Part shown: piece by piece, positions 1 through 64,000 of the stretch | Numbering within the stretch: the stretch's first letter is position 1 | Layout: the number at the start of each line of letters is the position of its first letter | From: Marsupella aquatica | Taxonomy: Eukaryota > Plantae > Marchantiophyta | Direction of reading: 5' to 3' | DNA length: 64,000 nt | NCBI GenBank assembly: GCA_973895155.1 | Contig: OZ316895.1 | Location: 19,792,803 to 19,856,802 of the forward strand | The notes under the pieces: model-generated | What the model was told of the DNA's origin: nothing | What the model saw: only the letters and a program-made list of their open reading frames with translations | Databases searched by the model: none | Position numbers and translations under genes: made by a program

Positions 1-171
1 TCTATGTAGGATTAGCGTTCAATTGATTGCAGCCTTCCTCTATTCTAAGGAAAATATTACAATGGTGCCCAGCGAAAGAGAGTGTAATATGTGTCTGACT
101 CTCACGATGGAAGATTGATGAGAGAAAGCAAAAAATATGTTGTAATGGCTCTTCCAACAATCCCCTGCTAT

Positions 172-600
172 TCAACCATTCCGCCTCTTGAATGTTTTAG
201 GGTAAAATAGAGATTCGACATACACCCTTGGTTCCCCTTCCACTTTTTGTAATCCTTCTCCTACGATAGGAGTTGAATAAACTATCGCAACGAGCTCTTC
301 AGTCCAATTACTTGGCCTTGCGTGTACTCCAGCTCCTTCCTTGATGTCCCATTTGCCTCTATCCATTAGACTGAATTTGCAAATGCTCCAAAGGAACTTC
401 AGATGTCTCTTCAAGCCCATGATTGTCAAATCTTCCCTCAAGCGCCTTTGGTTGACAAGATTTAATGGCAACACAACAGCTATAAGTGGCGTAGTGACAT
501 TTAGCTCCATCTCCGCCATCACTTGGTCTGTAATCTTTGCATTCTCAGCTTCACTTCTGCTACATGATCAAGGCCTCCCCCTCTGCTATGTCAATCACCA
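172..600 (-). pseudogene. Degenerate fragment of a retroelement-associated ORF, same family as the ORF at 47295-48911
   Basis: Reads L.IMGLKRHLKFLW...ARPSNWTEELVAIVYSTPIVGEGL, paralleling LEAMSCDKLMEFPW...RRNLEKWTAAAISSLLDVPLKGEGF at 47463+; in-frame stops upstream. Confidence 0.5.
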
Positions 601-2249
601 GTAGTGGACACAATTGAGTTGGCTTGTCGTTCCGTGCGTCACTTTGTCTCTAAGGTCTGTTAAATATCATAATCTGCCGCCATACATGAAATTGTTCAAA
701 AAAATTGACGGTCGTTCTGACGTTTTGCAAAGCGTACTCAATTTGCACCGGCATTTTTATAAGCAGATGGGATGCTTCTCAAAGCATCCAAGAAAAACTA
801 CTTGGGATGGACGCTTTTCAATGCGTCCAATAAACTTGGAAACTTGGGTGGACGCTTTTCAAAGCGTCCAAAAAATTAAAAAATACTTAAACACAACATC
901 ACTATTCTAAATCAACTCTATATTAATTTACCTAGCAGGTATGAAATATACCTAGTCATCCACTCAAACTATGACACGTTCGAGTCATGAGTGAGTTAAA
1001 TGGAAGAAAAATGGAATCGTTTTAATCTAAGCCATTAATTTGGGTATCTAGGGACTGTCCATCCATAGTGGTTAAGGAAACACAACCATTAGCCCAGTCC
1101 TATCCAATGGGTATGTAATTGTAGTATTGCACTAAGGACACAAATCAACATTTAATGCCTAAAACTCAGCATTCGATACCATGGAAGAACAAGTAAGGAA
1201 TGATTTTCTATCATTTAACACCTATGAATGACTAAGGTAACAAAAACACAACTTTGAGCCTTTTACTATGATTGCTTAGCAAGGCATAGATTTGAATGTT
1301 TGCGTAACATTGTAAATAAAATAACAAAATGGAAACAATTAACAAAACACAATGAAATCTTGAGATATGATGAGGGAGTTTGGAAAACACCAAGGTAACT
1401 TCTCATCAATATTTCATTTGATATGATTTAGGTGGTATATCCGTAAGAACATTTCTGGAAATGATTACTGTACTAGGATGATTACTAAAATGCCGTCAAC
1501 ACATCTCAACTTTTCATTCCAAGGTACTTAGTGGAGACTAGTAATCAGTCACTTCTGTATCCATTCGATACTTTGTGTCACAAATAAGAAATATCATCAT
1601 GCTCAAATTGAAGTCATAAATAATTGGTGAGTAACAATCTTTGCATTTTGTGCACAAGCAATGTCACGCCAAAAACCTTGCATCAAGAACTCAAGAAGAT
1701 GGGTTGTCACCACTTAAGGAATCTATTCCCTCATACTTTTGAGATTCAACTTCATACAAATAATTTTACTTTAATGATCTAAACTCTCAATCATTTAGAC
1801 CAAGGAAGGGAGAAGAATTCTTTTTGCATTTGCAAGCTCCATACAAAAACACTCAAAAGCTTTACTTCGCAAAGGTGATTCCAGTGCTACAGCAAATGCC
1901 ACAAGCACTTACTTTATTTCTTCACACTTGAAAATAACACAAATTCTACTTCATATAGGCTAGCAAGAAACCCAAGGAGATTGAGATACTGAAAGGAAAT
2001 GCTCTTTCATATCTGAAGGTTCTTGAATAAAACTTAAAGACGGTCATCCTTGAAAAGTGGAAAATAGAAAAAAAAGTTGAAACAAATGTCGCTGGAAGTG
2101 TCGGTTATGTAGTGGACGCTTCACAAAGCGTCAATGTTTGAGGTAGACGCTTTACATAGCGTTGGTTTTTATAGTAAAACTAATAAATAATGATCGTAAT
2201 CTAATTTTAACTTTGAAACTATTCCGAATAGTTTCTCAATAACAAAGAA

Positions 2250-4124
2250 CTATTTCGAATAGTTTCTCAATTGGCTATATGCGGTCACCCAGCAGAAGAC
2301 GAAGAACAAATTGAATGAACCATTTCCATGTTTCATGCAACCAACTTAATACTCTCTGCTCAATACCGCAATATGAATTTTACTAAATACTCAGAATTGA
2401 TCGCCCATATGCTCCTTGCCAAAAAAATCAGATTCTACTCTTGAAAAATTCTAAAACAAGGCCCCCTAGCACAACACCAACCCCACAAAAGCCAAAAGCT
2501 TTGTTCAACAGCAACTCTGTTCAATGAGGGCGAGACAACTTTAGAGGACGTGGTATCTTCAAGGGAAATAGAGGATGTTATGGAGGGAGGGGCCAAAACC
2601 AATTTTTGAAAGGTCAAGGAGCAGGGAGATCAAATAACCCTACCAATTCATGGCCGAGGAGGCAGCCCAATGGTCGGGACAATGGTAGAGGGCGAGGCAG
2701 AAATAACTATAATGCGACAAGAGATAAGCAATCTGAACCCTACCGATGCTTCAGATGTGGTACTATGGGACACATGAAAAAAGAATGTAGGGCACCCACA
2801 CATGTGGTTAAACTATACAAGGAAAGTATTAATAACTCTAATTAAACCATAACCACAAGGGAATTTCCTTGAATTAAATGAAGACCTCACCCAATATGTA
2901 CATGCCCCTGCATATATCCCCAAAGTCCCACGTTATTACTTATGAAACACAATCACCATTGTTAGATGACCCAACAAATTAACTGTATTCTAGATAATGG
3001 GACATCACACCATATCCTATGAAATAAGATATTATTTTCAAATATCACACTGTCATCCAAAATGGGTATAGCACGCGTGACAGTAAACAGAAAATAGGTT
3101 TACTGGTACCATGAAAATTTTTCCAATTACCAGCAAAAAGTTACTGTTACCAGGAAAAATAACCATGTCAAAATATTTTCTAAAAAGTCTCATTTTCCAA
3201 AAAAATCTAAGTTACAACATTTTTTGGCTAGCTTTGGGCGCTAGCAAAAAAATAAAATTTTAAATTTTTTTTTCCCAAAAAAAAAATTCAAAAAAAATTC
3301 AAAAAAATTACCACTCATTTTCCTGTTACCAGTTTCTATTTTCTGTTACTGTTTGTTGTTTCCTGTCGTTTGTAAATACCCCTCCAAAATGATGACTACT
3401 ATCACTAGCCATAAATAGATTGAAGAAGACTATGGCCGAGCTACATTTATACTCCCTAGAGGAACTGTTATCCGTATTGCGGCTGCCATATTTGCACCTA
3501 TAGCCACCCGGAATCCCGCCCGGAATCTCATTAGTTTTCAGGATATCAGGGCTAATAAGCTAGAAATACAACTAGTAAAGCAACATGATGGAAGTCCTAC
3601 ACATCCTAGAGAAAACTACTAAGGGAATGGAAATCAAGGAAATACTTCCATTACAACCTCTAGGCCTCTATATTACACAGATTCAGGCATACCATATAGA
3701 AGTAAACACACTGAATAGCACTACAACCTGGCACAACAGATTGGGCCACCCTGGTACTAGTATGTACCAAAGGATTATAAAAGACACAACTGGAATACCT
3801 CCCACTGTTCGCCCTTCTTCCCTAGAACCTTGCATGGCTTGCTCCCAAGGCAAGCTTGTAACCAGACCAGCAATCTCAAAAACTATTCATACTATTCCAA
3901 ATTTCTTGGAATATTTAAATGCTGATGTTTGTGGCCCAGTAGAACCACCAAGTGGCCCATTTTGCTTGTTCCTAGCTATTATAGATTCCTCATCCAAATG
4001 GTCACAGATATCACTGCTATCAACTGGAAACCTAGTAATTTCCCGCATCCTAGCGAATTTCCTCAAACTACGAGCACAATTCTCCGCTAGCTAACCCTAT
4101 CAAAATCCTCAGAGTAGATGGAGT
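2250..4124 (+). pseudogene. Ty1/copia (Bianca-type) element 1, 5' part: gag, protease, GAG-pre-integrase, integrase N-terminus
   Basis: Gag ...FHATNLILSAQYRNMNFTKYSELIAHMLLA; zinc knuckle CFRCGTMGHMKKEC (2606-2845 ORF); WHNRLGHPG...CMACSQGK...ADVCGP (3585-4094 ORF). Interrupted at KILRVDGV by an insertion. Its 5' LTR was not found. Confidence 0.85.
3064..3382 (+). mobile_element. MITE family A, copy 1
   Basis: 8-bp TSD TCCAAAAT at 3056-3063 and 3383-3390; ends GGGTAT...ATACCCC; closely similar copies at 25210-25543 (reverse) and 41559-41892. Confidence 0.9.
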
Positions 4125-5922
4125 TATAATAGAGGGCTTAAGCCCTTAAGGATATAAAAGTTATCTCATATGAAAAAAATGGTTTTCAATGACCATGTTG
4201 AGGACCTTGAATGACTATTTAAGCATTTGTGAGTATATTAAGCTTGAATCATGCCAAGGTGCATGTAAAGATGTTATGGTCCCTCATTCGACTCAATAGT
4301 GAAAGAGGAATAAAACCATAAATGGATTCGTATTGGGAAAATCTTATAGTGAGGAGAGACCTACTTCAACCCCTCAAGGAAAGGTTTGGCTTCTGAATTG
4401 AGGTCCAACTTTTCACAAATTTGAGTTAGATGGTTAATTCTAAGGTGAATTAATCAATGCATTTTAGCAAACAAGTAGCTTGATCTTTTATCAAGGTTGT
4501 GTTGCCCCACTTTCCAGTAGTTCATGGAAAAAATTACACCAACTGTGCTGGAAATTGAGGAGTTATTCCATCCGGAATTTGAACCGGTTTTCATCCGGTT
4601 TTTGAGCCGGTTTTTTATCCAGTTTGGACATACCATCCAATAGAAAAACTATCATAACTCTCAAATCATTTATCCAAAACAAGATTTGTAAAGTGTGTTG
4701 GAAAGCTCTTTTTGAGGCGGTTAAGATATATATAAAGAAGTCTGAAAATGGATTCAAAATGATCCACTTAAAATTATGAGACTCCAACCAGTACAACCAA
4801 GAGATATCTGAGATTTCCGGACGAAGAATGGAGTGAAGATTTTGAAGCGTTGTTTCCACACCATTAGACCTTCAAGATGTCTGATTTTGGACCAATAGGA
4901 AGTATGATCCATAGCAATGGACCTTAACCAATCAAAATGGTTGGATAAGTATGAAAGGATACTATGAAAAGATGTACCCATTCATTGGAAGATGGAGAGA
5001 CTCGATAGTCAAATTTTTATTACTCTAGCACTCCTACATTTTACATACGCCAATGGACATTATCTCAAGACCTCATCTTTGGAAACCTTTCAGTTTGGAA
5101 CCAAGAATTGTACTACCCACTTCCTATTTTATTACTACCTTTGGAGGTGTCACTTTCATGCCAAACCCTCTCAACTCCATTGACCCAGCAGTAGACCCCA
5201 CATTGGTGAAACCTAGCACTTCAAGTCCTGATCAGTAAAGAGTTATTCCATTCGGGATTTGAACCAGTTTCCCATCCTTATACTATAAAACTTAGTATAA
5301 AAAGAATTAGACTTTGAATTTTTGGTGAGCACTTTATCTCATAGTCTAGTTTCCGACTTTAGCATTACTTTTGACTTTTACACTTAGGTTAGGAAATGAA
5401 GAGGCATACCTCTTCAACTTTTGTTTAGAGGAGACTTGTCCTCATACATAAGAGGGAAAGTTTCCACCTTTTCACTCAGACTTACATTGCACTTGTGAAA
5501 GTCTCCTTCTTTGAAGAGAAGTAATAGATTCATATTTATCTTTGGTAATCTATGACTTGTGTTTGGAATTTAGTGCGTGACCATACTTGCTAGAATCTGT
5601 TTGATGTGACTAGCAATGTCATGTCGATATTCAAATTGACTGGAAACGCATGCTTGAGTTTATGCAAATGAATTGACTTGAGTGTTTGGAATGCTTATAA
5701 AGTATTTTTGGAAGATGCGCCAAACGAGAACTCACAATTACCATAGATCCAGAAAAGCAATCTTGAGAGTTGATTAAAAGAGGAAGTTTGTTCGGAGTAA
5801 TGAGTACCAATTTGTTATGACTTGGCCATAAAGTTAATACGGGCTTACTTCCATATATCTTTTACAAATTCTTAGATGGTTGGCTTTAGAGATTAGCTTT
5901 AGGCATCAGCCTAATTTAGTCA
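4125..5922. mobile_element. Solo LTR, left part (continues at 41070-41432 after the MULE)
   Basis: 5-bp TSD GGAGT at 4120-4124 and 41433-41437; ends TATAATAGAGGG...CCCTACTCTATA (TG/CA decayed to TA/TA); removing it restores integrase ...RVDGVGEFTSKTFDDFC. Confidence 0.75.
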
Positions 5923-5963
5923 GAGGGGAGGTAATCCATCAGTTATCAGTCACTGATATCAGT
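5923..5963 (+). repeat. Left TIR of the MULE
   Basis: GAGGGGAGGTAATCCATCAGTTATCAGTCACTGATATCAGT versus reverse complement of right end GAGAGGAGCAATCTCATCAGTTATTAGTGACTGATATCAGT. Confidence 0.9.
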
Positions 5964-5980
5964 GGCCCTTTTTTTTCTAA

Positions 5981-6192
5981 TCCGAGATACCAAGTCTTTT
6001 AGTTGACCATCTTGGAGAGGCTCTCCGAGATACCAAGTCACTCCGCTGCCATCTTAGAGAGCCTCTCCGAGATACCAAGTCTCTTTGTTGACCATCTCGG
6101 AGAGCCTCTCCGAGATACCAACTCACTTTGCAAATCATCTTCGACTTTCCCATTCCATTTCTAAGACCATCTCAAAGAGCCTCTCCGAGATA
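5981..6192. repeat. Palindrome array A (left subterminal), about 4 copies of ATCTCGGAGAG-S-CTCTCCGAGAT
   Basis: Copies near 6009, 6051, 6094 and 6169; 42-43 bp period for the first three. Confidence 0.9.
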
Positions 6193-6317
6193 CAAATACA
6201 AAAAATTTGTAAGTGATACACATCACATTCACTTTTCATATATATTATAATGTGTACACAACAACACTTCATCATTGAGCCTACCTTCTCTAAAGCTAAC
6301 CCCTGTTGGCCACTACT

Positions 6318-6586
6318 TTATTCTATTATCTGATATGTGCACAGGTCATAAATAATCTTCTTTTGCAAGTCTCCTACCTGACTGCCATCAAAATCCATAG
6401 GAGCATCTCGACTTATGCGCTCTGCATAGTTAAGGATAAATACCCCACAATTTACACTATCTTCTTGTGATGGAAGGCCTGACACTAAAGTTCTAGGCCA
6501 GTTGTATGGATCTGGTGAGGGCATGCCTCTTTGACTTGCTTCATCCTTGATATACCTTGTTAGAGTATACATGAGATACTCATTTC
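6318..6586 (-). pseudogene. Ulp1/peptidase C48 SUMO protease, C-terminal part with oxyanion Gln and catalytic Cys
   Basis: LPSQEDSVNCGVFILNYAE; joins in frame to the segment ending at 10290 (…WEARN|EYLMYTLTRY…) when the LTR element and one TSD are removed. Confidence 0.9.
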
Positions 6587-9500
6587 TGTTGAGGAATGAT
6601 GCGGGAAATGATAATGAGATTTCTCTCTATAGAATGAATGGGTGCATCTCTTTATATAGTCTCCGTCCGAGTTATCCTATATGGTAACTATGGTTAAGGT
6701 AACCATGGAGTCTAGTTAGGGTATAACACTCCCCCTTGGCTATATAGTGATAACTATGTAGACAAAAAGTCTTCTAACTAGATTATCATGCTTATAAACA
6801 TGGCATGATTTGAGTACAAATGAGGAAGGTACTGCCTCGTTAAAACCTTTAATAGCTCTAAAAAACTCTATCAAGGTAACAGAGAAAAAAAAATCTCGGC
6901 TCTAAAGGAAAAAGAGTACAGCCCTGTCGGTCCTCAAGTGAATCCGGTGGTATGTGGAGTTAACAGTAACAACTCCACTCCATCAAAATGAACAAGTCGT
7001 CGTATGCTCAACGACTCAACAACAATGCGACATGTCTCCAAATCGCTCACCATCGCGCATACATCCGCACATACATCCTCGCATCGAATACAAATTAAAA
7101 CATATATGAAAAAATGATTAGTAATTAAGTTATTATCATAAAATCACTTGTCCGTGGCTCATCTGCGCAAAGTGTAAAGTATAATAATAATTAATGTCAT
7201 CTCGTGCAACTGAGTGCGTAATGTATGGGATGTAAAGAGTCCGAAAGATATGATCTCCCCCTCAAAACAAGGTTTCGAGGAATATATTATTCTCATAAAA
7301 CTCAAATATCGAAACTCTCCCTTAGAGTTCAAGGACTCCTAATTAGATTCTTAAATAGAGGGTTCTTGTGCAAAATGCACAATTCGCAAGCGTGTGTAGT
7401 CGACACACAAAAAAATCTCTCAATCTTAGATTTCAAAACATGTAGTATCAAATAGTTTTTATATGAAAAATAATCTGCAGCACCAAAGAGTGTGCATTCA
7501 CAACACCAGCGGGTGTGTGTATAATATGACACGTCTGCCCTGCACGTCTGCAGTTCTCATATTTTGACAAAAAGTGTCAAGTCAATATAGCTTCACAAAT
7601 AACCCCGTGGAATCCAAACATTCAGTCGAACGTCCATGTGTGTCATAGCACAGAGAAGTGCTAGCTCAAAATGATTCGCTATCTTGCGGAGGTAAAGTGA
7701 TATTCATAAACGTCAAACAACTCTGTATAAAAATAGTTTAGAGCTAGTGATAGTCAAAAGATCCCACTTAATGACCAAGTACCAAAATGTACTCGTAGTG
7801 GGTAAATCAAGTGTGATTGGGGTTTGAGAAAATAAACTTTCTCCCCCTAAATATGCATTTTATGCATATATTATAGTTGAAAGCTAGAATTAAGTTGGAC
7901 CGAACAAAGTTATGGGGTTTGCCCATATTAACCCCTCATTACTCATTCTGATATGAGTTTACTTCGGGTTTCTAAATATTCGCAGTTAAACCCCTAAAGG
8001 GTTATTGATTATCCGCTTTTGGGTATGGCCGGAAATTAAGGTCATGGAACTAACCTGAAGTACTGTACCTTAGATTATTCTGGATTTTTCGTGAGAAACA
8101 TATCTGCCATCGATCACTGGACCTCAGAAAATCTATACCTTACCAAAATACCTCAAAAACTAGGTCATAGAGCATGGTTAAAGGTATGGTATTAGTTCCA
8201 TACTTAAAAACTATCATCCCACCGAACGATGGCTATAAAAGCTTCCGTTTGAGTTGTTTATGGTATAAAGACCATGAGGATAAGACCCTTAAGTAAGATA
8301 TTGCCCTAATGTAGGGTGTAAATGGGTGTAAAAGTTGTAAATGGTCAATTTACACACAAAAAGTGTATGGACCAAAGTTTATTCCCCTTGATGGTGTAAA
8401 TTGGTGTAAACCAGTGTAAATGCTATAAGCAAGTATAATCTGGTGTAACCAGTGTAAACAAGTATAAACCCAATGTAAAGCATGGGATTATACAATGGTA
8501 AGACATACACCAGTGTAAACTGGTGTCATGAGGTATAATCTAGAATGGTATCAATAGGTGTAAACTAGGGGTGTAAAATGGTGTAAAAACCATTTTGTGA
8601 TTGAAATGGGTGTAACAACCACTTTGTAAATGGAAAGTAGAGGTATTTGGTATAAAACCATTATTTCCAATGTGCAAAATCAAGTAAGGGTGGTATGACA
8701 TGTAAATATGTCAAATGCATGTAAAGCATGTGTTGCACATGTAAGGCATGTTAATGTATGCAAATTCAACAAGTGACATGTAATTTCCCTAAACCAGTTG
8801 ATGTGTTTACATGTGTAAACTGTGTAAATTGCTGTGTAAATTTGCAATGTGCACTTATCATTTTCCATTTCATTTGTTTATCCATAAGTGCAAAACATCC
8901 GTTGTCAACAAGATTTTCTTTGTTAATATGTGCATATATGGATAGTTTTTCAAAAATGAAGATTTTGCACTGAAGCACATGGGATTCTCTTGTCTTTGGA
9001 TAAGTGCACCCAAGCATTTGTATTTCAGAAACTCTTTACTATACTGTGCATTTAATGAGGGTTGCACTTATCTGGTGTTCGAGTTTTTCTCGAGGATTTT
9101 GAGATTGAATGTTGCATGTTTAAGTCACTCATGTGTGTCTCTTGAAATCTCACTTGTCGCTTTGGCTCATTCGTTGATTGCGATCAGCTTCTCAGGCTCA
9201 TTCTTGGACAAGCACAACATTCCATATTTAGGATTCAGAAAATGCTATCAGATCTAGACCCCACAACGATGACTTGTTTCTTGCGCTGGATGCCATCTCC
9301 CGTACGTTCACAACCAAAGCCAAGATGTTCTTCCTCCATGACATTTGCTTCTATCTTCTCCAATTTGATACGACTGTATCAAATGGCTCTTATTGGAATC
9401 TTCATTGAATCAGCAAACGACCAATTCAACATCCATGTTTGGCCTCTTGTAATGCCTATACTTCACTCGATCGTGTGTAATGGGCATTTCCTTTCATCCT

Positions 9501-10289
9501 TTATGGCTTGCAGATCGACCAACAAGAAACTGTCAGCGGTTGAGAAACATTGTGAAATTCAGGGAAAGAGAAGGCGCCTGTGTTCGTCCCTTATGAGGTT
9601 AGGGTTTTGAAAATTTTTCTTATGATCCCGATCGGGTCCTGATTTGCTCTCGATCCACCCGGCTTCATTCAAGGCTGTCTCTGTTTGGCTTCCGGTCTCT
9701 GCTCTTCTCTTTCTGCCTCTTGTTAAGGTTGTCAACTCATCGCCTCGAGTGATTTAGGTTGATCTGGCCTGGTTGGGTAGAAGGAAGCAGCGCGGCTGAA
9801 CTCGATCTCTCTTGCCTCAGCCATAGCTTTCCACTTGACTCAAATCATTGCCTTGAATACTGCTTTCCCACACGATCTTCAGAATCACCCTTCAAAACAA
9901 AATTTCTTTTGATCATATCACAGCCTTCATAAGCTTGCTCTCGGCCATAATGCTACATCATGTCGTTGCTTCAACGTGACTCATGTTCTCTTGGTGGTTC
10001 AAACTACTAGTCTTCTCACTCCCAATTCAATTCTCCTCCATAACTTGGAAATCCTTAAGAGAACATTCATTCATCATAGCCATAGGGAAATTCCTAAAAA
10101 AAAAATTCATGATCAAGCTCAGCTGGTCTAGAGTCGTGCTGATAACGTGTTGAGGAATGATGCGGGAAATGATAATGAGATTCCTCTCTATAGAATGAAT
10201 GGGTGCATCTCTTTATATAGTCTCCGTCCGAGTTATCCTATATGGTAACTATGGTTAAGGTAACCATGGAGTCTAGTTAGGGTATAACA
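6587..10289 (-). mobile_element. Non-autonomous LTR retroelement inserted in the Ulp1 domain
   Basis: 142-bp LTRs at 6587-6728 and 10148-10289 (TG..CA, one mismatch seen); TSD ATTTC at 6582-6586 and 10290-10294; PPT at 6729-6739; PBS-like CGTTATCAGCACG on - next to 10148; no recognisable pol. Confidence 0.92.
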
Positions 10290-11149
10290 ATTTCGAGCCT
10301 CCCAAAAGTTTTCTGATTTCCCCCAAAGCGAATCTAGGAACAACACCTCTTTTCCAGTTAAATCAATCACTGCCAACACCCAATGCTCCCTGTTTGCCTG
10401 GTGGATAGGGACCAATATCTTGTCATAATCAAATATGTTTTCTGTTTTGGTCCATCGAGCAACATTGGCAAAACAGTATACGGGCATTGAGAGCAACGTG
10501 TAGAATGTTGTGATGAAAAATGCACACTTTGGATAGCCTCTTGATCTCCCCCTAAACTGCAACAAGGCCAAATATGCATCGATGATATCTGAATGTAGCC
10601 ATTGAGCTGCTGTTCTTCCCGGGGTTCTTCCTTCAGACAAGCATCTCATTGACGCCTTGGTCAACTTGTAATCTACAAAGTTGAACAGTACTTCCTCGTC
10701 TAGGAGCTCTATGGATAGACATGTGGATACTATGTCGGAAAAGTCTTGAGAGCAAACTACTTCAGCAAATAACCCAGGTATCCGGGTATTCCCACCACGT
10801 GCTGCATAGGATTGAACACCATGGCATTAGGTATCATCTTCATGTGAGCTATAGGTCACAAAAGAAGGGTGAGCTATCTTGTCACTATCACTGCTGACAC
10901 TCTCACTTTCATTGTAGTCTACCTCTACTGCTCTATCATCTACAAATCTAGATTTTTGCCTCTTTGTGTACTTCTCAGCTACACCCTTGAGCCGTTTGAA
11001 GGGGCATGAATCAACAATCCCTTCTGCGTAAGTTGGAAGGCAAAATCTTTATGTCCGACAGAAAGGTTTTGATGTTTCCTCCCATGCTTCACGGACTTTG
11101 TTCTTGTCCGATGTGTGCCATTGTTCGGACTCGATGTTCCTATAGTGAA
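10290..11149 (-). pseudogene. Ulp1 protease exon, N-terminal part with catalytic His and Asp
   Basis: WLHSDIIDAYL...FFITTFY...KILVPIHQANREHWVLAVIDL...FLDSL; the frame extends up to 11149 through two TAA codons. Confidence 0.88.
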
Positions 11150-11289
11150 CTGCCTATTGGTTAAGTAGACAGTTTAAGGTAATACCATAATAATGTGGAA
11201 CTTCACATTTTTATTGATCCTCACCATGGCACAATGTAAATTGCAAACTATCTACAACAAATGGGTTCTTGGATTCAACGTTTACTCAC

Positions 11290-11800
11290 AATCCTGAGCA
11301 TCCCCACCCTTGCCTTCTGTAGCATCCTCCTCTGAATCAGACTCAAGGACCAGCTTCTTCCGCCCTTTAGGCTTTTTAGTCTCCTTGGCCTCCTCCTTCT
11401 TACTCTCCTTGCCCTCCACCTTGGTCTGATTGCCCTGCTGCATTGAAAGGAGTTTTGACACCACTGTCAAAGCTGCTGACTCACCAAAGTAGTCATGCGC
11501 TTCCATCCCAAATACTAGTCGCCCACAATTATTGGCAGCTTTGTAGATAGCACCAAAGTGGACATTCCAAGAAAATACGATATTGCCGGGACTGGTGATG
11601 TGCTCTATGATGCATTGCAAGGTTGCAGGCGATAAGGTACCGGCTAATTTGTCTCTCACTGCATCATCTTCCTTTGTAAAATTGGATAGAGTATTGCTCT
11701 TTGCTGGGCACAAGTCACCAGTAATTGGCTTCATAAGTACCTTTGGGAGGGTCACCTCTGTACCCTTCATGGCGAATATATCCAAATGCAGATATTGAGC
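11290..11800 (-). pseudogene. Exon encoding the C-terminal half of a beta-class N6/N4 DNA methyltransferase-like fold plus a charged linker
   Basis: LSPATLQCIIEHITSPGNIVFSWNVHFGAIYKAANNCGRLVFGMEAHDYF follows the N6_N4_Mtase pattern kP..L...li...t.pGd.VlDpF.GsG....Aa...gR..iG.E....y, but FxGxG is degenerate; acceptor GACAG ends at 11801. Confidence 0.6.
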
Positions 11801-11854
11801 CTGTCACATCATGCAATATAGATTAGCAACACTAATTAACTTATCCGACATCGG

Positions 11855-12320
11855 TCCTACCTATCTCAGAGAGGCTCTCCAAGATTCCAAGTACCTATCT
11901 CAGAGAGGCTCTCCGAGATCCAAGCTACCTATCTCAGAGAGGCTCTCCAAATCCAAGCTACCTATCTCTCCGAGATGGATCCTACCTATCTTAGAGAGGC
12001 TCTCCGAGATCCAAGCTACCTATCTCAAAGAGGCTCTCCGAGATGAATCCTACCTATCTTAGAGAGGGTCTCCGAGATCCAAGCTACCTATCTCAGAGAG
12101 GCTCTCCGAGATGGATCCTACCTATCTTAGAGAGGCTCTCCGAGATGGATCCTACCTATCTCAGAGAGGCCCTCCAAGATGGATCCTACCTATCTCAGAG
12201 AGGGTCTCCGAGATGGATCCTATTTGAGAGAGGTTCTCCTACCTATCTCAGAGAGCCTCTCCGAGATCCATGGTACCTATCTCAGAGAGGCTCTCCGAGA
12301 TGGATCAGGCTCTTTGAGAT
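11855..12320. repeat. Palindrome array B (intronic), about 12 copies at 34-bp period; resumes at 19859-19965 after the copia insertion
   Basis: Unit approximately CCTACCTATCTCAGAGAGGCTCTCCGAGATGGAT. Confidence 0.92.
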
Positions 12321-12675
12321 TGATCCTGTTGGGTATTTACTCTTATGTCTAGGTTAGGTATGATGTGGTTGGTACAACAACGTGGGTTGGTACAACTATG
12401 TGGTTAGGTACAACTACGTGATTAGGTACAACTATGTGGTTAGGTACAACTACATGATTAGATACAACTATGTGGTTAGGTACAACTAAGTTGCACACTA
12501 TATCATAAGAGGCATGTGTGCTTGGAGAGGTAGAACCAAGGCTCATTGTTATGGAGCCACTTGAGAGATAGGGAGAGCTTACACTGTGGAGACTCGATGT
12601 AGCCGACGGGTTTAGAGTTCAGTAAAGCTCTCTTGTGTGTTCCCGTGGACGTAGCCTCAAGGAGGTGAACCACGT

Positions 12676-14435
12676 TGTCCGGGTGACCGTATTTTCTGGC
12701 AAGAGCATGTTGGCTCTTTTGAAGTTAACCTTGCATGCTCATAAGTTCTACACTAAAATCAAAATGATAATTCTAGTAACAAGGGTAGTGGGTATTAAGA
12801 AAGGTTCAGATCCATGACTTCAATAAAGGACAAAGATGATGCACTCCCACTCCTCTTGGTACGACACCACTGGGTATATTATTGGCTCGTTAGAAACCAT
12901 AACAGCAGTTGCAAACTGAGCTCCAAAATGATAGGTTAGATGTTGCCTCATAGATCGTTTATCTAAAAGATGGACTCTAATCAAAAACGGAATACGAAGG
13001 GGAAGATCAGGGATAACTCTCTCTCCTGGATTCATGATGGCTCTCCTATTCCTTTGCTATCCGGGCCAAAGGACGCCCCACCCCTATATTCCCAAAGAAA
13101 CCTTATTCCCTAAGGTCCCATCTATAAGTCTACCACTCATTCCTTTGCTATCCGGGCCAAAGGACGCCCCACTACTATGTTCAAGGCACAAAAGAGCTTC
13201 ACAACCTTGAATGATAAACACTGCAGAATGAGGGGAGAGTGCCCCTCACCACTTTATTTATAGTGCACACCAAGAGGGCATGGATCAAGCCCAAGCACTT
13301 GGATGAAGGCCAAGTGTCAAACATCTAATACCAAAGAGTGTGCTAGTACTGTTCATAGTTGGTGAAACTACTTTTAGTAGGTGAAACTACCATGCGTTGG
13401 TGGAACTACTATGCGTTGGTGGACCTACTGTGCGTTGGTAAAACTACTGTGCGTTAGTAAAACTACTATGCGCTGATGGATCTACTGTGCGTTGGTAGAA
13501 CTACTATGCGTTGGTGAATATTATTGTAGTTGGTGCTACTCATATGCATTGGTGGAACTACTATAGTCCGTTAATATAGCTAAAGAGTTTTAATAAAATC
13601 TAAATTTAATAATCTAACTACTAAATTACTTATATAATCTATAGCATATTAAAACAAACAATTTTTTATAACTTAAGAGAAAATCACGATATATCACCCC
13701 TACCAAACCTGTGCATCCTCCGGTATGCACCACACCTAGAATCGTTATATGTCTTCTTCATCTAAAGCCTCATAGTCGTCGGGTTCAAACTCTTCCTCTG
13801 TCACAAATCAAGTTCGTCGTTTAAACAATTTCACTCGCTTCCCTGCATAGGGATTGCGATGAATTGCTCCATCAAGTTCTCTTACCACATATGTTGCATT
13901 AGGACGAACCTCCTCCACCACAAATGGTCCTCTCCAACGACGTGCAAACTTCTTCAGAGTAGAATGTTGCTGTTCCAATCCTCCCTCATAGATCAAGACC
14001 CAATCTCCATTCTGGATGGGAATTGGTCTCAAACGATGGGTCTTGTCAAATCGTTCCTTATTCTTCTCACGAGCCTCCTTTAGCCTTAGTAACGCCTCCT
14101 CAATCTTCTCCTTGGTCTGGCTAAAGTGCTCAATCCTTCGCTCTAGCAACTTTTCTCGGGAGATTCTATCTTGCCATTCAATCATCCTCCAACTCTGAAC
14201 ATTTTTCTCAATCGGCATCAAAGGCAAATGTCCAAAGACTAATTCGGCAGGCGTAATTCCTGTTGTGGTAGTGCATGTCATTCAATCTGCCAAAAGAGCA
14301 AATGGTAGAAGATTGGGCCAAAGCGATGGTTTTCCTCGGTAAGATTTCACCAAGGCATTCACTATTGGTGGGTGCCCTCGCTCAATCTTTCCATTTCCTT
14401 CTGGGTTGTAGGCAGTAGTGAGTTTGAGCTTGATG
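12676..14435 (-). mobile_element. Truncated Ty3/gypsy fragment (3' LTR 12676-13696, PPT, integrase C-terminus) inside the copia 5' LTR
   Basis: TTAYNPEGNGKIERGH...GITPAELVFGH...RWRGPFVVEEV (integrase core end and GPY/F motif); purine tract GGTAGGGG on - immediately before TGATATAT at 13696. Confidence 0.85.
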
Positions 14436-14927
14436 TTGAACCGGTCAAAACGATTTCGACGACGAAGGGTGGTAAGGGGTTTTGAGGGTTCGAGGACATG
14501 TGTCAGCCCCTCGATTGTTCTTCCAAAATTCCCACAGGGCCTGTACAAGGGTCATAGAATATTCCAAAAAACCAGAGAGCTATTTTTTGACCGTCCGACA
14601 AAGATTGCATCCGCCGAACGGTAACTTTTTTGGTTATTTTTTGGCGAGGTCGTAGCCATTGAAGTTGGCAAGCGGCGCACCAATCACATTGCAATTCTGA
14701 CAACGGGTTGTACTTGGTATTTCGGTTATTCCCTGAGGTGGTCAAAACGGGGGAGTTTCCCAAGGTTTTACCCACCTCGACCGAAATTTGAATAACTTTT
14801 CCGTCAAATTTTGATTTTGATTTCGGTTTTCAGTATTGGACTCCTAGCTTTGTGGGCTACGCGGCGGTGTTGAGTTTTGAGTTTTTTGAGAAGTTGTGAA
14901 AAACAACATTTTTTGTGATTTTCTCAT

Positions 14928-17900
14928 ATGAATGATTCGGAGGAGTTTTTCGAAGACGTGGAACTTGAAGCACGAGGATCACCGCGGAGGTTTCAGGGGC
15001 AGAGAGAGGAGCAGGAGGAAGAGCACGTGACACCGATACCATCACCGGTGCGGCGTGTGGTGGAGGAAGCTGTACTACTACCGGAGCTCACGGTAGTGCC
15101 AAAGAAGAAGATGGGGACTTTCAAGCTTGGGGGACCCAAGTATGAAGTGACAAAGTATGATGGGCGCTCTGACTACTTGCTATGGGAGAAGCAGGTGAAG
15201 GGAGTGCTCTATGCGTCAGGGATGGGCCAATTGCTGAGCCCTCGTGAAGACGATGTTGATGAGAAACAATGGGACCGCATGCAGGAGCAGGGAGTGTGGT
15301 GTGTTACACTCTATCTCATGCCTCCCATCATCAAGCAGTTGGGTGCACATAAGGATTGCATGTCCTTGTTTACGGAATTGCAGAGCAAGTATCACCGCAA
15401 GGAGTTGTCGAACCGGCTCTACACTTCCTACAAACTGATGAGTTTCAGGATGAAGGAATCCGGTACGAAGTTGCAAGACCATGTGGATGCTTTCAACGAC
15501 ATGGTCGTTGACTTGGAAAACCTTGGGGAGACTTTGAATGATGAGACGAAGGCTCTGCAGCTTCTTAGTTCATTGCCTCCATCTTACCAGTCCCTATCAC
15601 GAGTGTTGTTGCATCGTGATAGGGATACCATTTCATAAAATGACGTGGTAAGTTCTCTGCTTAGTGATGATCTTCAGCAGAAGATGCACATCACGTCACA
15701 GCCTTCATCATCTGGTGCTGCCCTCAATGTTAACCGTGGAAGGAGTATGCAGTGACCAACTGGGGACCGTAGAACCCAGTTTAGATCTAAATCCAGATCT
15801 AAGTCCAAGGGTAAATCCCCTCAGAGGAGGCAGGTGACATGTTGGAAGTGCAACCAAGTTGGACACTTCAAGCGAGACTATAAGGGAAAGGCAGCGGAAA
15901 CTTCATCGGCAAATGTGGCTAGGGCTGATGGAGAAGCTGATTTACTCAATGATGAGTATGTTTTATGAAGTCGGGGGTATGCCCTGTGCACGTCATCTAG
16001 GAGAGTAGATGATGTATGGATTCTTGATTGTGCTTGCTCTTTTCATATTTGTTACATTCGTGAGTTTTTCAGTTCTTACTCTGTTTCAAACAGTTCAGTT
16101 CTGATGGGAAATGATCACTCCTGTCAAATTGAGGGAATTGGGTCTGTGAAGATTAAAATGTTTGATGGCGCTGTGCGCACAGTGTCCGAAGTCAGGTATG
16201 TACCTGGCATGCGTAAGAATCTGATTTCACTCGGTGTGTTGGATTCAAATGGTCATCAATGGAGCGTTATTGATGGTGAACTTCAAGTCAGGTCGGGAGA
16301 GACAGTGATTTTGAAGGGGAGTAGACAAAAGAATTTGTATGTGTTACAGGGCAATACTGTATGTGGAGAGGCCAATGTAACCAAGTCTCACGAGGAGATG
16401 ACTCAACTGTGGCATTCATGGCTAGGCCACATGAGTGAGAAGGGTTTGGCTATCTTACGGAAGAATGGACTCATTTCTGATTTGCAATCTTGTAAATTAG
16501 AGTTTTGTGAGCATTGCATTCTTGGAAAGCAGCATCGTCGTGCTTTTGGTGTTGGAACTCATCGTTCCAAAGCGGTTCTTGAGTACATACATAGTGACGT
16601 GTGGGGTCCATCCCCGACTCCCTCACACTCTGGAAAATTATACTATGTATCATTTATTGATGATTACTCAAGATTTGTGTGGATTTATTTCATGACGCAT
16701 AAGTCTGATGTCTTGTCCATTTTTAAGAAGTGGAAGGCCTAGGTGGAGAATCAGACTGGAAACACGATCAAGTGTTTGGATACAAGGGTGAAGAATCTGA
16801 GGTCAGACAACGGCGGGGAGTACACTTCAATGGAATTTGAAGAGTACTGTTCAGAACAGGGGATAACTCGCCATCTCACCATAGTTTATACTCCGTAGCA
16901 GAATGGTGTCGCTGAGAGACTCAATCGGACACTGTTGGAGCGGTCATGGAGTATGTTGAGCCAATCAGGTTTACCACAAGAATTTTGGGCAGAAGCTGTC
17001 AATACCGCAGCTTATTTGGTAAATCTTTCTCCTTCTAGTGCTATCAATTTCAAAACGTCGTTTGAGATGCGCTATAAGCGGCAAGCAGACTATCATGGCT
17101 TGGTAGTTTTTAGAAGTGATGCATATGCTCTCACACCGAAGCAGAATAGGATCAAGTTGGATCCTACCTCCAAGAAATGTGTTTTTCTTGGGTACCAGAG
17201 TGGTGTGAAAGCCTATAGGCTATGGGATCCTATTGCCTGTAAGCTCGTTGTCAGTAGGGATGTTTCCTTCAATGAATCCAGATTATTGAAGGAGGGGGAG
17301 AATACTCAGGTCTCCCGTACTGACAAAGGAAAATCTTCTATCCCGGATCTCGTTGAGGGGGAGATTGGTTATGAGGTGCATGACCGGAGAGAAGGAGTTG
17401 CTCCAATTATGGAGCTGGTTCCTGTGCCAGAGGAACCAGAGGAGTTTGTTGATGCTAGTGAGCAGCAAGTGGATGTTGTTGAGCTTCAAATTGTACCAGC
17501 ACACACAGATCAACCGGAGTCATCGGCTAGAAGAACATTTGGTCGCACTGTACACGCTCCACCAAGGTATGGACAGTGGGTTGATTCATCTCAACTGCAA
17601 GAGGATGATTTTACAGCTGATGATGAGGGTGATGCGTTAATTTTGGAAGAAGGGGAACCTTCTTCATTTCATGAAGCAAGTGCTTCAAAGGAGAAGCATA
17701 AGTGGACTGCAGCAATGCAAACGGAGATGCAGTCACTAAAGGACAACAAAACTTGGGAGCTTGTTAAGCTGCCTAAGGGTCAGCAAGTGGTGGACAGCAA
17801 GTGGATTTATAAGCTGAAGGATAATTCCATAGGAGGTGGATCGAAAGTCTACAAGGCTAGGTTGGTAGCAAAGGGATTCACACAAGAGAAAGGTGTGGAT

Positions 17901-19213
17901 TACAATGAGGTCTTCTCACCAGTTGCTAAGTACTCTACAATACGACTATTGTGTGTACTTGTTGTAATGTTTGGTCTGCTGCTAGATCAGATGGATGTTG
18001 TCACAACTTTCCTCTATGGCACATTGGAAGAGGTGATCTTCATGAGACAACCGCTAGGTTTTGTGAAGAGAGGACAGGAGGAATTGGTTTGCAGATTGCT
18101 GAAATCCTTGTATGGGTTGAAGCAGTCACCAAGACAGTGGAACAAGCGGTTTGACGATTGGATTCGGTCACAAGGTTTTCACATAAGTGTATTTGATCCT
18201 TGTGTGTATTTGAAACCGGTAAAGAATGTTGTCTTTGGGTTCATTGTTTTAGTACTTTATGTGAATGATATGCTAATTGCAGCCAAGGATAGGTGTGAGA
18301 TTGTTAAGCTCAAGGCACTGCTTAGTGCAGAGTTTAAGATGAAGGACTTAGGGCTAGCTAAGAGGATTTTGGGTATGGAGATCACTATGGACTTGGAGGC
18401 TGGCAAACTATGGTTAACGCAGAGCAGTTATGCGAGGAAGGTAATTGCAAGGTTCAACATGGGGAATAGCAAGCCAGTAAATACCCCGTTGGCTCCACAC
18501 TTCAAGTTATTATCAGCGTTCTGTCCTACGGATGACATAGAGAAGGGGTTGATGTCAAAGGTTCCGTATGACAAGGCAGTGGGGAGTCTCATGTATTTGA
18601 TGACTTGCACTAGACCTGATCTTGCCATGGCTATGGGCAAGGTGAGCAGGTACATGTCAAATCCAGGGAAGGTACACTGGGAAGCAGTGAAGTGGATTAG
18701 TACTTGAAGGGTACCGTGGATCATGGTCTTTTATTTGATGCGAATGCAAAGAATGCTAAATCATTGATTGGCTATGTTGATTCTGACTATGGACAAGATT
18801 TGGACCAAAGGAGATCAACAACAGGATACGTGTTCACACTTGGCGGTGGATGCATAAGTTGGAGGTCTACTTTGCAGAAGTGTATTGCTCAGTCTACTAC
18901 AAAAGCGGAGTATGTTGCAGCTGCAGAAGCAGCAAAGGAAGCAATTTGGTTGGATAGACTTATCACTGAAATGGGATTGCCACAGGGGAATGTGAAGCTC
19001 CATTGTGATAGTCAAAGTGCGCTCCACCTTGCTGTGAACCAGGTGATGGACAGCAGAGTGAAGTACATTGACGTCAGGTATCATTTTATCAGGCAGACTG
19101 TGTCTGATAATTTGTTTGAGCTAGTCAAGATTGATGGTAAACTCAACCCGGCTGACGCATTTACCAAAGTGATTCCTTTGGAGAGTTTCTTTAGACACCG
19201 TGACGTATTGTAG
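14928..19213 (+). pseudogene. Copia gag-pol (gag, zinc knuckle, protease, integrase, RT, RNase H) with several stops and frameshifts
   Basis: [74 protein letters not shown]. Confidence 0.95.
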
Positions 19214-20001
19214 GTTTTGCAGTTGCATCATAAGTAGAGTTTTCTTAACATTCATTATAATTACTGATATATGCTCTTCCTCATTCCTATGTATTAGGCT
19301 ACGGCTTAGTTCTGGTTTGCTCTAGTTAGAGAGGGAAACCGGTTTGGTTTTTGTCCAGAACTTCCCGCTGAGGGATCATATACATTGGCAGTATTACTCT
19401 CCCCTAGACCAGAGTCAAGGGGAAGATTGTTGGGTATTTACTCTTACGTCTAGGTTAGGTATGACGTGGTTGGTACAACAACGTGGGTTGGTACAACTAC
19501 GTGGTTAGGTACAACTACGTGATTAGGTACAACTATGTGGTTAGGTACAACTACGTGATTAGGTACAACTATGTGATTAGCTACAACTAAGTTGCACACT
19601 ATATCATAAGAGGCATGTGTGCTTGGAGAGGTAGAACCAAGGCTCATTGTTATGGAGCCACTTGAGAGATAGGGAGAGCTTACACTGTGGAGACTCGGTA
19701 TAGCCGACGGGCTTAGAGTTCAGTAAAGCTCTCTTGTGTGTTCCCGTGGACGTAGCCTCAAGGAGGTGAACCACGTATCTCTTGTGTCGACTATTGTGCG
19801 TTGGATGGTTCATGGGCTTGCCGTTGCGATCGTCGTCTATGCTCAACAGATCCTACCTATCTTGGAGAGCCTCTCCGAGATCAATCTTACCCATATGGGA
19901 GAGGGTGTCCGAGATCGTAATTGTGGACACATTTTTCAACTATCTCGGAGAGCCTCTCCGAGATGACTTCTATTGAAATGCCAAAATTAAAGTGAACTTA
20001 C

Positions 20002-23000
20002 AGCTTTTTTGCTTGATACCATGTAGCAAGGTGTGTCATTCCAAATGGTGAATGAGTCAATGTGATCCAACTTCTCAGCCCAGTCAATGTGAAGGTACTC
20101 AAAGATTGAGTCTGTGTGGGCAAATAAACCACTGTGCACGCACAAGAAACCGTCGTTTGTGAGTAGAGAGTCTGCCAATGTCGTCGCCACTTCTAGGTCA
20201 CTGAGCCAAAATCTATTCCACACCGGAACATTATTTTCAGCCTGCGCTATGCGATAATCTGTCCCTAGCTTAACAAAGATCATATCACAACCATGGCCCT
20301 TAGGTACACCATCAACTATCCAACCTTGTTTTTGCAAGCCAACCAACTTCAATTTCTTACACCAGTCCCGGAATTCCCTCATGAATGGAGGGAGAGGCAA
20401 CTTTCCCATGGTTGGCTGGTATTTGTCCATCAACCAAGAAGAACACTCTAGTAAGGTCATATGCTCTTTTGCATGGCAAAATCGCAGAGCAGATGTAATA
20501 GCATGAGAGGGCCGAGGTACTCCCAAAATTTTGCAAAGATCATCCTCCGGAATTTTTGGGGCTTCTATTGAAACTGGCTTCTTTGTGGGTTTGTCTATTC
20601 TCTTCTCGGCTTTCTTCTTTGGCCGACTGGTTGGCTTACCAGAGATCTGTGGTTTGCTTGGGGTCCCACTTGGGGTCCCGCTTGGGGTTGAAAGGTCAGG
20701 CTCCTCCTCCTCCTCATGGCCCTCTGCATTGTCCCCGGTGGCCATCTGATCCTCCTCTCCATTGTCCCACTCGCCGCTTTCTCATCCTCCTCTCCATTGT
20801 CCCTGGTCTTTCTCGGCTCCATCTTCTCATCCATTGGACAACGTTTGCTTGAGGTAGACCCTTGGGTTCCAATCTTTTCTTTACTTTTTTTTGTAGAACA
20901 AAGTAAGGAGTTTAGTATACATTTTACAATGATACTATCTCGGAGAGGCTCTCAAACATAGGTCAGATGTACAATGTAAGCTAGGGTGTAAACCTTACAT
21001 GGAGTGCCTTGTTCTGAGGTGGTGTCTTTTGATTCCTTTTCTTTCTTCCCCCGAACCTTCTTCCCATCATACCCTGGCTCTCCAAGAGGCAAAATGGCCT
21101 CCAAGTCCAATGCAGCCTTTGTCGACTGCTCAAGATCTGGCAACTTTGAAGGCGCAAAAAGGTTGTCTGGTAGTTTCCCTTCCTTTAGGAGGTTGGCAGC
21201 TTCCTTCTCTTTGGGCGTAATGAACTCAATCCAATCATTGAACTCCATGAATCATGGACAATTTTATCTCTCCCAGTCTAAAAAGACTCTTGCTGCTGGC
21301 TTCAGCCCGTCTGTTGGATACATTGACAGCGGGCCTTTCTCCGTCATCCATGCAGTTAGAGCACTTGGTAACACTTTGAAAGTAGAGGCTCCAATGCTCT
21401 CCTGATGAAGTAAATATCTGACCACACACCTCTTTGCACGCTTCCTCCACACATCTTTGCTTTGCTTTGCTGGATTCCACATCTTATTGCCCTCCTCATA
21501 GGACCGAGTCTGTACAAATTGCTTGTAAATCTTGTTGTGAAACTCAACAAACTCGTCTTTGCTTCCATTGAAGTTCTGCCACTCACCATAATCATATGCA
21601 CTCTCGGCAAACTCTGACATGATCAAACTGCCAACATGGGCAATGTAACACCACATTGACCACACTAGCAACCAAGCTCTCACTGCTAAATCACCATATA
21701 CATCTGGATGGTGGTATCACTTATTATCCTCCGCGGTTGAGAAATGAACGCGTAGTAACTTGTTTCGACACTCAGCAGGCATCACTGCACTTGCAAACAA
21801 TTTAACTCGATCCAACCCCACTTGCACTTGTGGCCGATCTTTTTGTTTACTCTGCAACTGGTGCAGCTCCTCGGCAATCTCCAAAAATTCCTCTCCATTT
21901 GCTGGATTGACAATCTGAGCAAACTTCTGCATTTTGCCCTCCCAAGACCTACAGGCTTCACTCGTCATGAGTGCGGTTTCCTTCTGGAACTTATCCGAAC
22001 TCCAGGCATGGCCAATTGCAGCATCGGTTGCCATCTCCTTCGCAAGACAAATCCTCCCGTCTTCAATATTATTCCACGACATGATGTACACAATAGCATC
22101 CTTTGTCATGCACTTGCTATAGCATGTCTTTCCATGCCCATGGCTTCTTGCTGCTAAGAATCTAGCATAACCATCCGGATGAAGCAATGTTTGATACTCC
22201 TCCAAAGGTGTCATCAACAACTTCTTCACCCTGTCTGCATCGGTCAACCAAGATGTCTGCACAATGTTTGCGCTTATCTTGCGTAAAAGAAGCGACAAAT
22301 GTTGGCGTCAAAGGCTATGTACAAGCAAATTACATCTCTGTCAGATGCTCTCCGAGAAGGCATGGATATCTCGGAGAGGCTCTCTGAGAAGGCATGGATC
22401 TTCAAGAAGGCATGGATATCTCAAAGAGGCTCTCCGAGAAGGCATGGATCTTCAAGAAGGCATGGATATCTCGGAGAGGCTCTCCGAGAAGGCATCGCTC
22501 TCCAAGAAGGCATTGATATCTTGGAGAGGCTCTCTGAGAAGGCATCGCTCTTCAAGAAGGCATGGATATCTCGGAGAGGCTCTCTGAGAAGGCATCGCTC
22601 TTCAAGAAGGCATGGATATCTTGGAGAGGCTCTCCGAGAAGGGAAGGTTCTTTCTATCTCAGAGAGCCTCTCCGAGATAGCATTTTGAGTGCCAAACATT
22701 GTATGTGTGTATGTATCTATCTTGGAGAGCCTCTCTGAGATAGGATTGCCTATGTGGGTGCAAAAGAACGACAAATGCAAGAACAACCAAAAACCAAGGG
22801 GGCGGTCACTTACGCATTGAGGCCGTGCATTTCCTGCTCAATCTTCCTGAATCCTTGTTTTCCAGGTTGTAGAAGAGAGAATCTCATGCAAGGGTGGTAC
22901 TTCTGCTCGTCAAGATACTCTTCAGCCACTTGTCTCCATGCATTCAGGCGATGATTTCCATCAAACACCCAAAACATCTTACCCTTCAAAACATGAAACT

Positions 23001-23486
23001 CCTCGTACTCATCACACTCCATCTCAATTTTTGCGTTAGCTTGTTCCCATAGAGGGTCCCAATCCGCGGAAAATTCAGACAGGAGTGGGTGGCGTTATGC
23101 GCATTGGTCTCTGATATGTGGAATTCCCAAAACTTGTCCACATACCCATTCTTCACGAAGTCCTTCTTCATCTTGAGAATGGAACTCTGTTGGAGAGTCC
23201 AAACTGCCTCCATTGTCATCAAACGACATAGTGGAATCCAAGGTGGCTCTCTGGGCTTCCCGCTTGGTTCAGCTCCGAATGAAACCAAGTACTCCCCAAC
23301 AATCCCCTCGAATGCACCTTTGTTCAAACGTTCACCAGACACATTTTCAAAGTTCAGAACCTTCGGCTCCAGCTTCTTCACTGTGTGAGTTTCCCGACCA
23401 CTGGCGGTGCTCTCTGTTGTCTTTGATCTGGTCTGCCGACCAGACAATGAAGGAGAGGGAGTGGGTTGCTTCCTCTTCCCTGTCAT
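20002..23486 (-). pseudogene. MULE cargo gene, 5' exons: ParB/Sulfiredoxin-like domain, unknown helical region, N-terminal half of MTase-like fold
   Basis: ATG at 23486; WIPLCRLMTMEAVWTL...KDFVKNGY and FWVFDGNHRLNAW (ParB/Srx GxHR motif); ORFs 21717-22298, 21264-21683 and 20952-21248 share one frame broken by point stops; CDMIFVKLGTDY...DSLLTNDGFLCVH...FTIWND resembles MTase motifs IV-VII; donor GTAAGT at 20001 joins 11800 in phase 0. Confidence 0.7.
22345..22742. repeat. Palindrome array C (intronic), about 8 copies, mostly 50-bp period
   Basis: Unit approximately GGCATGGATATCTCGGAGAGGCTCTCCGAGAAGGCATCGCTCTTCAAGAA, inside the intron that opens with GTAAGT near 22813 on -. Confidence 0.9.
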
Positions 23487-23519
23487 TTTCAAACCTCACC
23501 AACTACTGAATTGCACGAG

Positions 23520-24000
23520 CGCAACTTGCACAGCACTTGCACTGCCCATAGCTCAGTCGCAGCAAGCTCAATCACTGGCAGTGGCATAACACACAACACA
23601 ATCACACTACTTGCACAGCACTCGCACCGCACCGCCACAGGTCATCGCACTCAATCGCACCGCTTCCACCACTTGCACTCACAATCGCACCGCTTCCAGC
23701 ACTCATACCACCACAACTCAGTCGTAGCAAGCTCAATCACTGGCAGTGGCACAACACACAACACAATTGCACCGCTTCTAGCACTCGCACCACCACAACT
23801 CAGTCGCAGCAAGCTCAATCATTGGCAGTGGCACAACACACAACACAATTGCACCGCTTTCATAGCACTCGCACTTGCACCGCCACAGGTCATCGCACTC
23901 AATCGCACCGCTTCCACCACTCGCACTCACAACCGTACTACTTCCAGCACTTGCACCACCACAGCTCACAGCACACAGCTCATAGCACACAGCACACGGA
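23520..24000. repeat. CA-rich degenerate tandem repeats upstream of the cargo-gene ATG
   Basis: Repeated blocks CTCAGTCGCAGCAAGCTCAATCACTGGCAGTGGCACAACACACAACACAAT and CACTCAATCGCACCGCTTCCACCAC. Confidence 0.75.
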
Positions 24001-24589
24001 GAGGGAAAGATCACAAAGCAACTTACGCTCTCCGAGAAACATGAGGTCTTGCACTCGCTCGGCCTCAATTGCTCGCCTTTCAAATGAGGAAAGGCAAGAG
24101 ACGGCGGGGACTCACCAAAGTAGTCATTATCATCATTAGGCAAAGGAAGATCTAGGGGCATCACAACTGAATTCACTATTGCCGTCATGCAGGTCGAGTC
24201 CCATCCAAGCAACGGGAGATCTATGGGACCACTCATTGATTACAAGTGGTAGGGGCCACGGGAGGAAGTTGACATGTTAGCAGTTTATTGGCTTATATGT
24301 AGTCGTACTTTGATAATGATGAATGCCTAGATTTGACTCATGTCAGAGTTGCAACACTGAAGTACCTATACAGATGCTTTCATTATTACTCCCCCTTCAC
24401 GCTATAATGTCCTTGGTACGATTGACTCCAGACCAGATAAGGTTTCCTATCATTCCTTGGTATTAATGAGTACGATCGCTCAACGACCGGATTTAATTCC
24501 AAAAAATATACAGTACTCACATGACATGTCAGGCCAGTCTCAACTTCCTCATTGTCTCCAAGATGACATGTCATGCCAGCTAGGACCCA

Positions 24590-25866
24590 TGTCAGAGAAG
24601 CTCTCCACTCTGACATATAAAGTCGGGACTTAAGTCGGAGAGGCTCTCCAAGATGACATGTCATGGAGGACCCATGTCAAAAAGGCTCTCCGAGATGACA
24701 TGTGTGGGGACTTAAGTCGGAGAGGCTCTCCGAGTTGACATGTAAAGTGGGGACTTAAGTCGGAGAGGCTCTCCGAGATGACATGTAAAGTGGGGACTTA
24801 AGTTGGAGAGGCTCTCCGAGATGACATATCATGGAGGACCCATGTCAGAGCCTCTCCAAAATTGAATATACACAAGATCAGACCTTGGAGAGGCTCTTTG
24901 AGTTGACATATCAGGTTGGTGATAACTTTGGAGAGCCTCTCTGACAAATATTGGGCCTAATCCTTGCTACACACCTGAAGATGGCATCTCGAAGAGCCTC
25001 TCCAACATGGGTGGAGACTTCATACCTGCGCAAGATGGTATCTCGAAGAGCCTCTCCAACATGGGTCAAGGCTACATACCTCCACAAGATGGCATCTTGG
25101 AGAGCCTCTCCAAGATGAAACTTGGTGAGATCCGGTGCAAGATCTAATCTCGGAGAGCCTCTCCAAGATGGGTCGAGGCTACATACCTCCGCAAGATGGC
25201 ATCTCCAAGGAGGTGTTTACAAAAGACAGCAAACAGGAAACAAGATTTAATAACAAAACTGGTAACAGGAAAATGGGTGAAAAAAAAATTTGAAATTTTT
25301 TTTGAAATTTTTTTTTGAGAAAAAAAAAAGGTTTTTTTTCAGTCGACCAGTTTTTTTTGCTAGCGCCCAAAGCTAGCCAAAAATGTTGCATTGTTAATTT
25401 TTTTTGGAAATAACATGTTTTAGGAGACATTTTTAAATTGTCATTTTTCCTGGTAACAATGATTTTTTCCTGGTAATTATAGCATATTGAAAACAGGAAA
25501 AAAAATTCTTGTTTACCTGTTTCCTGTCTCCATCGCTATACCCTCTCCAAGAGCCTCTCCAAGATGAAACTTGGTGAGATCCAGTGCAAGATCTAATCTC
25601 GGAGAGCCTCTCCAAGATGGGTTGAGGCTTCATACCTCCGCAAGATGGCATCTCGGAGAGCTCTCCAAGATGAAACTTGGTGAGATCCGGTGCAAGATCT
25701 AATCTCAAAGAGCCTCTCCAAGATGGTTCGAAGCTTCATACCTCCGCAAGATGGTATCTCAGAGAGCCTCTCCAAGATGAAACTTGGTGAGATCCGGTGC
25801 AAGATCTAATCTCGGAGAGCCTCTCTAACATGGGTTGAGGCTTCCAGATGGCATCTTAGAGAGCCT
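24590..25866. repeat. Palindrome array D between the divergent cargo and transposase genes, about 20 copies in at least two unit types
   Basis: Units GGGACTTAAGTCGGAGAGGCTCTCCGAGATGACATG (about 42 bp) and GATGGCATCTCGGAGAGCCTCTCCAAGATG (about 54 bp, alternating spacers). Confidence 0.9.
25210..25543 (-). mobile_element. MITE family A, copy 2, inserted into one palindrome
   Basis: 8-bp TSD TCTCCAAG at 25202-25209 and 25544-25551; reverse complement similar to 3064-3382. Confidence 0.88.
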
Positions 25867-25974
25867 AATGGACACCCTAAACTTAGTCACTGTCACTAAT
25901 AGTTTTCATGCTCACTCACAAGGGTACATTGTCAAGAAGGATTCTCACATATTCAACGAGGGAAGAATATTTGT

Positions 25975-26345
25975 AACAATTTTTACGCTCGGTCTGGGCG
26001 ATAAGGTACTCTGACAAAACAATCTTGACATATTCAACAAATAAAGAAGCGAGTCTAACAATTTTTACGCTCTATCTAGGCGGTAAGGTACTCTGACAAA
26101 ACAATCTTGACATTCAACAAAGAAAAAAGCGAGTGTAACAGTTTTTACGCTCGGTCTGGGCGATAAGGTACTCTGACAAAACAATCTTGACATATTCAAC
26201 AAAGAAAGAAGCAAGTCTAACAGTTTTTACGCTCCATCTGGGCAGTAAGGTACTCTAACCAAACAATCGTCACATATTCAGAAAGAAAGAAGCGACTCTA
26301 ACAATTTTTATGCTTTGTCTGGGCAATAAGGTACTCTAACAAAAC
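25975..26345. repeat. About 4.5 copies of an 80-82 bp tandem repeat upstream of the transposase
   Basis: Unit AACAATTTTTACGCTCGGTCTGGGCGATAAGGTACTCTGACAAAACAATCTTGACATATTCAACAAA.AAAGAAGCGAGTCT starting near 25975, 26057, 26137, 26219 and 26300. Confidence 0.85.
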
Positions 26346-26477
26346 AAAGTCATAAGAATCAATAACAGTTTTCACATACTGTTTGTTGATTAAGTTACGC
26401 TCTTGAGAAACAAAGAGGAATTGAGCAAGCCGGAAAGGCAATAACATCCCTTACATGAACGAGGCATCTCTCGGTGG

Positions 26478-29173
26478 ATGCCACTTGAACTCTCTTGGTG
26501 CTCATTTTTAGTCTTTCTTCAAGTGGTTATCATGGCTGGCCATGTGAGGATCACGTTTCCAGACAATGGAGACGTTGTTGTGCTAGCGACTGATGGTGTT
26601 GTTCGGCATACACCAGACAACAAATTAGCTCCTCGGTTTGATGTTGAGATTGGGGAGTGGGCACTCTTTGAGGCCGGCAATGTCTTACCATTGATTGAGG
26701 CAAACTCAGAGGAGAGTGGAGAGGAAAGGATATGGCATCTAAAAAGTGAAGTTTTGTACGTCCTTCAGCAGAGGGTGTACTCTGTTCCTCTTACTAAAGT
26801 TGGTTTGCAATCTCAAACTGGAGAGAAGATTTCAGAGTGGCCGGCAGAGGTAGAGCAAGCCGAATTTCTTGAAAGTGTTATTGCTGCAATGCTCAAAGGG
26901 AAAGGCACTTTGCGATGTGTAAAGGCTGCCCATTCCATTCTCAGAGTGCATTATCCCCAACAAGTCATGACTCTGCCGGAATGGTATGATGGGGATTGCA
27001 TTTTTGAGCTCCCCGCATTCACAGGTATCCACACAAAGGGTGCCTTCTTCTTGGGTATAGAGCAAATAAATGACTGCTACTTGTGGAGCAAGCTCATCGA
27101 GATAGGGGCCCAAATTGGACCCAACGTGAACAAGGGAGGCTTCAAGTATAAGATTGGGAATGTGAGATGCCTGGGCTCTTTGCAATGTCCACATTCAGAT
27201 TGTCCGGCTTTTACAAGTAAGAAGAGCGCAATTGCACAGAATGGCAGCGAGATAGGGGTGGGAAAAATGAGGTTCCATTTCTTGTTGGGCGACTAGTTCT
27301 AGCAGAGAGTGTGATTTGCGACTTTTGTGATCGGCCTCCTAAGTGTATAGCCAAGTGTCCAGCCAAAATGTTCTACATCACTCCGACCTCTCATGACCAT
27401 TATATTTACAAGCACATGACACGTGTTGCTATGCATGTTGGGAGTCACTCACATCCGGCCAAATTTGTTCTCAAGAAAGATCGAAAAGCTTTCTTACATA
27501 AGTTGATGGAGGAGAAATTGAAGAAGAATCCTCATGCAATGCCGTCTGTGATCAAGAGTGATCTAAGGGATATTTTTGATGACAAGGTTGCTGGGATTGT
27601 CACATTTGAGGAAGTACGGGATCTGAATGAAACATTGGCAATCCTATCAAATCGATCAGTTGTAAGATCTATGATACAGAGCATACGCAAGTATACCCAT
27701 GCCTCATCCAACCTCCAAGTCATCCTTGATCTTCAAAAAGAAACAATGTTTTCATTTGTCAAGAGCACTCTATTTCTAAACCAGAAGCTAGATACAGATG
27801 AGCGCCCACATATTTTCAAGATGACTGTAAAGGGTCCAGGGTCTGGAATCAATCTCATTCGAAGGATGCAGCCTGGTGGAGATCTACAAGACTCATGGGT
27901 GATGTTTGATATCATGCATCGGATGACTGAGAGGCAATGGTACACAATGTCAGCTCATGTGTACGACCACCTATACAGAGGTCTCTGAACAATTTTTATA
28001 TGCGAGCTAGTTTCGGAAGATACTGCTGCACTACAAACTACATGGAAGGTCATGAAGCGAGTGTGTAAGGCAAATGGGCTTGACAATGTTACGTTTTATG
28101 GGTTCATTGTCGATAATACTGCAACTGGGTGGAATGCAGTTCAAAACACATTCTAGGATGGAAGAGTTAATTCTCAAAAGGAGCAATCTGATGCATTTCA
28201 CTAGGCGCAATCAGTGGAGAAGATGATAAAGAAATGCATTCTTCCTGGCAAAGCAGTTGAGCATAAGGAGCTTCTGGATTCATTGAGGGACGCTGCCAAT
28301 GTGGTTCTTGCATTTTGGACTTTTGAGAAGATGAAGGATTGGTGGAAAAATGGGAATGCAATCAAAGGAAAAACCAAGTCACTAGAGACATGGCTTTCGT
28401 GGTGGATTGTGCGGTTCTCCCAATGGGGAAACTTTATTCGGCTGGTAAGTCTATGAATTCTTAGTAATATTCCATCTCGGAGAGGCTCTCCGAGATGATT
28501 AATCTTGGACATGTTAGATAGCCTCTTCGAGATGGACAACGTGGGTCTTCTCGGAGAGGCTCTCCAAGATGGAACATATGGGTAATCTCCGAGATGGAAG
28601 ACGTGGGTACGTCATCTTGGAGAGGCTCTCCAAGATGGAACATATGGGTCATCTCGGAAAGGCTCTCCGAGATGGAAGAGGTGGGTCTTCTCGGAGAGGC
28701 TCTCCGAGATGGAACATATGGGTCATCTTGGAGAGGCTATCCGAGATGGAAGAGGTGGGTCATCTCGGAGAGGCTATCCGAGATGGAATATATGGGTAAT
28801 CTTGGAGAGGCTCTTCGAGATGGAAGAGGTGGGTCATCTCGGAGAGCCTCTCCCAGATGAAACAAATGGGCGACTCGGAAGACATGTTAGAGAGCCAACT
28901 TTTATTTTGTAAACACATGGTTCATCTTAGAGAGGCTCTCCGAGATGAAACACTGGTCATCTCGGAGAGCCTCTCCAGGATGGACCCCGTTGGACATGTT
29001 GCAGATGTACACAATGACCCATGTAGAGTTTTTGGTAATAATCTTTTCTTTGATTTCTATGTAGGACATGGACAGAACTAAGTCTGCATTGATGCTAAAC
29101 CATAGCGGGGCAGAATCCGTGCATGCCGCGATGCGCCGATGGTCTTCCACAACAAAGATTGGGATAGTGCAAT
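26478..29173 (+). pseudogene. Mutator-family transposase, 5' part (GCM/WRKY-like Zn domain and DDE core); intron 28445-29064
   Basis: CLGSLQCPHSDCP...CDFC...CPAKMFY...HVGSHSHP; D1 VMFDIMHR; D2 FIVDNT; CxxH position DAFH; E in NHSGAESVHA after the phase-0 GTAAGT...TGTAG intron; stops and frameshifts present. Confidence 0.85.
28474..28981. repeat. Palindrome array E filling the transposase intron, about 12 copies at 37-38 bp period
   Basis: Alternating spacers GGAACATATGGGTC and GGAAGAGGTGGGTC between palindromes. Confidence 0.9.
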
Positions 29174-29924
29174 CCCGGGGTCCTCACTTAATAACTTCCG
29201 ACCCATCACGCGCGAATAAGTATAGGGTTTTTTAATTCAATTTTCTAGAATACTTAAGAAGTTTTGTGGAAGAACTATAGGGGTTTAAAATTAAATCCCG
29301 CAACTTAGAAGTATAGTAGGGCAGCAAAAAAACCTTGCTCTTCAATATAAGTTGTTAGTATAAGATAGGGGTATTAGCCAACAAAATATATGGGGTATAC
29401 GTGTCAATCTTTTATTGGTCCACGTGGCAATTCCTTTCATAACTTGGTTTAGGGGCACCATGTGGGGGACCATGTGTACTCCATGGCCAATTTGGGTCAA
29501 AATTTAAATTATGGGTGTGAGCGGGAGGTCATCTATGAGGGGAGAAGAGCAAGGGTCAGGCGCGCAGGTCGAGAGCCATTTAGGACCATCGATCCAGGTT
29601 AGTGCCGTTTGTGTCAACATCATGCGGCCATACATTGGTAAGACAGTCCATTCTTTGTTACTTGCAGCGAGACTTGCGGCGGCCATGCAGGGCCTGATTT
29701 AGGGTAAAATTGAGCAGCGATGATCCAACCATCCATTTGTTGGGCCATCGGTTGGTTATGGTTTGCCCTGGCCATTTTGAGAAATTCGTGAACGTCTTGC
29801 AGCGTTTTGGGCAAAAATTGAGAGGGTGAGTCGCGAGGGTAGGGGCTAAACGCTGCCTTGATACTTTTCGAAAGGAAATGCATGCATGTTGCAGGGCGCT
29901 GCGATGCACTGATTGAGGAAGGTT

Positions 29925-30570
29925 GAAGATTGATCGAGGGCGAGATGACTGTGGATGGAGCTGCTGTGATCGAGGGGCACTAATTGCTGTGATCGGGGAG
30001 CTTTGCTGTTTGGGCTCAATGCTGCTTCGATACTTTTCCGAAGGATTTGCATGCATGCTGCAGGGCTTTATATTGAGCTGCAGCTTGATCGGGGGCGGGG
30101 CTGCGACTTTATATTGAGCTGCAGCTTGATCGGGGGCGGGGCTGCAACTTTACATTGAGGAGCTGTGATCGGGGGCAGGCTGCAACTTTCAATTGAGCTG
30201 CTATGATCGGGGCTGCAGCTTTTGATTGAGCTGTTGTACGTGATCGGGGGACAAGATTGAGCAAGGCTGAGATTGATCGGGGGGACAATTGTTGATTGAG
30301 CTGCTGCTGTGACCGGGGGAACTTTTTGTTGAGCTGGAGCTGGGTCGGGGGCGGGGCTGAAAATTTCAATTGACTGAGGAGCTGTGATCGAGGGTGGGGC
30401 TGCAACTTTCGATTGCGCTGCTATGATTGGGGTGCTGCAGCTTTTGATGGAGCTACTGTGATTGGTAAACCTAGATTGGGAATGATGGAGCTATTGTGAC
30501 CGGCAAACCTATGATCGATCGAACCTGTGATTGAGCTGCTATCATCGGCAAACGTGTGGTCGAGTTGCTA
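29925..30570. repeat. Degenerate tandem repeats (GATCGGGG / ATTGAGCTG) in the 5' region of the P-like element
   Basis: Recurring TGATCGGGGGCGGGGCTGCAACTTT..ATTGAGCTG units. Confidence 0.75.
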
Positions 30571-30774
30571 TCAGCGGGCAAACCTACTTTTGGTGGAGTT
30601 TTCTATCCATTGCTCTTAGTGCTTTCGAATTGCCTATGCTGTGTGTCCTACTTTTTGTATAAATTGCACTCGTGATGTTAAGGGCAATGCTCATTTGTCT
30701 GTATGCTTTTCAGTTTACTTGTTGCCACCTTACGCTCCGCAAAGAAACTTCTCGTGCCATGCATCTCATCACTA

Positions 30775-30955
30775 GTCTGCTCTATTGCTCGCTACTCTGC
30801 TCTATTTCTTGCTCTACTCTATTGCTCGTTGCTCTGCTCTATTGCTCGCTGCTATGCTCTATTGCTTGTTGCTTTGTTGCTCTATTGCTCGTTGCTCTAT
30901 TGCTCACTGCTTTGTACCTCGTTGCTCTGTCGCTGCTCTGTACCTCGCTGCTCTT
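30775..30955. repeat. Short GCTCTATTGCTC-type minisatellite
   Basis: Many CTCTATTGCTCG/TTG repeats. Confidence 0.75.
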
Positions 30956-32263
30956 TTGACAGTCCATGCCAATGTTTGTTGTGCAATACCTTGCTTACCC
31001 ATAGCTTCATTTGTTAGCCAGCTTTCTCCTCATCAAGCCAGCTCCTTTGTCCTTGATCATGTGAGCTAGTGTCGAGAGCTCTTAAAGAATCCATGTCTGT
31101 ATCTCCCCCCTCTTTTGCAAGCAGATTTATGAGAGCTTGTCCTGCTTGTAAGGATCCATTGAATGATGGCTTAGCACTCCAGATGTTGAAGTGAGAAGGA
31201 ACTAGGGAAGGAACTTACCAAAAGTGAACACATTTAAGTGAGAGAAATGCCTGAACTGCAGTCGCTGCACATGTTGATCATACTAAAAGCTCATGTTCGG
31301 GTGGCAGTCCAACTCATTCCAAGTTGGCAATAGAGCTTGGACAGGAACTCTGAATTCCATGGATTGCTGAAAATCAATTTAGAAATAGAGGCTTTGACTT
31401 GGCGCAAGGGAGCTAATTCGATCTGCAAGTGCCGTTTCATTCGATCTGCAAGTGCTTGTGGTGGAGTTTCCTCACTGTCCTGCTAGTTTTGAATTGCTTC
31501 CTTTGATTCATTCTGAGTGATTTGATTTTCTTGCTCAATAGAATGTCCTGTCAATCATCTCCCTCTCTTTGTTGCTCTTGAGTTCCCTTTGCTTTGTCTA
31601 GGAGACTTAGATAAACTATTAGCTCTTGGTGAATGCAATATGTGGCTGTTCCTCCAAGGCAATGGAAGGCATTCGTTTATACAAGGTGGGCATTGGTTCG
31701 AGTTGTGACTGAGGTGATTGTGGCTGTGATCAAGGTGCAGCAAGAGTTTTGATCCAAGTAGGGGAATAGCAGATTCGCCCTTGGTACAACAGAATCCCTA
31801 GAGGCACTGTTGTTTCTCCTCTGCCAGCTTGTGTGACATTCATTTGGCTTTGTGTTGTGTAGGTTTTCCAACCAAAGGTTCTCTTCAACATCTATAACTT
31901 GGAACCAGTATTATGCAGTTTGGTATGCCCTGACCCTGGCTCTAGCTGAACTCGAATTGAAATTTAAAGTTGAATTTTAGTCAGCCTTTTCATATGCTCT
32001 TGACTTGTCTTGCAGGATGGATTGGCTTAGGATGTAGTGGAATCATCTGAGAAGCTTCAGCAATATACCAGGGTTCACATGTAAAGATTGTGGAAGGAGC
32101 AGGATTCAAATATCACCATTTGCTGCAGCTACAATCAAACAAGAGATTGATTAAAGGTATGATTCTATCTAGGATGCTTGTAGTTGCAAGTTACATAATA
32201 TCAATCTACTGTTCAATATATGTTGAATGGATGTTGAGGGGTTGCAGAACAAATGTTGAGTGA

Positions 32264-32962
32264 ATGGATGGGCCTGTGTGCAGAGGTAAAACCACTATCC
32301 AAGAAGCAGAGATGGCTTCTGATGTGCCCAGGATTGACATATTTTCCCATAAGGAGCACCACCGCATGGACCCCCCTTGCTGTTTCTTTTGTGATGAGAC
32401 AGACGATGTGGTTTTCTGTGATGGGCCTTGTAGTAGACATTTTCACTTTGTCGGTGGAAAAGGTATGCATGGGCCTAATTGCACTCCTATCACATTGCCT
32501 AAAAACAATGACTGGAGGGCACCTTGGGTTTGTACACTCTGTGCTGCTGGTAGAGCTAGATGCTTTGCTTGTGGCCTCATTGGCAGATTTGAACATCCCA
32601 CAGCAGAAGAATCTCTTGTGCTCCATTGTGCCCACCCTGACTGTTTTTCTCATTACCACCCTGGTTGCCTTAGGGTGCTACTTATGATTGGGGCACTGCC
32701 TGAGAGGTTTCATACAACAAAACCAAACAGCCTAATGTGCCCAAGGCATTTCTGTGAGTACTGTAAAGTCTACAAGGATGGTATTAAAGACTTTGTACAG
32801 TGTCGCAGGTGCCCTCGAAGTTGGTGTCATGATGAGAAACTTGGGGGAGTGAAACACCTCAGGAGGTGTGTGAAGGGCAGGGACCACTGGGATGTGGAAG
32901 GGTGGCGTTTCATTTATTGTCATAGGCATGCAATACCTGATGGGGAATTGGTTCCTACATAG
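32264..32962 (+). CDS. Tandem PHD/C1-like zinc-finger cluster of EDM2/NSD type
   Basis: CFFCD...VFCDGPCSRHFH...CTLC....RCFACG...CAHPDCFSHYHPGCL...CPRHFCEYC...VQCRRCPRSW...FIYCHRHAI matches the Cys/His layout I recall for EDM2-family PHDs; uninterrupted 232-aa ORF. Confidence 0.75.
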   Translation: MDGPVCRGKTTIQEAEMASDVPRIDIFSHKEHHRMDPPCCFFCDETDDVVFCDGPCSRHFHFVGGKGMHGPNCTPITLPKNNDWRAPWVCTLCAAGRARCFACGLIGRFEHPTAEESLVLHCAHPDCFSHYHPGCLRVLLMIGALPERFHTTKPNSLMCPRHFCEYCKVYKDGIKDFVQCRRCPRSWCHDEKLGGVKHLRRCVKGRDHWDVEGWRFIYCHRHAIPDGELVPT

Positions 32963-33188
32963 CCACATACCTCTTAGAGTTTCTGAAATTGGTAGAAATG
33001 CTTTGGTAGAGGGTTGGTACAAAGCAAACTTATTCACTAGACTAATTACATGTGAACTATGATCAACAAGATTTTGTTTGTGTTGGACTTCAACTTTTTT
33101 GATCAAAAGATTTTTGTAACTATTGTGGAGTAATGTCTAATATGCTTCATATCGTTTTGTTTATTGTGCTGTATGGCAGGTTCATTGT

Positions 33189-36100
33189 GTGACTGATTGT
33201 TTTCAGAACCCTTCATACTTTAACTTTAACAAATTGATTGAAATGGCTACCCAGTTTGTAAAACTATTGCACAAGAAAAGAGATGTGGTGACTGATGGGA
33301 AAGATGAAGAACCTATAGCTGTGTTGGCCTTCAAAGAGGGACAAACTTTAGCTGATTTTCGAAGTCGAATTCCTGATTTGGTTGATTTTGATTTTGATTT
33401 CTGGGATTATAGGCTTCCTGGTCGCATGAAAGTCAAGAGTGAGAAAATGACTGAGTTGTTTGAATTGGATGGGAAAGTTGCTGTCATTGAACAAATAGGA
33501 TCCTTGCCGACTGGTAGAACACAGTTTCCATCAGTATCTCCTACTGTCACCCAATCGGCTACAGTGGACTCTTCACAGGGTGAACAGCTTCATGAAGCTC
33601 CCCCTATGAGAGCTTCTTTTGAGTCTCTTCTCATGTCTCAGTCGGCTGTCAAAGTCTGGAATGATAAATATATAAGACTAGAGAAGTGGATTCACAAGAA
33701 TGGTTATAAAGCTATAATTGGAGAATTCAAACTTGGGATGAAGGACAGGATGTGAGAGGCCATCTGGAGTGTCTTGAGTGCAGAGTGATCTATGGGAGGG
33801 CAGACAATTCACAAGATAAGAAGTCAATTGCTAATTTGTTCAGCAATTTTAAGACCAAGCACCTTGCCTTTGCTAAACACAAATTAAAGATAATTACTGC
33901 AGGAGAAGGGGCATTGCTATGACTGGGGTCAAGCCCTCAGATCTTGCACAGAAGCCTGAGTTTGATTATGAGGGGGCCATAGCAACTGGCCTAGAGATAG
34001 TCCAGACTCTGAATGTTGAGTGTGGAGGTGATGATGAGCTATTTCATGTGCCCCCTGTGCCTGGTGTAGCCAATAATGCAAACAAGTGGTTCCTTTATAA
34101 GGTTCGTTGTAAAATCTGTGGGGCAATCATGGATTTGGTTTGTAAGAAAGGGACTTTGGACCACAACCTGAGGACACACTTGGTCAGTCGGGGTCATCTG
34201 GATGTAGTTGAAGCCAGAGAGAATACTACTGAACTTGCATTGAGATCTGGAAAAAGGGGCAGACCAAGGAAGCCAGATGAGAGGGATCAACATCCTTCAC
34301 AGAATTCAATTTTAAAATTCTTCAAGGAGGATGCTTCCAATGCAAGCAGTAGCTCTGGCACAGGTGGGTCTATAGACATTGATGTGGGCTTAAGTTTGCT
34401 TTGTTGGGGAATATGGGATGAATTTGTAGAGTGGAAGAATGTGAAATATGCTGTGAAAGGTATCTTGCATGATCAATGTGGTGGACATGTATGGGATTTA
34501 GATGTTGCAGCCTCTGTTCATGTCTACAATCCCGTCACCAATTCTATTGTACATATAGAAGGACTATTTAGGCATAAACATTGCTGTAGGTTGTCCTTGT
34601 ATGGTGGAGGGTTTCTGAACCTTACTTGCAGTAGATGTCATGCTATAACACTAGAAGATGACTTTCGTGGGCGGGTGCACAGGGAAGCGGAGGCTTTAGC
34701 AAAGAGAGGGGGAAGAAGCACAGAGGGTGGTTTGAATGCACGTTATTTGACACGTCCAGAGTTGACCACACAGATGCATGGTCTGAATGTCAAGAGAAGA
34801 AAGGAGAGATGGTTGTTGGCACAACAGACTCAGAAAGTGTGTGCCCTTAGTCCTTTGAAGAGAAAATTGCAGGAACTGTTAGGAGTAGCTGCAGACAGAA
34901 AAGATTTGAGACTTTTTCTAAAAAATATTGTCAATGGTCATAGGAATGGTGCATTTGGTGGAAAAGAAGGTCTTTGGGATTTTTTGAAGGATGTAAGTAG
35001 AAATTTGGAGAGAAGTGCAAGGGGGTTTCGTTACAGTCAAAAAACAAAAGCCATAGCTCAGGCTATGTTTCAGTATGGGGGCCGGCAGGTGGCCCATGTT
35101 TTTGCAAGAAATTTAGTTGGGCCAAGCCTGAAGACATTGAAAAGAGATAGAGCAAAATTTGTGCAATTTCGTGTTGGAATTAGACCAAAAACATTCAAGG
35201 AGGTGGCTCGGATTTTGTCTGTTGCAAAGGAGATGCTAGGAATTCAAGGCGATGTACCTGTCATGCTTGCAGAGAATGAAACTAGGATAAAGGAAAGCCC
35301 AAGGTATGTTTGTATATCATAGCATTTGAAGCTTATTTGTGATACATGTAGACTTTTTACTAATTCTTTATATTTGACTTACTTTTCATTGGGCTCTATG
35401 CAGGTGGGAGGCCAAGTATGACACTCTGATTGGTTTCTGTGGCCATAAGGATGAGCATACCTGTGAATTTGGACTGGAGATTCTTGTAGGTGACGGTGAG
35501 GATGGCTATAATAAGATTGTAAATACATTTGAGGATTATAACAAGGGCATGTATGCTAGAGTTGTCATTGTCAATCCATTGCATGTTGGAATGCCAAAGT
35601 TGGCCCTCTGTGCTATATCTACCTGTAACAAGTTCAAGGCAGAATGGGTTTGAGAGCATTGGGTGCAATTAAAAGAATCTTGGGATGTGCACTGCAGAGA
35701 CTTTGTAGGTCCTTTGCTTGGGCATGCTAGTGATGGTGATGCAAGACGTAGGAAATTGATGCTAGAAGACTATAGAGGAGCAAATGGCTCTTACCCTAGA
35801 TTCTGTGTAGGGTGGGAAGGATGGCCATATTTAGTTGCCATATTGCCTAATGGGGACCTATACGGTTTTGGTGATCAAGACCAACCTCACAATGGGAAAA
35901 AGTTGATTAACCCACTAGATCGAGTGTCCTCAATAATGGCACTTGGAAACCAACATGCTTCTTTGTTTCATGTTTGTAATGTGTACAATCGCTATGCAAT
36001 TCATCAACATGGATTAAATTGGGATGATGTGAACAGATCTGATCGTCAAAATTGGGTTGGTCCCCAAAGAATAGCATCCGAAAAGGTGCGTGATTGCTTA

Positions 36101-37807
36101 GCAGATCTGCATGTAAGAACTAATCTGTCGTATGAGCGAAGTTTGGGGACAGAGTTGTATCTGCAGGTCTGTGCAGATTATATTGACATTTTCTACTCCC
36201 AAAGATATAACCTGAGAACCAGAGTGAAGCTGGCAGGCAAAGTATCTTGGTTCTTTCGATTGTGGAGGTTGTGGTTGAGGTACGGTGATCATGCTGTTGG
36301 TGGAAATGTTGCTTCACATACAGAGAAAAATATGATTTCAATCCAAGCTTTTCATGATGTTAATATGTCTTGTCAATTTGTTGTGTTGCTTGTGTGTGCA
36401 TTTCGTGATAAGTTTTCTCACTTGTGTATTCCATTTCATGAATTGGGTTCTGATTGTTGTGAAATCTTTTTCAGCAAGGTAGGTGGAATGAGTGGCCATG
36501 AGAGAAATTATGATTTTGGCTCTTTGTTGGATAGTGCTGTTGGGTTGAATCGTCTTGCTGGATTAGAATGTGGACCAGAGGGCTTAAAAGTAGCTCGCTC
36601 ACATAAGAAGCAAGATCATGTGTGGGCCAAGCTTCATCCTTTACTTGAAGGTGAAGATGCACCTAATCTTTTTGATTACTCTGGAGTGCAAACTAATGAG
36701 TTGGTGGTTGCAGCATTGAAAGAAGGATTCGAAGAAGCAAAACAGTTGCTAAGAAGGTTACAAATGTCTCCCCGGAGTGATCTTCTAGCAGCAAGAAAGT
36801 GATGGTGGACTCACCCTTGGGATGTGGAAGTTGAAACATGGCCAGATTCAGCTGTAATAGAAGAGGTAGTTGTTGCTGATGATTCTGAAGAGCATGTAGA
36901 GCACAGATCTCCAATTGGACCTCGTCCAGAAGAAGAGTTTCATGAATTTGAAGATCCTGAGGAAGATCTAAATCGAATTGATGCATGATTGACAGATGAG
37001 TTAACCATTCCTGATGATGTTTTGCAGGATGGGGCTGAGTTAGACATACCAGAACCTCATTCTGTAGAGGTAGATACTTTGGGGCATGAGGTTCGTCATG
37101 TTCTATCTTCTGTTGTGGTTGAGCTTACAGAGTCTATTCAGAGCCCTATGCAGGAAAAGAAGAAGGTTTTGCCTACAATTACCTATGAGGGCAGAACAAT
37201 TTACAAATCAACTTTGGTGAGTCAACTAGTGGGCAATCCTCATTTGTCTAAAGATAGGCTAACAAGGGTGAAGCAAGTGGCATACTATAATCTTGGTAAG
37301 AGAAAAAAATGTGATCCAAATACTGTGACTTGTTTTGTTGATGTTGGGAGTGATTGTGGAGTAGCTTTTGAAAGTGCTAATGATGCAGGCCCTTCTACAA
37401 GATCAAAGAAGGGGAAAGGTAAGGGAAGAGGTAAATCTAGGATTCAAGAGCCACTAGTGCAAGCAAAGAAAGAATTTTGGCTTGGTCGGATTATGATGAT
37501 GAGACAGAAAGTTAAGGGACAATGGACTAGAGTGAGATCTGCTATTGATTTGCTTGACAGACCAACACCTCCTCATGGACACGAAGGGAGTATTTGTCAG
37601 TTCTTGTTCAATTGGTATAAGCCAACAAGCTCAAGCAAAGTTGAATTCACTTATGATACAACTGATTTACAATGGATTGATATAGAAATGGTGATGACTA
37701 ATGTTACTCTAACCATGAAACAAGGGATTGGTTTAGTGTATGTGTTAGATCGAGTTGATAAACAAGCTTTGGATACTTATTTGGAGACCATGTCTAGAGT
37801 TGAATGA
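33189..37807 (+). pseudogene. P-element-like DDE transposase with two N-terminal C2H2-type fingers; intron 35304-35403
   Basis: CLEC...KHLAFAKH and CKIC...THLVSRGH; GFRYS...GPSLKTLKR; D1 site MLAENETRIK..R|WEAKYDTLIGF (D reads N); SDGDARRR; DQPHNGKKLINPL (DxxH); DRQNW; GSDCCEIFFS (E). Scattered point stops and frameshifts. Confidence 0.75.
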
Positions 37808-38413
37808 TTTGCATGCATCAATAGTCATGGTAGCGGTTTTAGTATGTACATGGGATAGGTTAGGGGAATAGGCTAGGGGGTGGCAGATTTGGATACTTGA
37901 GCTTCTTGCTCAATCAGGGGTTCAATTCCCCTCTGCCACGTACACTCACCATTCAGATTCTAGACTCAATTCCCTTTTGGTGTACCTATCTTTCACATGA
38001 GACAAGCATAGCAGATTGCAAATATGAATAACTCATACTGTATATTGCTGAAGCTTCTACTAGAATTGGTTTTCTTAGTGGAAGCATCAACACTATATAC
38101 TATCAATTTTCCATGAGATATGGATGCCAAACCCGATGCCAAAGGAGCACGTTAGGTTTCAAATAAGCTTGGCAAAAACCCGAATAAGGTGCGCACTTGA
38201 ATGAACTTTTCTTTTCTTACTAAGGGGTATTTAATTCACAACAAAACTTTACTTAACTATTTTTAGGGGTCAAAATGTTAGGATTTCCAATTCTTATAAG
38301 TATGATAGGGAAGGGGAAAAAATATTTTTACTTAATAAGTTAGGGGTGCAAGGGTCCAAAACGTCGAGCGTGATATGAGGGTCTTTGTATATTGAGGCCC
38401 CCGAGAGTGCAAT

Positions 38414-39932
38414 CTTGTATAACTGATGCAACCCGTGCATCAAATCAAATTGGTGCCCTTGTGAACTACACGACCCACAAGGGGAAGGGCCGTGGCCCAA
38501 GCCTCTTTGAACTTCATCTCCGAGATGCCAGGATGGTTGGGAATGTTAAAAATTTCTTCCCAAAGTTAAATACAGTGATGACTCAATCGAAGATGGTTGA
38601 ATATGCTTTGGGGGACCAATTCCTGGTGACTATGACACTCAACGAATGCCGACGCGAGGCAAGGTTCCAGTTGATGCTATTGCAGTAGAAGACTCTCATG
38701 GCGATGATGTCATTCTAGTAACTCGACCTAAGAAGCGGAAGTTCAAGGGGATTTCAAGCCAAGATGCAAACTTGAAAAGTACCATTCCTGACATGGTCGA
38801 CTTGTCAACCTTGTCAGACTCTCCTACAAGCTCTGGTGGATCAGATGTGGTGATTTTGGAGAGCCTAGTACAACGTGCGACAAGGTCAACACGTGTCCCT
38901 CCACCATCAACCCCAAGGAGGTCAACTCGAGTGCCTCCTCCGCCCCCAACAAGGGCAACACATGTTCCACCTCCTCCAACCCCAACAAGGTCAATACCAA
39001 GGTCACCCCTTGTTGTCCACCAACGCGGTTGGCTGAACCTTTGCATAATAGAGGCGAATAGAGACAAGTTCAGGATAGCAATGTGATGCCAGGAATGTTG
39101 TTTTTATCTTGCATCAGTCGCCATGGAAGTGGTCCCGCTTGTAGAGGTATCTTCAAAGGCACAGAACGTCCAGCATGCGATCTATACATCAAGGAGGTGG
39201 GGTTTCGTCATGCAACGTTGGGTGTGGTAGTTATGCTTATTGGCTGGGAGCAATTACAAGGATCCAAACATTCCACAAAAGTTTTGGTTTTGCCCAAACA
39301 ATGAGTGTTGCCAAAAATCCTTCATGGCATATGTTATTGAGCGGATGCCCCCACTACCAAAGAAGGTCCCAGTTGCTTGAGGAACCTATCTAACATAAGA
39401 GGAAGTTGATTTTCTCCATGTCAATGGATTGAATGTGGTACAGACCATCATTCCTGGTGATTAAATGGTGAGTCATGGCGATGTAATTGTGGACTTGAAT
39501 AGTTACCCTGAGCAGATGGATCCACTGAAGCCTGATGTTAGGCTAAGCCGGCGCAATGGCCGGCGAAGGAGATTGGTTGTGACGGCAGATGCAAAGAAAC
39601 ATATTGAGAGTGCCAAATCAGAGTTGATGAGGTTCACTTCCATGACTCAAATTGAAAAATGGAATGCAACTGGCTTACGAGTGGTACTTTCCAACACTCA
39701 TTGTGACCGCAATTCAGCCCATTGTGTACAGATATGTGTGTTCCCAACTTGCTCTTGTCAAGATTTCATCATGAGAGATACTAGAAGATACTTCTTTCCT
39801 TGCAAACACTTGTATTGGTGCTATAAAAACATTTGTGGACGAGATCTAGAGAGTGACCAAGAGATCCACTAGCCAATCTTGACACTTAGCGAGGTTCGTA
39901 AATTGGTGTCAAATGTAGCAGGCTCAGGGTGA
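38414..39932 (+). pseudogene. Mutator-family transposase, 3' part ending in a SWIM zinc finger
   Basis: SCITDATRA...GKGRGPSL; Pro-rich linker; PTCSCQDF....FPCKHLYW (CxC..CxH SWIM). Confidence 0.85.
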
Positions 39933-40029
39933 ATGCATGTCAAAGATGTTTTGGGTTTAGTGGGTAGAACAATCTACTTTTATATCCTGTCATAATAATA
40001 AATGTTCAAGATTTCAAATGATGTTGATC

Positions 40030-41000
40030 CCATCTCGGAGAGGCTCTCCGAGATTCCAATGTAGTGTGGATCCCATCTCGGAGAGGCTCTCCCAGATTCC
40101 AAGTGATGTTGATCCCATCTCGGAGAGGCTCTCCCAGATTCCAAGTGATGTTGATCCCATCTCGGAGAAGCTCTCCAAGATTTTAACCCAGTGTTTTTGG
40201 CAATCTCGGAGAGGCTCTCCGAGATTCCAACCCAGTGTTGATCCCATCTCGGAGAGGCTCTCCCAAATTCCAAGTGATGTTGATCACATCTCAGAGAGGC
40301 TCTCCAAGATTCCAAGTGATCTTGATCCCATCTCGGAGAGGCTCTCCGTGATTCCAAGTGATGTTGATCCCATCTCGGAGAAGCTCTCCAAGATTTTAAC
40401 CTAGTGTTTTTGGCAATCTCGGAGAGGCTCTCCGAGATTCCAAGTGATGTTGATCTCATCTTGGAGAGACTCTCCCAGATTCCAAGTGATGTTGATCCCA
40501 TCTCGGAGAGGCTCTCCGAGATTCCAAGTGATCTTGATCCCATCTTGGAGAGGCTCTCCAAGATTTTAACCCAGTATTTTTGGCAATCTCGGAGAGGCTC
40601 TCCGAGATTCCAACCCAGTGTTGATCCCATCTCGGAGAGGCTCTCCTAGATTCCAAGTGATGTTGATCCCATCTCGAAGAGGCTCTCCAAGATTCCAAGT
40701 GATCTTGATCCCATCTCGAAGAGACTCTCCGAGATTCCAAGTGATGTTGATCCCATCTCGGAGAAGCTCTCCGAGATTTTAACCCAGTGTTTTTGGCAAT
40801 CTCAGGGAGGCTCTCCGAGATTCCAAGTGATGTTGATCCCATCTCGAAGAGGCTCTCCAAGATTCTAACAATTGTTGGAGACATTGGTGACCAATCTCGG
40901 AGAAGCCTCTGAGATTGATACAAAATAGGACGTCAATCTTGGAGATGCCTCCGAGATTGATTAAAAAAAAGGGGTCAATCTCGGAGAGGTCTCCGAGATT
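40030..41000. repeat. Palindrome array F (right subterminal), about 23 copies at 42-44 bp period
   Basis: Unit TCCAAGTGATGTTGATCCCATCTCGGAGAGGCTCTCCGAGAT with a recurring variant spacer TTTAACCCAGTGTTTTTGGCA. Confidence 0.95.
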
Positions 41001-41019
41001 GTCCAAAAAAATGTCGGTG

Positions 41020-41060
41020 ACTGATATCAGTCACTAATAACTGATGAGATTGCTCCTCTC
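41020..41060 (-). repeat. Right TIR of the MULE
   Basis: Inverted match to 5923-5963, immediately followed by TSD ATTTAGTCA. Confidence 0.9.
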
Positions 41061-41069
41061 ATTTAGTCA

Positions 41070-41432
41070 CTCTCTATTGACTCTTAATTGTGCCTAACTT
41101 AGTCATAGATTGCTAAGTGGCAAGAGGAGAAGAGACAATTAAGGCTCGTCTAATCCTATCTTTATGCCTCTGGCTTTTGGTTGTTTTGTTATATTTTTAG
41201 AATTGATTACTGCATTGTTGACGATACAAACTTCACAATACTTGAGGATGTATTAAAAATTCCTTCCACCTGACCTAAGCATGTTGGTAAAGGCTTGAAA
41301 TCTGAGATAGGTTAGCTTAACTATCTCAAAGTATGTTAGAACAATCTTTTAGCTCTCACAAGCTCTTCACGAGAACAAACTTTGGTTGTTTAAGAGGAAA
41401 AGAGTCAATCTTTCCCTAAACCCTACTCTATA
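41070..41432. mobile_element. Solo LTR, right part
   Basis: Ends CCCTACTCTATA followed by TSD GGAGT. Confidence 0.75.
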
Positions 41433-41558
41433 GGAGTTGGGGAGTTCACCTCAAAAACCTTTGATGATTTCTGCACAATAGCAGGAATCGATGCCCAATG
41501 TCCAATACCCTACGTCCATTTCCAAAATGGCATTGTTGAATCACTCATTAAAAGACTC

Positions 41559-41892
41559 GGGTATGGCACGCATGACAGTAAACAGGAAACAAGTTTACTG
41601 GTACCAGCAAAACTTTTCCTGTAATCAGCAAAAAGTTACTGTAACTAAGAAAAATAACCATGTCAAAATATTTTCTAAAAAATCTCATTTTCCAAAAAAA
41701 ATTAAATTACAACATTTTTTGGCTAGCTTTGGGCGCTAGCATTACCAGCGTCGGGCGCTAGCCAAAAAAATGAAAAAATTGAAAAAAAACTATTTCAAAA
41801 AAATATTTCAAAAAAAATTACCACTCATTTTCCTGTTACCAATTTCTATTTTTTGTTACTGTTTGCTGTTTCCTATCATTTGTAAATACCCC
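41559..41892 (+). mobile_element. MITE family A, copy 3
   Basis: 8-bp TSD AAAGACTC at 41551-41558 and 41893-41900. Confidence 0.9.
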
Positions 41893-42413
41893 AAAGACTC
41901 CAGAGGATAGCAATCTGACCATTACTAATGTAGACACACCTCCCAAATACTGCATGGGGACGCGCTATTTTACTTGCCACGGATTTACTAAAACATAGAC
42001 CATTGGCATTCAACTCACAGTCCCCATACCACCTTGCATTTGGCCACCCAACTGATCCCATCTGAGAATATTTTGATGTCTAGTCCTTGTTCCTATTCTT
42101 GGCCCTAAGCATACAAAAATAGGCCCTTAGCAGCAGAAAGGCATATACATAGGAGTAGACTCACCTTCAATTATTAGGTCCTTAGAACCTACAACTGGGG
42201 ACGTCTTCAAAGTGAGATTTCAAGACTATCATTTATTTGAAGACATATTTCCACAATTAATTGCACTCAAGCATGAATCTAAAAGACCCAACAGTAGTAC
42301 ACCCTAGTTAATCTGGACAACACCAAATCCCTTCTGGAATGACCCCCATCCTAGACACTCAGACGAGGAAGTCCAACATACCCTCCACTTAACCAAAATG
42401 TTGGATAAATTCT

Positions 42414-43911
42414 TGACACCAGTGGTGGACCTACCACCCAACGCCCTCACCAATCCCAACACTCACGCCTAAGTGCCCTTGGTGCCCAAACGCCTCCACG
42501 GAATACTTTGAGCAAGCAACCTAGTGCCCCTTGCACCGCATGCGGCCCCTCCCATACAAAGCCGCACTTGCTCTCCAACACGACCGCTACTCAACGGTCC
42601 TCACTGTCTGCACAAGCAACCAAGCATCTCGGTAAGTAACCCTTCAGGATCTAGAACTGACCAAGTCTAGCATCCTAACTCAAGCTCAATAGACGTTGGT
42701 AAATAGGTCAGCGATAGGTCCTCCCGATGCCATAAGCCGGAACCAGAACCCACGCCCACTGTTTGTCCAGAATAGCTCCTTCCTTGGGCGCGGCCGGGGT
42801 TCCCCCTTGTACCTATCCATCACCAACTGACCGCCCTCACCCTAGGACATGCTCTTGGCCCAAATAGTGTAGCTTGTCTTAAAGCTTGTCCCAAGCTTGT
42901 CCCAACACGCCGGGACCAGAATGGTCCCGACCCTAGCAACCAACTCCCGGTTCTCGCCCCACTGATGGTCTAGGGGCTGAGCACCCTTGGAACTCAACCT
43001 CCACGCCTACTTGGCCTTGCCTCCCCAACGCAAGTTCCCTTGGGAGACTGAATGCGGCTTGGCTGCTGTTTGGTAGGATTTGGCAAGCAGGCGAGCTAGC
43101 ACCCGCAAACCTTGAGAACCCATGGCACCCCCAGACCCAACTGAGCTCAGGAGGTCATAGCCCTCCTTGATAGCTTTCCAACGCACCCAAGAAGTCCTCC
43201 AACGGACTTCCCGTTAAGAAGATATCGTCGTTTTTGTTTGGCGCTTTCCCTTAGTGTCGCGACTGCCGCGGCTCACGACTTCGGCTTGCCCTTGGCCCCC
43301 AGGGAGACACCACTCCCCTCATATATGCTTTTGGAGACCTGCCACCCCCAGACCAACTTTGGTCCGTAAACATTTGGCCTCCAACCCGGATCCTATCGCG
43401 CATAGTGGGCGCGCCACCAACTGGCAACACCCATAACTTTCTCGTTAGGCGTCCGCAAGCGGAGTGCCTTAGCCCGTTGTGATTGGGCCGACCTAGTGCT
43501 CATGCCTAGGCCCTACAGTCTCAGTCTCATTGCCGCTCAGGGTCCGCGATCGGCCAAACTCGGATCGGGCCCTAACTCACGCTTGAAGCGTCCGTTGCCC
43601 ATGGAGTCAACTCCATTGGCCTTGGGCCCAAGAGAAGTTCACACTCAAGCCCTCAGAACTCAAAGTCCGTCGGGGGGCTCGGACGGTCGACCTTGAGTTC
43701 GGCCCCTTTCCTCTTGACCCGACCAGCTCTGAGCTTGCCTAAGTCCTTAGTGTGTGTCACCAGCTTGGCTCCTTGCCTTTGCTAGTGCCACGTCTCATTG
43801 CTCACTAGTCTCCCCATGCTAAGTCCTCCCTAGATGGTCTATCTGGGTCTAGACCATAAGGGAGCTCGGCGTCAGAGTCAGCAACACCGGAGCTAAGTGT
43901 TAAGGTAGTCA
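42414..43911. mobile_element. GC-rich 1.5-kb insertion, probable solo LTR
   Basis: TGAC...GTCA ends; abrupt GC shift; copia coding sequence resumes on both sides (MLDKF|DYAFDAINVTH); TSD only imperfect (AATTC/AGTTC). Confidence 0.55.
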
Positions 43912-44910
43912 AGTTCCGCGACTACGCCTTTGATGCTATAAATGTCACACATACATATATAGAGGCGGGTAATGTATCAACTAGGCTGAAAATGACAAAA
44001 ACCCTAGCAGATGTACCACCTCAAACTAAAAGTGGACGTCCGACCAGATCCAAGGAGACCCATCCACGATAGAAGAGGAATTCCCTACCTGTACCAAGAA
44101 CAACTCATGGCCCGACACCTGCAACAACAATCCTCCCCGACACCTACAACAACAAACCTCCTCCCACACACAAAAAATGAAGAAATCTCAATACACTATA
44201 TGCATACGGGAAAAGTGTGGCCCCGTGGAAATGAATGAGCACTTTTCATTTTATATTTCACAAGAAATTACGAATGACACTCTAGATCCACTTACAGTTT
44301 TGGAAGCATAGAACAAAAATGATGGGCTCCAATGGGAGGAGGCTATTAACTCATAATTGGATTCACTTATAAAGAGACAAGTTTCTGGCCCAATAATCTT
44401 GGTACCACCAGATACAAACTTCACAGGATATAAGTTTACATTCGTGAGAAATGGATTAGCTACAGATACATGATTGCCTTTGCTCTCATTTGTAAATTAG
44501 TCATTCATCTTATGGACGTAGTCACGGCATACCTGTATGGTATTCTGGACACATAAATTTTTATGAAAGCCCCCCCCCCCGAGCTGATCAAGCGTGTGGC
44601 CTTCCATATTCAGGGGGAAAAAGTCCAACAACTGGCCCCAGATCTACTATCTGGTATAAAGCAAATTATTGCTATAGAGGCCTCAAAAGAGCATATCAAC
44701 AAAGCTGGACCTTTTGTCCATAAGAACTCTAGTGTGCTACACATACTGCCTAAGTCTACAACACATATGAGCATACCTGCCCACACTGAGCACGGGCAAG
44801 GTTAGAATATACATTTTGGACCTACAATCCAACAGCGCAAGAGTGTGCTACACACACCTAAAGCCCATAAAGTTAAAAAGACATTTGTTGTCCAAGTGCT
44901 CCAATCCATT

Positions 44911-47900
44911 TGTGATAACATGGCTGTAAGTAGTGGGTAATTCCAAAAGCATGAAGAAACTGAATTTTTTAAAATTTTTTACGGTGTTTAGACTACAATT
45001 ATTGCTAACTGTAACTGAAACAACATTCAAAGTTACTAAGTTCCTAAGTTACGAGTAAACTCAGTTTACGAGTTTACTAGTTCACTACTTAAGAGTTTAC
45101 GAGTTATGCCTTAAGAGTCGGCGACCCTGTGATCGTGACATCTTACGGCTAGTTCAATGGGACTCCACAACGGATGAAGAGCGCACCTTGAAAGGGAAGG
45201 AATGTAGGACATAAGTGCTCATTACTGACTTCTCTTCCACCTTACCTCTCAGACCCTTGCTGAATTCAACCGTCACTTTAAGGATGTCACTTGGAGACTT
45301 CGTCCATTCTATTCAAGAATGATGAGGACAGAAGAGTTCCTGTATCATTATCCCCAAGTATATGCTGTCACTTGCAATAATTATGACGTGATTGGGATGT
45401 ATAGAGAAGCTCTTCGAATAGACATATGTTATTTGATGAAGAGAATGCCTTTGATGTACCCTGAGAGACAACTGAGATGCCTACCTTACTCCAGAGGATC
45501 CCCACGCCAGGCTGAGCTGATGGAAGTTACTCAAGCTCAGACTGTTACCCTCGTGGAGCTACTCGAACCAGAAGACATCCGACAACAAGCTTGAGGAGTA
45601 GTCCCAAGTCTTTTTAGTTAGTTTTAAGAATAGTGCATCTTTCCCTATTTTTCAAAATGTGTTCTAGAGCTTTAAAAGCTATGAGACTTCTTTAGTATAT
45701 AGTCTATACCTAGGAAAACCTGCTGGCAAAATTTCAGAATTTTCCAAGCCAGGAGTAGAAAGTTAAAAATAGTTGAATTTGCTAAGTCTTTAAGTCTACC
45801 GCATTTACCGGATTACGCCTTTACGCTCTTACGCTTTTACGAGTTTATGTTTTTACGCTTTTAAGGGTTTATGGGTTCTTACTTAGCCATTTCCCGGATT
45901 TTCACTTACTGAATTGCTATTTTGACTTTTTGAGGAGTATGAAGAGGCATGTCTCTTCGACCCTATGACCTCTTACCCTGTAGGTTTTTACTATAAGACC
46001 TCTCCACCACTAGTGTAGTTTATGGTTAAGTTATGCATTTCTGCCTCTTCCTTGTGTTAACCTAGTTGATCATGAATCTATGAGTTCGAGATCAGGTTTA
46101 ACATTTGGAGAGACTTACCTCCTTCTTGTGTTTTTACCTATGATTATAAACACAGGAAGTAAAATTCCTTTTGTGCAAATCTTTTGAGTTGTAATGATAG
46201 ATTCCTTTTTGGTGATTCATTACAATCTCTTGAGTTCTTGAAGTTAACTCACTGAGTTTAAGTCTTATTTGAAATTGATGGATTTTTTTTCATGTTGCTT
46301 AGTACCATCTAAATGTTGAAGTAGCTACCTTTTAGATCTTATCTGAGTACCATTTAGAAAGAAAGGATAAGACGTGTTGACGACACTTTAAAAGAGTACT
46401 CTAGTAAGCATTTTAGATCTGAAAAGCAAACGTGGATTTGAATCCTTAAGTCTTTTCATTTTGACTTATGTCTAAAGGAGTAACCTTGGTCTATTCCAGA
46501 CTCCCTTAGCATACTTTGAGATTATTTTCTCTTGTGTTTTGTTAATCATTCCTTTTTCATTAATTTATGGTTACCTGATGTTGAGTTATCATCGTAAACT
46601 ACTCACCGCTGTGGAGCAATCTTCAAAATACCTTAGTAAAGTAATCAAACTTGATTACTATGTGTGGAAAACATTTTTAGTTCTTTATTATTGTTTAAAT
46701 CTATCAAACCAATCCCATCTTGTTCTTTATGGGAACGAATACCGAGTTTGAAGACCTTTAAGTGTGTTTTTGGTTCTTCATAGCAAACTACAATGGCTAT
46801 GGCCAAAGAAATTAAAAAGTGAAATTTCTCAAAATTTCTCGTGCATTACCAGGTTAATGAAGTATAATAAACCCGGAAATGACTACAAATTTTAGTTTTC
46901 AGTATGAAATCCGGAAAATGTCGGATAGCACTCTTTGTGACGTTGAAAACTTACGTTCTAGCACTAAGCGAGGAGAGACCGTTCTGGAATGAAGATTAAA
47001 ACCGTAAGTTGAGTATCCGGACGAGAACCAAAAGTTCACTCACGAGTACTTAAGGCTTTCAGTTGCCCTGCATTCCTACACCAAACCGCTGCTAGAACCG
47101 TTACTCTGAAGAAGTGCTTGAGAGGACAAAGCCGGACAAGACTGCCGTTCATAGGCATTTACTATGAGGAATTGGTTACGGGGGAAGTGGGTGATCATTT
47201 GTTTGAGTGGGGAAGAGAAGAAGTTTTCATTTTTTGGATTTTGTAGGATTTTGGATTGGGCTTAAGTTGGTTTCTTTCTTTTCATCACCTCACCATGGTG
47301 AAGAGAAAGGATCCGGATTTTTTCCCGGACAAATTTGGAACCCGGACGGTACCTAAGAGATCCACCAAGGAGCGGATGGTGATCGTGAATGAGAAGCCAC
47401 TTCGACCGGAGATACCTTCTGATTAGAGTATGAGAAATTGATTACAGAAGAACTTAGAGGCGATGAGCTGTGATAAGTTGATGGAGTTTCCATGGGGTTA
47501 CCAAAGCGCAGTGTTTGTGAGAGAGGTCCAGAATCGTGCGACCCTTACTCCAAAATTTCCGGATTCTATTAGAAGAAATCTGGAAAAGTGGACAGCGGCT
47601 GCTATTTCTTCCCTGTTGGATGTGCCATTGAAGGGAGAAGGTTTTCTGAATTTGAAGGAGAATTACGCTGACAATACTTTCATTGATGGTGAGGTTGATC
47701 CAAAAGATGGCTGCAAGGTGTCCCAGTGTTCAAATGAGGAGTTCCTTGATGTCCTTTCCTTCTTGTTACCGATCCTATCCCCTGCCAAACCACGTAGAGT
47801 TACAATCCGGATTGGGAATACTATTGCTGCTTCTTACATAGGAGAGAAGAAGATTTCCTGGGCCAAAGTGTTGGAGGAAGTGATAGCTAAGGAAGTCCGG

Positions 47901-49199
47901 AATCTTCATTTGAAGACTCCCACATCTCTTTCTTGAGTCTTGAATGATGAGGAAGCATAAGAGTATGAGAACCAGGCTATGTTAGCTCAACTCGGAGATC
48001 CGGATCGACAATAGACAAAGGAGACCGAATCAGAAGAAGAGCCAGTTGTGGAGGTTAGACCTCCCAGGACCCGGAAAAGTTTGGTGCAGTGTCCGGATCC
48101 GGACTCTATCACAAATCCAGAAATTGGCCGAAGACCGGAAAGTAGAGGAAGTCTTCCTGGTGTTACACCGAGTTTTAAGTGGATAGCTTCTACTGAGTTA
48201 GATCATGTCCGGACTTTTGTGGAGAGTGCAACCGGAAAGACCAGGCAATTGGAGGGTCTTGTAGGGAAAGTTGTTGAGGTGCTCAACTGCAAGACTCCGG
48301 TTGTCATCATTTCCACTTTGGACATGGTGATTAAAAGTCAGGCCAAGAAGAGTATTTGGGACTTGGAGGATCAGGCAATGAAGGACAAATAGAAGATTGA
48401 CACCTTAGTGGATCAGTTAGATGCTACGGAGAAGAAGTTGGAGGAACATCTTCAAATCCAAAAATTGCTGAATGCAACAGTCACCAATGTGCAGGAAGCT
48501 CTCAATGTTTTAGCCTTGGACTTGTTGGAAGGTAATTTGATTGAGAAGTACTTGTCTATTGCCAACCCAGGTACCGTTGTGCAAGTCATTGAGTGTAACA
48601 ACAGATTTGCCAAGAAGATTACAGGAGCGTTTGAGCAGATGCAAAAAGTGTTCATTGATGCAAAATCTATGATTGAACCAGTCAGAGTCTGGATTCCGAA
48701 TTCCGAATCTTCACCACCGGAACATACAGACAAGTCGGGAGTTGAAGACTCACCACCCGAATTTGAGAAGATCAAATTTTGTTTCCCTTCTGTCTCACCC
48801 TTGACTATGACCACTCCACCGAGTGCTCGGATAGATGCTCAGGATGTAGAGGCTATTGCTAGTTTAGGAACACCCACTTCACTAAAACCTGTTGATCACG
48901 TTGGTACTTAGTTTAGGTAGTTAGATAGAGTTAGTTGATGCAATAAGCATAATTCAGTTGTTTTTCAGATTAGTTAAGTTTGGATTTCCGGATCTGATTC
49001 TGATCCAAATCCGGATTTTTGTTGTGGATGGAAATCTATTTCCGGATTTGTCTTACTTTCAGTTAAGTTTAGCAGTTACAGTTTTACCATGAAACAAGGA
49101 GGTGTTTTCCTTGTGACTTTTTGGATCTTTCATTTGTGCATCTTAAGGAGGAAAACAGATCTGTTAATTGTTATTTAACATTGTGACCACTCTACCACA
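44911..49199. mobile_element. 4.3-kb TG...CA insertion resembling a solo LTR, containing a degenerate ORF
   Basis: TSD CCATT at 44906-44910 and 49200-49204; ends TGTGATA...TACCACA; no terminal direct repeat seen; splits RT at FVVQVLQSI|NGLK. Confidence 0.8.
47295..48911 (+). pseudogene. Degenerate ORF of unknown function with a coiled-coil-like C-terminal region
   Basis: ORFs 47463-47936, 48048-48392 and 48408-48911 are one frame broken by stops; ATG at 47295; related to the 172-600 fragment. Confidence 0.65.
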
Positions 49200-50580
49200 C
49201 CATTAATGGGCTTAAATAGAGCGACTGGATTGGGTATAAACAATTTAAAGCGAAAATGCTTGCTCTGAACTTCATAAATGATGATATTGCACCTTGCTTG
49301 TTCATTAAACAAGCTGGAAAGAGTTTTATGATATTGACCGTTTATTATGTCAATGACATCAATATTTTTGGAACTCCAATGTTCACTGCACAGACGATTG
49401 CCACTTTAAAGGAGTTTTTGAAATGAAAGATCTTGGAATACCAAACTATTGCTTGGGACTACAATTCGATTACTTTCTAGGTGCCCGGATACTTATCAAC
49501 AATCAATCTACACAAAGAAAATTATCAAACAGTTTAATATGCAGAATGCTCACCCAATGAGCACACCCGGGAGCACACCTATGGACCTAAGGTCTTTAGA
49601 CCCAACTAAAGACATGTTCAAGAAGCGATTGGAAACTAAACAAGTGCTTGGACTAGAGAAGCCTTACCTTACATTAATTGGAGCCCTTATGTACTTGGCA
49701 AACCAGACCCAACCGGATATCTACTTTGCTATTAGCTTGCTTGTCGCCACAGGTCCCAGCCGACACTCAAACATTGGAACGATATTAAACGTATATTCTG
49801 TTACTTACAGGGCACTATGGATATGGGGCTTTACTTCCCCAAGAACATGGTTACTATCTTGACAGGCTTTGTAGATGTCGGTTACTTGTCTGATCCCGAC
49901 GATGCCAAGTCCCAAACAGGGTATGTGTTCCCTCAGGGCAAACTGCAATTTCATGGAAGAGTTCCAAACAAACACTTACTACAACATCTTCAAACCATGC
50001 AGAAATTATTGCTCTCTGTGAGGCCAGCCAATAATGTGTTTGGTTACGTACATAGATTAATTGATCACATCTTAAGAACACAGGCCAAGAACTTATCAAG
50101 GATCTTACCACAATATATGAACCCTATGTGGACCAAATTACACAATGCTTTATTAAAGGCGATCAAGTTAAACACATAGCCCCAAAACTATTCTATACAC
50201 ATGAACAACATGGGGACAAGATCTAGGTTGAGTGGATTTCAACCAAAGACAATCGAGTAGACTTATTTACAAAACCACTACCCCCTGCTCTACATAAGGA
50301 CCATACCTATGGCATTGGCATGCGGAATTGTCTAATTTGCTCAACCAGGATGCATAACATATTTAAGATCTATAGTTTAGCAATGGGGAGCCTAGAAATT
50401 ACCATCAACAGTATTTGCTATGACATTTCATCCGACACTACAATCAATGTCATCGAGCAAGTCCAAGAAAAGAAAGGACAAAAGCAATATGGAGAAGAAT
50501 AGTTATAAAGCCTTAAGAGATAGCAATATTAAAGAGGCAGGATTGTGAGTGCCTAGCTCCATAAGCCAACACAAATTTCC

Positions 50581-50875
50581 CCCGGGGTCCTCACTTCTTT
50601 TCTTTCGACCCATCACGCGCGAATAAGTATAGGGTTTTTTATTGGGTTTAGTGAAATACTTTTAAATTATTGTTGAAGAACATTAGGGTTATTTTAATCC
50701 AATTTTGAGAATTATAAGAATCATAGGGTTTTCTAAAATCAAATATGGGAATATTCCATTGAGTTAGGGGTTAAAAAATTCCTAAAAAAAACTTTATTGA
50801 CTTAACTTTTAGGGTGTTTATTCCCCCAAAATTTCGAGCGTGATATGGGACACCCCTTGGATTGAGGCCCCCAAG
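50581..50875 (+). mobile_element. 295-bp MITE sharing ends with the P-like element at 29174-38405
   Basis: 8-bp TSD AAATTTCC at 50573-50580 and 50876-50883; starts CCCGGGGTCCTCACTT...CGACCCATCACGCGCGAATAAGTATAGGG; ends TCGAGCGTGATATG...ATTGAGGCCCCCAAG. Confidence 0.92.
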
Positions 50876-52149
50876 AAATTTCCACCATAAGCATCGTTGC
50901 AAAGGAAGTCAAAAGCATGTCAAAACCTAATTTAGCAACACCACTACTTATTGCCCATGATAAGCAACGAGACACTTACAAGATCACAAATGAATCTCGA
51001 GAAAGCTGATAGTAATGTGCCTTGATCAGCAAAACCAAACAAATTGTTGGACAACGCTCTGTTCTCCTCACTCCTACACTACATTACAATCTAAGAGTGG
51101 TTGAGACAACAAATCCTCTAAACAAATTGGTGCACCGGAAGCCACATTCACCAACTTGAAGATGTTGGACTGATTGGTTGTGTGAGCAAGAATTGGACCC
51201 AGTAATGACGATAGGCTGGTAGCTCCGGTGGAGTAAAGTGTAATAGTTGGACTTAACAGCGGCGCGTAGCAGCGGATGAATTGCGTTGGGGATCATTACA
51301 TGCGCACGTGGTATCTGCATTCTTGAACAACTTCAAATTGGCAGTGGTTGACCCTTACAATTCTCTCAATACCAGAAATGTAATGAAGTCCGTAATCGAA
51401 TCCAACTATCACCTAGAGGAGAAGCGACATCTAGGCTGAAGAAATCATTTGCTATGTTTAATCAAACAAAGCCACACGTACCTTAACATAGCCAAAATTG
51501 GAAACATGGAACACTCCTTCGCACTGCTACAGTAGAAGACATACTTAGTTCATGTTAAAAAACAGCTTTTGTAAAGCAACCTGCAAAAATTGGCTATTAG
51601 TTACACCCATATTGCTTAAACACTTTAGATTAGGGACACCATCGACTCCCTATTAGCTATATCTAACATTTTTCCCCATTACACTAATTTCGGTGATGAC
51701 ACTCTTTCCCTTAGAAGAAAGCAAAAGGGTTTTAATGAGACCACACCGACCTATCCTACCATGACACATGTTAACAATAGTGTGGTTGTTTTTCTTCCCT
51801 AAACAACCAAGGGGGAGTGTTCTAGCCTAAATGTTAGGTTAATATGTAACCTCTAGTTACAATAGTAAAGTAGTTACCATAACTACCCATGAATGTACAT
51901 TGGGAGTATAAGACAGTCCCAACATACTAATGAAGGGAGTAATCACTTTGGAGAGACTTAACTATGATTCCTATTCCTTTCACAACAATCTATAAGTTTT
52001 AAAGATGTGACACACAAAGATTAAATTCAGCTAGATAAAATCCGATAGTGAAATCATTATTTAGCCTTAAAATGAGAAGACTCATGTTTTTTATTGCGAG
52101 CCCCTATTTTCTCGTTAAATCAATAATTCCCACCGCATTAAAATGGTCA

Positions 52150-53435
52150 TCAGACAATAGATGGTATTGTAGATCCTCAAAAATGCCAGAAAAGCCGAAA
52201 AAGATTTTAAACATTAGTAATCATATTGCAAGGGAGTTAAAGGAATAGTATATCCGACTACTGACTCAATACAAATATATGTTTGTGTGGAGTCACAAAG
52301 ATCTTAAAGGTATACCTCCCCATTTGGGTGAACATTGGATTGACTTATGGAAGAAGCAATACCAGTATAATTGCTTAAATCCTAAGTACTCCATGTTGGT
52401 TAAGGAGGAACTCGATAAATTAACTAAAGTTGGATTTATTTACTCTATGAATTATACAATTTAGGATGGGTACTGTGGCTACAATCAGGTGTCAATTTGG
52501 GAAGAAGATGGGACAATACTACTTTTACAATGGATTTGGGTACATATGCGTTCTGAGTTATGCCTTTTGGTCTCTGTAATGCTCTTGGAACCTTCCAACA
52601 AATAATGATGACTATTTTTCAGGATTTCCTCATAAAATTCTCATTGATGACTTTTTTGTACAGAGTAGCAAGAAAACACCTTGACCATCTGTAGCAGATA
52701 TTTCAAAGATGCCAAGGATCTCAATTATGCTTACATCTAGATAAGTGCTTCATAGGTATGAGAGAAGGAATTATGCTTGCACATGTGATATCACAACAAA
52801 GAATTGAGGTTGATGCTATACTTTTGTGTCATCTTGGAATTATAACCACCAACAATTTGAAAGAGTTACAAGATTTTCTTGGTTATATGGGTTGTTACAA
52901 ACGTTTCATAAGAAAGTATGTTAACTTGGCTATACCTTTAACTCAACTACTTAAAAAGGATATTGAATATGTTTGGACAAATGCTAGGCAACCTTCCATA
53001 TCTTTATCGATACCTCTGCCTATTGTATTGGTGCTACTTTCAACCAACTTGATAAATATACGAAAGATCATTCCATATATTACGCAAGCAAATAAATAAA
53101 CAGTTCTAAGAAGAATTATTGAGTAACAGTAAGGGAGGCCTTAGCAGTTATTTTTTCATGCAAGAAATTCAAACATTACTTAAGGTCGCCTACTCGTCAA
53201 CAAGGAGACTTGGCACTTGTTTATGATTCCAAGTATATATTTTTCCCTCAAAAGCTTCATACACACTGGATAGACCTTAGAGAGTTGTGAAAGTGTGGTA
53301 TAATGGATCCTTCACTTTAGAAACTTTACACGGAGAACCTTGATAATACAAAGATAAATAGATTTAGAGTGAAGACATGTTACTTACCCCATTCAGAAGG
53401 CTTGTGAGGGCAGAACGCCATTTGATAGGGGAGTT
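52150..53435 (+). pseudogene. Highly degenerate gypsy pol remnant (RT, RNase H, integrase tail)
   Basis: FVWSHKDLKGIPPHLGEHWIDL, DGYCGYNQV, MPFGLCNA, FLGYMGCYKRFI. Confidence 0.75.
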
Positions 53436-53579
53436 ATGTAATTGGAGATAAATCAGAACTTATCTTATCCCCCAAGGACTACATCTTAAACTACATCTTA
53501 TTTCCATCAACTCCACGTCAAAGCTTCAAAAATAAGAAGCCCATCATCACCTCTCATCCTCATATTCCCGACAACAGTA

Positions 53580-53995
53580 GGAGAATTTATTTCCCCTATT
53601 TTTGATGACTTTTGTACATCTTTAGGTGGTGATATTCAATGTCATGTACCACATGTTAATTTCCAAAATGGACTAGTGCACAGAGGGGATCATTAGCGCA
53701 GGCTATAACTCATTGCAAGACATTTACTTATGCATTTGCAACTCCCAGTCTCTACCTAGGGTCATGCAATATTACATACTAATGCACTCATTCAATACTG
53801 CCTTTGTAATTAATGCCTTTAGTCCACACCAAATGAATAATAACATACGGCCAAATTTATCCCATCTTTGCTCACTTGGGTGTGAGATTATGGTACCCAT
53901 AACCCCGCCCAAACGGACAAAGATGAGACCCCAACGACAATTAGGAATATATTATCAAGACCTAATGATTTTTTTGCTGAGAATTACACTCAATT
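53580..53995 (+). pseudogene. Bianca-type copia integrase fragment
   Basis: FDDFC...HVPHVNFQNGL; LSHLCSLGCEIMVPITPPKRTKMRPQRQLGIY. Confidence 0.7.
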
Positions 53996-53999
53996 TTCC

Positions 54000-55450
54000 C
54001 CAATGTGGTTGACAAAAGGGATTGTTGACCCAAAAGCATATCAGAAAGTTAAAATCAAACCAAGAAAATTTCTTAATATCTATAAACACCTTCAGAGAGA
54101 GTTTAAGGAGAAGTATATTGATTTGCTAAAGTAATATTGAGATGTGTTTGCATGGAGTCATAAAGATATAAAAAAAATCATCTTCATTTAGGTAAGCGTT
54201 GGATTGATTTTGTTGAAAGATCAATACCCATTCGTCAAAACAAACTCAATCATGGTCAACAAAGAAATTGACAAGTTAATTAAGGCAAGATTCATTTTTT
54301 CAGTTGTGAGTAGTGAATAGGTATCCCCCATATTCATTGTACCAAAGAAGTTGGGACCTGAAGGAAAAATGAAGATCCGCTTGTGTTAGGATTATTAAAA
54401 ATTGGATGTTGTAACAAGAAAAGATCACTATCTTTTGTCATTTATTGATCTTGTGTTGGATACATTTGTAGATCATGCCTTGTTCAGTCTCCTTGATAGC
54501 TATTTAGGGTATGATCAAGTCTCAATGAGAAAAGTGGACAAATATAAGATCACATTCATGATAGGATGGTGCATTTATGCATTTAATGTCATGCCATTTG
54601 GGTTGTATAATGTTCCTGGAACCTTCTAGAGAATCATGATGATAATATTCTAGAAGTACCTCCATAGATTCTTAGAGATTTTTCTTAATGATTTTAATTG
54701 TGTTTGTACCCTTAATATCCACACTCACCTTGAAAAATTAGGACTTACTTTTTGAAAGTGTAGGGAGTCTCAACTTTGCCTTCATCAAGAAAATATATAT
54801 AATTTATGGATGCAAGAAGGTTTCCTTTTGGGACATGTAATTTATGAAAATGTGATAGTAGTAGATGTAGAATGTTTTTAGATTATTGTAAATTTTTGAG
54901 TTCCTAGGATATTTGGGTTAATATCAATGTTTTATCTGTCTATACGTAGATCTTGCCATGTGTCTAACATAATTGTCAAAGAAAGATATTGCATACCAAT
55001 GGACTGATGAGTACCAATAGGCTTTTGAAAAATTGAAGAGTAAACTCATTTCTTCACTTGTTTTAATTCCTCCTAATTGGGATAAGGATTTTCATGTGTA
55101 CATTAAGGCTTCTGCATTTTGTGTGAGAGCAATGCTTAGTAAACAAGACAAGAATAAGAAGGACCATCCCATCTAATATATATGTTAGTTGTCAAATGAA
55201 TCTTGCATAGAAGACTATATAGTGATGAAATGAGAAGCATTGGGAGTGACATTTGCTTGCAAGAAAGTCATGCATTATCTATTGGGGTATAAACTTATCT
55301 TTCACACAAACATTCTTCACTTAAGTATTTGATTTTTCCAGAAGGATTGTTTGTTGGGTGTTGCTATTGCAAAAATTTGATTTTGAGATGGTAGGTAGAC
55401 CAAGACAACCCCATGAAAATGTCAATTTTTATCTCAAATTTCTAGTCTAG
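54000..55450 (+). pseudogene. Degenerate gypsy RT/RNase H remnant
   Basis: TRKDHYLL.FID.VLD...LDSYLGYDQV...VMPFGLYNVPGTF; PPNWDKDFHVYI.ASAF. Confidence 0.75.
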
Positions 55451-55796
55451 AAAGTATCTCCTAGACCCCCCTCAAACGACGTCGTGCCCTCGCAAGTCTT
55501 ATTGATGGGTAGAAAATATTTCCTAACACGATATCCATGAATTTCAGTATCAAGTTGTTGGCCATCTAATGTGGTAAGGGTGAAGGATCCATTTTTCTAT
55601 ACTTTAATTACATTATATAGGGGCCAAGCCAATGAATGTATAGTTTCCTAAGGAATAGCATGTACCGTGAATCAAAAACTAAACCTAAGTCACTAATTTG
55701 AATATTTACAATCATTAAGTTTCAAATGATCATAGTTCAACTTCCACTTGGATTGTTGAACTTTAGTCTCTTGTAGAGCAAGTAAAACATTGTTCT

Positions 55797-58700
55797 TGTT
55801 GAACTACACCAAGCAATGAATAACTTTCATTCCACATAATAGGGTTTATATATATATGGTAGGTGTGTTGAAGTTGAACCTAAGGTAGACTTAACTAAGG
55901 TTTATCCTGGGTTGTAACACTCTCCCTTGATTGTAGTATTTTGGGAGAAAATGATGTAGTCCTCCTAACTTGTCTACTTTAGTTTGATAATGATGATCTA
56001 CCATAAACCCTAAACTGGGTTGGATTCAACATTGACTACCATTCATACTATTAAGTATCATGAAAAGAAATTGTTGGTGGTCTGGGGTGGGAAGTGTAAT
56101 CTCATTAAAACCTCCCTTACTTTCTTTCGGGGAGAAAGAGTATTACCACCTCCTTCCCGTATGTATGACTTAGAGTTATGGATAATTGTTGTATCTTAAC
56201 TAAAATGGAAAAATTTAGTCCTAACAAGGAAAGGGTCTATCCCGTGTTGGGCTGAGCCCTGTTGCTTTGTATGGGTTGCTCTTGAAGTGTGTAAGCAACA
56301 TCGTTAGAATGAGAATTGTGCAAGGAAGTAGGAATCGGTCGACGATGGAGGAGGGGGCGTGTGGTCAATGGGGGAGAGAGATGATAGCTAGGGCACCACC
56401 AAAGTGAGTGTTTGATGATAGCATCTATGTCACTGCGCCATGTAACGAGGACCACCGGGTAAGCTCAGTTCTTGTCTTCCTGCCTATGAGTGATGTTGTA
56501 AATTGGTTGTTGAACACCATCTTGTAGTGGATACTGGAGTGTGTCATTGCATAATCTGGTTTTGGGAAAAAAATTAGTAAGTGTGCATGGGATGTCATTT
56601 TGCATCTATCTGTCGCAGCTGGATGTCAAGAATCCATAAGGTTGGTGGTGTAACGTGAGAAGAAAACATTGTCTCTTTTAGGGGTTTGAGGAAAGTCTAG
56701 CCGATGCGAGTCGGCTGTAGTTGGAATAGTCACCTAGCTTTGAATGGAGTGGTTCGTGGTTGACGGCCTTAATGCCTAATTCGTGTCAAAGTGGTCATGC
56801 AATGTGGATGGGAGCTCCTTGAGTGTAGTTGTGCGTTTCTGCCCAGCAGCAATGTGGGTGCCTTTCAGCTCCTTGCACGTCCATGCAGGTTTGTTTTCCC
56901 CCTAAGCTCAACTTCTCCATTTGTAGTCTCTCAACAATGTGTATTGCTTTAGGTCGAGTCCTACATCAACGACAAAAGACTACAGAGCCCTATAGTGTAA
57001 ATTAGGTCTTGATGAATTTCCAAAGGCAGCAATTTTGTGAGAAGGTCAGCGCAATTGTGTTGGCTGGAAATCCGTTGTACCTCAAAACTTGTGCCTTGGG
57101 AGCTCATGTGCGAAAAAGAACTTGGGAGCAATGTTCTTGGTCTTGTCTCCCTTAATGAAGCCCTCCATTATCTGTGCCACACAACCCTGGTTATCCTTGA
57201 AAATAACAGTTGGGGAATTCAGTTTGGACATACTCGTGTTGTCTCAAATGTGGTCCATGGCATTTCAAAGCCACAAACATTCCCAAGTGGCTTCATAGAG
57301 TGCAATAATTTTTGGGTGATTAGAAGAAGTTGTGGTGAGTGTCTGCTTGGTACTCTTTCACAAAATTGTTGTAGAACCAAGTAAGAACACGTATCCGGTC
57401 TGTGATTTTGCGTCTATAGGATCTGATAAATAACCAGCGTCCACATAGCCTGAGAATGTATGTTCTATATTTGTTGGGAAATATAATTCCAGGTCGGTTG
57501 TGCCGTAGAGGTAGCGGAAAATTCTCTTGACACCATTCCAATGTCTAATGGTTGGTTGTGAGCTATGGCGGACAAGAAGACTTACAACGAATGCAATGTC
57601 TGGACGGGTTTGGTTTGCAAGGAATATTAAGGCCCCTATTGCAAATAGATATGGCATTTCAGAACCAAGGAGTGGCTCTATTTCTAAAATATGTCCTTAT
57701 TCCTATCCAGTGTACGTAGGTCCATGGGCGATTTCACTGGTTTGCAGTATGAATCATGATATTAAACCGCTTCAGAATTTTTTGTGTGTAGGTCGATTGG
57801 TGGAGGAGAATGTCATGTGATAAATGTTCAAACTGCAGTCCAAGGCAGAATGTAGTCTGCCCTAAGTCTCTTGTTTCAAACACGCGTTTAAGGAGTTGGA
57901 TAGTCTTTAGCATCATCTTGCTAGTTCCAAACAAATTGAGGTCATCAACGTAGATGGCAACAATTACAAACTTGTTGCCTTCTCTTTTAATAAATAGGCA
58001 TGGTGCAATGTCAGAGTTCTTAAATCCCATGGATAACATTTCAGATTTAAAGCGCTTGTACCAAGTTCTTCCACTTTGCTTCAGCCTGTACATGGAGCGA
58101 AGCACTTGGACAACAAATCTGATTCGGGCTGTAACAACCTTTTTATAGATAGTGTGGAATGGCAATATGGAGATATGCGGTAAAATTGATAAACATTTAA
58201 TTTTTTTTACATCATTTGGAGCTAATTCAAAGCAATCAGCCATCTTTGAACCTGTTGTGACCCTTAAAGGAAAGTTTTGGAAGAAGTTGAAGAAGATTGA
58301 GTTTGATAGAAGAATCGCTTTCAGAAAAATATCGTTTTGAAAGAAAACCGGAGCACATTCGCTTTGGAGTTGAAGAATCGCTTGATGTTTTCTACTCCAA
58401 CTTTGAATGACCATTGTGAATTGGCCTGATGTCGGATGAATGAGATTTTAGGCTTGTTGGAAAGCTATTGGAAAGGGCTACATGAAGAATTTTGGAGCAA
58501 AAAAATCCAAAGAAGTTGAAAATATATCAAACCGATTCTCCAAGATATTTTGGCACTTGTCTTCTAAATTGTTTTACACCTATTTTCCTCATTCAAGCTT
58601 TTGCATTGGTTAAATAGGAATAGGATACCAAGTGACTCATTTAGTTACCCTTAGGAATTTAGATTTCAAAAGGTCTTAGTTATCTCACCTTTTTAAGTCC

Positions 58701-61700
58701 CCATGTTTAGATAGGAATAGATCTTAGTCCTTTAGGAATCTTTTGGTATCTCAGGCCATTAAAGGAGCCTATACTTGGACTCCCAAGACTATTTTCAATG
58801 TCTTTTTTTTTTGAATTGATTTTTGACCAAGTTGTGGGTCTTTCTCTCATGCCAAATTGGGCTTAGGAGAGAGAATCTAATGAAGGAGAATTGCACCATC
58901 ATCTAAATTGAATTCAAACATTTCATGCACCAATTTAAGCATTCAAGTTTTGGATGTATGAATTAAAGATAGAGAATAGAATTGCATGAATGAATAAGGC
59001 GAGTCTTTGAAATCTAGTAAATAAAGGAATTGTATTGACTCTTACAACATAAAACCGATCACCATTGGTGTGTAAGGAAGTTGGAGAGAAGAGAAAACAT
59101 ATTTATCTATTGAGAAGAAGGAGAGCCTAAGGATATTCATTGTAGGGTTTGTGACATAAAAATCATTTTAGGATTCTATGACCAAAATAGTGAAGAAATC
59201 GCTTTAGGATTTTGAATCACATAAAACCTGAGTAAATCATTTTACTTATTCCTTACGGGAATGAATCTTGGTGTTCCAGAGCTAATTCATATAAATATGA
59301 TGTTGTTCTACTTATTATGCTTTGTAGAAGCTTGTAATGTAATTGTTTTTGACATTGTGTGTAGTAGCACTTGCAACTTTATTTGTGTGGCCAAAAGGGC
59401 CGTCATTTTCCATGTGTTTCTTAGTGTGCTTGTGCTCCCCCCTAAGTGTTTATGAGTTCAGGTGGGGCCTCCATGTGTATGACAATATCAAGGTGGCCAT
59501 ATAAGTAGGCTTTAACTATATCCATCTGGTGCATCCTGGATAATTTGTGGTGTATGGCAAATGCAATAAGGCATCTGTAAGTTATATTGTCCATCATAGG
59601 AGAACATGTCAAGTCGTAGTCTCTGTCTGGGATCTGAGTGAATCCCTTCGTAACTAAACGTGCTTTATATCTTACTATCTCCCCTTGAACATCCTCTTTT
59701 TAACAAATGTCCACTTAGTGGATGTCTAGGGGAGCTATGGAAATGGGTCCAAAAACCTGTTGCAAGATGAGGGAATCCAATGGCGACCTCCCACTGAGGC
59801 CAATCTGGCTGCTTCCGGGCCTCACTGATGGTCGGGGTCCAGTAAGTCCTCCACTATCTCTTGTGATATCAAAAAAGCAAAATGTTCATCTGGTTGAGTT
59901 TGAGTTCTGTCCCAAAGTTGGCCAATGGTGCTATAGTTGATGGCTATCTCATTTCTCCCATCATTGGTTGTGTGTGCAGGTCTAGGTATAATAGGAAGTG
60001 CTTGCATACTCTGGGGGTTAGTAGTAGCCCTTTTTGTCTTGGGTGCTTGTCAAAATCCCTTAGTGGGCGTCCCCGTTTAGCTTGTGGTCCCATGTGAGTA
60101 GCCTATTGGCGGTCGGGATATGTGATCTAGTCACCTTTGTAGCATCAATGGACAAGTCTGGTAACTGTTCCATGATCTTGGTAAGGTGTAATATCCTTTG
60201 CACTTCAGTATCAGTTTGGTTTGTCCGGGGATCATTCCAGAATCCAGATGCAATTTGCTAGTGAAGTTCAATTGCATGAGCCTTTGTTGGTCCCTCGGGT
60301 GTAGTTAGTATAGGGAAGATATCTTCATGATTGATAGTAATTGCAATCAACAAATCTTGCCTTAAAAACATATGTTGTTGTTGGTTCCAAATATCTGATA
60401 ATAGAAGTGGAATCGAACCCAATGTAGATGCCTTTTTGCCTTTGGGGCCCCATCTTTGTGTGTTTGGGTCCCAAAATTGGTACCATCACTTGACAACTAA
60501 ATGTTCTCAAGTGGAACAGATCAAGAGGAGTTCCAAAGGCAAGGTGGTTGGGTGTGTTGCTATTGAATGCAGAAGGTCTATAGAGAAGTAGTGCAGTTGC
60601 ATGCGGTATAGCGTGGCCCCATACAGATGTAGGCAGGTTAGTTTGCATCAATAGGGGCCAAGATATTGTCTGAAGCCTCTTGATGAGGGACTTTGCAATC
60701 CCATTCTGAAAATGCACATGGGCCACCAGGTATTGGACATCAATTCCAGTTGTCATGCGGAAATCATCAAATATCTTGGATATAAATTCGATCACCAGCA
60801 TTGTCAACTCTGAGAATTTTGGTTGGATGCTCTACGAACCGTGCTTTCAATTTTAAAATATGTGCCAGTATCCGGGCCAGTATCCTAGAGAAGACTAAAT
60901 TGCAAGTTGATAATAGTCATACTTGTGACCACTTTTGAAGATGCGTCTATAATTGCTAAGAAAAATCTGAATGGCCCACTAGGGGGATCTATGGGGCCGC
61001 AAACATCAACATGAAGCCTCTCCAGGAATTTTGGGATGTTTTTTGTTGTTGTTGTTGATAGAGATGGCTTGGTGGTCATCTTGCCTTGTGAACAAGCAAG
61101 GCATGGATCCTTCAGGGATTGTGGATGCACTATATTTGGTATTCCCTTTGTGTCTCGAATGATTTTGTGAAACATATTGGTGCTAGGGTGGCCCAATTTT
61201 CTATGCCATATTTTTGTGATGGAGTTGGAATGTGTTAAGTCTGCATGATAGCTTTGAGTTTTTGTGGCATAGTATCCTAATGGGTAGGCTGATAAGGTTT
61301 CTCTTACATCATTTTCGGCGGGGGTTTTAACAATGATGTGCATCACCTCTTGTGAATTGATGATGTTTGTGTGTATGTGCAGGTTGTTGGCCCGTATATC
61401 CTTAAAACTAAGGAGGTTCCTTGTGGTCTTTGGGGCATAGATTGCTGCTTTTATATGTATGGCTGTGCCTTTCGGTAGGATTATTAAGGCGGGACCATGT
61501 CCTTTCTCAATCTGGTGTTGCCCCATAATTGTTGTTACTCTCCTCTTGGAAGGGGTTATCTCACTAAAATATTTTCTATTGTGCAGGATAGTCTGGGATA
61601 TCCCACTATCTACTATGTAGAAATTTGGATCGTCAATGGTAGGGGATTGGGTTACTAAGTGAATCTTAGGGAAAACCTCAGCAAATTCAAGAAAGGTACC

Positions 61701-63052
61701 ATGGGTTTCAAGTTCGGGTGGCATTAGACTTTTCTTGTAAAGTGATACTAAATGGGCAGGTGCTCAACATATCTTCTCTATGTTTGGCTGTGGGGGAAGG
61801 GTGCCTGATGGTCTCTCTTTGGTGTTTTGTAATAGGAGTATCTGGTGTTTTTCGACTAATAGCATGTGTGCTATGAGCTCAAAGTATTCTGTAAACTTCA
61901 TGCTTCTATATTGTGTTGATAGGATCAGGTTAGTAGAGTGAAATGTAGATAGGGTTTTTTATTTGCTCTTCATCTCCCACTGGCTGACCATAGATAGATA
62001 GTTGAGAGACAATGCAAAATAACTCACTATTGTAATCAACAATTGTCTTGTGATCTTGAACTCAAAAAGTTACCTGATCATGCCGTGCTATAGGGAGGAA
62101 TATGATCCGTGTATGGTCGAACCATGATTGGAGTTCATCACATAAAAGGTGGGGGTTGTACTCATTCATGTATTGCTTTTTTAGGGAATCAGCCAAGTGA
62201 TGTCTTATTAGGATTAGGGCCCAAGCCTTTTGCTGTAAGGTAGGTCCATTATCCGTTAGGATTGTGTTCTGGAGGTCATTAGATGTAAGATGTGTCTCTA
62301 TATATCTAGTGACCAGGAGAGGTAATTGGAGTCGTCTATATTTAATGATTGGAAGTAAAGCTTCTCGATTATATTTGTAGCCATGATTTATATTCAGGTC
62401 TCAATTGGTTTTCAGTTTTGATGGTGAAACTATTCCTCAAAGGAAAATTGCAATTTTACAATTTATGTTCTGTATTTCAATTTAGAGAAAGAAGAAAACT
62501 GGTGGATGGTTAAGGTCATTATTTGGTGGAGAATCTGCCAATATTGGGAAATTATGTCCCCTCTTCAATTTCTCCTTAATCAATTTTGCCTCTCCTTCAA
62601 TTTTTGGTTTTATCTCAATGTCTTGTGTTGTGATTTTTGCTGCAATAATCGTTTTGAGGCAGTTAATTGATCACTCAATGCAAAATGTGGTGTATTCAAC
62701 GCGAGGAGACTTTGACAAACTTGTTTTAAATCTGTGAAATTGAGTGATCCTTCTTGAGAAAATTTGTATTGTCAATTCTCAATTGATTCTCAAAAGTTCT
62801 AATCACAATCTCCACAAGAAGGTAGTATCCAAGGAGAAAATGAAAAGATGCCTTAGTGCTCAACAAGTTTTGCCTAGGTGAATTTCCTAAAAAATAATGT
62901 ATCTAGCAAATTCGTGCTGATAAAGTGTTCAACTACACCCAACAATGAATAATTTCCATTCCACATAATAGGGTTTATATACATATGATAGGTGTGTTGA
63001 GATTGAACCTAAGGTAGACTTAACTATATAAGGTTTATCTTGGGTTGTAATA
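55797..63052 (-). mobile_element. Bianca-type copia element 2, complete in structure but degenerate
   Basis: LTRs at 55797-55919 and 62926-63052; TSD GTTCT at 55792-55796 and 63053-63057; PBS-like TTTATCAGCACG; PPT at 55920-55929; VDSGIS, WHRKLGHP, LHVDVCGP, IYVDDL, GYVDAGYLSDP. Confidence 0.9.
58130..59395. mobile_element. About 1.27-kb insertion (probable solo LTR) in the RT of copia element 2
   Basis: Starts TGTAACA; imperfect TSD CGGGC/AGGGC; RT sequence resumes on both sides. Confidence 0.55.
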
Positions 63053-64000
63053 GTTCTTCTAATAAATCCAAAGTGTCATACCAACAATTTAAATTGTTTT
63101 CATTATTAAGTCTCTCAATATATCTAGTATTCAAATGATTAGTGACAATCTCAAATTCCACTCATATAATGCTATCCAACCTATATGAAAGATAAATGGA
63201 GTCTTCTTGGTTCTTATATTTTCTATTGTCTGATAGACCCATAGTGTTGAGGGTACATAATTTGATGTCCAAATCAACTTTATGAGCAAAGATCATTTTG
63301 TTCAAGATTTCTCACTTTATATTAAGATTAATTAACAATATTGGTGTCAATGATAGTCTATTTATTTTATACCACAGATGCTATCAATCTTAACAAACGA
63401 TATAATTATGCCCACAAATAGTTGCATTGATTGATCGATTCTCTTTTGAAAGTCAATGCAAAACAACTAAATTGTGGGGAAAAAAGTTTTGTTTTCTTTT
63501 GGTCTGACTTAAGCTTGGCTTAGATGTAGAATGAAAAGTATGCAAAATTTGGTAAGGATAATTATAGATTTCTTTCATTGGCCCCACACTTCCCTTAACA
63601 TGTTGCATATGTATATAAAAGAAAGTCATTTTTGTCCATTGAATCCGTAACACAAAGTCCAATTTCTTCAAATTTGAGAAAATGTTTTACACCTTTGGAC
63701 CTCAATGATTAAAGAGGTTTAACTTACAATAGTGTTAGTGATAATTTATCGTGTACTTTACCATGGATATATAATTGGTTGTAGGAGATGAACACTAACT
63801 AGATATTGAATTTTAATGTATCATGATGAAAGTTTTGAGATACATGATAGTTTCATGTGACAATAACTAACTCACGTACAAAGCAATGAATGTACAAATA
63901 TATCTAAGTGACCAAAAAGACTTGCTTGGATTAAGGAGACAAAGTTTACTCTTCAAGATACTAGTTGGCATGTTGATAGGACTCACGCAAACTCAATCTC

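Follow-up and report, generated by a model that had tools for sequence, protein, structure and literature searches.

Palindrome arrays in a decayed Mutator-like transposon of a non-seed plant as candidate binding sites of an element-encoded ParB-fold protein

Overview

A Mutator-like element of about 35 kb (5923-41060) was found in the window, the whole stretch of 64,000 nucleotides of Marsupella aquatica DNA that was analysed, and it carries a 23-bp palindrome in tandem arrays. Sequence comparison supports these arrays as a real feature under selection and as candidate binding sites. That they serve some protein encoded by the element itself is quite probable. That this protein is the element's own ParB-fold, methyltransferase-like protein, encoded on the minus strand, is the likely reading, held with moderate confidence.

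The element and its arrays

The element is bounded by 54-bp TIRs, 74% complementary, and by a 9-bp TSD (ATTTAGTCA); a TSD of 8-11 bp is expected of a MULE (PMC6446971). The left TIR has its own 14-bp palindrome and TCAGT repeats and does not contain the 23-mer. Three large nested insertions with TSDs of their own, an LTR element, a copia retrotransposon and a DNA element, are all devoid of the motif. With stop codons and nested insertions in its genes, this copy of the element is dead. No Rfam family was found in the window. The features are collected in Table 1.

Table 1. Features of the element by position in the window; exons and introns are inferred
Feature	Position	Strand	Remark
Left TSD, 9 bp	5914..5922	+	Identical to 41061-41069
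Left TIR, 54 bp	5923..5976	+	Complementary to 41007-41060
Array A	5981..6191		Left subterminal, 42-43-bp period, 4 full copies
Ulp1/C48 protease exon	6318..11149	-	Split by nested LTR element; PF02902, E 4.8e-16 and 2.7e-6
Nested LTR element	6587..10289		142-bp LTRs, 5-bp TSD, no palindrome
Intron 4	11150..11289	-	Without motif
Exon 4	11290..11800	-	C-terminal half of N6/N4-methyltransferase-like domain; aligns to P0008 955-1072
Array B	11863..12301		Intron 3, 34-bp period, 12 copies, each with CpG decay of one arm
Nested copia retrotransposon	12327..19845	+	Within array B, TSD GATCC, no palindrome
Array B2	19859..19964		Remainder of array B, 3 copies; common flanks with B
Exon 3	20002..20885	-	Charged linker and N-terminal half of methyltransferase-like domain, KLGT; 5' boundary uncertain
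Single decayed copy	20937..20959		Intron 2
Exon 2	20999..22314	-	All-helical domain in position of ParB DNA-binding domain, several stop codons
Array C	22368..22741		Intron 1, 50-bp period, 8 copies
Exon 1	22814..23483	-	ParB/Srx-fold domain, GNHR (GxxR) motif, one frameshift near 23090
Array D	24632..24947		Intergenic, 40-43-bp period
Array E	24986..25831		Intergenic, 53-54-bp period, 9 copies, interrupted by insert of about 330 bp
Decayed Mutator-type transposase gene	26532..39932	+	One intron, nested element inside
Array F	28474..28981		Transposase intron (28445-29064), 37-bp period, 12 copies
Nested DNA element	29174..38405		8-bp TSD, 13-bp imperfect TIR, no palindrome
Array G	40032..40863		Right subterminal, 42-44-bp period, 20 copies
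Three terminal copies	40894..41000		Centre 1 base shorter, A-rich spacer
Right TIR	41007..41060	-	
Right TSD	41061..41069	+	

The exact 23-mer occurs eight times in the window and in none of 100 shuffles. At up to five mismatches 75 copies were found, and 77 at up to six, where the shuffle means are 0 and 0.16, so the feature described in a first-pass annotation is real and far above chance. All 75-77 copies fall between 6009 and 40863, entirely within the transposon; the best match outside it in the window has 7-10 mismatches. The copies occupy the termini, inferred introns and the intergenic region only. None of the 75 lies in the inferred exons, the three large nested elements or the flanks, and the motif was not found in 28.9 kb of flank or 20.5 kb of nested elements, in line with the earlier remark that no full copy was seen outside 5923-41060, in exons or in the nested copia and P-like elements. 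Four of the five inferred introns of the two genes carry it; the exception is inferred intron 4 (best match, 11 mismatches). The earlier periods of 34, 37, 42-44, 50 and 53-54 bp were right. The earlier count of six arrays was revised to seven (A-G, with B2 as the rest of B) plus the solitary copy at 20937 and the three terminal copies with a shorter centre, the 34-bp array being split by copia and the 54-bp array by an insert of about 330 bp. The element also holds arrays of 82-bp units that are free of the motif.

The palindrome had been called perfect, which is true of the consensus but not of the copies: both TCGG/CCGA cores are kept in only 15 of the 75, and 20 have neither. Copy variation consists mostly of transitions of the methylation type at CG, affecting 71 of 300 CG sites, 14 of 150 CCG and 7 of 450 other C. 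The palindrome sites of the present copy are decaying at CG, and many copies have lost one arm through CpG decay. No copy in array B (0 of 12) or array E (0 of 9) retains both cores, so that one-armed units were amplified there. This suggests either that dense single half-sites suffice or that amplification outlasted selection.

Selection on the half-site

Over the 21 pairs of the seven array consensuses, mean identity is 0.92 in the core and 0.37 in the flanks, against a null of 0.31. The core was thus conserved over the spacers, as the annotation had supposed, cores being 82-100% alike between arrays and flanks near chance. By alignment, spacer homology was significant in none of 28 array pairs (best p 0.076, from a weak test on short strings). 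The earlier description of the spacers as unrelated largely holds, but not wholly, given the flank value above the null and the CCAAGT that the terminal arrays A and G both have directly after the core, a match within chance (0.82 expected over 180 comparisons). B and B2, the two parts of one array, agree at 10 of 10 flank bases. A single drifting satellite is ruled out, since the flanks are near chance whereas the cores are alike. Hairpin self-repair is ruled out as well: six double changes were observed at symmetric positions and 11.7 expected, so that symmetric positions do not co-mutate and the conservation of the core has another cause. Retention of at least one half-site per copy is unsupported, the losses of the two arms being independent (Fisher p 0.64).

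Related loci came from one metagenome scan, in which 142 candidates were reduced to 23 loci, each 1.0-2.8 kb long. In an unbiased repeat count, the top repeated 12-mer holds TCGG/CCGAG in 8 of the 23. The form CTCGG-N2-CCGAG, at up to one mismatch, was counted 55 times, against 0.55 expected over all 23 loci. These copies come from 10 of the 20 distant loci and often stand in arrays of long period whose outer arms are specific to the family; the within-clade loci are kin, L009 and L010 being one family, and the counts represent effectively two clades, not independent events. Seven of the 20 distant loci have no motif, and L006, L008 and L012 have half-sites only, in L006 and L012 among arrays of one-armed units. 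The N9 form was found in intron 1 of both close loci, twice in L001 and once in L002 (0.15 expected), with inner bases different from those of the window. One further N9 match was seen in L020 coding sequence.

None of the 58 half-site pairs (55 N2 and 3 N9) lies in coding sequence, although coding sequence makes up 49% of the loci, and the half-site is kept beside relatives at 24-47% protein identity. In a tree of 34 rows, from which L023 was left out for want of a usable ORF, L001 and L002 cluster with the window (96/91), apart from the clade that holds the N2 loci (95/97). The spacing of the half-sites changes with the protein clade, from 9 bp in both close loci to 2 bp in 10 of the 20 distant ones. 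Several related sites fold weakly, at -3.1 (L009), -3.7 (L002) and -2.3 kcal/mol (L006). What has lasted over deep time in non-coding DNA is the half-site with its inverted pairing, rather than the hairpin. The annotation had proposed that the core was selected as a binding site for a putatively dimeric protein. Near-chance flanks and the half-site in relatives speak for selection as a protein-binding site, but the perfect 23-mer was overstated as its unit: across the family, the conserved unit is a half-site of 5-7 bp with clade-specific spacing. The annotation also passed over the likely binder, the ParB-fold, methyltransferase-like gene. At 1.0-2.8 kb, the contigs of the related loci are too short to tell the ParB-fold gene apart from a transposase linked to it, or to prove that the loci are transposons.

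Genes of the element

For the minus-strand gene, five exons were inferred from splice-site words and from the colinear order of the Riccia protein P0008. Its domains run in the order ParB/Srx fold (GNHR), helical, degenerate N6/N4-methyltransferase-like, and then a likely spliced Ulp1. Five relatives of exon 1, at 51-70% identity, were found among 10 candidates, and a profile search returned 15 longer proteins, all annotated 'hypothetical', whose names refer to Riccia, Adiantum and Selaginella, so that a non-seed land plant is the likely host. Among clusters at 50% identity, 269 are related to P0008 at E <=0.001, the organism names (Riccia, Adiantum, Selaginella) being those among the matches listed, 150 of the 269. 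The first two domains, ParB-fold and helical, belong to no curated family.

The fold of exon 1 was approached through P0002, which is 70% identical to it. The P0002 model (pLDDT 72) has ParB 6sdk as its top Foldseek match (prob 1.00, E 0.014), and its top eight VIA matches are KorB, SerK, PadC, Srx, the ParB-N domain, SbnI, Atu1540 and Srx, at Z 6.7-4.6 with the next at 3.3; with Z<8 and E>0.001, these are middling scores. Non-clamp enzymes such as Srx and SerK have the ParB/Srx fold too. GNHR is invariant in 20 of 20 alignment rows and fits the GxxR P motif of ParB as given in PMC12704722. Taken together, modelling at middling scores points to a ParB/Srx fold for exon 1. A PDB sequence search with this exon gave no match. 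Relatives of it were absent from 101 viral-contig and 7 prokaryote-genome candidates, no phage match was returned by tblastn, the exact palindrome was not found in viral contigs, and Atlas searches gave only leads below 0.9. Among the 22 of 85 window ORFs scanned, no ParA-type Pfam match was seen.

Exon 2, modelled with one stop read through, is all-helical (pLDDT 89.5). It has no family in Pfam, PDB sequences or Atlas, no HTH was identified in it by sequence or Atlas features, and no homolog was found among longer proteins in 1336 candidates. Exons 3 and 4 of the window align to homologs that match PF01555. In a scan of 41 of 168 homologs, 13 matched this profile at E<=0.01, one of them (P0052) above the cut-off, and P0109 covers profile positions 2-212. 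In a PDB sequence search, DpnA methyltransferase was matched at no better than E 0.025. The catalytic motif of N6/N4 amino-methyltransferases is (D/N/S)PP(Y/F/W). It is degenerate here, since none of 17 pattern matches reads PPY/F/W exactly (DIPT, DMPS, DLPF, DPPT and so on); homologs have D-x-P-x at this position and the window has KLGT. The domain is probably not catalytic.

A GTGAGT donor and an AG acceptor give the Ulp1 exon a phase, phase 1, that matches the methyltransferase-like exon. Homolog gene models stop after the methyltransferase-like domain and lack Ulp1, as if it were a separate gene; this is less likely given the in-frame splice and the missing start codon. On these splice signals, Ulp1 is likely fused by splicing to the ParB-fold, methyltransferase-like protein.

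On the plus strand, a Pfam scan of the broken transposase pieces gave SWIM (PF04434, E 0.019, below the cut-off) and no match to the MULE profile, and a PDB sequence search with a transposase piece gave no match. A putative DDE core and a Cys/His zinc-finger-like (xxFH) region were read by eye from sequence patterns. The gene is labelled Mutator-type because of the TSD, the TIRs, the weak SWIM match and these motifs. The gene model of P0044 joins a homolog of the window transposase N-terminus to exon 2 of the ParB-fold family, and is the only outside sign of the transposase and the ParB-fold gene travelling together.

Candidate binders and a proposed mechanism

The ParB-fold protein is favoured as the binder because the copies are mostly internal, the TIR motif is separate, ParB-type proteins read palindromes, and the VANDAL accessory protein binds intronic arrays. 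The arrays could instead bind the Mutator transposase, aiding end recognition and self-activation, with the ParB-fold gene merely linked. The largest array (G, 20 copies) is indeed subterminal and a zinc-finger-like region is present in the transposase. Subterminal repeats of Muta1 are reported to strengthen transposase binding, its palindromic terminal motif being of importance (PMC5499845), and the AtMu1 transposase alone is reported to activate and hypomethylate its cognate copies (bioRxiv 10.64898/2026.08.24.746577). Yet the same preprint places MULE transposase binding at TIRs, where the AtMu1 transposase peaks, and the TIRs here have a different motif of their own. Furthermore, 51 of the 75 copies occupy introns and the intergenic region, at a distance of 5-18 kb from the closer element end, and in relatives the half-site tracks introns of the ParB-fold gene. 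Binding by the transposase is thus considered unlikely.

Binding may not be needed if the palindrome acts as a seed, selfish or favoured mechanically as a hairpin or cruciform, which spreads by copying and sets off tandem duplication. As DNA, the exact 23-mer folds at -9.3 kcal/mol, and both the motif-free 82-bp arrays and the amplification of one-armed units would suit such a seed. Against it, paired or compensatory changes are not in excess (6 versus 11.7 expected), the half-site persists in L009, L002 and L006, whose hairpin is weak or lacking, and sequence, beyond symmetry, is kept across 24-47% protein identity, which leaves a seed without binding quite improbable. Recruitment of a host transcription or chromatin factor by sites that the element gathered is very improbable: long-distance conservation of the half-site would suit a slowly evolving host protein, but the spacing switches between 9 and 2 bp with the element's protein clade, and the motif is absent from the 28.9-kb flank and the 20.5-kb nested elements.

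For the ParB-fold protein, a mechanism was proposed that starts from two observations: one motif is held across seven arrays with near-random flanks, and CTCGG/CCGAG is kept outside exons in relatives, at 9 bp in the window clade and 2 bp in the distant clade. Conservation of the half-site and its inverted pairing, with weak folding of several sites, is what a symmetric protein that reads duplex DNA should leave behind, and a two-fold-symmetric protein would read the inverted half-sites via its helical domain. Tandem amplification of any intronic site would increase site density, with selection holding the core as the spacers drift. The ParB-fold domain would bind nucleotide and may allow loading and spreading, and the methyltransferase-like domain, probably non-catalytic, would act on chromatin together with Ulp1. 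By marking the element as self, the protein would help to keep it active against host methylation, as VANC does for VANDAL. That it is a true sliding clamp with an anti-silencing effect is rather doubtful. Equally tentative is the full model of a rebuilt ParB/parS-type system in non-seed-plant Mutator transposons, in which a nucleotide-loaded dimer clamp at intronic palindromes would slide over 35 kb, a methyltransferase-like reader and a SUMO protease would undo silencing, and specificity would be set by the 9- versus 2-bp spacing.

Significance

In the literature searched, outside which most subscription papers lie, no description of a ParB-methyltransferase transposon gene or of parS-like arrays in plants was found, and supplements of PMC4738411 and PMC12704722 might list such proteins; within that literature, the candidate binder and its palindromic, spacing-variable site appear undescribed. 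The plant proteins with documented sequence-specific anti-silencing in the sources cited here are VANC, TnpA and the AtMu1 transposase, all from flowering plants. The finding points to an independent non-seed-plant system made of bacterial-type parts, directly testable because a candidate protein, a candidate site and a natural spacing switch are defined. If the full clamp model holds, anti-silencing in the style of VANC would have been invented independently here, by way of a ParB clamp in a eukaryote. Should the ParB fold act as a clamp, a mechanism would be at hand by which a site-bound protein acts on a whole multi-kb element, with targeted epigenome editing as a possible use. For a family of 269 clusters, those with names being annotated hypothetical, the finding also supplies a candidate role.

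Comparison with known systems

The layout resembles that of VANDAL elements, in which a MULE with one or more accessory genes has tandemly accumulated one motif; according to PMC5735166, VANC motifs are tandemly repeated within introns, between genes and at the termini. In KIU the accessory protein is joined to a Ulp1 domain (PMC13317346), as is likely here. The accessory protein here differs in combining a ParB/Srx fold with a methyltransferase-like domain, in window exons without a Pfam match, and the motif is a 23-bp palindrome of inverted half-sites in place of a 9-bp motif such as YAGTATTAY (PMC5735166; PMC13317346). VANDAL TIRs are described as none, or short and degenerate (PMC6446971), whereas the present element has 54-bp TIRs and its named relatives are from non-seed plants. 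The layouts are similar, but nothing shows membership. In a comparison by profile, the DUF domains of VANC had no Pfam match among 22 window ORFs. Spm TnpA and Muta1 also share clustered motifs, with an element-encoded binder established there and predicted here (bioRxiv 10.64898/2026.08.24.746577; PMC5499845), but the sites reported for them are terminal and most copies here are internal.

The protein resembles those of ParB/parS, Noc and KorB (PMC12704722) in its putative ParB fold at the N-terminus, which has GxxR, and in the helical domain behind it, and palindromic candidate sites are clustered near the gene, no match to the bacterial parS sequence being claimed. In contrast to those systems, it is eukaryotic, has introns, lies on a transposon and is fused to methyltransferase-like and probably Ulp1 domains, with no ParA seen in 22 of 85 ORFs. 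Phage ParB-N6/N4-methyltransferase fusions and ParB-dependent DNA-modifying enzymes have the same combination of ParB and a PF01555-type domain (PMC12704722; PMC13229309). They differ in that the catalytic motif is degenerate here and that no phage or prokaryote relative was detected in the searches described above. By analogy of domain architecture, a phage-type ParB-methyltransferase fusion is a plausible ultimate source of the gene.

Terminal and intergenic repeats of the Mutator-like element

Each terminal inverted repeat (TIR) contains a 14-bp palindrome together with TCAGT repeats, which are unrelated to the 23-bp palindrome and are candidate transposase sites. Between the two genes lie two unrelated 82-bp tandem arrays, one upstream of each gene, and the 23-bp palindrome was not found in either of them. 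One of the intergenic palindrome arrays (array E) is interrupted by one of three window copies of a dispersed repeat of about 330 bp.

Coordinates of the features (window positions unless a locus is named)
Feature	Position	Details
TIR motifs	5939-5965; 41018-41044
LTR element	6587-10289	3.7 kb; LTRs 142 bp, 99.3% identity
Copia tandem array and ORF	13358-14281	19-bp repeat
82-bp arrays	23552-23874; 25974-26347
~330-bp repeat	3064-3382; 25212-25478; 41559-41892
Nested DNA element	29174-38405	9.2 kb; TSD 8 bp, TIR 13 bp
PHD-finger ORF	32264-32959	NSD-like; E 4.6e-8
Second copy of nested-element end	50581-50688
Half-site arrays	L006 42-790; L012 49-660	period about 74 bp

Nested elements and related loci

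The LTR element is young, and no recognised coding domain was found in it. Within the copia interior, a tandem array is accompanied by an ORF on the opposite strand, which by eye looks like a gypsy-type integrase end. The nested DNA element carries the PHD-finger ORF, long unclassified ORFs and tandem repeats of its own, and its CpG is low (o/e 0.23). In two metagenome loci holding relatives of the ParB-fold gene, the arrays retain only a single CCGAGAG half-site. P0044 is a gene model in which exon 2 of the ParB-fold family is fused with a homolog of the N-terminal part of the window's transposase.

Follow-up and report, generated by a model that had tools for sequence, protein, structure and literature searches.

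Based on its sequence, the Ulp1 domain is probably the last exon of a single six-exon cargo gene, which would encode a ParB-like, MTase-like and Ulp1 protein of approximately 1,450 residues through two short introns (11289-11150 and 10906-10802) predicted to be spliced out. The gene lies in a Mutator-like DNA transposon of the liverwort Marsupella aquatica, within a window of 64,000 nucleotides (the whole stretch of contig OZ316895.1 that was analysed), to which all positions refer. The present copy of the element is dead, carrying frameshifts, stops and an LTR element in the last exon of the cargo gene. The element and the features outside the cargo exons are as follows:

5923-41060: Mutator-like DNA transposon of 35.1 kb, its nested insertions counted, with imperfect terminal inverted repeats (TIRs) whose first letters are GAG
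5999-40916: arrays of the 21-bp palindrome TCTCGGAGAG[G/C]CTCTCCGAGA
26445-39872, plus strand: probable transposase gene, broken up into 26445-28450 and a SWIM-like exon at 39465-39872, partly assigned by eye
12327-19776, plus strand: LTR retrotransposon of the Copia type lying within cargo intron 3 (20001-11801), its terminal repeats 349 bp long with 97.1% identity
6587-10289: young LTR element interrupting the Ulp1 exon, LTRs of 142 bp with 99.3% identity, target site duplication (TSD) GAAAT, no recognised coding domains

Mutator elements and MULEs are characterised by a 9-bp target site duplication, terminal inverted repeats and a MULE DDE transposase with a SWIM finger. We found the 9-bp duplication ATTTAGTCA at 5914-5922 and 41061-41069, and a TIR alignment places the inverted repeats at 5923 and 41060, which establishes the ends of the element and its TSD and shows both of these hallmarks. 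The SWIM match of the transposase piece (E=0.019) reached 14.9 bits and is below the cut-off of 19.6, and no MULE Pfam family matched the transposase pieces. The transposase gene stands head-to-head with the cargo gene; an assignment of the Ulp1 domain to the transposase was ruled out, as the two are on opposite strands and 15 kb apart. All 70 palindrome matches in the whole window (at most 3 mismatches) fall within the element, in arrays near 6000, 11850-12300, 19850-20970, 22360-22740, 24550-25840, 28470-29000 and 40000-40900. The young LTR element of about 3.7 kb is missing at the same site in related copies, and runs X3 and X4 have loose ends at 10301. For the cargo gene, the following model was obtained:

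22814-23486, minus strand: exon 1, start codon ATG at 23486, putative ParB-like domain, frameshift near 23050-23010 in the present copy
20999-22272 (boundaries approximate), minus strand: exon 2, conserved domain that belongs to no known family, with premature stop codons at 21719, 21266 and 21254
20002-20878 (5′ boundary uncertain), minus strand: exon 3, charged linker plus N-terminal half of the MTase-like domain, probable frameshift near 20780
11290-11800, minus strand: exon 4, C-half of a degenerate beta-class MTase-like domain and charged tail
11150-11289, minus strand: intron 4, GTGAGT...GCAG, 140 nt, phase 1, containing TAA 11284-11282
10907-11149, minus strand: exon 5, linker of 81 codons, TAA 11051-11049 private to the present copy
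10802-10906, minus strand: putative intron 5, GTGAGA...TGCAG, 105 nt, phase 1, TAA 10829-10827 within CTAAT 10830-10826
10290-10801, minus strand: exon 6, first part, N-half of the Ulp1 catalytic domain with His 10385 and Asp 10334
6318-6581, minus strand: exon 6, second part, C-half of the Ulp1 domain with Gln 6467, Cys 6449 and stop 6320-6318

The Ulp1 assignment is clear. Both halves exceed the cut-off of Pfam PF02902 (59.7 and 27.8 bits against 20.7), and the top Atlas clusters are those of PF02902 (0.95). As the preliminary description had claimed, His (10385), Asp (10334), Gln (6467) and Cys (6449) are all present when the LTR insertion is left out; they also stand in order, and we take them to be the His-Asp-Cys triad and the oxyanion Gln. 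This order is shared with the SENP1/SENP2/Ulp1 catalytic domain (Peptidase C48), which also gave the best PDB matches (E=1.2e-16; 5aek, 2io0, 1euv). The present domain differs by a 4-residue insertion before the Trp motif, private to some copies, and its protease activity is a prediction, as is a preference for SUMO over other ubiquitin-like tags.

The joint between the MTase-like exon and the linker was found as described before: the exon ends with GAT T at 11290, the donor GTGAGT begins at 11289, the acceptor GCAG has its last letter at 11150 and TT CAC TAT AGG follows from 11149. The joined frame is that of Ulp1, runs through TAA codons at 11051-11049 and 10829-10827, and has its only in-frame ATGs between 11147 and 10290 at 10649 and 10487, again in agreement with the preliminary description, which had seen no ATG before about 10650. 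In related copies, neither donor 11289 nor acceptor 11150 changes at a share of at least 25% in the runs covering them; intron 4 shows losses of 1, 3 and 10 nt, and the linker exon is open, its main indels being multiples of 3. The first TAA (11051) is private decay of the present copy, for it reads GAA in all five runs covering the site (X1-X4 and X6, organisms A, B and C, one contig each; in X3 at 80% of depth). Between 11147 and 10650, putative intron 5 excluded, the 131 codons contain one stop in the Ulp1 frame, whereas the other two frames have 10 and 9 (shuffle test, P(≤1 stop)=0.002, P(0)=0.0002); exon 5 by itself is weakly open (P(≤1 stop)=0.057). With both introns removed, exons 3-6 give 722 codons with one stop only, the private TAA. 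The six runs compared (X1-X4, X6 and X7) consist of contigs and contain no joint at either intron, an observation without bearing on splicing. The 39 listed differences to the relatives (9 synonymous, 30 non-synonymous) are distributed about equally in shifted frames, represent mostly decay of the present copy itself and constitute no test of selection.

The least probable alternative places the end of the upstream gene at TAA 11284-11282 and gives Ulp1 a separate promoter and first exon. It would fit with this codon being unchanged in X1 and X4 and with the charged tail of exon 4 as a possible C-terminus, but we regard it as highly improbable given the consensus donor GTGAGT at 11289, the restriction of the 1- and 10-nt losses to the 140-nt gap while exon 5 keeps its frame, and the fact that Ulp1 would be left without a start because exon 5 has no in-frame ATG.

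The second TAA (10829) behaves differently from the first. It is kept in relatives from three organisms, with no change at a share of at least 25% in X1, X4 and X6, and is not among the 13 of 105 positions that vary in segment 10906-10802. Decay as the cause of both stops was ruled out by this conservation, and the single exon through two decayed stops implied by the preliminary description had to be given up: as the second TAA is family-wide, the fusion requires one more intron (10906-10802). Most likely, the TAA forms part of the branch point motif (CTAAT) of this phase-matched 105-nt intron. Downstream of the motif, the first AG belongs to an in-frame CAG at a distance of 25 nt from the branch A; the same CTAAT is found at the end of intron 3, at 22 nt. 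A branch-point-like context of this kind occurs at 3 of the 2095 TAA sites in the window, in a comparison made after the conservation had been seen. The donor at 10906 is the best among 17 GT sites (7 of 9 consensus letters) and matches in phase (chance 0.12); no other GTRAG lies between the two TAAs. Three of four runs show a loss of 2 nt at 10900 (X1 24/386, X2 228/1043, X4 75/1536, X3 0/8918), which converts the donor to GTGAGT and would cause a frameshift if the segment were coding. Amplified copies may carry changes unrelated to function (one contig in the X1, X2 and X4 rows; several small indels at 10615-10628). The unchanged state of the 15 intron 5 signal positions is not significant alone (P=0.14), and it counts against an intron that the 5′ part of the segment translates to a Ser/acidic stretch resembling a protein tail, as do its GC content, close to that of the exons, and its length, divisible by 3.

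The 2-nt loss at 10900 also marks an amplified sub-family.

The strongest competing explanation, which we nevertheless consider unlikely, is one gene with two products, where retention of intron 5 (stop at 10829) or use of another acceptor for intron 4 yields a short ParB-MTase-like main product, with the Ulp1 fusion as a minor, regulated isoform. Such an acceptor exists: a TAG overlooked in the preliminary description ends at 11154, 4 nt upstream of the CAG, with its use the protein would stop within some 25 codons, and both acceptors are kept in a diverged copy (loose end at 11155). Retention would agree with intron 5 being open for 26 codons up to the conserved TAA, having a length that is a multiple of 3 and a GC content of 44%, which is exon-like vs. 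35% in intron 4. On the other hand, the 2-nt loss in the amplified sub-family would change the retained tail, one X6 contig has three adjacent changes in the segment, and conservation of the TAA is fully accounted for by a branch point.

Two separate genes, the ParB-MTase-like one ending at TAA 10829 and Ulp1 translated alone from ATG 10649, appear still less probable. The stop conserved in three organisms and the in-frame ATG speak for this arrangement, but only 178 nt separate them, no stop interrupts the frame in the 50 codons preceding the ATG (P(0 stops)=0.04), and the phases of branch point, acceptor and donor all agree. Furthermore, a start at 10649 would remove most of the N-terminal part found in SENP crystal chains: 16 residues would precede the conserved Trp (12 without the 12-nt insertion of the present copy), compared to 66 from exon 6, about 25 in the shortest matched SENP chain (205 aa) and about 44 in SENP2 chains. 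Because a PDB search with the N-terminal part of Ulp1 yielded no alignment reaching further upstream than the Trp motif, this argument concerns chain lengths only.

Thus, for the claim of one ParB-MTase-like-Ulp1 protein, the C-terminal position of Ulp1 is supported, with a linker open in relatives, splice sites unchanged there at the 25% share and no ATG that could give a full Ulp1 fold, while the ParB and MTase labels depend on matches below threshold. Both assignments are weak. Exon 1, scanned in pieces owing to its frameshift, contains the motif VFDGNHR and gave weak matches to a PHROG ParB-like family (E=0.021) and a DGQHR domain (E=0.019). Exon 4 matched NCBIfam PRK13699 at E=0.06 and N6_N4_Mtase Atlas clusters at 0.85-0.86, the latter serving as a lead only. 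Exon 3 had no match in Pfam, PDB sequence or Foldseek searches; its model (pLDDT 60) gave no Foldseek match at E≤0.001, and the single-sequence fold of exon 4 has a pLDDT of 32. Beta-class N6A/N4C MTases carry a catalytic (D/N/S)PP(Y/F) and a SAM-binding FxGxG motif. Both are absent from exons 3-4, and the catalytic motif is also missing at the matching strand in 12 aligned homologues. The MTase-like part is likely inactive.

Comparable fusions have been reported separately. For Arabidopsis and eudicots, the available part of a review describes Kaonashi (KIU), VANC genes of VANDAL non-TIR MULEs that include a Ulp1 domain (PMC13317346), and VANC binds a sequence motif (PMC5735166). As there, we find a Mutator-type element with an accessory gene apart from the transposase, and Ulp1 on a protein that may recognise short motifs arrayed in the non-coding parts of the element. 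Here, in contrast, the partners are ParB-like and MTase-like, TIRs bound the element, its arrayed motif is a palindrome of 21 bp and liverwort proteins are the nearest named relatives; binding and anti-silencing, shown for VANC, are presumed. No cargo exon piece matched a VANC-type Pfam family, and the resemblance is one of functional analogy only. An accessory gene with ParB and N4C/N6A MTase is carried by Sola1-1_Ec32 of Ectocarpus (PMC12477816), and PAG3 of Bostrychia Plavaka elements combines ParB with a 2OG oxygenase beside inverted-repeat arrays (bioRxiv 10.1101/2025.02.11.637652). These share with the present case a giant DNA transposon, a cargo strand opposite the transposase, a ParB-like N-terminus with a modifying-enzyme fold and inverted-repeat arrays proposed as binding sites; here, a C-terminal protease is added, the MTase motifs have decayed, and a Mutator-like element of a land plant is the carrier. 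Neither Ulp1 nor SUMO occurs in the main texts of these two papers, nor are they mentioned in the accessible portions of PMC4738411, which lists ParB-linked MTases, or of bioRxiv 2024.04.02.587720. Ulp1 is also the C-terminal domain of intron-containing transposases in Ginger1 and animal Mutator elements (PMC2836005), in contrast to its place on a divergently transcribed cargo protein here. Hence, ParB-MTase cargos are already known from algae and VANC-Ulp1 fusions from eudicot MULEs, and the ParB-like/MTase-like/Ulp1 combination was not found in the accessible parts of the literature.

VANC/KIU proteins bind arrays of a motif of their own and reduce methylation across their family. By analogy, the cargo protein could be an anti-silencing factor working like VANC/KIU: its ParB-like part would bind the palindrome arrays of the element, the MTase-like part, without catalysis, would read DNA or act as a scaffold, and the protease thus tethered would strip SUMO from silencing proteins on the element. 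We put this joint mechanism forward tentatively, at somewhat less than even chances. That early land plants evolved such a protein, a bacterial-type ParB clamp on the element's own palindromes carrying a SUMO protease directed at silencing complexes, independently of eudicot VANC/KIU is doubtful at present; if true, it would be a convergent answer to why transposons keep capturing Ulp1, a domain acquired by many of them with a function not known there (accessible part of review PMC13317346). The 70 element-confined palindromes offer the putative fusion an obvious candidate target, so that anti-silencing could be tested with a single protein, a single motif and a single catalytic mutant, and the fusion would link algal ParB-MTase cargos with eudicot VANC-Ulp1 proteins, so far reported apart.

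Homologues of the cargo protein were also searched for. For exon 3, 13 were found at E≤0.001, 12 of which end at or before the position of intron 3; none of the 13 has a Ulp1 extension or a Pfam match above cut-off. No longer homologues were found, which is weak evidence; one search also missed the known 559-aa homologue P0002. Metagenome and viral contigs contained nothing of the cargo locus. The alignment of Riccia P0007 spans the joint between exons 3 and 4. The nearest named relatives of the cargo are liverwort proteins, and exon 2 shares 44% identity over 155 aa with Calypogeia fissa CAM6126174.1.

We consider a ParB-like / MTase-like / Ulp1 fusion to be the main product of the cargo gene with good, though not complete, confidence. 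The features involved are, in window positions:

5923-41060: Mutator-like element, 35.1 kb, imperfect TIRs, 9-bp TSD
Start ATG 23486, minus strand: cargo gene, about 1,450 codons in six predicted exons
Cargo intron 3: filled by a Copia element
10289-6587: LTR element splitting the Ulp1 domain, 3.7 kb, LTRs of 142 bp with 99.3% identity, TSD GAAAT
From 26445, plus strand: likely transposase, head-to-head with the cargo gene, weak SWIM match (E=0.019)
32050-38058: separate nested element, inverted termini matching at 19/20, TSD sought but not found
32264-32959: PHD-finger ORF in the nested element (PHD_NSD, E=4.6e-08)

The preliminary description had placed a GTGAGT donor at 11289 and an acceptor ending at 11150, and both were found there on the minus strand, 140 nt apart and joined in the Ulp1 frame, as it had claimed. 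Likewise, the frame contains the two reported TAA codons (11051-11049 and 10829-10827), has its first ATG at 10649 and none earlier, and the catalytic set is complete (His 10385, Asp 10334, Gln 6467, Cys 6449). The proposal that Ulp1 is the C-terminal part of the cargo protein is favoured, but not the exon reading through both TAAs, as the second TAA is conserved in relatives.

The Ulp1-bearing cargo feature is real. Each of the two Ulp1 halves exceeded the PF02902 cut-off in a profile search, and the closest solved structures are SENP2 and SENP1 (15 chains with E<=0.001, best 1.2e-16). The LTR element between the halves is evidently young and non-autonomous; its two longest ORFs lack a recognised coding domain. 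Contigs from two public sequencing runs (three records in X3, one in X4) end at 10301 with outgoing letters matching the C-terminal half of Ulp1, and hence the insertion is missing from related copies.

Contigs of six public runs were aligned over the region. The first TAA is GAA in all five covering runs, representing three organisms, and is thus evidently decay private to the window copy. The second TAA has no variant with a share of at least 25% in X1, X4 and X6 (complete variant table) and intact in a loose end of X6, while positions near it vary (10819, 10823, 10832, 10839-10841, 10844). Therefore, an exon reading through both stops was never present in those relatives. One X3 contig (depth 207) is without about 180 nt of the linker between intron 4 and Ulp1 (10827-11008), an amplified internal-deletion derivative.

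A further intron, 10906-10802, would explain the second TAA. This stop lies within CTAAT (10830-10826). Downstream of it, the first AG belongs to a CAG whose last base is 10802; its distance to the branch A is 25 nt, and the Ulp1 frame is kept. This combination occurs at 3 of the 2095 TAA sites in the window in what was a post hoc test. Intron 3 likewise ends with CTAAT, at 22 nt. The donor at 10906 ranks first of 17 GT sites, is the sole GTRAG between the two stops and is phase matched; alternative phase-1 donors (10900, 10891, 10885) are weaker and also frame-keeping. A 2-nt loss at 10900, present in a minority of copies in three of four runs (6%, 22% and 5% of depth), yields a GTGAGT donor and would be a frameshift if the stretch were coding. 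With 11289-11150 and 10906-10802 removed, exons 3-6 give 722 codons whose sole stop is the private first TAA, and the linker of 131 codons has one stop, where the other two frames have 10 and 9 (shuffle P=0.002).

Against intron 5, and with it the fusion, count its exon-like GC (44% vs. 35% in intron 4), a length that is a multiple of 3, its translation as a Ser/acidic stretch, the weaker alternative donors and the post hoc nature of the signal test. The lack of variation at its 15 signal positions is not significant when taken alone (P=0.14). Further points against the fusion are the TAA at 11284, also unchanged in relatives, and a competing TAG acceptor located 4 nt 5′ of the one at 11150, use of which would stop the protein early. 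Weak homologue searches found no cargo homologue extending into Ulp1. A cargo gene with two isoforms is unlikely in our estimate. Separate genes, with Ulp1 apart from the upstream cargo, are slightly less likely again: starting at ATG 10649, Ulp1 would have 16 residues ahead of the conserved Trp versus roughly 25 to 44 in the matched SENP crystal chains, whereas exon 6 provides 66.

A 9-bp TSD together with TIRs is characteristic of the Mutator superfamily, and the element 5923-41060 is consistent with it. The window holds 70 matches of a 21-bp palindrome (<=3 mismatches), every one of them within the element, where they form subterminal, intronic and intergenic arrays. The cargo copy in the window is evidently dead: exon 1 is frameshifted, a second frameshift is probable near 20780, premature stops occur at 21719, 21266, 21254 and 11051, and the LTR element interrupts the last exon. 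Exon 3 has 13 homologues; of 10 checked, the four with an organism name are all from liverworts (Calypogeia fissa, Riccia sorocarpa), which makes a host of bryophyte type likely. Alignment of the Riccia protein P0007 extends 20 residues beyond the exon 3/4 joint, supporting this splice.

The ParB-like N-terminus has weak profile matches (E about 0.02), and the beta-class MTase-like middle has one of E=0.06 plus Atlas leads; both the catalytic and the SAM motifs of the beta class are missing from the latter. The ParB-like part might sit on the palindrome arrays, the MTase-like part could act as scaffold or DNA reader, and the protease would strip SUMO from the element's silencing proteins. We propose this anti-silencing mechanism tentatively, as possible rather than probable; its observed base is the complete protease catalytic set and the restriction of the palindrome arrays to the element. 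Alternatively, the cargo Ulp1 may serve transposition or repair, functions suggested for the Ulp1 domains of Ginger and Mutator (PMC2836005). Published precedents are ParB-MTase cargos in algae, among them Ectocarpus (PMC12477816), and VANC-Ulp1 fusions in MULEs of eudicots (PMC13317346). A ParB/MTase/Ulp1 fusion is not described in the titles and abstracts of the literature matches listed; subscription papers, Repbase reports or algal supplements may contain one.

The Copia terminal repeats (12327-12675 and 19428-19776) have TG at one end; the canonical other end and a TSD were not resolved. Inside this element, an opposite-strand ORF (13811-14281, within 12675-14400) resembles by eye a Gypsy-type integrase end, a stretch negative in a Pfam search, and a 19-bp tandem array occupies 13339-13585. 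Three related repeats of 270-350 bp (73-80% identity), probably a MITE family, lie at 3064-3382 and 41559-41892, outside the Mutator-like element, and at 25212-25478, between cargo and transposase. Just 5′ of the transposase-like ORF, 25947-26347 holds about five tandem copies of 80-82 bp, unrelated to the palindrome. The transposase-like gene of the nested element (33877-37807) had no match in Pfam, NCBIfam or PDB; by eye, its motifs resemble P-element transposases. An inverted match of 16/20 between 29168 and 38411 may delimit another, larger nested insertion within the intron of the transposase.

Follow-up and report, generated by a model that had tools for sequence, protein, structure and literature searches.

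A decayed accessory gene with a probable methyltransferase fold and a weakly ParB-like domain in a giant, probably Mutator-like transposon of a liverwort

Genes that join a ParB-like domain to a DNA methylase have been reported as cargo of brown, red and green algal transposons, where, in the available text of the source, their function is only proposed (PMC12477816). The Ectocarpus element Sola1-1_Ec32 (21.5 kb) carries an accessory gene for a ParB-like plus N4C/N6A methyltransferase protein, and the same text cites similar proteins for green and red algal transposons. In MULEs, the available parts of two reports describe a different kind of accessory gene: VANC21 targets arrays of short motifs in non-coding DNA (PMC5735166), and VANC genes fused to Ulp1 (KIU, Kaonashi) occur (PMC13317346). 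Liverworts have a bacterial-type amino-methyltransferase as well, Marchantia MpDN4MT1, which according to the accessible part of its description keeps the TSPPY motif and is an active host enzyme (bioRxiv 10.1101/2021.02.12.428880).

Here we examine a 64,000-nucleotide stretch of the Marsupella aquatica genome (contig OZ316895.1), referred to below as the window. A sequence-only reading had described in it a ParB-linked, beta-class methyltransferase-like fold with both catalytic motifs eroded, split by an 8.2-kb intron. We found that the gene with this methyltransferase-like domain is the accessory (second) gene of a giant DNA transposon and belongs to a multi-copy family. The element, its ends, its transposase gene and its nested insertions are as follows.

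5923..41060, no strand: giant DNA transposon, probably Mutator-like, 35,138 bp (from TIRs, 9-bp TSD and size accounting)
5914..5922, no strand: left target-site duplication (TSD), ATTTAGTCA
41061..41069, no strand: right target-site duplication, ATTTAGTCA
5923..5975, plus strand: left TIR, about 55 bp, imperfect (local alignment against the reverse complement of the right end)
41005..41060, minus strand: right TIR
26535..39950, plus strand: transposase gene, broken up into 26535-28450, about 29070-29174 and 38415-39950 (from translation)
6587..10289, no strand: 3.7-kb LTR element splitting the Ulp1 region (142-bp repeats with 1 difference; TSD ATTTC)
12327..19848, plus strand: Copia LTR retrotransposon (TSD GATCC; Pfam gag, pol and RVT_2; loose ends at 19848)
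25212..25540, minus strand: nested 0.33-kb MITE (8-bp TSD)
29175..38405, plus strand: nested 9.2-kb element inside the transposase gene, coding for PHD fingers and with long ORFs (TSD AGTGCAATC; TIRs imperfect)

Mutator-like elements are described, in the part of the source consulted, as having TIRs and TSDs of 8-11 bp (PMC6446971). With a 9-bp TSD and TIRs of about 55 bp, the carrier is probably Mutator-like. Once the four nested insertions are subtracted, about 14.3 kb of its 35,138 bp remain. The Copia LTRs differ at 10 of 347 positions, and the 5' LTR is broken at 12675, where some 2 kb of other sequence intervenes. Two further copies of the MITE lie outside the element, and the 320-bp repeats at 3064, 25212 and 41559 were ruled out as the element's TIRs, each having its own 8-bp TSD. 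The transposase gene is arranged head-to-head with the accessory gene. Its pieces encode a Cys/His cluster, FD..FIVD..DAFH motifs found by eye, and a C-terminal SWIM-like finger, whose match (E 0.019, 14.9 bits) is under the Pfam cut-off of 19.6. Compared by eye, the FD..FIVD..DAFH motifs may correspond to the MULE DDE pattern; a search of the transposase for a Pfam MULE match found none, even with stops read through as X.

The element is also marked by a repeated palindrome.

6000..41010, no strand: 23-bp palindrome ATCTCGGAGAG-N-CTCTCCGAGAT, 72 copies (up to 4 mismatches)

Copies are placed near both ends, in the introns of the accessory gene, between the starts of the two genes (24600-25860) and in the transposase intron. 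All 72 lie inside the element in non-coding DNA, three introns included, compared to none outside it, none in exons, none in the nested elements and none in five shuffles. Within them, C>T or G>A changes occur at 65 of 288 CG positions, compared to 12 of 144 in the outer CCG and 6 of 432 among the remaining C/G, a 5mC-type decay pattern, as of host 5mC.

The accessory gene runs on the minus strand, and we resolved it into the following parts.

22814..23297, minus strand: 5' exon with a weakly ParB/Srx- or DGQHR-like domain (DGNHRL at 22962-22945; start uncertain)
22273..22813, minus strand: predicted intron in which the palindrome forms a 50-bp tandem array (sole stop-free GT..AG join found)
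21000..22272, minus strand: middle exon, about 400 aa, fold unassigned, with three premature stops in this copy
20002..20860, minus strand: methyltransferase exon 1, a charged linker and the first half of the methyltransferase-like domain (5' end ambiguous)
11801..20001, minus strand: 8,201-bp GT..AG intron, made up of a 0.67-kb palindrome-array intron and the Copia element
11290..11800, minus strand: methyltransferase exon 2, the second half of the domain and a basic/acidic tail (GTGAGT donor at 11289)
10290..11149, minus strand: linker and N-terminal half of a Ulp1 (C48) SUMO protease (Pfam Peptidase_C48, E 4.8e-16; His and Asp by eye)
6322..6586, minus strand: C-terminal half of Ulp1 with QEDSVNCG, the catalytic Cys assigned by eye (Pfam Peptidase_C48, E 2.3e-6, profile positions 132-206)

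The peptides on which the sequence-only reading was built lie in minus-strand ORFs 20781-19987 and 11803-11282. Near the proposed intron ends there are three GT/GC..AG pairs, and the frame stays open with 20002|GT..AG|11800 (and with a GC donor at 20005). In 9 of 12 homologue rows the match ends at the exon-1 boundary and is followed by V-S, V-R or V-I, the translated GT donor, while a Riccia sorocarpa gene model (P0007) spans the exon junction gap-free, at 59.7 to 66.2 bits. By these sequence comparisons the two exons are genuine and joined in frame, from GT 20001 to AG 11801. Four read runs over 19780-22340 covered introns and exons alike, without splice joints. Among RNA data, none was listed as containing the gene, a result that carries no information about its expression. 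Of the 8,201 intron bases, 7,522 are Copia sequence over an underlying intron of about 0.67 kb, and the intron's length is ordinary retrotransposon stacking. The idea of a host gene whose intron is unusually long was rejected, since the intron is a Copia insertion and the gene lies inside the transposon.

The copy in the window is a pseudogene, with stops and frameshifts. The middle exon shares 70% identity over 408 aa with the open homologue P0001, relative to which it has three stops, and 41% with P0003 from Calypogeia; it gave no significant Pfam match. The frame changes near 23070-23040 in the 5' exon and a second time near 20765-20773; at the latter site, indels of one base distinguish the sibling contigs. 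Downstream, the two Ulp1 halves score 59.7 and 28.1 bits against a Pfam C48 cut-off of 20.7 and together contain a His-Asp-Cys triad by eye. A join test allows an in-frame splice from 11290 into the Ulp1 exon, with two stops in the linker. On balance we lean toward the protease being fused to the accessory protein, but this reading requires both linker stops to be taken as decay, and the fusion is seen in none of the homologues.

The ParB link proposed earlier received weak support. The 5' exon matched phrog_1033 (ParB-like, E 0.023) and TIGR03187 (DGQHR, E 0.019), and DGNHRL supplies a G-x-x-R arginine patch, but a phage ParB HMM built from 14 sequences left this exon outside its top 6. Among the 98 phage loci examined, 14 have the order ParB then beta-methyltransferase.

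A beta-class N6A/N4C methyltransferase fold is probably present in the predicted protein, although the case is one of several weak, partly independent signals that agree, none individually significant, and the likeness is above chance only weakly. Against a profile of 49 phage beta-methyltransferases, the joined exon profile aligned with its motifs in beta order (IV-VI-VIII-X-I-II) over 211 columns, with an hhalign probability of 11%; swapping the exons gave an equal score over 114 columns. This profile was derived from loci L019-L098, of which 56 of 80 were kept for having both motifs and the 7 nearest to the seed were then removed. Exon 2 scored 26.05 in hhalign compared to at most 16.15 for 58 control ORFs, and the exon-1 family profile scored 22.6 compared to at most 20.96 for 100 column shuffles. 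With the broader HMM, the 5.6-bit match ranked first of 755 ORFs, and 2 of 1,000 shuffles scored higher. An hhalign value of 88.7% was discounted because A1, the set behind it, had been seeded with phage proteins picked for matching exon 2; the beta-methyltransferase set was itself grown from seeds chosen in this way and is thus not fully unbiased.

Database searches with exon 2 pointed to the same family. In the ESM Atlas, 14 of 30 matches fell in a set led by the PF01555 cluster (score 0.91), with 157 shared features, below the 170 that true family members typically share. In tblastn, 7 of 11 weak phage matches lay on annotated DNA methylases (E 4-7), and the PHROG and NCBIfam matches, the only ones obtained, were all methyltransferases (E 0.1-0.2). 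Neither exon, nor any of the 13 alignment members, matched PF01555, and the two exons gave no other Pfam match. As a single sequence exon 1 gave no alignment to A1, and the exon-1 family HMM showed no methyltransferase enrichment among 1,077 phage ORFs. Sequence searches of the PDB, the family profile included, returned nothing relevant. AlphaFold models of the single exons, made without alignments, were uninformative (pLDDT 44 and 36), and Foldseek found no match with them. The products of the two exons co-folded with a score of 0.50, compared to 0.00 for the best of three controls, with contacts agreeing to at least 62% and partner pLDDT of at least 54. This support is weak: 51 of the 78 solved pairs attain the mark used, as do 2 of the 108 mismatched ones, but with scores no higher than 0.60 only 5 of the 78 attain it, along with every one of the 4 mismatches that passed, and the halves of a split gene can pass through likeness to solved folds.

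To place the catalytic motifs, we compared the window copy with its homologues. A search of 1.84 billion proteins returned 11 homologues with 28-53% identity; an organism is named for three, all of them liverworts, and the protein is conserved in at least two liverwort genera. The alignment used (A2) omits P0011, whose sequence ends ahead of motif IV, and P0013 and P0014 are cluster twins of P0004 and P0008. Exon 1 contains KLGT at the motif IV position (20271-20260), PxWN, GFLCVHSG and FTIWND; exon 2 contains motif X, SWNVHFG at the motif I position (11572-11552) and the motif II glutamate (11503). None of the 12 aligned homologues keeps (D/S/N)PP(Y/F/W), nor does any of the 13 rows once the window copy is added, and none of the 13 has PP or an aromatic residue at position 4 of motif IV. 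The loss of motif IV is therefore family-wide, and its erosion as decay of a single copy was ruled out. Motif I, in which N and H replace the F and first G of FxGxG, was compared in the window copy alone, and its loss is seen in this copy only.

Across the homologues an invariant P, W and G are retained, the PxW motif among them, and in 10 of 12 the catalytic position is occupied by Q, S or D. The lysine there is private to this copy; its siblings mostly have Q (depth 6465/6763 in X1, all in X2 and X4). The earlier description of the protein as catalytically dead thus went too far, a polar residue being usually retained, though loss of catalysis is somewhat probable. Relatives with intact motifs, which that description had allowed for, were absent from the 11 matches. 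Direct horizontal acquisition was unsupported, none of the three organism-named matches (of 11) being prokaryotic. Exon 1 gave no match in word-index searches of proteins of 99-317 aa and of 318-2000 aa, and no relatives turned up when metagenome contigs, viral contigs and prokaryotic genomes were scanned by pattern.

What might such a protein do? Our leading explanation, held tentatively and at slightly under even chances, is that the decayed second gene derives from an intact ParB-like and methylase-fold protein, possibly fused to Ulp1, that binds the element's own palindromes without methylating them and aids escape from silencing. Binding and anti-silencing would follow the analogy of VANC and KIU in Arabidopsis VANDAL elements. 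The methylase fold would have been kept as a scaffold that grips DNA or reads bases, loading or spreading of the protein along the element could fall to the ParB-like part, and Ulp1 might remove SUMO from silencing proteins there. Against this explanation, the accessory protein has no detected similarity to VANC, and the palindromes could instead be transposase sites.

It is improbable that the domain is a functional N4C/N6A methyltransferase of non-canonical type and marks the palindromes, the role put forward for the algal proteins. The polar residues at the catalytic position (Q in siblings against K here), the invariant PxW, the retained motif II glutamate and a symmetric target site would all suit such an enzyme, and the Ectocarpus protein is predicted, in the available text, to make 4mC or 6mA (PMC12477816). 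Against it, motif IV has neither PP nor an aromatic at position 4 in any row, motif I here is altered, and the palindromes decay in the pattern of host 5mC.

We give similarly low odds to the palindromes being transposase-binding sites, with the accessory protein a transposition cofactor or passenger that has no role in silencing. The arrays do lie just inside both TIRs, and MULEs, per the text consulted, often have second ORFs that either are required for integration or have no known use (PMC6446971). Yet arrays are also found well away from the ends, in introns of the two genes and in their common upstream region, and at least two liverwort genera have conserved the accessory protein.

A bolder form of the anti-silencing explanation, which we also consider unlikely, is that a liverwort-type land-plant Mutator independently evolved a second anti-silencing machine from bacterial parts. 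A ParB-type CTP clamp would load at the parS-like 23-bp palindromes and slide along the element, a pseudo-methyltransferase would read or shield methylated CG/CHG sites within them, and the Ulp1 protease would strip SUMO off silencing factors. Least likely of all, a chance resemblance of some other alpha/beta domain to the methyltransferase motif order would fit the lack of a significant profile match, the low-confidence models and the missing PDB match for the family profile, but Atlas, PHROG, NCBIfam, tblastn and hhalign converge on one family for exon 2, exon 1 is in register with the domain's other half, and ParB accompanies a methyltransferase both in the phage loci and in algal transposons.

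Compared with known enzymes, the predicted domain appears to share motif order (IV-VI-VIII-X-I-II) and spacing with PF01555 members (M.RsrI, M.MboII, DpnA, CcrM), but it has neither (D/S/N)PP(Y/F/W) nor FxGxG and falls under every curated threshold. Like phage ParB-methyltransferase fusions it has a weakly ParB-like domain upstream, whereas here the two domains are kept apart by a middle domain of 400 aa and a charged linker. It would resemble MpDN4MT1a/b and bdelloid N4CMT (PMC8885841) as a bacterial-type amino-methyltransferase fold in a eukaryote, and shares the liverwort context of MpDN4MT1, which, compared by description, is not presented as transposon cargo in the accessible part of its report (bioRxiv 10.1101/2021.02.12.428880).

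The parallel with VANC and KIU of Arabidopsis VANDAL MULEs is one of working only, since no exon gave a Pfam match other than Ulp1 and no sequence link to VANC domains was found. In both cases a MULE (a probable one here) carries an accessory gene, some VANC genes being Ulp1-fused (PMC5735166, PMC13317346), and a short motif is multiplied in tandem arrays of intronic, intergenic and terminal non-coding DNA (PMC5735166). In the passages available, however, the quoted VANC motifs measure 8-9 bp and lack palindromic form, versus 23-bp palindromes here (PMC5735166); KIU-carrying elements are non-TIR, versus a TIR element here (PMC13317346); and neither a ParB nor a methyltransferase fold is described for VANC or KIU, versus both predicted here (PMC5735166, PMC13317346).

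The published precedent is Sola1-1_Ec32, likewise a giant DNA transposon with nested insertions, a second gene opposite the transposase strand, a ParB-like domain followed by an amino-methyltransferase domain (the domain calls being weak here) and proposed binding to its own element. It differs in being a Sola element with a 4-bp TSD, whereas ours is probably Mutator-like with 9 bp and has named relatives in liverworts, a family-wide non-canonical motif IV, a Ulp1 domain after it and a defined palindrome array. This algal comparison is by description: the main text of PMC12477816 does not contain 'palindrom', and none of the 11 homologues is named as algal. No land-plant transposon with such a gene appeared in the literature searched, whose coverage excluded most subscription papers. 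The present locus carries the algal design over into a family with liverworts as its named members. It brings with it a catalytic motif that is non-canonical throughout the family, a possible fusion to Ulp1 and, as candidate target, an element-confined 23-bp palindrome. One protein and one oligonucleotide would thereby suffice for a direct test of whether such proteins bind and modify or protect the element that carries them, and a protein working as VANC does would represent a sequence-specific means of anti-silencing with an unrelated origin.

The accessory gene, the minus-strand gene under study, lies within a giant DNA transposon, and the feature is real, in part as the sequence-only reading described it. 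Four nested insertions, together 20.8 kb, interrupt a core of ~14.3 kb: a Copia element, a MITE of 0.33 kb, an LTR element of 3.7 kb that sits in the Ulp1 region and, within the transposase gene, a 9.2-kb element encoding PHD fingers.

Features of the window
3064-3382, 25212-25540, 41559-41892: 0.32-kb MITE present three times, with a separate 8-bp target duplication (hAT-like) for each copy
5923-41060: giant DNA element enclosing the accessory gene, 35,138 bp; imperfect TIRs of ~55 bp, 9-bp duplication ATTTAGTCA
6587-10289: nested 3.7-kb element in Ulp1; 142-bp terminal repeats with one difference, TSD ATTTC; young
12327-19848: Copia element; gag, integrase-region and RT domains, target duplication GATCC
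22962-22945, minus strand: DGNHRL of the ParB-like exon, first in the predicted gene order, followed by a 424-codon middle exon, a charged linker, two MTase-like exons and possibly Ulp1
from 26535, plus strand: broken transposase-like gene with a SWIM-like finger at its C terminus that misses the cut-off (E 0.019)
29175-38405: nested 9.2-kb element in the transposase gene; imperfect TIRs, TSD AGTGCAATC, PHD fingers (Pfam PHD_NSD E 4.6e-8)

No coding domain was recognised in the 3.7-kb element. Long ORFs of the 9.2-kb element (33877-37804) gave no Pfam match and carry DQPH and CCEIFFS motifs, which we take to be reminiscent of P-element-type transposases. The TIRs of the giant element (5947-5964 and the matching right TIR) contain their own short palindrome around GATATC, unlike the recurrent 23-bp motif, and this is a candidate transposase site. 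Two of the three MITE copies lie within Copia-like remnants flanking the giant element, and a further Copia element with terminal repeats ~89% alike occupies 55797-63050 on the minus strand.

The peptides quoted earlier derive from minus-strand ORFs 20781-19987 and 11803-11282, and the two MTase-like exons, which end at 20002 with a GT donor and resume at 11800 behind an AG acceptor, join in frame. The backing for this proposed splice is comparative rather than transcript based. Similarity ends at the exon-1 donor in 9 of 12 homologue rows, where the next residues, V-S, V-R or V-I, are what a translated GT donor yields, while in P0007, an annotated Riccia sorocarpa protein, a gap-free alignment continues into sequence like the start of exon 2, which lifts the score from 59.7 to 66.2 bits. 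The 8.2-kb length claimed for the intron holds (8,201 bp), but 7,522 bp of it is the inserted Copia element, whose LTRs show 10 differences over 347 positions; palindrome array makes up most of the other 0.67 kb. At 12676-14700 the Copia 5' LTR is truncated and gives way to ~2 kb of different DNA; this stretch carries a tandem array of 19-bp units and, on the minus strand, a fragment resembling an integrase (13811-14281; MLVIN_C E 0.12).

A search of exon 1 against 1.84 billion representative proteins returned 11 homologues at 28 to 53% identity, of which three are assigned to named organisms, all liverworts (one Calypogeia fissa, two Riccia sorocarpa), and eight are unnamed or "hypothetical protein." In the 12 aligned rows (10 homologues and 2 cluster twins), the motif IV site reads Q/S/D/I/Y-[MLIV]-[GP]-[TAM], with neither PP nor the motif's final aromatic residue in any row (0/12 each); its first position is Q in five rows, S in four, and D, I and Y in one each, compared with K in the window copy and Q in its sibling copies. 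The P and W of PxWN never vary, nor does one G. The protein is thus conserved as a version lacking the canonical catalytic loop, and the relatives retaining (D/S)PP(Y/F) that had been envisaged were absent from all 12 rows. Erosion of both motifs, as first described, thus extends across the family at motif IV and was seen at motif I in the window copy, the only one in which that motif is known, where SWNVHFG replaces DxFxGxG. The motif II glutamate is retained there. Judged by these sites, the methyltransferase-like protein is probably inactive; a non-canonical but active methylase, with the glutamate in its favor and the motif IV sites against it, appears unlikely.

P0003, a 559-aa Calypogeia fissa protein, holds the middle domain, the linker and the first MTase exon together, indicating that these parts belong to one gene. 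A GTGAGT donor at 11289 allows an in-frame splice to 11149, into a linker and an Ulp1 protease, both halves of which exceed the Pfam cut-off; by splice signal and frame, and counting two stops as decay, Ulp1 is possibly fused to the accessory protein. The copy in the window is dead: it has three stops relative to the open, 70% identical 407-aa homologue P0001, frame changes near 23050 and 20770, and an Ulp1 region that an insertion has split. There are many copies of the family, with 1,110 to 3,264 contigs per run matching 19780-22340 in all four runs at identities from <90% to >99%, and the matching contigs among those listed have a sense codon at the position of the first stop.

The accessory gene starts near 23300, head-to-head with the transposase-like gene. 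An 82-bp tandem array (25957-26347, 4.6 copies), unrelated to the 23-bp palindrome, lies directly upstream of the transposase start. The MULE Pfam domain did not match this gene, even with stops read as X, and its motifs were assigned by eye. With the 9-bp TSD and the TIRs, these motifs make the giant element probably Mutator-like. TSD and TIR criteria for such elements are given in PMC6446971.

The 23-bp palindrome ATCTCGGAGAG-N-CTCTCCGAGAT occurs in 72 copies with ≤4 mismatches, all within the giant element: near both ends, in introns of the accessory and transposase genes, and between the gene starts. None was found outside the element, in exons, in nested elements or in five shuffles. Transitions affect CG at 65/288, the outer CCG position at 12/144 and other C/G at 6/432, a bias that we take to be the pattern of deaminated host 5mC. 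The palindromes could instead be transposase sites and the accessory gene an unrelated passenger, a reading that can draw on the copies near the ends and has to accommodate those in the introns of both genes and between the gene starts; we consider it rather improbable.

Converging weak signals make it likely that the two MTase-like exons encode a methyltransferase fold. In the ESM Atlas, 14 of 30 exon 2 matches fell in a set led by a PF01555 cluster (score 0.91; 157 shared features, under the usual 170), and the ten best named matches all belonged to that family or clan, as happens for one-third of shuffled proteins. Rank 3 (11450-11800) was a eukaryotic cluster that carries no name and is listed under Haptophyta; a haptophyte-expanded MTase clade derived from phage ParB loci is described in PMC4738411. 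Seven of 11 weak tblastn matches of exon 2 to phages fell on annotated DNA methylases from three phage groups, and its sole PHROG and NCBIfam matches were methyltransferases. Among 755 ORFs scored with an HMM of 49 phage beta-MTases, exon 2 came out on top, but at 5.6 bits, with 2 of 1,000 shuffles higher; by hhalign it scored 26.05 versus ≤16.15 in 58 control ORFs. The exon-1 family profile (13 rows) reached 22.6 versus ≤20.96 in 100 column shuffles, and exon 1 gave an Atlas lead of <0.9 only. When the exons are joined, their alignment to the phage profile spans 211 columns and puts motifs IV, VI, VIII, X, I and II in register, at a probability of 11% and with the swapped order scoring equally. 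Co-folding of the two products with ESMFold2 lends weak support (0.50 versus 0.00 for the best of three controls), given that 51 of 78 solved and 2 of 108 mismatched pairs reached the pass mark, that only 5 of the 78 but all 4 mismatches that passed did so at ≤0.60, and that split-gene halves can pass by likeness to solved folds. Pfam and PDB sequence searches with these exons gave no match, nor did Foldseek with the AlphaFold single-sequence models (pLDDT 44 and 36); that the domain is no MTase derivative at all nonetheless seems quite improbable. The ParB assignment is weaker than that of the fold: the exon matched PHROG ParB-like (E 0.023) and DGQHR (E 0.019) and was not ranked by a 14-sequence phage ParB HMM.

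Tentatively, at somewhat under even odds, we suggest that the accessory protein is a self-recognition, anti-silencing factor, which would bind the element's own palindrome arrays, would not itself methylate them and would counter silencing of the element. This suggestion is made by analogy: VANC21 binds a VANDAL21 motif that recurs as tandem repeats in introns, between genes and at the ends of the element (PMC5735166), and KIU is an Ulp1-fused form of VANC (PMC13317346). The value of the locus lies in the protein family and the candidate target site, not in the decayed window copy or its long intron. A literature search whose coverage left out most subscription papers found no land-plant transposon with such an accessory gene. 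Inactive N6A-MTase domains in DIRS1 elements offer precedents (PMC4738411). MpDN4MT1 retains TSPPY (bioRxiv 10.1101/2021.02.12.428880). The locus falls outside the canonical beta-MTases and resembles KIU in logic only; it is laid out like the accessory genes of algal transposons, which pair ParB-like and N4C/N6A methyltransferase domains, as in Ectocarpus Sola1-1_Ec32 (PMC12477816).

Follow-up and report, generated by a model that had tools for sequence, protein, structure and literature searches.

What is a ParB-like domain doing inside a DNA transposon of a land plant? The question is raised by a window of 64,000 nucleotides of Marsupella aquatica (contig OZ316895.1, positions 19,792,803 to 19,856,802), in which an initial annotation, made from the letters alone, described two ParB-like peptides split by a frameshift near 23075 and assigned the domain to a eukaryotic DNA transposon. 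Both peptides were found as described on the minus strand, WIPLCRLMTMEAVWTLQQSSILKMKKDFVKNGY within the open reading frame 22986-23495 and MFWVFDGNHRLNAWRQV within 22810-23094. The frameshift is a one-base loss, as 4/4 sequencing runs contain contigs that carry an additional base after 23081, close to the position given in the initial annotation. The transposon is borne out by a pair of terminal inverted repeats (TIRs) and by a 9-bp target duplication, ATTTAGTCA, present at both sides of the element. The TIRs, together with a duplication within the 8–11 bp given as a feature of Mutator-like elements (MULEs) in the available part of PMC6446971, place the element among the MULEs. Its main features are as follows.

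5923-41060, no strand assigned: Mutator-like DNA transposon, delimited by the TIR pair and the 9-bp target duplication
5923-5976, plus strand: left TIR, 54 nt, 74% complementary to the right TIR
41007-41060, minus strand: right TIR, pairing with the left TIR (54 nt)
6318-10826, minus strand: Ulp1/C48 protease gene in two pieces (10233-10826 and 6318-6626; PF02902 E 4.8e-16 and 2.7e-6)
12328-19849, plus strand: nested LTR retrotransposon with a broken Copia gag-pol, in intron 3 of the ParB gene, with a 5-bp duplication GATCC
26445-39929, plus strand: decayed transposase gene, head-to-head with the ParB gene and split by a nested element
29196-38376, plus strand: nested 9-kb element with CACG...CGTG ends and an AT duplication, carrying a PHD-finger ORF and transposase-like ORFs

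The transposon measures 35.1 kb with its two nested insertions and ~18.4 kb without both. The transposase gene encodes a Cys/His-rich N-terminus, candidate D/D/E residues read by eye and a C-terminal SWIM finger at 39465-39872 whose profile match (E 0.019) is short of the cut-off; the Pfam MULE profiles gave no match to this gene. The Ulp1/C48 protease gene is an additional cargo gene of the element, and a profile scan of 24 window ORFs returned no ParA-type match.

The ParB-fusion gene occupies the minus strand from 23486 to 11282 and comprises four exons of together ~1,100 codons.

22813-23486, minus strand: exon 1, disordered N-terminus and ParB/Srx-fold domain; ATG at 23486, splice donor GTAAGT after 22813
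20999-22272, minus strand: exon 2, all-helical middle domain, with three in-frame stops in the window copy; acceptor position inferred
20002-20888, minus strand: exon 3, acidic/basic linker and N-terminal half of a methyltransferase fold; 5' boundary approximate
11282-11800, minus strand: exon 4, encoding the rest of this fold (C-terminal half; reached by tblastn with P0188 at E 3e-8)

The window copy of the gene is decayed, with a second frameshift near 20765 in exon 3, and other copies lack the window's frameshifts and are also open at its first stop. The position of the ParB domain at the N-terminus of a ParB-helical-methyltransferase fusion had escaped the initial annotation, as had the palindromes described below.

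The ParB domain is predicted to adopt the ParB/Srx fold, as the initial annotation had proposed. The predicted structure of the homologue P0002 (pLDDT 72.8) has its best nine VIA matches exclusively among ParB/Srx proteins, including KorB (Z 6.8, rmsd 3.1, 93 aligned), SerK (6.3), PadC (6.1), Srx (5.7) and SbnI (5.6), and the first unrelated match follows at Z 3.0. Similarly, the best 23 Foldseek matches listed all belong to the ParB/Srx superfamily. Many phage ParB proteins are among the structural matches, as is a DNA methylase of a mycobacteriophage. The scores are middling throughout, with VIA Z below 8 and Foldseek E of 0.1 or worse in the PDB. The HMMER comparison with PF02195 that the initial annotation had suggested went the other way, with no match to the window fragments and with matches to 0/14 and 0/55 homologues, and a PHROG ParB-like profile reached E 0.014 at best, in 5/14 homologues. 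A PDB sequence search also returned no ParB match; its hit to eL24 (E 0.006), which covers the insert in the ParB domain, was taken as chance. Since sequence profiles do not detect ParB, structure and motifs are the basis of the assignment.

The motifs were counted after alignment of 163 sequences of the family to a single profile, with the sequences covering each position as denominators. An Arg occupies in 120/137 sequences the position at which the window copy has Trp (codon TGG at 23199-23201), so the suspicion in the initial annotation that this Trp is a decayed Arg was well founded; most of the exceptions, namely Gln (5), Cys (4) and His (2), fit CpG decay of the Arg codon. The GNHR motif is conserved at Gly in 146/153, Asn in 152/153, His in 143/153 and Arg in 128/151, DGNHR is invariant in 14/14 close homologues, and a downstream Asn is present in 96/96 family sequences. 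By motif position, without superposition, the family Arg, the GNHR Arg and the Asn correspond to R60, R104 and N136 of Caulobacter ParB, which the available part of PMC8367383 describes as required for CTP binding. In bacterial ParB the glutamates of GERR and ENLQR are required for CTP hydrolysis. In the family GERR is replaced by GNHR and EN by L/I/V-N, the second glutamate position being Leu, Ile or Val in 85/100 sequences. By motif position, the family retains the residues for nucleotide binding and has others in place of those for hydrolysis. GNHR without the glutamates is also found in ATP-using enzymes such as sulfiredoxin.

The exon 2 product shares 30% identity with residues 320-657 of the Riccia protein P0187. 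Its model is all-helical (pLDDT 68), and a fold search with this model returned generic helical matches only, with no HTH or dimerisation domain recognised; an HTH guessed by eye at the start of the middle domain was unsupported by the search. Exons 3 and 4 also align to P0187. The C-terminal part has a beta-class N6/N4 methyltransferase fold, with the motif IV region preceding motif I, and PF01555 matches P0187 and P0188 at E 5e-5 and 2.5e-5, under the curated cut-off (23.7 bits against 26.7 for P0187). A profile of the N-terminal half of the methyltransferase built from related loci scored neither the window exon nor the Riccia proteins, and a second profile, from Riccia and Adiantum, placed the window exon at the top of 16,983 fragments (E 3e-4). 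The alignment of exon 3 to the fold appears weak but consistent.

The catalytic motif IV of beta-class N6/N4 methyltransferases is (D/N/S)PP(Y/F/W) and their SAM-binding motif I is FxGxG. Motif IV reads FVKLG in the window copy and FVQLG in most other copies, VQLG without the Asp occurring in nearly all contigs of 4/4 sequencing runs, and motif I of the window copy, in exon 4, is degenerate (SWNVHFG). Thus the catalytic motif is lost in the window's lineage, where the methyltransferase fold is likely inactive. Relatives keep the motif IV Asp and one Pro (DLPT, DIPE, DYPE, DVPF, DFPI), with the aromatic residue only in P0086 (DVPF) among those inspected, and their motif I is in fair condition (DCHAMTG, DWNASTG and, in Riccia, where it is better kept than in the window copy, DFAGGWG). 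These residues bear on the reading of the protein as an active self-marking enzyme, in line with a hypothesis published for algal proteins in the available part of PMC12477816; ParB would recruit the methyltransferase to the palindromes, and the element would receive 4mC or 6mA marks. The beta-class motif order, the similarity to PF01555, the motif residues retained by relatives and the phage matches to the domain, which are DNA methylases although weak (E 0.01-0.2), are in its favour, and Marchantia DN4MT1, a 4mC enzyme with the motif TSPPY, illustrates that plants can use such enzymes. Given VQLG and SWNVHFG in the window's lineage, and the confinement of the aromatic residue to P0086, an active enzyme is nevertheless improbable.

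A single palindrome of 21-23 bp, with the consensus TCTCGGAGAG(G/C)CTCTCCGAGA, is present in 74 copies (0.04 expected by chance), all 74 in non-coding DNA of the element proper. None was found in the window flanks, the nested LTR retrotransposon or the nested 9-kb element. The copies, for which no strand is assigned, are distributed as follows.

6010-6190: 4 subterminal palindromes, left end
11864-12300: 12 palindromes, intron 3 of the ParB gene, period 34
19860-19963: 3 palindromes, the intron 3 array continued past the inserted LTR element
20938-20958: single palindrome, intron 2 of the ParB gene
22337-22740: 9 palindromes, intron 1 of the ParB gene, period 50
24633-25830: 14 palindromes between the divergent ParB and transposase genes, periods 43-54
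28475-28980: 11 palindromes, intron of the transposase gene, period 37
40033-40862: 20 subterminal palindromes, right end, period 42-44

The palindrome core is constant across 8 arrays with different periods and spacers. Changes in the palindrome concentrate at its two CpGs, which shows past methylation of the sites. The nearest relative, L001, carries a 23-bp palindrome that shares the outer arms and lies in the same intron. Own arrays of at least 6 copies, exceeding three shuffles by at least 2, were found in 11/47 non-redundant related loci, several of them in ParB-gene introns, and in 1/4 control stretches (the left flank). The other 36/47 loci lack an array of this kind, among them L006 and L010, which contain the whole gene region; many of the others are shorter than 2.5 kb. 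A palindrome motif is held in common only between the closest pairs of loci, as would also be expected if the entire element descended from a common ancestor, and among 14 hand-picked loci ParB identity did not follow palindrome similarity by an ad hoc motif score (Spearman -0.03, permutation p 0.53).

DNA transposons commonly carry subterminal repeats to which their transposases bind. The palindromes could be sites of the MULE transposase, with the ParB-fold protein engaged, for example, in ATP-dependent phosphotransfer or nuclease activity of the Srx, SerK or DndB type, or in bridging the ends. The subterminal location of 24/74 palindromes and the absence of overall ParB-palindrome covariation in the 14 loci agree with this, as do the structural scores of SerK and Srx, as good as that of KorB, and weak profile matches to DndB and DUF1015 among the homologues. 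Sequence-specific activation by a MULE transposase itself is described in the available part of a 2026 preprint. Set against these points are the 50/74 internal palindromes, 25 of them in ParB-gene introns, and a perfect two-fold symmetry that would suit a dimeric ParB-type binder. Moreover, in the accessible account of the red algal Plavaka elements the ParB genes also adjoin inverted repeats, and since the transposase there belongs to a different superfamily, this favours ParB over the transposase as the binder. A role of the palindromes as transposase sites is on balance unlikely.

A full HMMER search gave 474 family representatives at E up to 0.001. All ten long proteins looked up come from the liverwort Riccia sorocarpa or from two Adiantum species (ferns), and the Riccia protein of 1,207 aa is colinear with the window gene. 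The methyltransferase-like exon is present in 16/22 loci with enough downstream DNA, and transposase relatives lie upstream of, and divergent from, the ParB gene in 11/80 loci. Two loci, L021 and L027, suggest a transfer of the ParB gene to elements with another transposase. Sequence searches of viral contigs found no relatives of the ParB part. The locus extends ParB-methyltransferase transposon genes to liverworts and ferns; such genes had previously been reported in algae and apparently not in land plants, the literature search having found algal cases and none from land plants, with plant examples possibly listed in Iyer 2011 and in Table 6 of Petroll. Most related loci examined are broken gene copies, as is the window copy, which would suit passive cargo, in the form of an ancient fragment of bacterial or phage origin without use to the element. 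This has very little probability, considering that the frameshifts and first stop are absent from other copies, that the motifs are kept among sequences only 25-40% identical, that the family has so many representatives, and that the head-to-head layout recurs, being reported also in a brown alga in the available part of PMC12477816.

The best explanation, to which we give an even chance, is that the fusion protein binds the element's palindrome as a dimer, coats its own element and counters host silencing. In its favour are the structural matches, the conserved motifs and architecture, the number and placement of the palindromes and the arrays in related loci. Against it stand the middling structural scores, the failure of sequence profiles, the absent correlation of ParB with palindrome, the loci lacking arrays, the array in a control stretch, the past methylation of the CpGs, the occurrence of GNHR in ATP-using enzymes and the frequency of transposase-bound repeats in DNA transposons. 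On this reading, self-recognition and anti-silencing are its likely functions, with nucleotide binding and probably without ParB-type hydrolysis. The nucleotide would be bound through the conserved Arg, GNHR and Asn, with little or no hydrolysis as in PadC or VirB, and the palindrome would be read by the helical region after the ParB domain. Among the most tentative steps, nucleotide binding would close the dimer and allow spreading from the arrays, the methyltransferase fold may serve to bind DNA or flip bases, shielding cytosines without adding methyl groups, and the outcome might be a VANC-like, family-specific anti-silencing. As the methyltransferase looks dead in a lineage that keeps the ParB pocket and the sites, binding and spreading can be told apart there from writing a mark. 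In its fullest form, which we regard as doubtful, the proposal would be a parS/ParB-like system in the nucleus, whose nucleotide-gated sliding clamp, resembling the role suggested for the domain in the initial annotation, loads at family palindromes and spreads over the 18-kb element while the dead methyltransferase shields against host methylation, each family providing an orthogonal, sequence-addressed anti-silencing clamp. To our knowledge no nucleotide-gated ParB clamp on nucleosomal DNA has been shown so far; if true, it would be usable for sequence-addressed epigenome work. The family supplies test material in its intact members (P0187) and an exact 23-bp candidate site, and families with other palindromes can serve as specificity controls.

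Self-binding and self-modification by ParB-bearing transposon proteins are proposed, as a hypothesis, in the available parts of two algal papers (PMC12477816; bioRxiv 10.1101/2025.02.11.637652). The Ectocarpus Sola1-1_Ec32 accessory protein (1,104 aa; PMC12477816, partial text) combines a ParB-like domain with an N4/N6 methyltransferase and, compared by description, resembles the window protein in having both domains in one chain of similar length, encoded opposite to the transposase in a giant DNA transposon, with the same self-binding idea. In contrast, the window contains a land-plant Mutator-like element with degenerate methyltransferase motifs and a defined, mapped palindrome. PAG2 and PAG3 of red algal Plavaka elements also pair a ParB-like domain with tandem inverted-repeat arrays beside the gene in a giant DNA transposon, and homologues are reported from Chondrus Mutator elements (bioRxiv 10.1101/2025.02.11.637652, partial text). 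However, PAG3 joins ParB to a 2OG oxygenase and the methylase of Plavaka is encoded by a gene of its own, in fusion with SET, whereas the window element has ParB and the methylase fold in one chain and an Ulp1 protease as third gene.

In the VANDAL MULEs, the targets of VANC are family-specific short motifs amplified as non-coding tandem repeats (PMC5735166, partial text), so that both systems combine an accessory gene on a MULE with family-specific tandem repeats. A likeness to ParB is undescribed for VANC in the text available, and anti-silencing is proven for VANC but inferred for the window protein; one of the two algal papers (PMC12477816 or bioRxiv 10.1101/2025.02.11.637652) names VANDAL, in its available part, as the only proven case. 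VirB is described, in the source as available, as a CTP-dependent anti-silencing clamp.

Phage ParB-N6N4-methyltransferase fusions (bioRxiv 10.1101/2025.10.10.680097, partial text) have the same domain pair and may be the source lineage. The window gene differs from them in ~400 extra helical residues and a linker, in its introns and in a 35-residue insert in the ParB domain, and its ParB part has no detectable sequence similarity to theirs. With bacterial ParB/parS, PadC and VirB the window protein shares the predicted fold, the phosphate-binding Arg, GxxR and Asn, and a palindromic candidate site. Unlike bacterial ParB/parS, it lacks equivalents of Q58, E102 and E135 by motif position and has no recognised HTH or C-terminal dimer domain, and its candidate site spans 21-23 bp in the window element compared with 16 in bacterial ParB/parS.

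The ParB/Srx-like stretch of the window is real and belongs to a larger, partly published system of proposed function. It forms exon 1 of a gene within a Mutator-like element, delimited by its terminal inverted repeats and a 9-bp duplication:

5923–5976 and 41007–41060, terminal inverted repeats of the element, flanked by the 9-bp duplication
23486 (ATG) to 22813, minus strand, exon 1 of the ParB gene, followed by a GTAAGT donor
12328–19849, LTR retrotransposon, LTRs 97% identical, its Copia gag-pol interrupted by stop codons and frameshifts
29196–38376, nested 9-kb element whose ends read CACG...CGTG, flanked by an AT duplication
32264–32962, NSD-type PHD-finger ORF in the nested 9-kb element (PF22908, E 4.6e-8)
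33877–37807, long transposase-like ORFs in the nested 9-kb element, without Pfam match

Both peptides read in the initial annotation are present on the minus strand (ORFs 22986–23495 and 22810–23094), and the frameshift it placed near 23075 is borne out by one more base behind 23081 in contigs from all four public runs compared (two studies, two coded organisms). These runs also have C in place of the T in the stop codon 21717–21719, and three of the four carry an extra base near 20765. The window therefore holds a degraded copy from a multi-copy family whose reading frame is open at these sites. The DGNHR motif on which the annotation relied is unchanged across 14 close homologues, all of which stop at the same intron as exon 1. 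A full HMMER search found 474 representatives with E no higher than 0.001, and the 14 homologues were aligned with the best 149 new sequences (n = 163). In this alignment GNHR is largely kept (G 146/153, N 152/153, H 143/153, R 128/151) and an Asn about 45 residues beyond it is invariant (96/96). The Trp proposed to be a former Arg corresponds to Arg in 120 of 137 aligned relatives.

A match to ParBc (PF02195), by which the domain was to be recognised, did not appear: no Pfam profile detects ParB in the window fragments or homologues, and PHROG profiles give only a faint ParB match. The homologue P0002, 62% identical to the second fragment of the window, was modelled with AlphaFold2 (pLDDT 72.8, core above 85), and its top matches are solely ParB/Srx proteins. 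These fill the first 23 Foldseek rows (E 0.1–2.5) and the first nine VIA rows, the next unrelated row scoring 3.0; KorB is the best VIA match (Z 6.8, rmsd 3.1 over 93), with SerK at 6.3, PadC at 6.1 and Srx at 5.7. A viral structure library returns for the most part phage ParB proteins (best E 0.003). Single scores are middling and their agreement carries the case, by which the exon 1 domain is predicted to have the ParB/Srx fold. Atlas links the domain (P0002 residues 95–247; window 22813–23200) to a ParB/Srx cluster (0.94) and to fungal DUF3723 (0.93), the latter recurring at 0.82 with a longer region. Fungal DUF3723 proteins may contain a ParB/Srx domain, a pairing for which the literature search found no paper.

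Three further exons follow. P0187, a Riccia homologue of 1,207 aa whose match to PF01555 lies below the cut-off, aligns colinearly with exons 1, 2 and 4 and weakly with exon 3. Exon 2 is modelled as an all-helical domain, for which structure comparison gave no fold match, and exons 3 and 4 each supply one half of a beta-class N6/N4 methyltransferase fold, the intron between them holding the inserted LTR retrotransposon. Integrase-like remains at 13808–14551, on the strand opposite to its Copia gag-pol, are likely a second nested element. At 22 non-redundant related loci 2.5 kb or more of downstream sequence was available; a methyltransferase-like exon is present in 16 of them, and the middle domain also in 16. 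Long homologues come from Riccia sorocarpa or Adiantum in 10/10 looked up, which makes a seed-free land plant the likely host. At catalytic motif IV, relatives have D-hydrophobic-P-x, the window copy has VKLG and almost every contig from the four runs has VQLG; motif I of the window copy is SWNVHFG. From these motifs the methyltransferase domain is likely dead in the window lineage; in relatives it may be active.

The palindrome TCTCGGAGAG(G/C)CTCTCCGAGA occurs in 74 copies at up to four mismatches (0.04 by chance in simulations), all in the element proper, with zero in 29 kb of flank and zero in 17 kb of nested insertions. The arrays hold 24 copies at both element ends, 14 between the two genes, 11 in a transposase intron and 25 in all three ParB-gene introns together. 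Array periods are 34, 37, 42–44, 50 and 53. Twenty-three core columns agree in 6–8 of 8 arrays and spacers are unlike between arrays; as copies were chosen by core, spacer divergence is the informative part. Because most changes fall at the two CpGs, the palindromes bear an apparent sign of past methylation. Active self-methylation of the element is judged unlikely, as, only slightly less so, is a division of roles in which the palindromes serve the transposase and the ParB fold has another job. Another palindrome, GACGCTTTnnAAAGCGTC, in six copies at 719–2165 in the left flank beyond the element, may mark where another such element ends.

Clustering of 80 fetched loci gave 47 non-redundant ones, of which 11 have a different palindrome in 6–17 copies (at least 2 above three shuffles); the scan found no array at 36/47, and one of four control stretches has one. 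Copies lie within ParB-gene introns at five loci (L005, L008, L036, L043, L049). At L001, the nearest relative among the loci, ATCTCGG-N9-CCGAGAT occurs twice in the same intron as in the window. The L026 array lies 9 kb from ParB and may be unrelated to it. ParB identity and palindrome similarity show no overall correlation across loci (rho -0.03, p 0.53).

CTP binding by Caulobacter ParB depends on R60, R103, R104, N136 and R139, and hydrolysis on Q58, E102 and E135 (PMC8367383); PMC8494293 gives Bacillus E78 and E111 the same hydrolysis role and describes PadC, which lacks those glutamates, as binding without hydrolysis. Mapped by motif position, the transposon family shares the R60, R104 and N136 equivalents with Caulobacter ParB and has His at the R103 place. 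In contrast to Caulobacter ParB, and like PadC, it lacks the hydrolysis residues. Because binding residues are kept and hydrolysis residues missing, the protein would be expected to bind nucleotide, base unspecified, with little ParB-type turnover; the base is not predictable from ParB-family sequence, according to bioRxiv 2025.10.10.680097. VirB provides a precedent, being a CTP-loaded clamp that works as an anti-silencer. We give an even chance to a proposed mechanism in which a ParB dimer would load onto the palindromes, cover its own element and counter silencing, the part that VANC plays for VANDAL elements. Sliding of the protein as a clamp, a step beyond this best reading, is doubtful.

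A ParB domain in a eukaryotic transposon and the self-binding idea are both already published. An Ectocarpus Sola element has, as the window gene does, ParB-like and N4/N6 methyltransferase parts in one protein (1,104 aa) opposite the transposase, with similar proteins cited in green and red algae (PMC12477816). Bostrychia PAG3 carries ParB and adjoins tandem inverted repeats, like the window gene amid its palindromes, self-binding being proposed (preprint), and Iyer 2016 derives certain eukaryotic adenine methylases from phage ParB-terminase loci. The literature search, which covered sources other than Iyer 2011 and the preprint supplements, found no land-plant account of such genes, nor the conserved nucleotide pocket or dead methyltransferase variant. 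The window locus adds a variant to a transposon-ParB kind whose self-binding is so far hypothetical.

The transposase gene, head-to-head with the ParB gene, has a weak SWIM-finger match at its C-terminal end and none in a MULE profile search; the element also carries a Ulp1 protease gene. Five copies of an 80–82 bp non-palindromic repeat (25957–26347) lie directly upstream of the transposase gene. Relatives of this transposase are upstream of and divergent from ParB at 11 of the 80 fetched loci, and a different transposase-like gene takes that place at two. The ORFs at 33877–37807 of the nested 9-kb element have motifs reminiscent of P-element/THAP9 transposases. In L021 and L027, relatives stand head-to-head with ParB genes, which suggests that the ParB gene passes from one kind of transposon to another. 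That it is passive cargo is very improbable. Downstream of the ParB remnant in L026, an intact 452-codon ORF (L026:14914–16269) is what we take to be plant EXORDIUM/PHI-1-like, and such metagenome contigs are therefore plant DNA. A number of degraded pieces of Copia and Gypsy elements are scattered over 41061–64000 of the window. Since 3719–3799 and 61138–61218 form an inverted pair, the Mutator-like element may itself lie among older retroelements.

Follow-up and report, generated by a model that had tools for sequence, protein, structure and literature searches.

In the 64,000-nucleotide stretch of Marsupella aquatica (Marchantiophyta) DNA analysed here (the window; GenBank assembly GCA_973895155.1, contig OZ316895.1, forward-strand positions 19,792,803 to 19,856,802), a DNA transposon with a P-type transposase also encodes an EDM2/NSD-type cluster of PHD fingers, and this second ORF is very probably a selected accessory gene of a P-superfamily transposon. 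The PHD ORF is multi-copy, it is linked to the transposase and its variants are biased towards synonymous changes, which together argue for a maintained accessory gene rather than a recent neutral capture.

The PHD ORF lies inside a decayed P-type transposon

The initial annotation, made from the letters of the window, had placed the PHD ORF inside a P-like transposon, and the structure of the locus bears this out: the ORF is enclosed by an element bounded by an 8-bp target-site duplication (TSD) and 13-bp terminal inverted repeats (TIRs), with a transposase predicted to have a P-type fold (Table 1). For the P superfamily, a TSD of 7-8 bp is expected.

Table 1 Features of the window discussed in the text, in window coordinates
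Feature	Position	Strand	Basis or remark
P-superfamily DNA transposon, decayed copy of a multi-copy family	29174..38405	+	9,232 bp; TSD and TIR
Left 8-bp TSD, AGTGCAAT	29166..29173	.	identical to 38406-38413
Right 8-bp TSD	38406..38413	.	identical to left copy
Left TIR, 13 bp	29174..29186	+	11/13 matching right repeat
Right TIR	38393..38405	-	pairs with left, 11/13
Tandem repeat arrays, 5' non-coding part of the P-type element	30066..30958	.	TRF, periods 8-57
PHD-cluster ORF as first called	32264..32962	+	uninterrupted, 232 codons, Cys/His-rich
Probable coding part of the PHD ORF	32312-32962	+	216 aa, from second ATG
PHD finger 1	32381..32542	+	residues 40-93; 8/8 host-conserved Cys/His kept; predicted H3-tail binder
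PHD finger 2	32552..32749	+	residues 97-162; PF22908 PHD_NSD, E 4.6e-8
Third, remodelled finger of the PHD ORF	32753..32929	+	ligand comparison, 3 short proteins
P-type transposase gene	33243..37807	+	own start Met, one intron 35304-35404; tblastn map and N-terminal alignment
C-terminal beta-barrel of the transposase	37330..37775 (approximate)	+	weakly BAH/chromo-barrel-like; P0010 residues 700-853
MULE-like host element	26445-28460, 29080-29173, 38414-39872		decayed transposase
Weak SWIM match of the MULE-like host element	39465-39872		E 0.019
Ulp1/C48 SUMO-protease ORF	10233-10826	-	E 4.8e-16
ORF, by eye a degenerate methyltransferase fold	11282-11803	-	no significant Pfam or PDB sequence match
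ORF, by eye a degenerate methyltransferase fold	19987-20781	-	no significant Pfam or PDB sequence match
LTR-retrotransposon remnants (Copia-like, Gypsy-like by eye)	14919-19213	+	
LTR-retrotransposon remnants (same)	13808-14281	-	
LTR-retrotransposon remnants (same)	57734-61763	-	

The P-type element is inserted inside a MULE-like transposon. When the element and one copy of the TSD were removed in silico, a continuous MULE-like frame was restored. Copies were analysed in short contigs of four public runs (kind of run unrecorded; X5-X12, a small share, were left out), and in all four the contigs contained the joint 29155 to 38408, representing a related MULE copy without the P-type element. 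Contigs that share the left end of the element but differ in their flanks numbered 21, 29, 54 and 38 per run, and the loose-end consensus reproduced this left end in 4/4 runs; the right end was absent among the loose ends listed.

The observed/expected CpG ratio is 0.16 in the PHD ORF and 0.23 in the transposase, as against 0.46-0.52 nearby, and the depletion of the PHD ORF fits long residence in a methylated element. As a separate observation, the window contains 50 arrayed occurrences of the palindromic core GAGAG(G/C)CTCTC, none of them inside the P-type element.

The transposase has a predicted P-type fold and is dead in this copy

In the window copy the transposase gene has two frameshifts (33713, 33881) and three in-frame stops (35651, 36800, 36986). 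At 35275, the first catalytic Asp of the DDE triad, it encodes Asn where the family has Asp, and other family copies differ from it at the frameshifts and at this residue. The transposase of this copy is dead, and the copy fails as an autonomous active element.

We assign the transposase to the P superfamily from the modelled RNase H fold and insertion domain of its homologue P0010. This model (pLDDT 78) matched the Drosophila P transposase 6p5a with a Foldseek E of 1.6e-8 and with a Z of 24.8 (rmsd 3.6, 374 aligned residues), the next best Z being 11.2. The Atlas neighbours of the transposase, at 0.94, are THAP9/P clusters with TNP-like RNaseH and GTP-binding-insertion families. Pfam, its P-transposase models included, gave no match in the window transposase and identified none of 31 long homologues as a transposase, no THAP domain was matched by Pfam in the window ORFs or those homologues, and PDB sequence searches with the transposase profile, as with the single PHD sequence, returned no match. 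A THAP domain is typical of animal P elements and not universal; since none was matched here and the predicted fold is P-type, the element is filed under the P superfamily by fold rather than as a canonical P element. The named homologues of the transposase come from Riccia and Calypogeia.

The C-terminal barrel of the P0010 model is suggestive of a BAH-like domain. Of the top 50 structural rows, 17 align there (14 BAH-bearing and three chromo-barrel chains), with Z scores of 5.5-6.7 that lie below the tool's trust level, and Pfam BAH had no match in the C-terminus of the transposase across the 31 long homologues. The barrel is conserved, and members of the family in which no PHD is known have it too. 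Another chromatin-type module, a PTM/DIR17-like Tudor domain (E 9.7e-10), is found at the end of P0035, a distant homologue of the transposase, and further distant loci of the transposase family (L016-L067; 25-46% identity) were found in other metagenomes.

The PHD ORF is EDM2/NSD-type with a remodelled third finger

Judged by its sequence, the PHD ORF is an EDM2/NSD-type cluster of 2.5 fingers. It matched PF22908 (PHD_NSD) with 33.7 bits against a curated cut-off of 23.9 (E 4.6e-8), and its homologues P0001 and P0002 likewise exceeded this cut-off. Additional Pfam matches to PF23011 and PF00628 were weak, as were first-PHD matches at residues 40-93, and PF23004 was not matched in the Pfam scan. 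The ESM Atlas neighbours of the ORF are PHD_NSD clusters (0.91-0.92); by BLAST the PHD region of a Riccia EDM2-like protein is 29% identical over 213 columns (E 9e-21); and a 43-row PHD alignment matched PHD1-3 of NSD2/NSD3 (E 6e-22 to about 1e-21) as well as PHD1 of AIRE (E 2e-5). The EDM2/NSD identity proposed at first therefore holds, and the HMMER and BLASTP comparison suggested alongside it, which could have exposed an ORF devoid of PHD similarity, found that similarity instead. An EDM2 orthologue was considered and rejected: the RFD and methyltransferase-like domains are absent from the PHD ORF, whereas the host matches are proteins of 1320-1628 aa with PF26055.

The closest relatives of the ORF are short proteins. 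When proteins of comparable length were searched, four of 68 candidates were hits. Two of these, P0001 and P0002, are stand-alone and full-length (226 and 247 aa), are 54-57% identical to the PHD ORF and end no more than three residues from its own end. Because both align from Met17, the start of the gene is probably at 32312. A profile of the short PHD proteins retrieved 234 representatives at E<=1e-3, ten of them named and 24 Pfam-scanned. The top named matches are liverwort proteins (Riccia, Marchantia, Calypogeia) with a C-terminal PHD cluster, which share a DPP-x-C start with the PHD ORF, together with EDM2-like proteins. Host proteins are 25-32% identical to the ORF and none among the 234 matches is closer than about 30%, the nearest relatives in this set being the short stand-alone proteins. 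Metagenome and viral contigs yielded no locus with the PHD profile.

Twelve host rows share 25 conserved Cys/His columns, of which all three short proteins retain 22, and the three altered columns all fall in finger 3 and the tail. In fingers 1 and 2 every host-conserved Cys/His from C40 to C183 is retained in 3/3 proteins, while in finger 3 His188 has become Cys in all three, Cys191 is lost, C219/H222 are kept, and the terminal RDH motif with its terminal His is gone. Finger 1 keeps the C-D-G motif of EDM2 and the acidic residue preceding Cys40, although the window copy has T-D where its relatives have G-G, and by the matches of the 43-row alignment it resembles the PHDs of AIRE, CHD4, PHF21A and TRIM33. 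Across the three proteins 95 of 198 positions are identical, including non-ligand residues unlike those of EDM2.

The three short proteins form one clade (100/99) on a long branch of 2.8 changes per column. As to the donor among EDM2-family genes, AU tests on 25 rows rejected neither grouping (p 0.33 and 0.14), and neither these trees nor a quick search on 54 of 146 rows fixed it. An AlphaFold model of the PHD ORF from a five-row alignment had a pLDDT of 32 and was set aside. A second clade of short stand-alone NSD-type PHD proteins (98/96; 187-245 aa; P0143, P0171, P0173, P0177 and P0179) is possibly an independent TE capture.

The PHD gene is multi-copy and shows a synonymous bias

The check across family copies proposed in the initial annotation found PHD in multiple copies in all four runs, not in this copy only. 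Per run, 142 to 325 contig pieces covered the 701-bp PHD stretch; most were 90-99% alike, and the only indels listed were a compensating pair, none breaking the frame. The median depth of PHD was 0.56-0.88 of that of the transposase and far above that of the 5' region, a rough guide in which depth is not copy number. One contig (X4 contig 27), about 88% identical and from a divergent subfamily, bridges the end of PHD and the start of the transposase.

The accompanying dN/dS check supported purifying selection and pointed away from a neutrally evolving host fragment. Among the 40 best-supported of 91 PHD variants, a mix of private decay and subfamily divergence, 19 are synonymous and 21 non-synonymous against an expected synonymous fraction of 0.21-0.26, giving an omega of 0.29-0.40 (p 1e-4 to 3e-3), and no zinc ligand is changed. 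The excess is frame-specific: 19/40 synonymous in the PHD frame compared with 12/40 and 9/40 in the other two. The evidence that amino-acid changes avoid conserved PHD sites is modest (7 of 18 changes fall on such sites, about 11 expected, p 0.044). In the transposase, the 27 coding variants listed comprise 15 synonymous and 12 non-synonymous changes.

What had first drawn attention, an uninterrupted ORF next to a broken transposase, is a real contrast (232 codons against five lesions) that is uninformative on selection. At the lesion density of the transposase (five in 4.46 kb), 651 bp would be expected to hold 0.73 lesions, and the PHD ORF would be intact by chance with P ~0.48.

Loose ends at 32385 read like P0002, which points to a second, distant subfamily in the same runs. 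In distant loci of the family PHD was found in 0/67, of which just two (L001, L003) extend for more than 800 bp 5' of a recognisable transposase start. The transposase family thus seems to transpose without PHD, and the PHD cargo looks limited to a sub-lineage.

A possible role as chromatin adaptor

We tentatively favour a reading that is somewhat likelier to be wrong than right, namely that the EDM2-derived PHD cluster, predicted to bind H3 tails, serves the transposase of the element as a chromatin adaptor. An ancestor of the sub-lineage would have taken up the PHD-encoding part of an EDM2-family gene, and finger 1 would bind the H3 tail of silent chromatin, unmethylated at K4 and possibly methylated at K9. 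The PHDs of AIRE, CHD4, PHF21A and TRIM33 read K4-unmethylated H3, and PHD fingers usually use acidic residues for H3 binding. The predicted protein has neither an effector nor a sequence-specific DNA-binding domain and would need the transposase for element specificity; since a reader-only protein cannot recognise its own element, its simplest use would be as an adaptor for the transposase, which does. The PHD protein and the transposase would together facilitate excision where the donor site is silenced, steer insertion towards heterochromatin, or both, a pair working much as the PHD of RAG2 regulates RAG1. The long branch and the remodelled finger 3 mean that histone specificity may have changed or been lost, and a single nested insertion, in a window rich in TEs, is little evidence of targeting.

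The main rival, rather unlikely in our estimate, is that the PHD protein helps transcripts through silencing: it would bind H3K9me2 on silenced copies and so yield full-length transposase mRNA, either by recruiting host factors of the ASI1/AIPP1 type or by otherwise relieving silencing. EDM2 PHDs bind H3K9me2 and other marks (PMC7472560), and that and two further papers describe EDM2 acting with ASI1 and AIPP1 (PMC7472560, PMC7529245, PMC9292364), the three proteins favouring distal polyadenylation across intronic heterochromatin (PMC7529245, PMC7472560). TE-encoded anti-silencers exist, VANC being one (PMC5735166). Tandem repeats, of which VANC targets often consist, are present in the 5' part of the element, the PHD gene lies 5' of the transposase in the same direction, and the evidence of selection on it is also compatible with such a role. 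However, the ORF is a PHD cluster only, and because neither the RFD nor the methyltransferase-like part of EDM2 is present, the polyadenylation role is not simply transferable to it. Nor is there an evident domain for sequence-specific DNA binding or for RNA binding that would direct it to its own element, and the strong CpG depletion implies that the element has been methylated for long periods.

Less probable still is that the fingers have lost histone reading and now bind the transposase, the DNA ends or a host protein. The long branch, the altered finger 3, the lost C-terminal motif and the identities shared by the three short proteins at non-ligand residues would all suit such a cofactor, but finger 1 is the part that has stayed most EDM2-like, acidic residues included. 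Doubtful, too, is a more elaborate form of the adaptor proposal, in which bryophyte P-type transposons would sense chromatin with a pair of genes, in parallel to but independently of RAG1-RAG2: the EDM2-type PHD and the BAH-like domain of the transposase would mimic the host pair ASI1(BAH)-EDM2(PHD) and license or aim transposition in heterochromatin.

We consider it improbable that the protein is a decoy, a reader-only mimic that would compete with host EDM2-family proteins for silent chromatin and weaken TE control genome-wide. Its reader-only architecture suits this, and EDM2 affects H3K9me2 and/or transcripts at more than 2,000 Arabidopsis TE loci (PMC7529245), but a global effect would be costly, other TEs would gain equally, and 25-32% identity to host proteins makes mimicry of a partner surface doubtful. 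A neutral passenger, that is, a Pack-type captured host fragment whose synonymous bias is an artefact of the variants listed, is very improbable and largely refuted: although an intact ORF in the window copy is expected by chance, the bias comes from the best 40 of 91 variants and 0/67 distant loci have PHD, the lack of any close host gene among the 234 matches, the short stand-alone nature of the near relatives, the frame, ends and 22/25 ligands kept at about 55% identity, and a synonymous excess confined to the PHD frame all stand against it.

The PHD gene appears to be separate from the transposase

The initial annotation had also suggested that the PHD ORF may be spliced to the transposase, which now appears most unlikely. 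An acceptor-like site ends at 33179 and the codons after it are in frame with the transposase Met, so that PHD might serve as an upstream exon; donor-like sites are present within the PHD ORF, and Rehavkus transposases carry a fused PHD (PMC6446971). Yet the PHD stop has the same position in P0001 and P0002, four full-length homologues have their first Met at the position of the transposase Met at 33243, and a PHD domain is missing from all 31 long transposase homologues. Moreover, the listed internal donors would truncate the PHD fingers, the 15 of 48 joints listed include no PHD-transposase link or GT..AG ends, and a search of longer proteins with the PHD profile, itself a weak test, returned just two host EDM2 proteins. 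The site at 33179 may instead serve a 5' UTR intron. An AG-GTAAA motif at 32280-32292, just 5' of the ATG at 32312, is kept in divergent copies, as read from the loose ends; it might act as either acceptor or donor, and as a donor spliced to 33179 it would skip the PHD ORF.

Comparison with known systems

The PHD ORF has the same 2.5-finger cluster as EDM2/EDM2-like proteins and PHD1-3 of NSD1-3. It differs from them as a transposon-encoded, stand-alone protein of about 216 aa that is about 30% identical, has an altered finger 3, and carries no RFD, methyltransferase-like domain or SET. With the Drosophila P element and THAP9 the plant element shares the predicted transposase core and an 8-bp TSD, but its transposase, of about 1,500 aa, has a different N-terminal domain, no THAP match and the putative BAH-like tail. 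P element ends start with CA; the imperfect TIRs of the plant element do not, and it carries a second gene.

RAG2 is a protein of Kelch repeats and a single PHD that binds H3K4me3. The Transib-derived RAG1-RAG2 pair is likewise a DDE transposase with a separate PHD gene, whose PHD finger can regulate the transposase (PMC12337333, PMC4411706). In contrast to RAG2, the PHD ORF is an EDM2-type triple finger without Kelch, in a different superfamily, and its interaction with the transposase is a prediction. Accessory ORFs of TEs (VANC of VANDAL MULEs, TnpA, Harbinger Myb) are described as probably co-opted from host chromatin regulators and under weaker constraint than the core enzyme (PMC13547354, PMC5735166). 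The PHD ORF resembles these as a separate, less constrained accessory ORF of probable chromatin-regulator origin, whereas VANC is sequence-specific and its fold is unrelated. The MULE-related transposon Rehavkus also encodes a PHD finger, but its one ORF encodes a transposase that contains the PHD, and it occurs in arthropods and annelids and makes a 9-bp TSD (PMC6446971).

In titles and abstract openings, a partial coverage of the literature, we found neither an EDM2-type PHD gene in a DNA transposon nor P-type elements in land plants, though Repbase may already contain the family. The term PHD is absent from the text of an Arabidopsis TE-product atlas, and in term counts of a 2026 preprint neither PHD nor P element occurs. 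The seven plant TIR superfamilies named in a 2023 review do not include P (PMC10741241). Our results point to a land-plant P-superfamily lineage for which Pfam has no model and which that review does not list. Few proteins, chiefly VANC, have shown how DNA transposons of plants evade silencing or select their insertion sites, and EDM2 is the host protein that allows transcription to proceed across silenced TEs. A transposon that keeps the reader part of EDM2 offers a small, testable protein in a lineage with a tractable model (Marchantia). Were the PHD protein a generic cofactor only, it would still be a new type of accessory gene, of modest reach.

Other elements of the window

The initial annotation had counted the P-type element as a second independent DNA TE with chromatin-related cargo. 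This was not established, as only the Ulp1 protease ORF was found elsewhere in the window; that ORF is probably the cargo of another DNA transposon. With the further remnants given in Table 1, the window is a TE nest.
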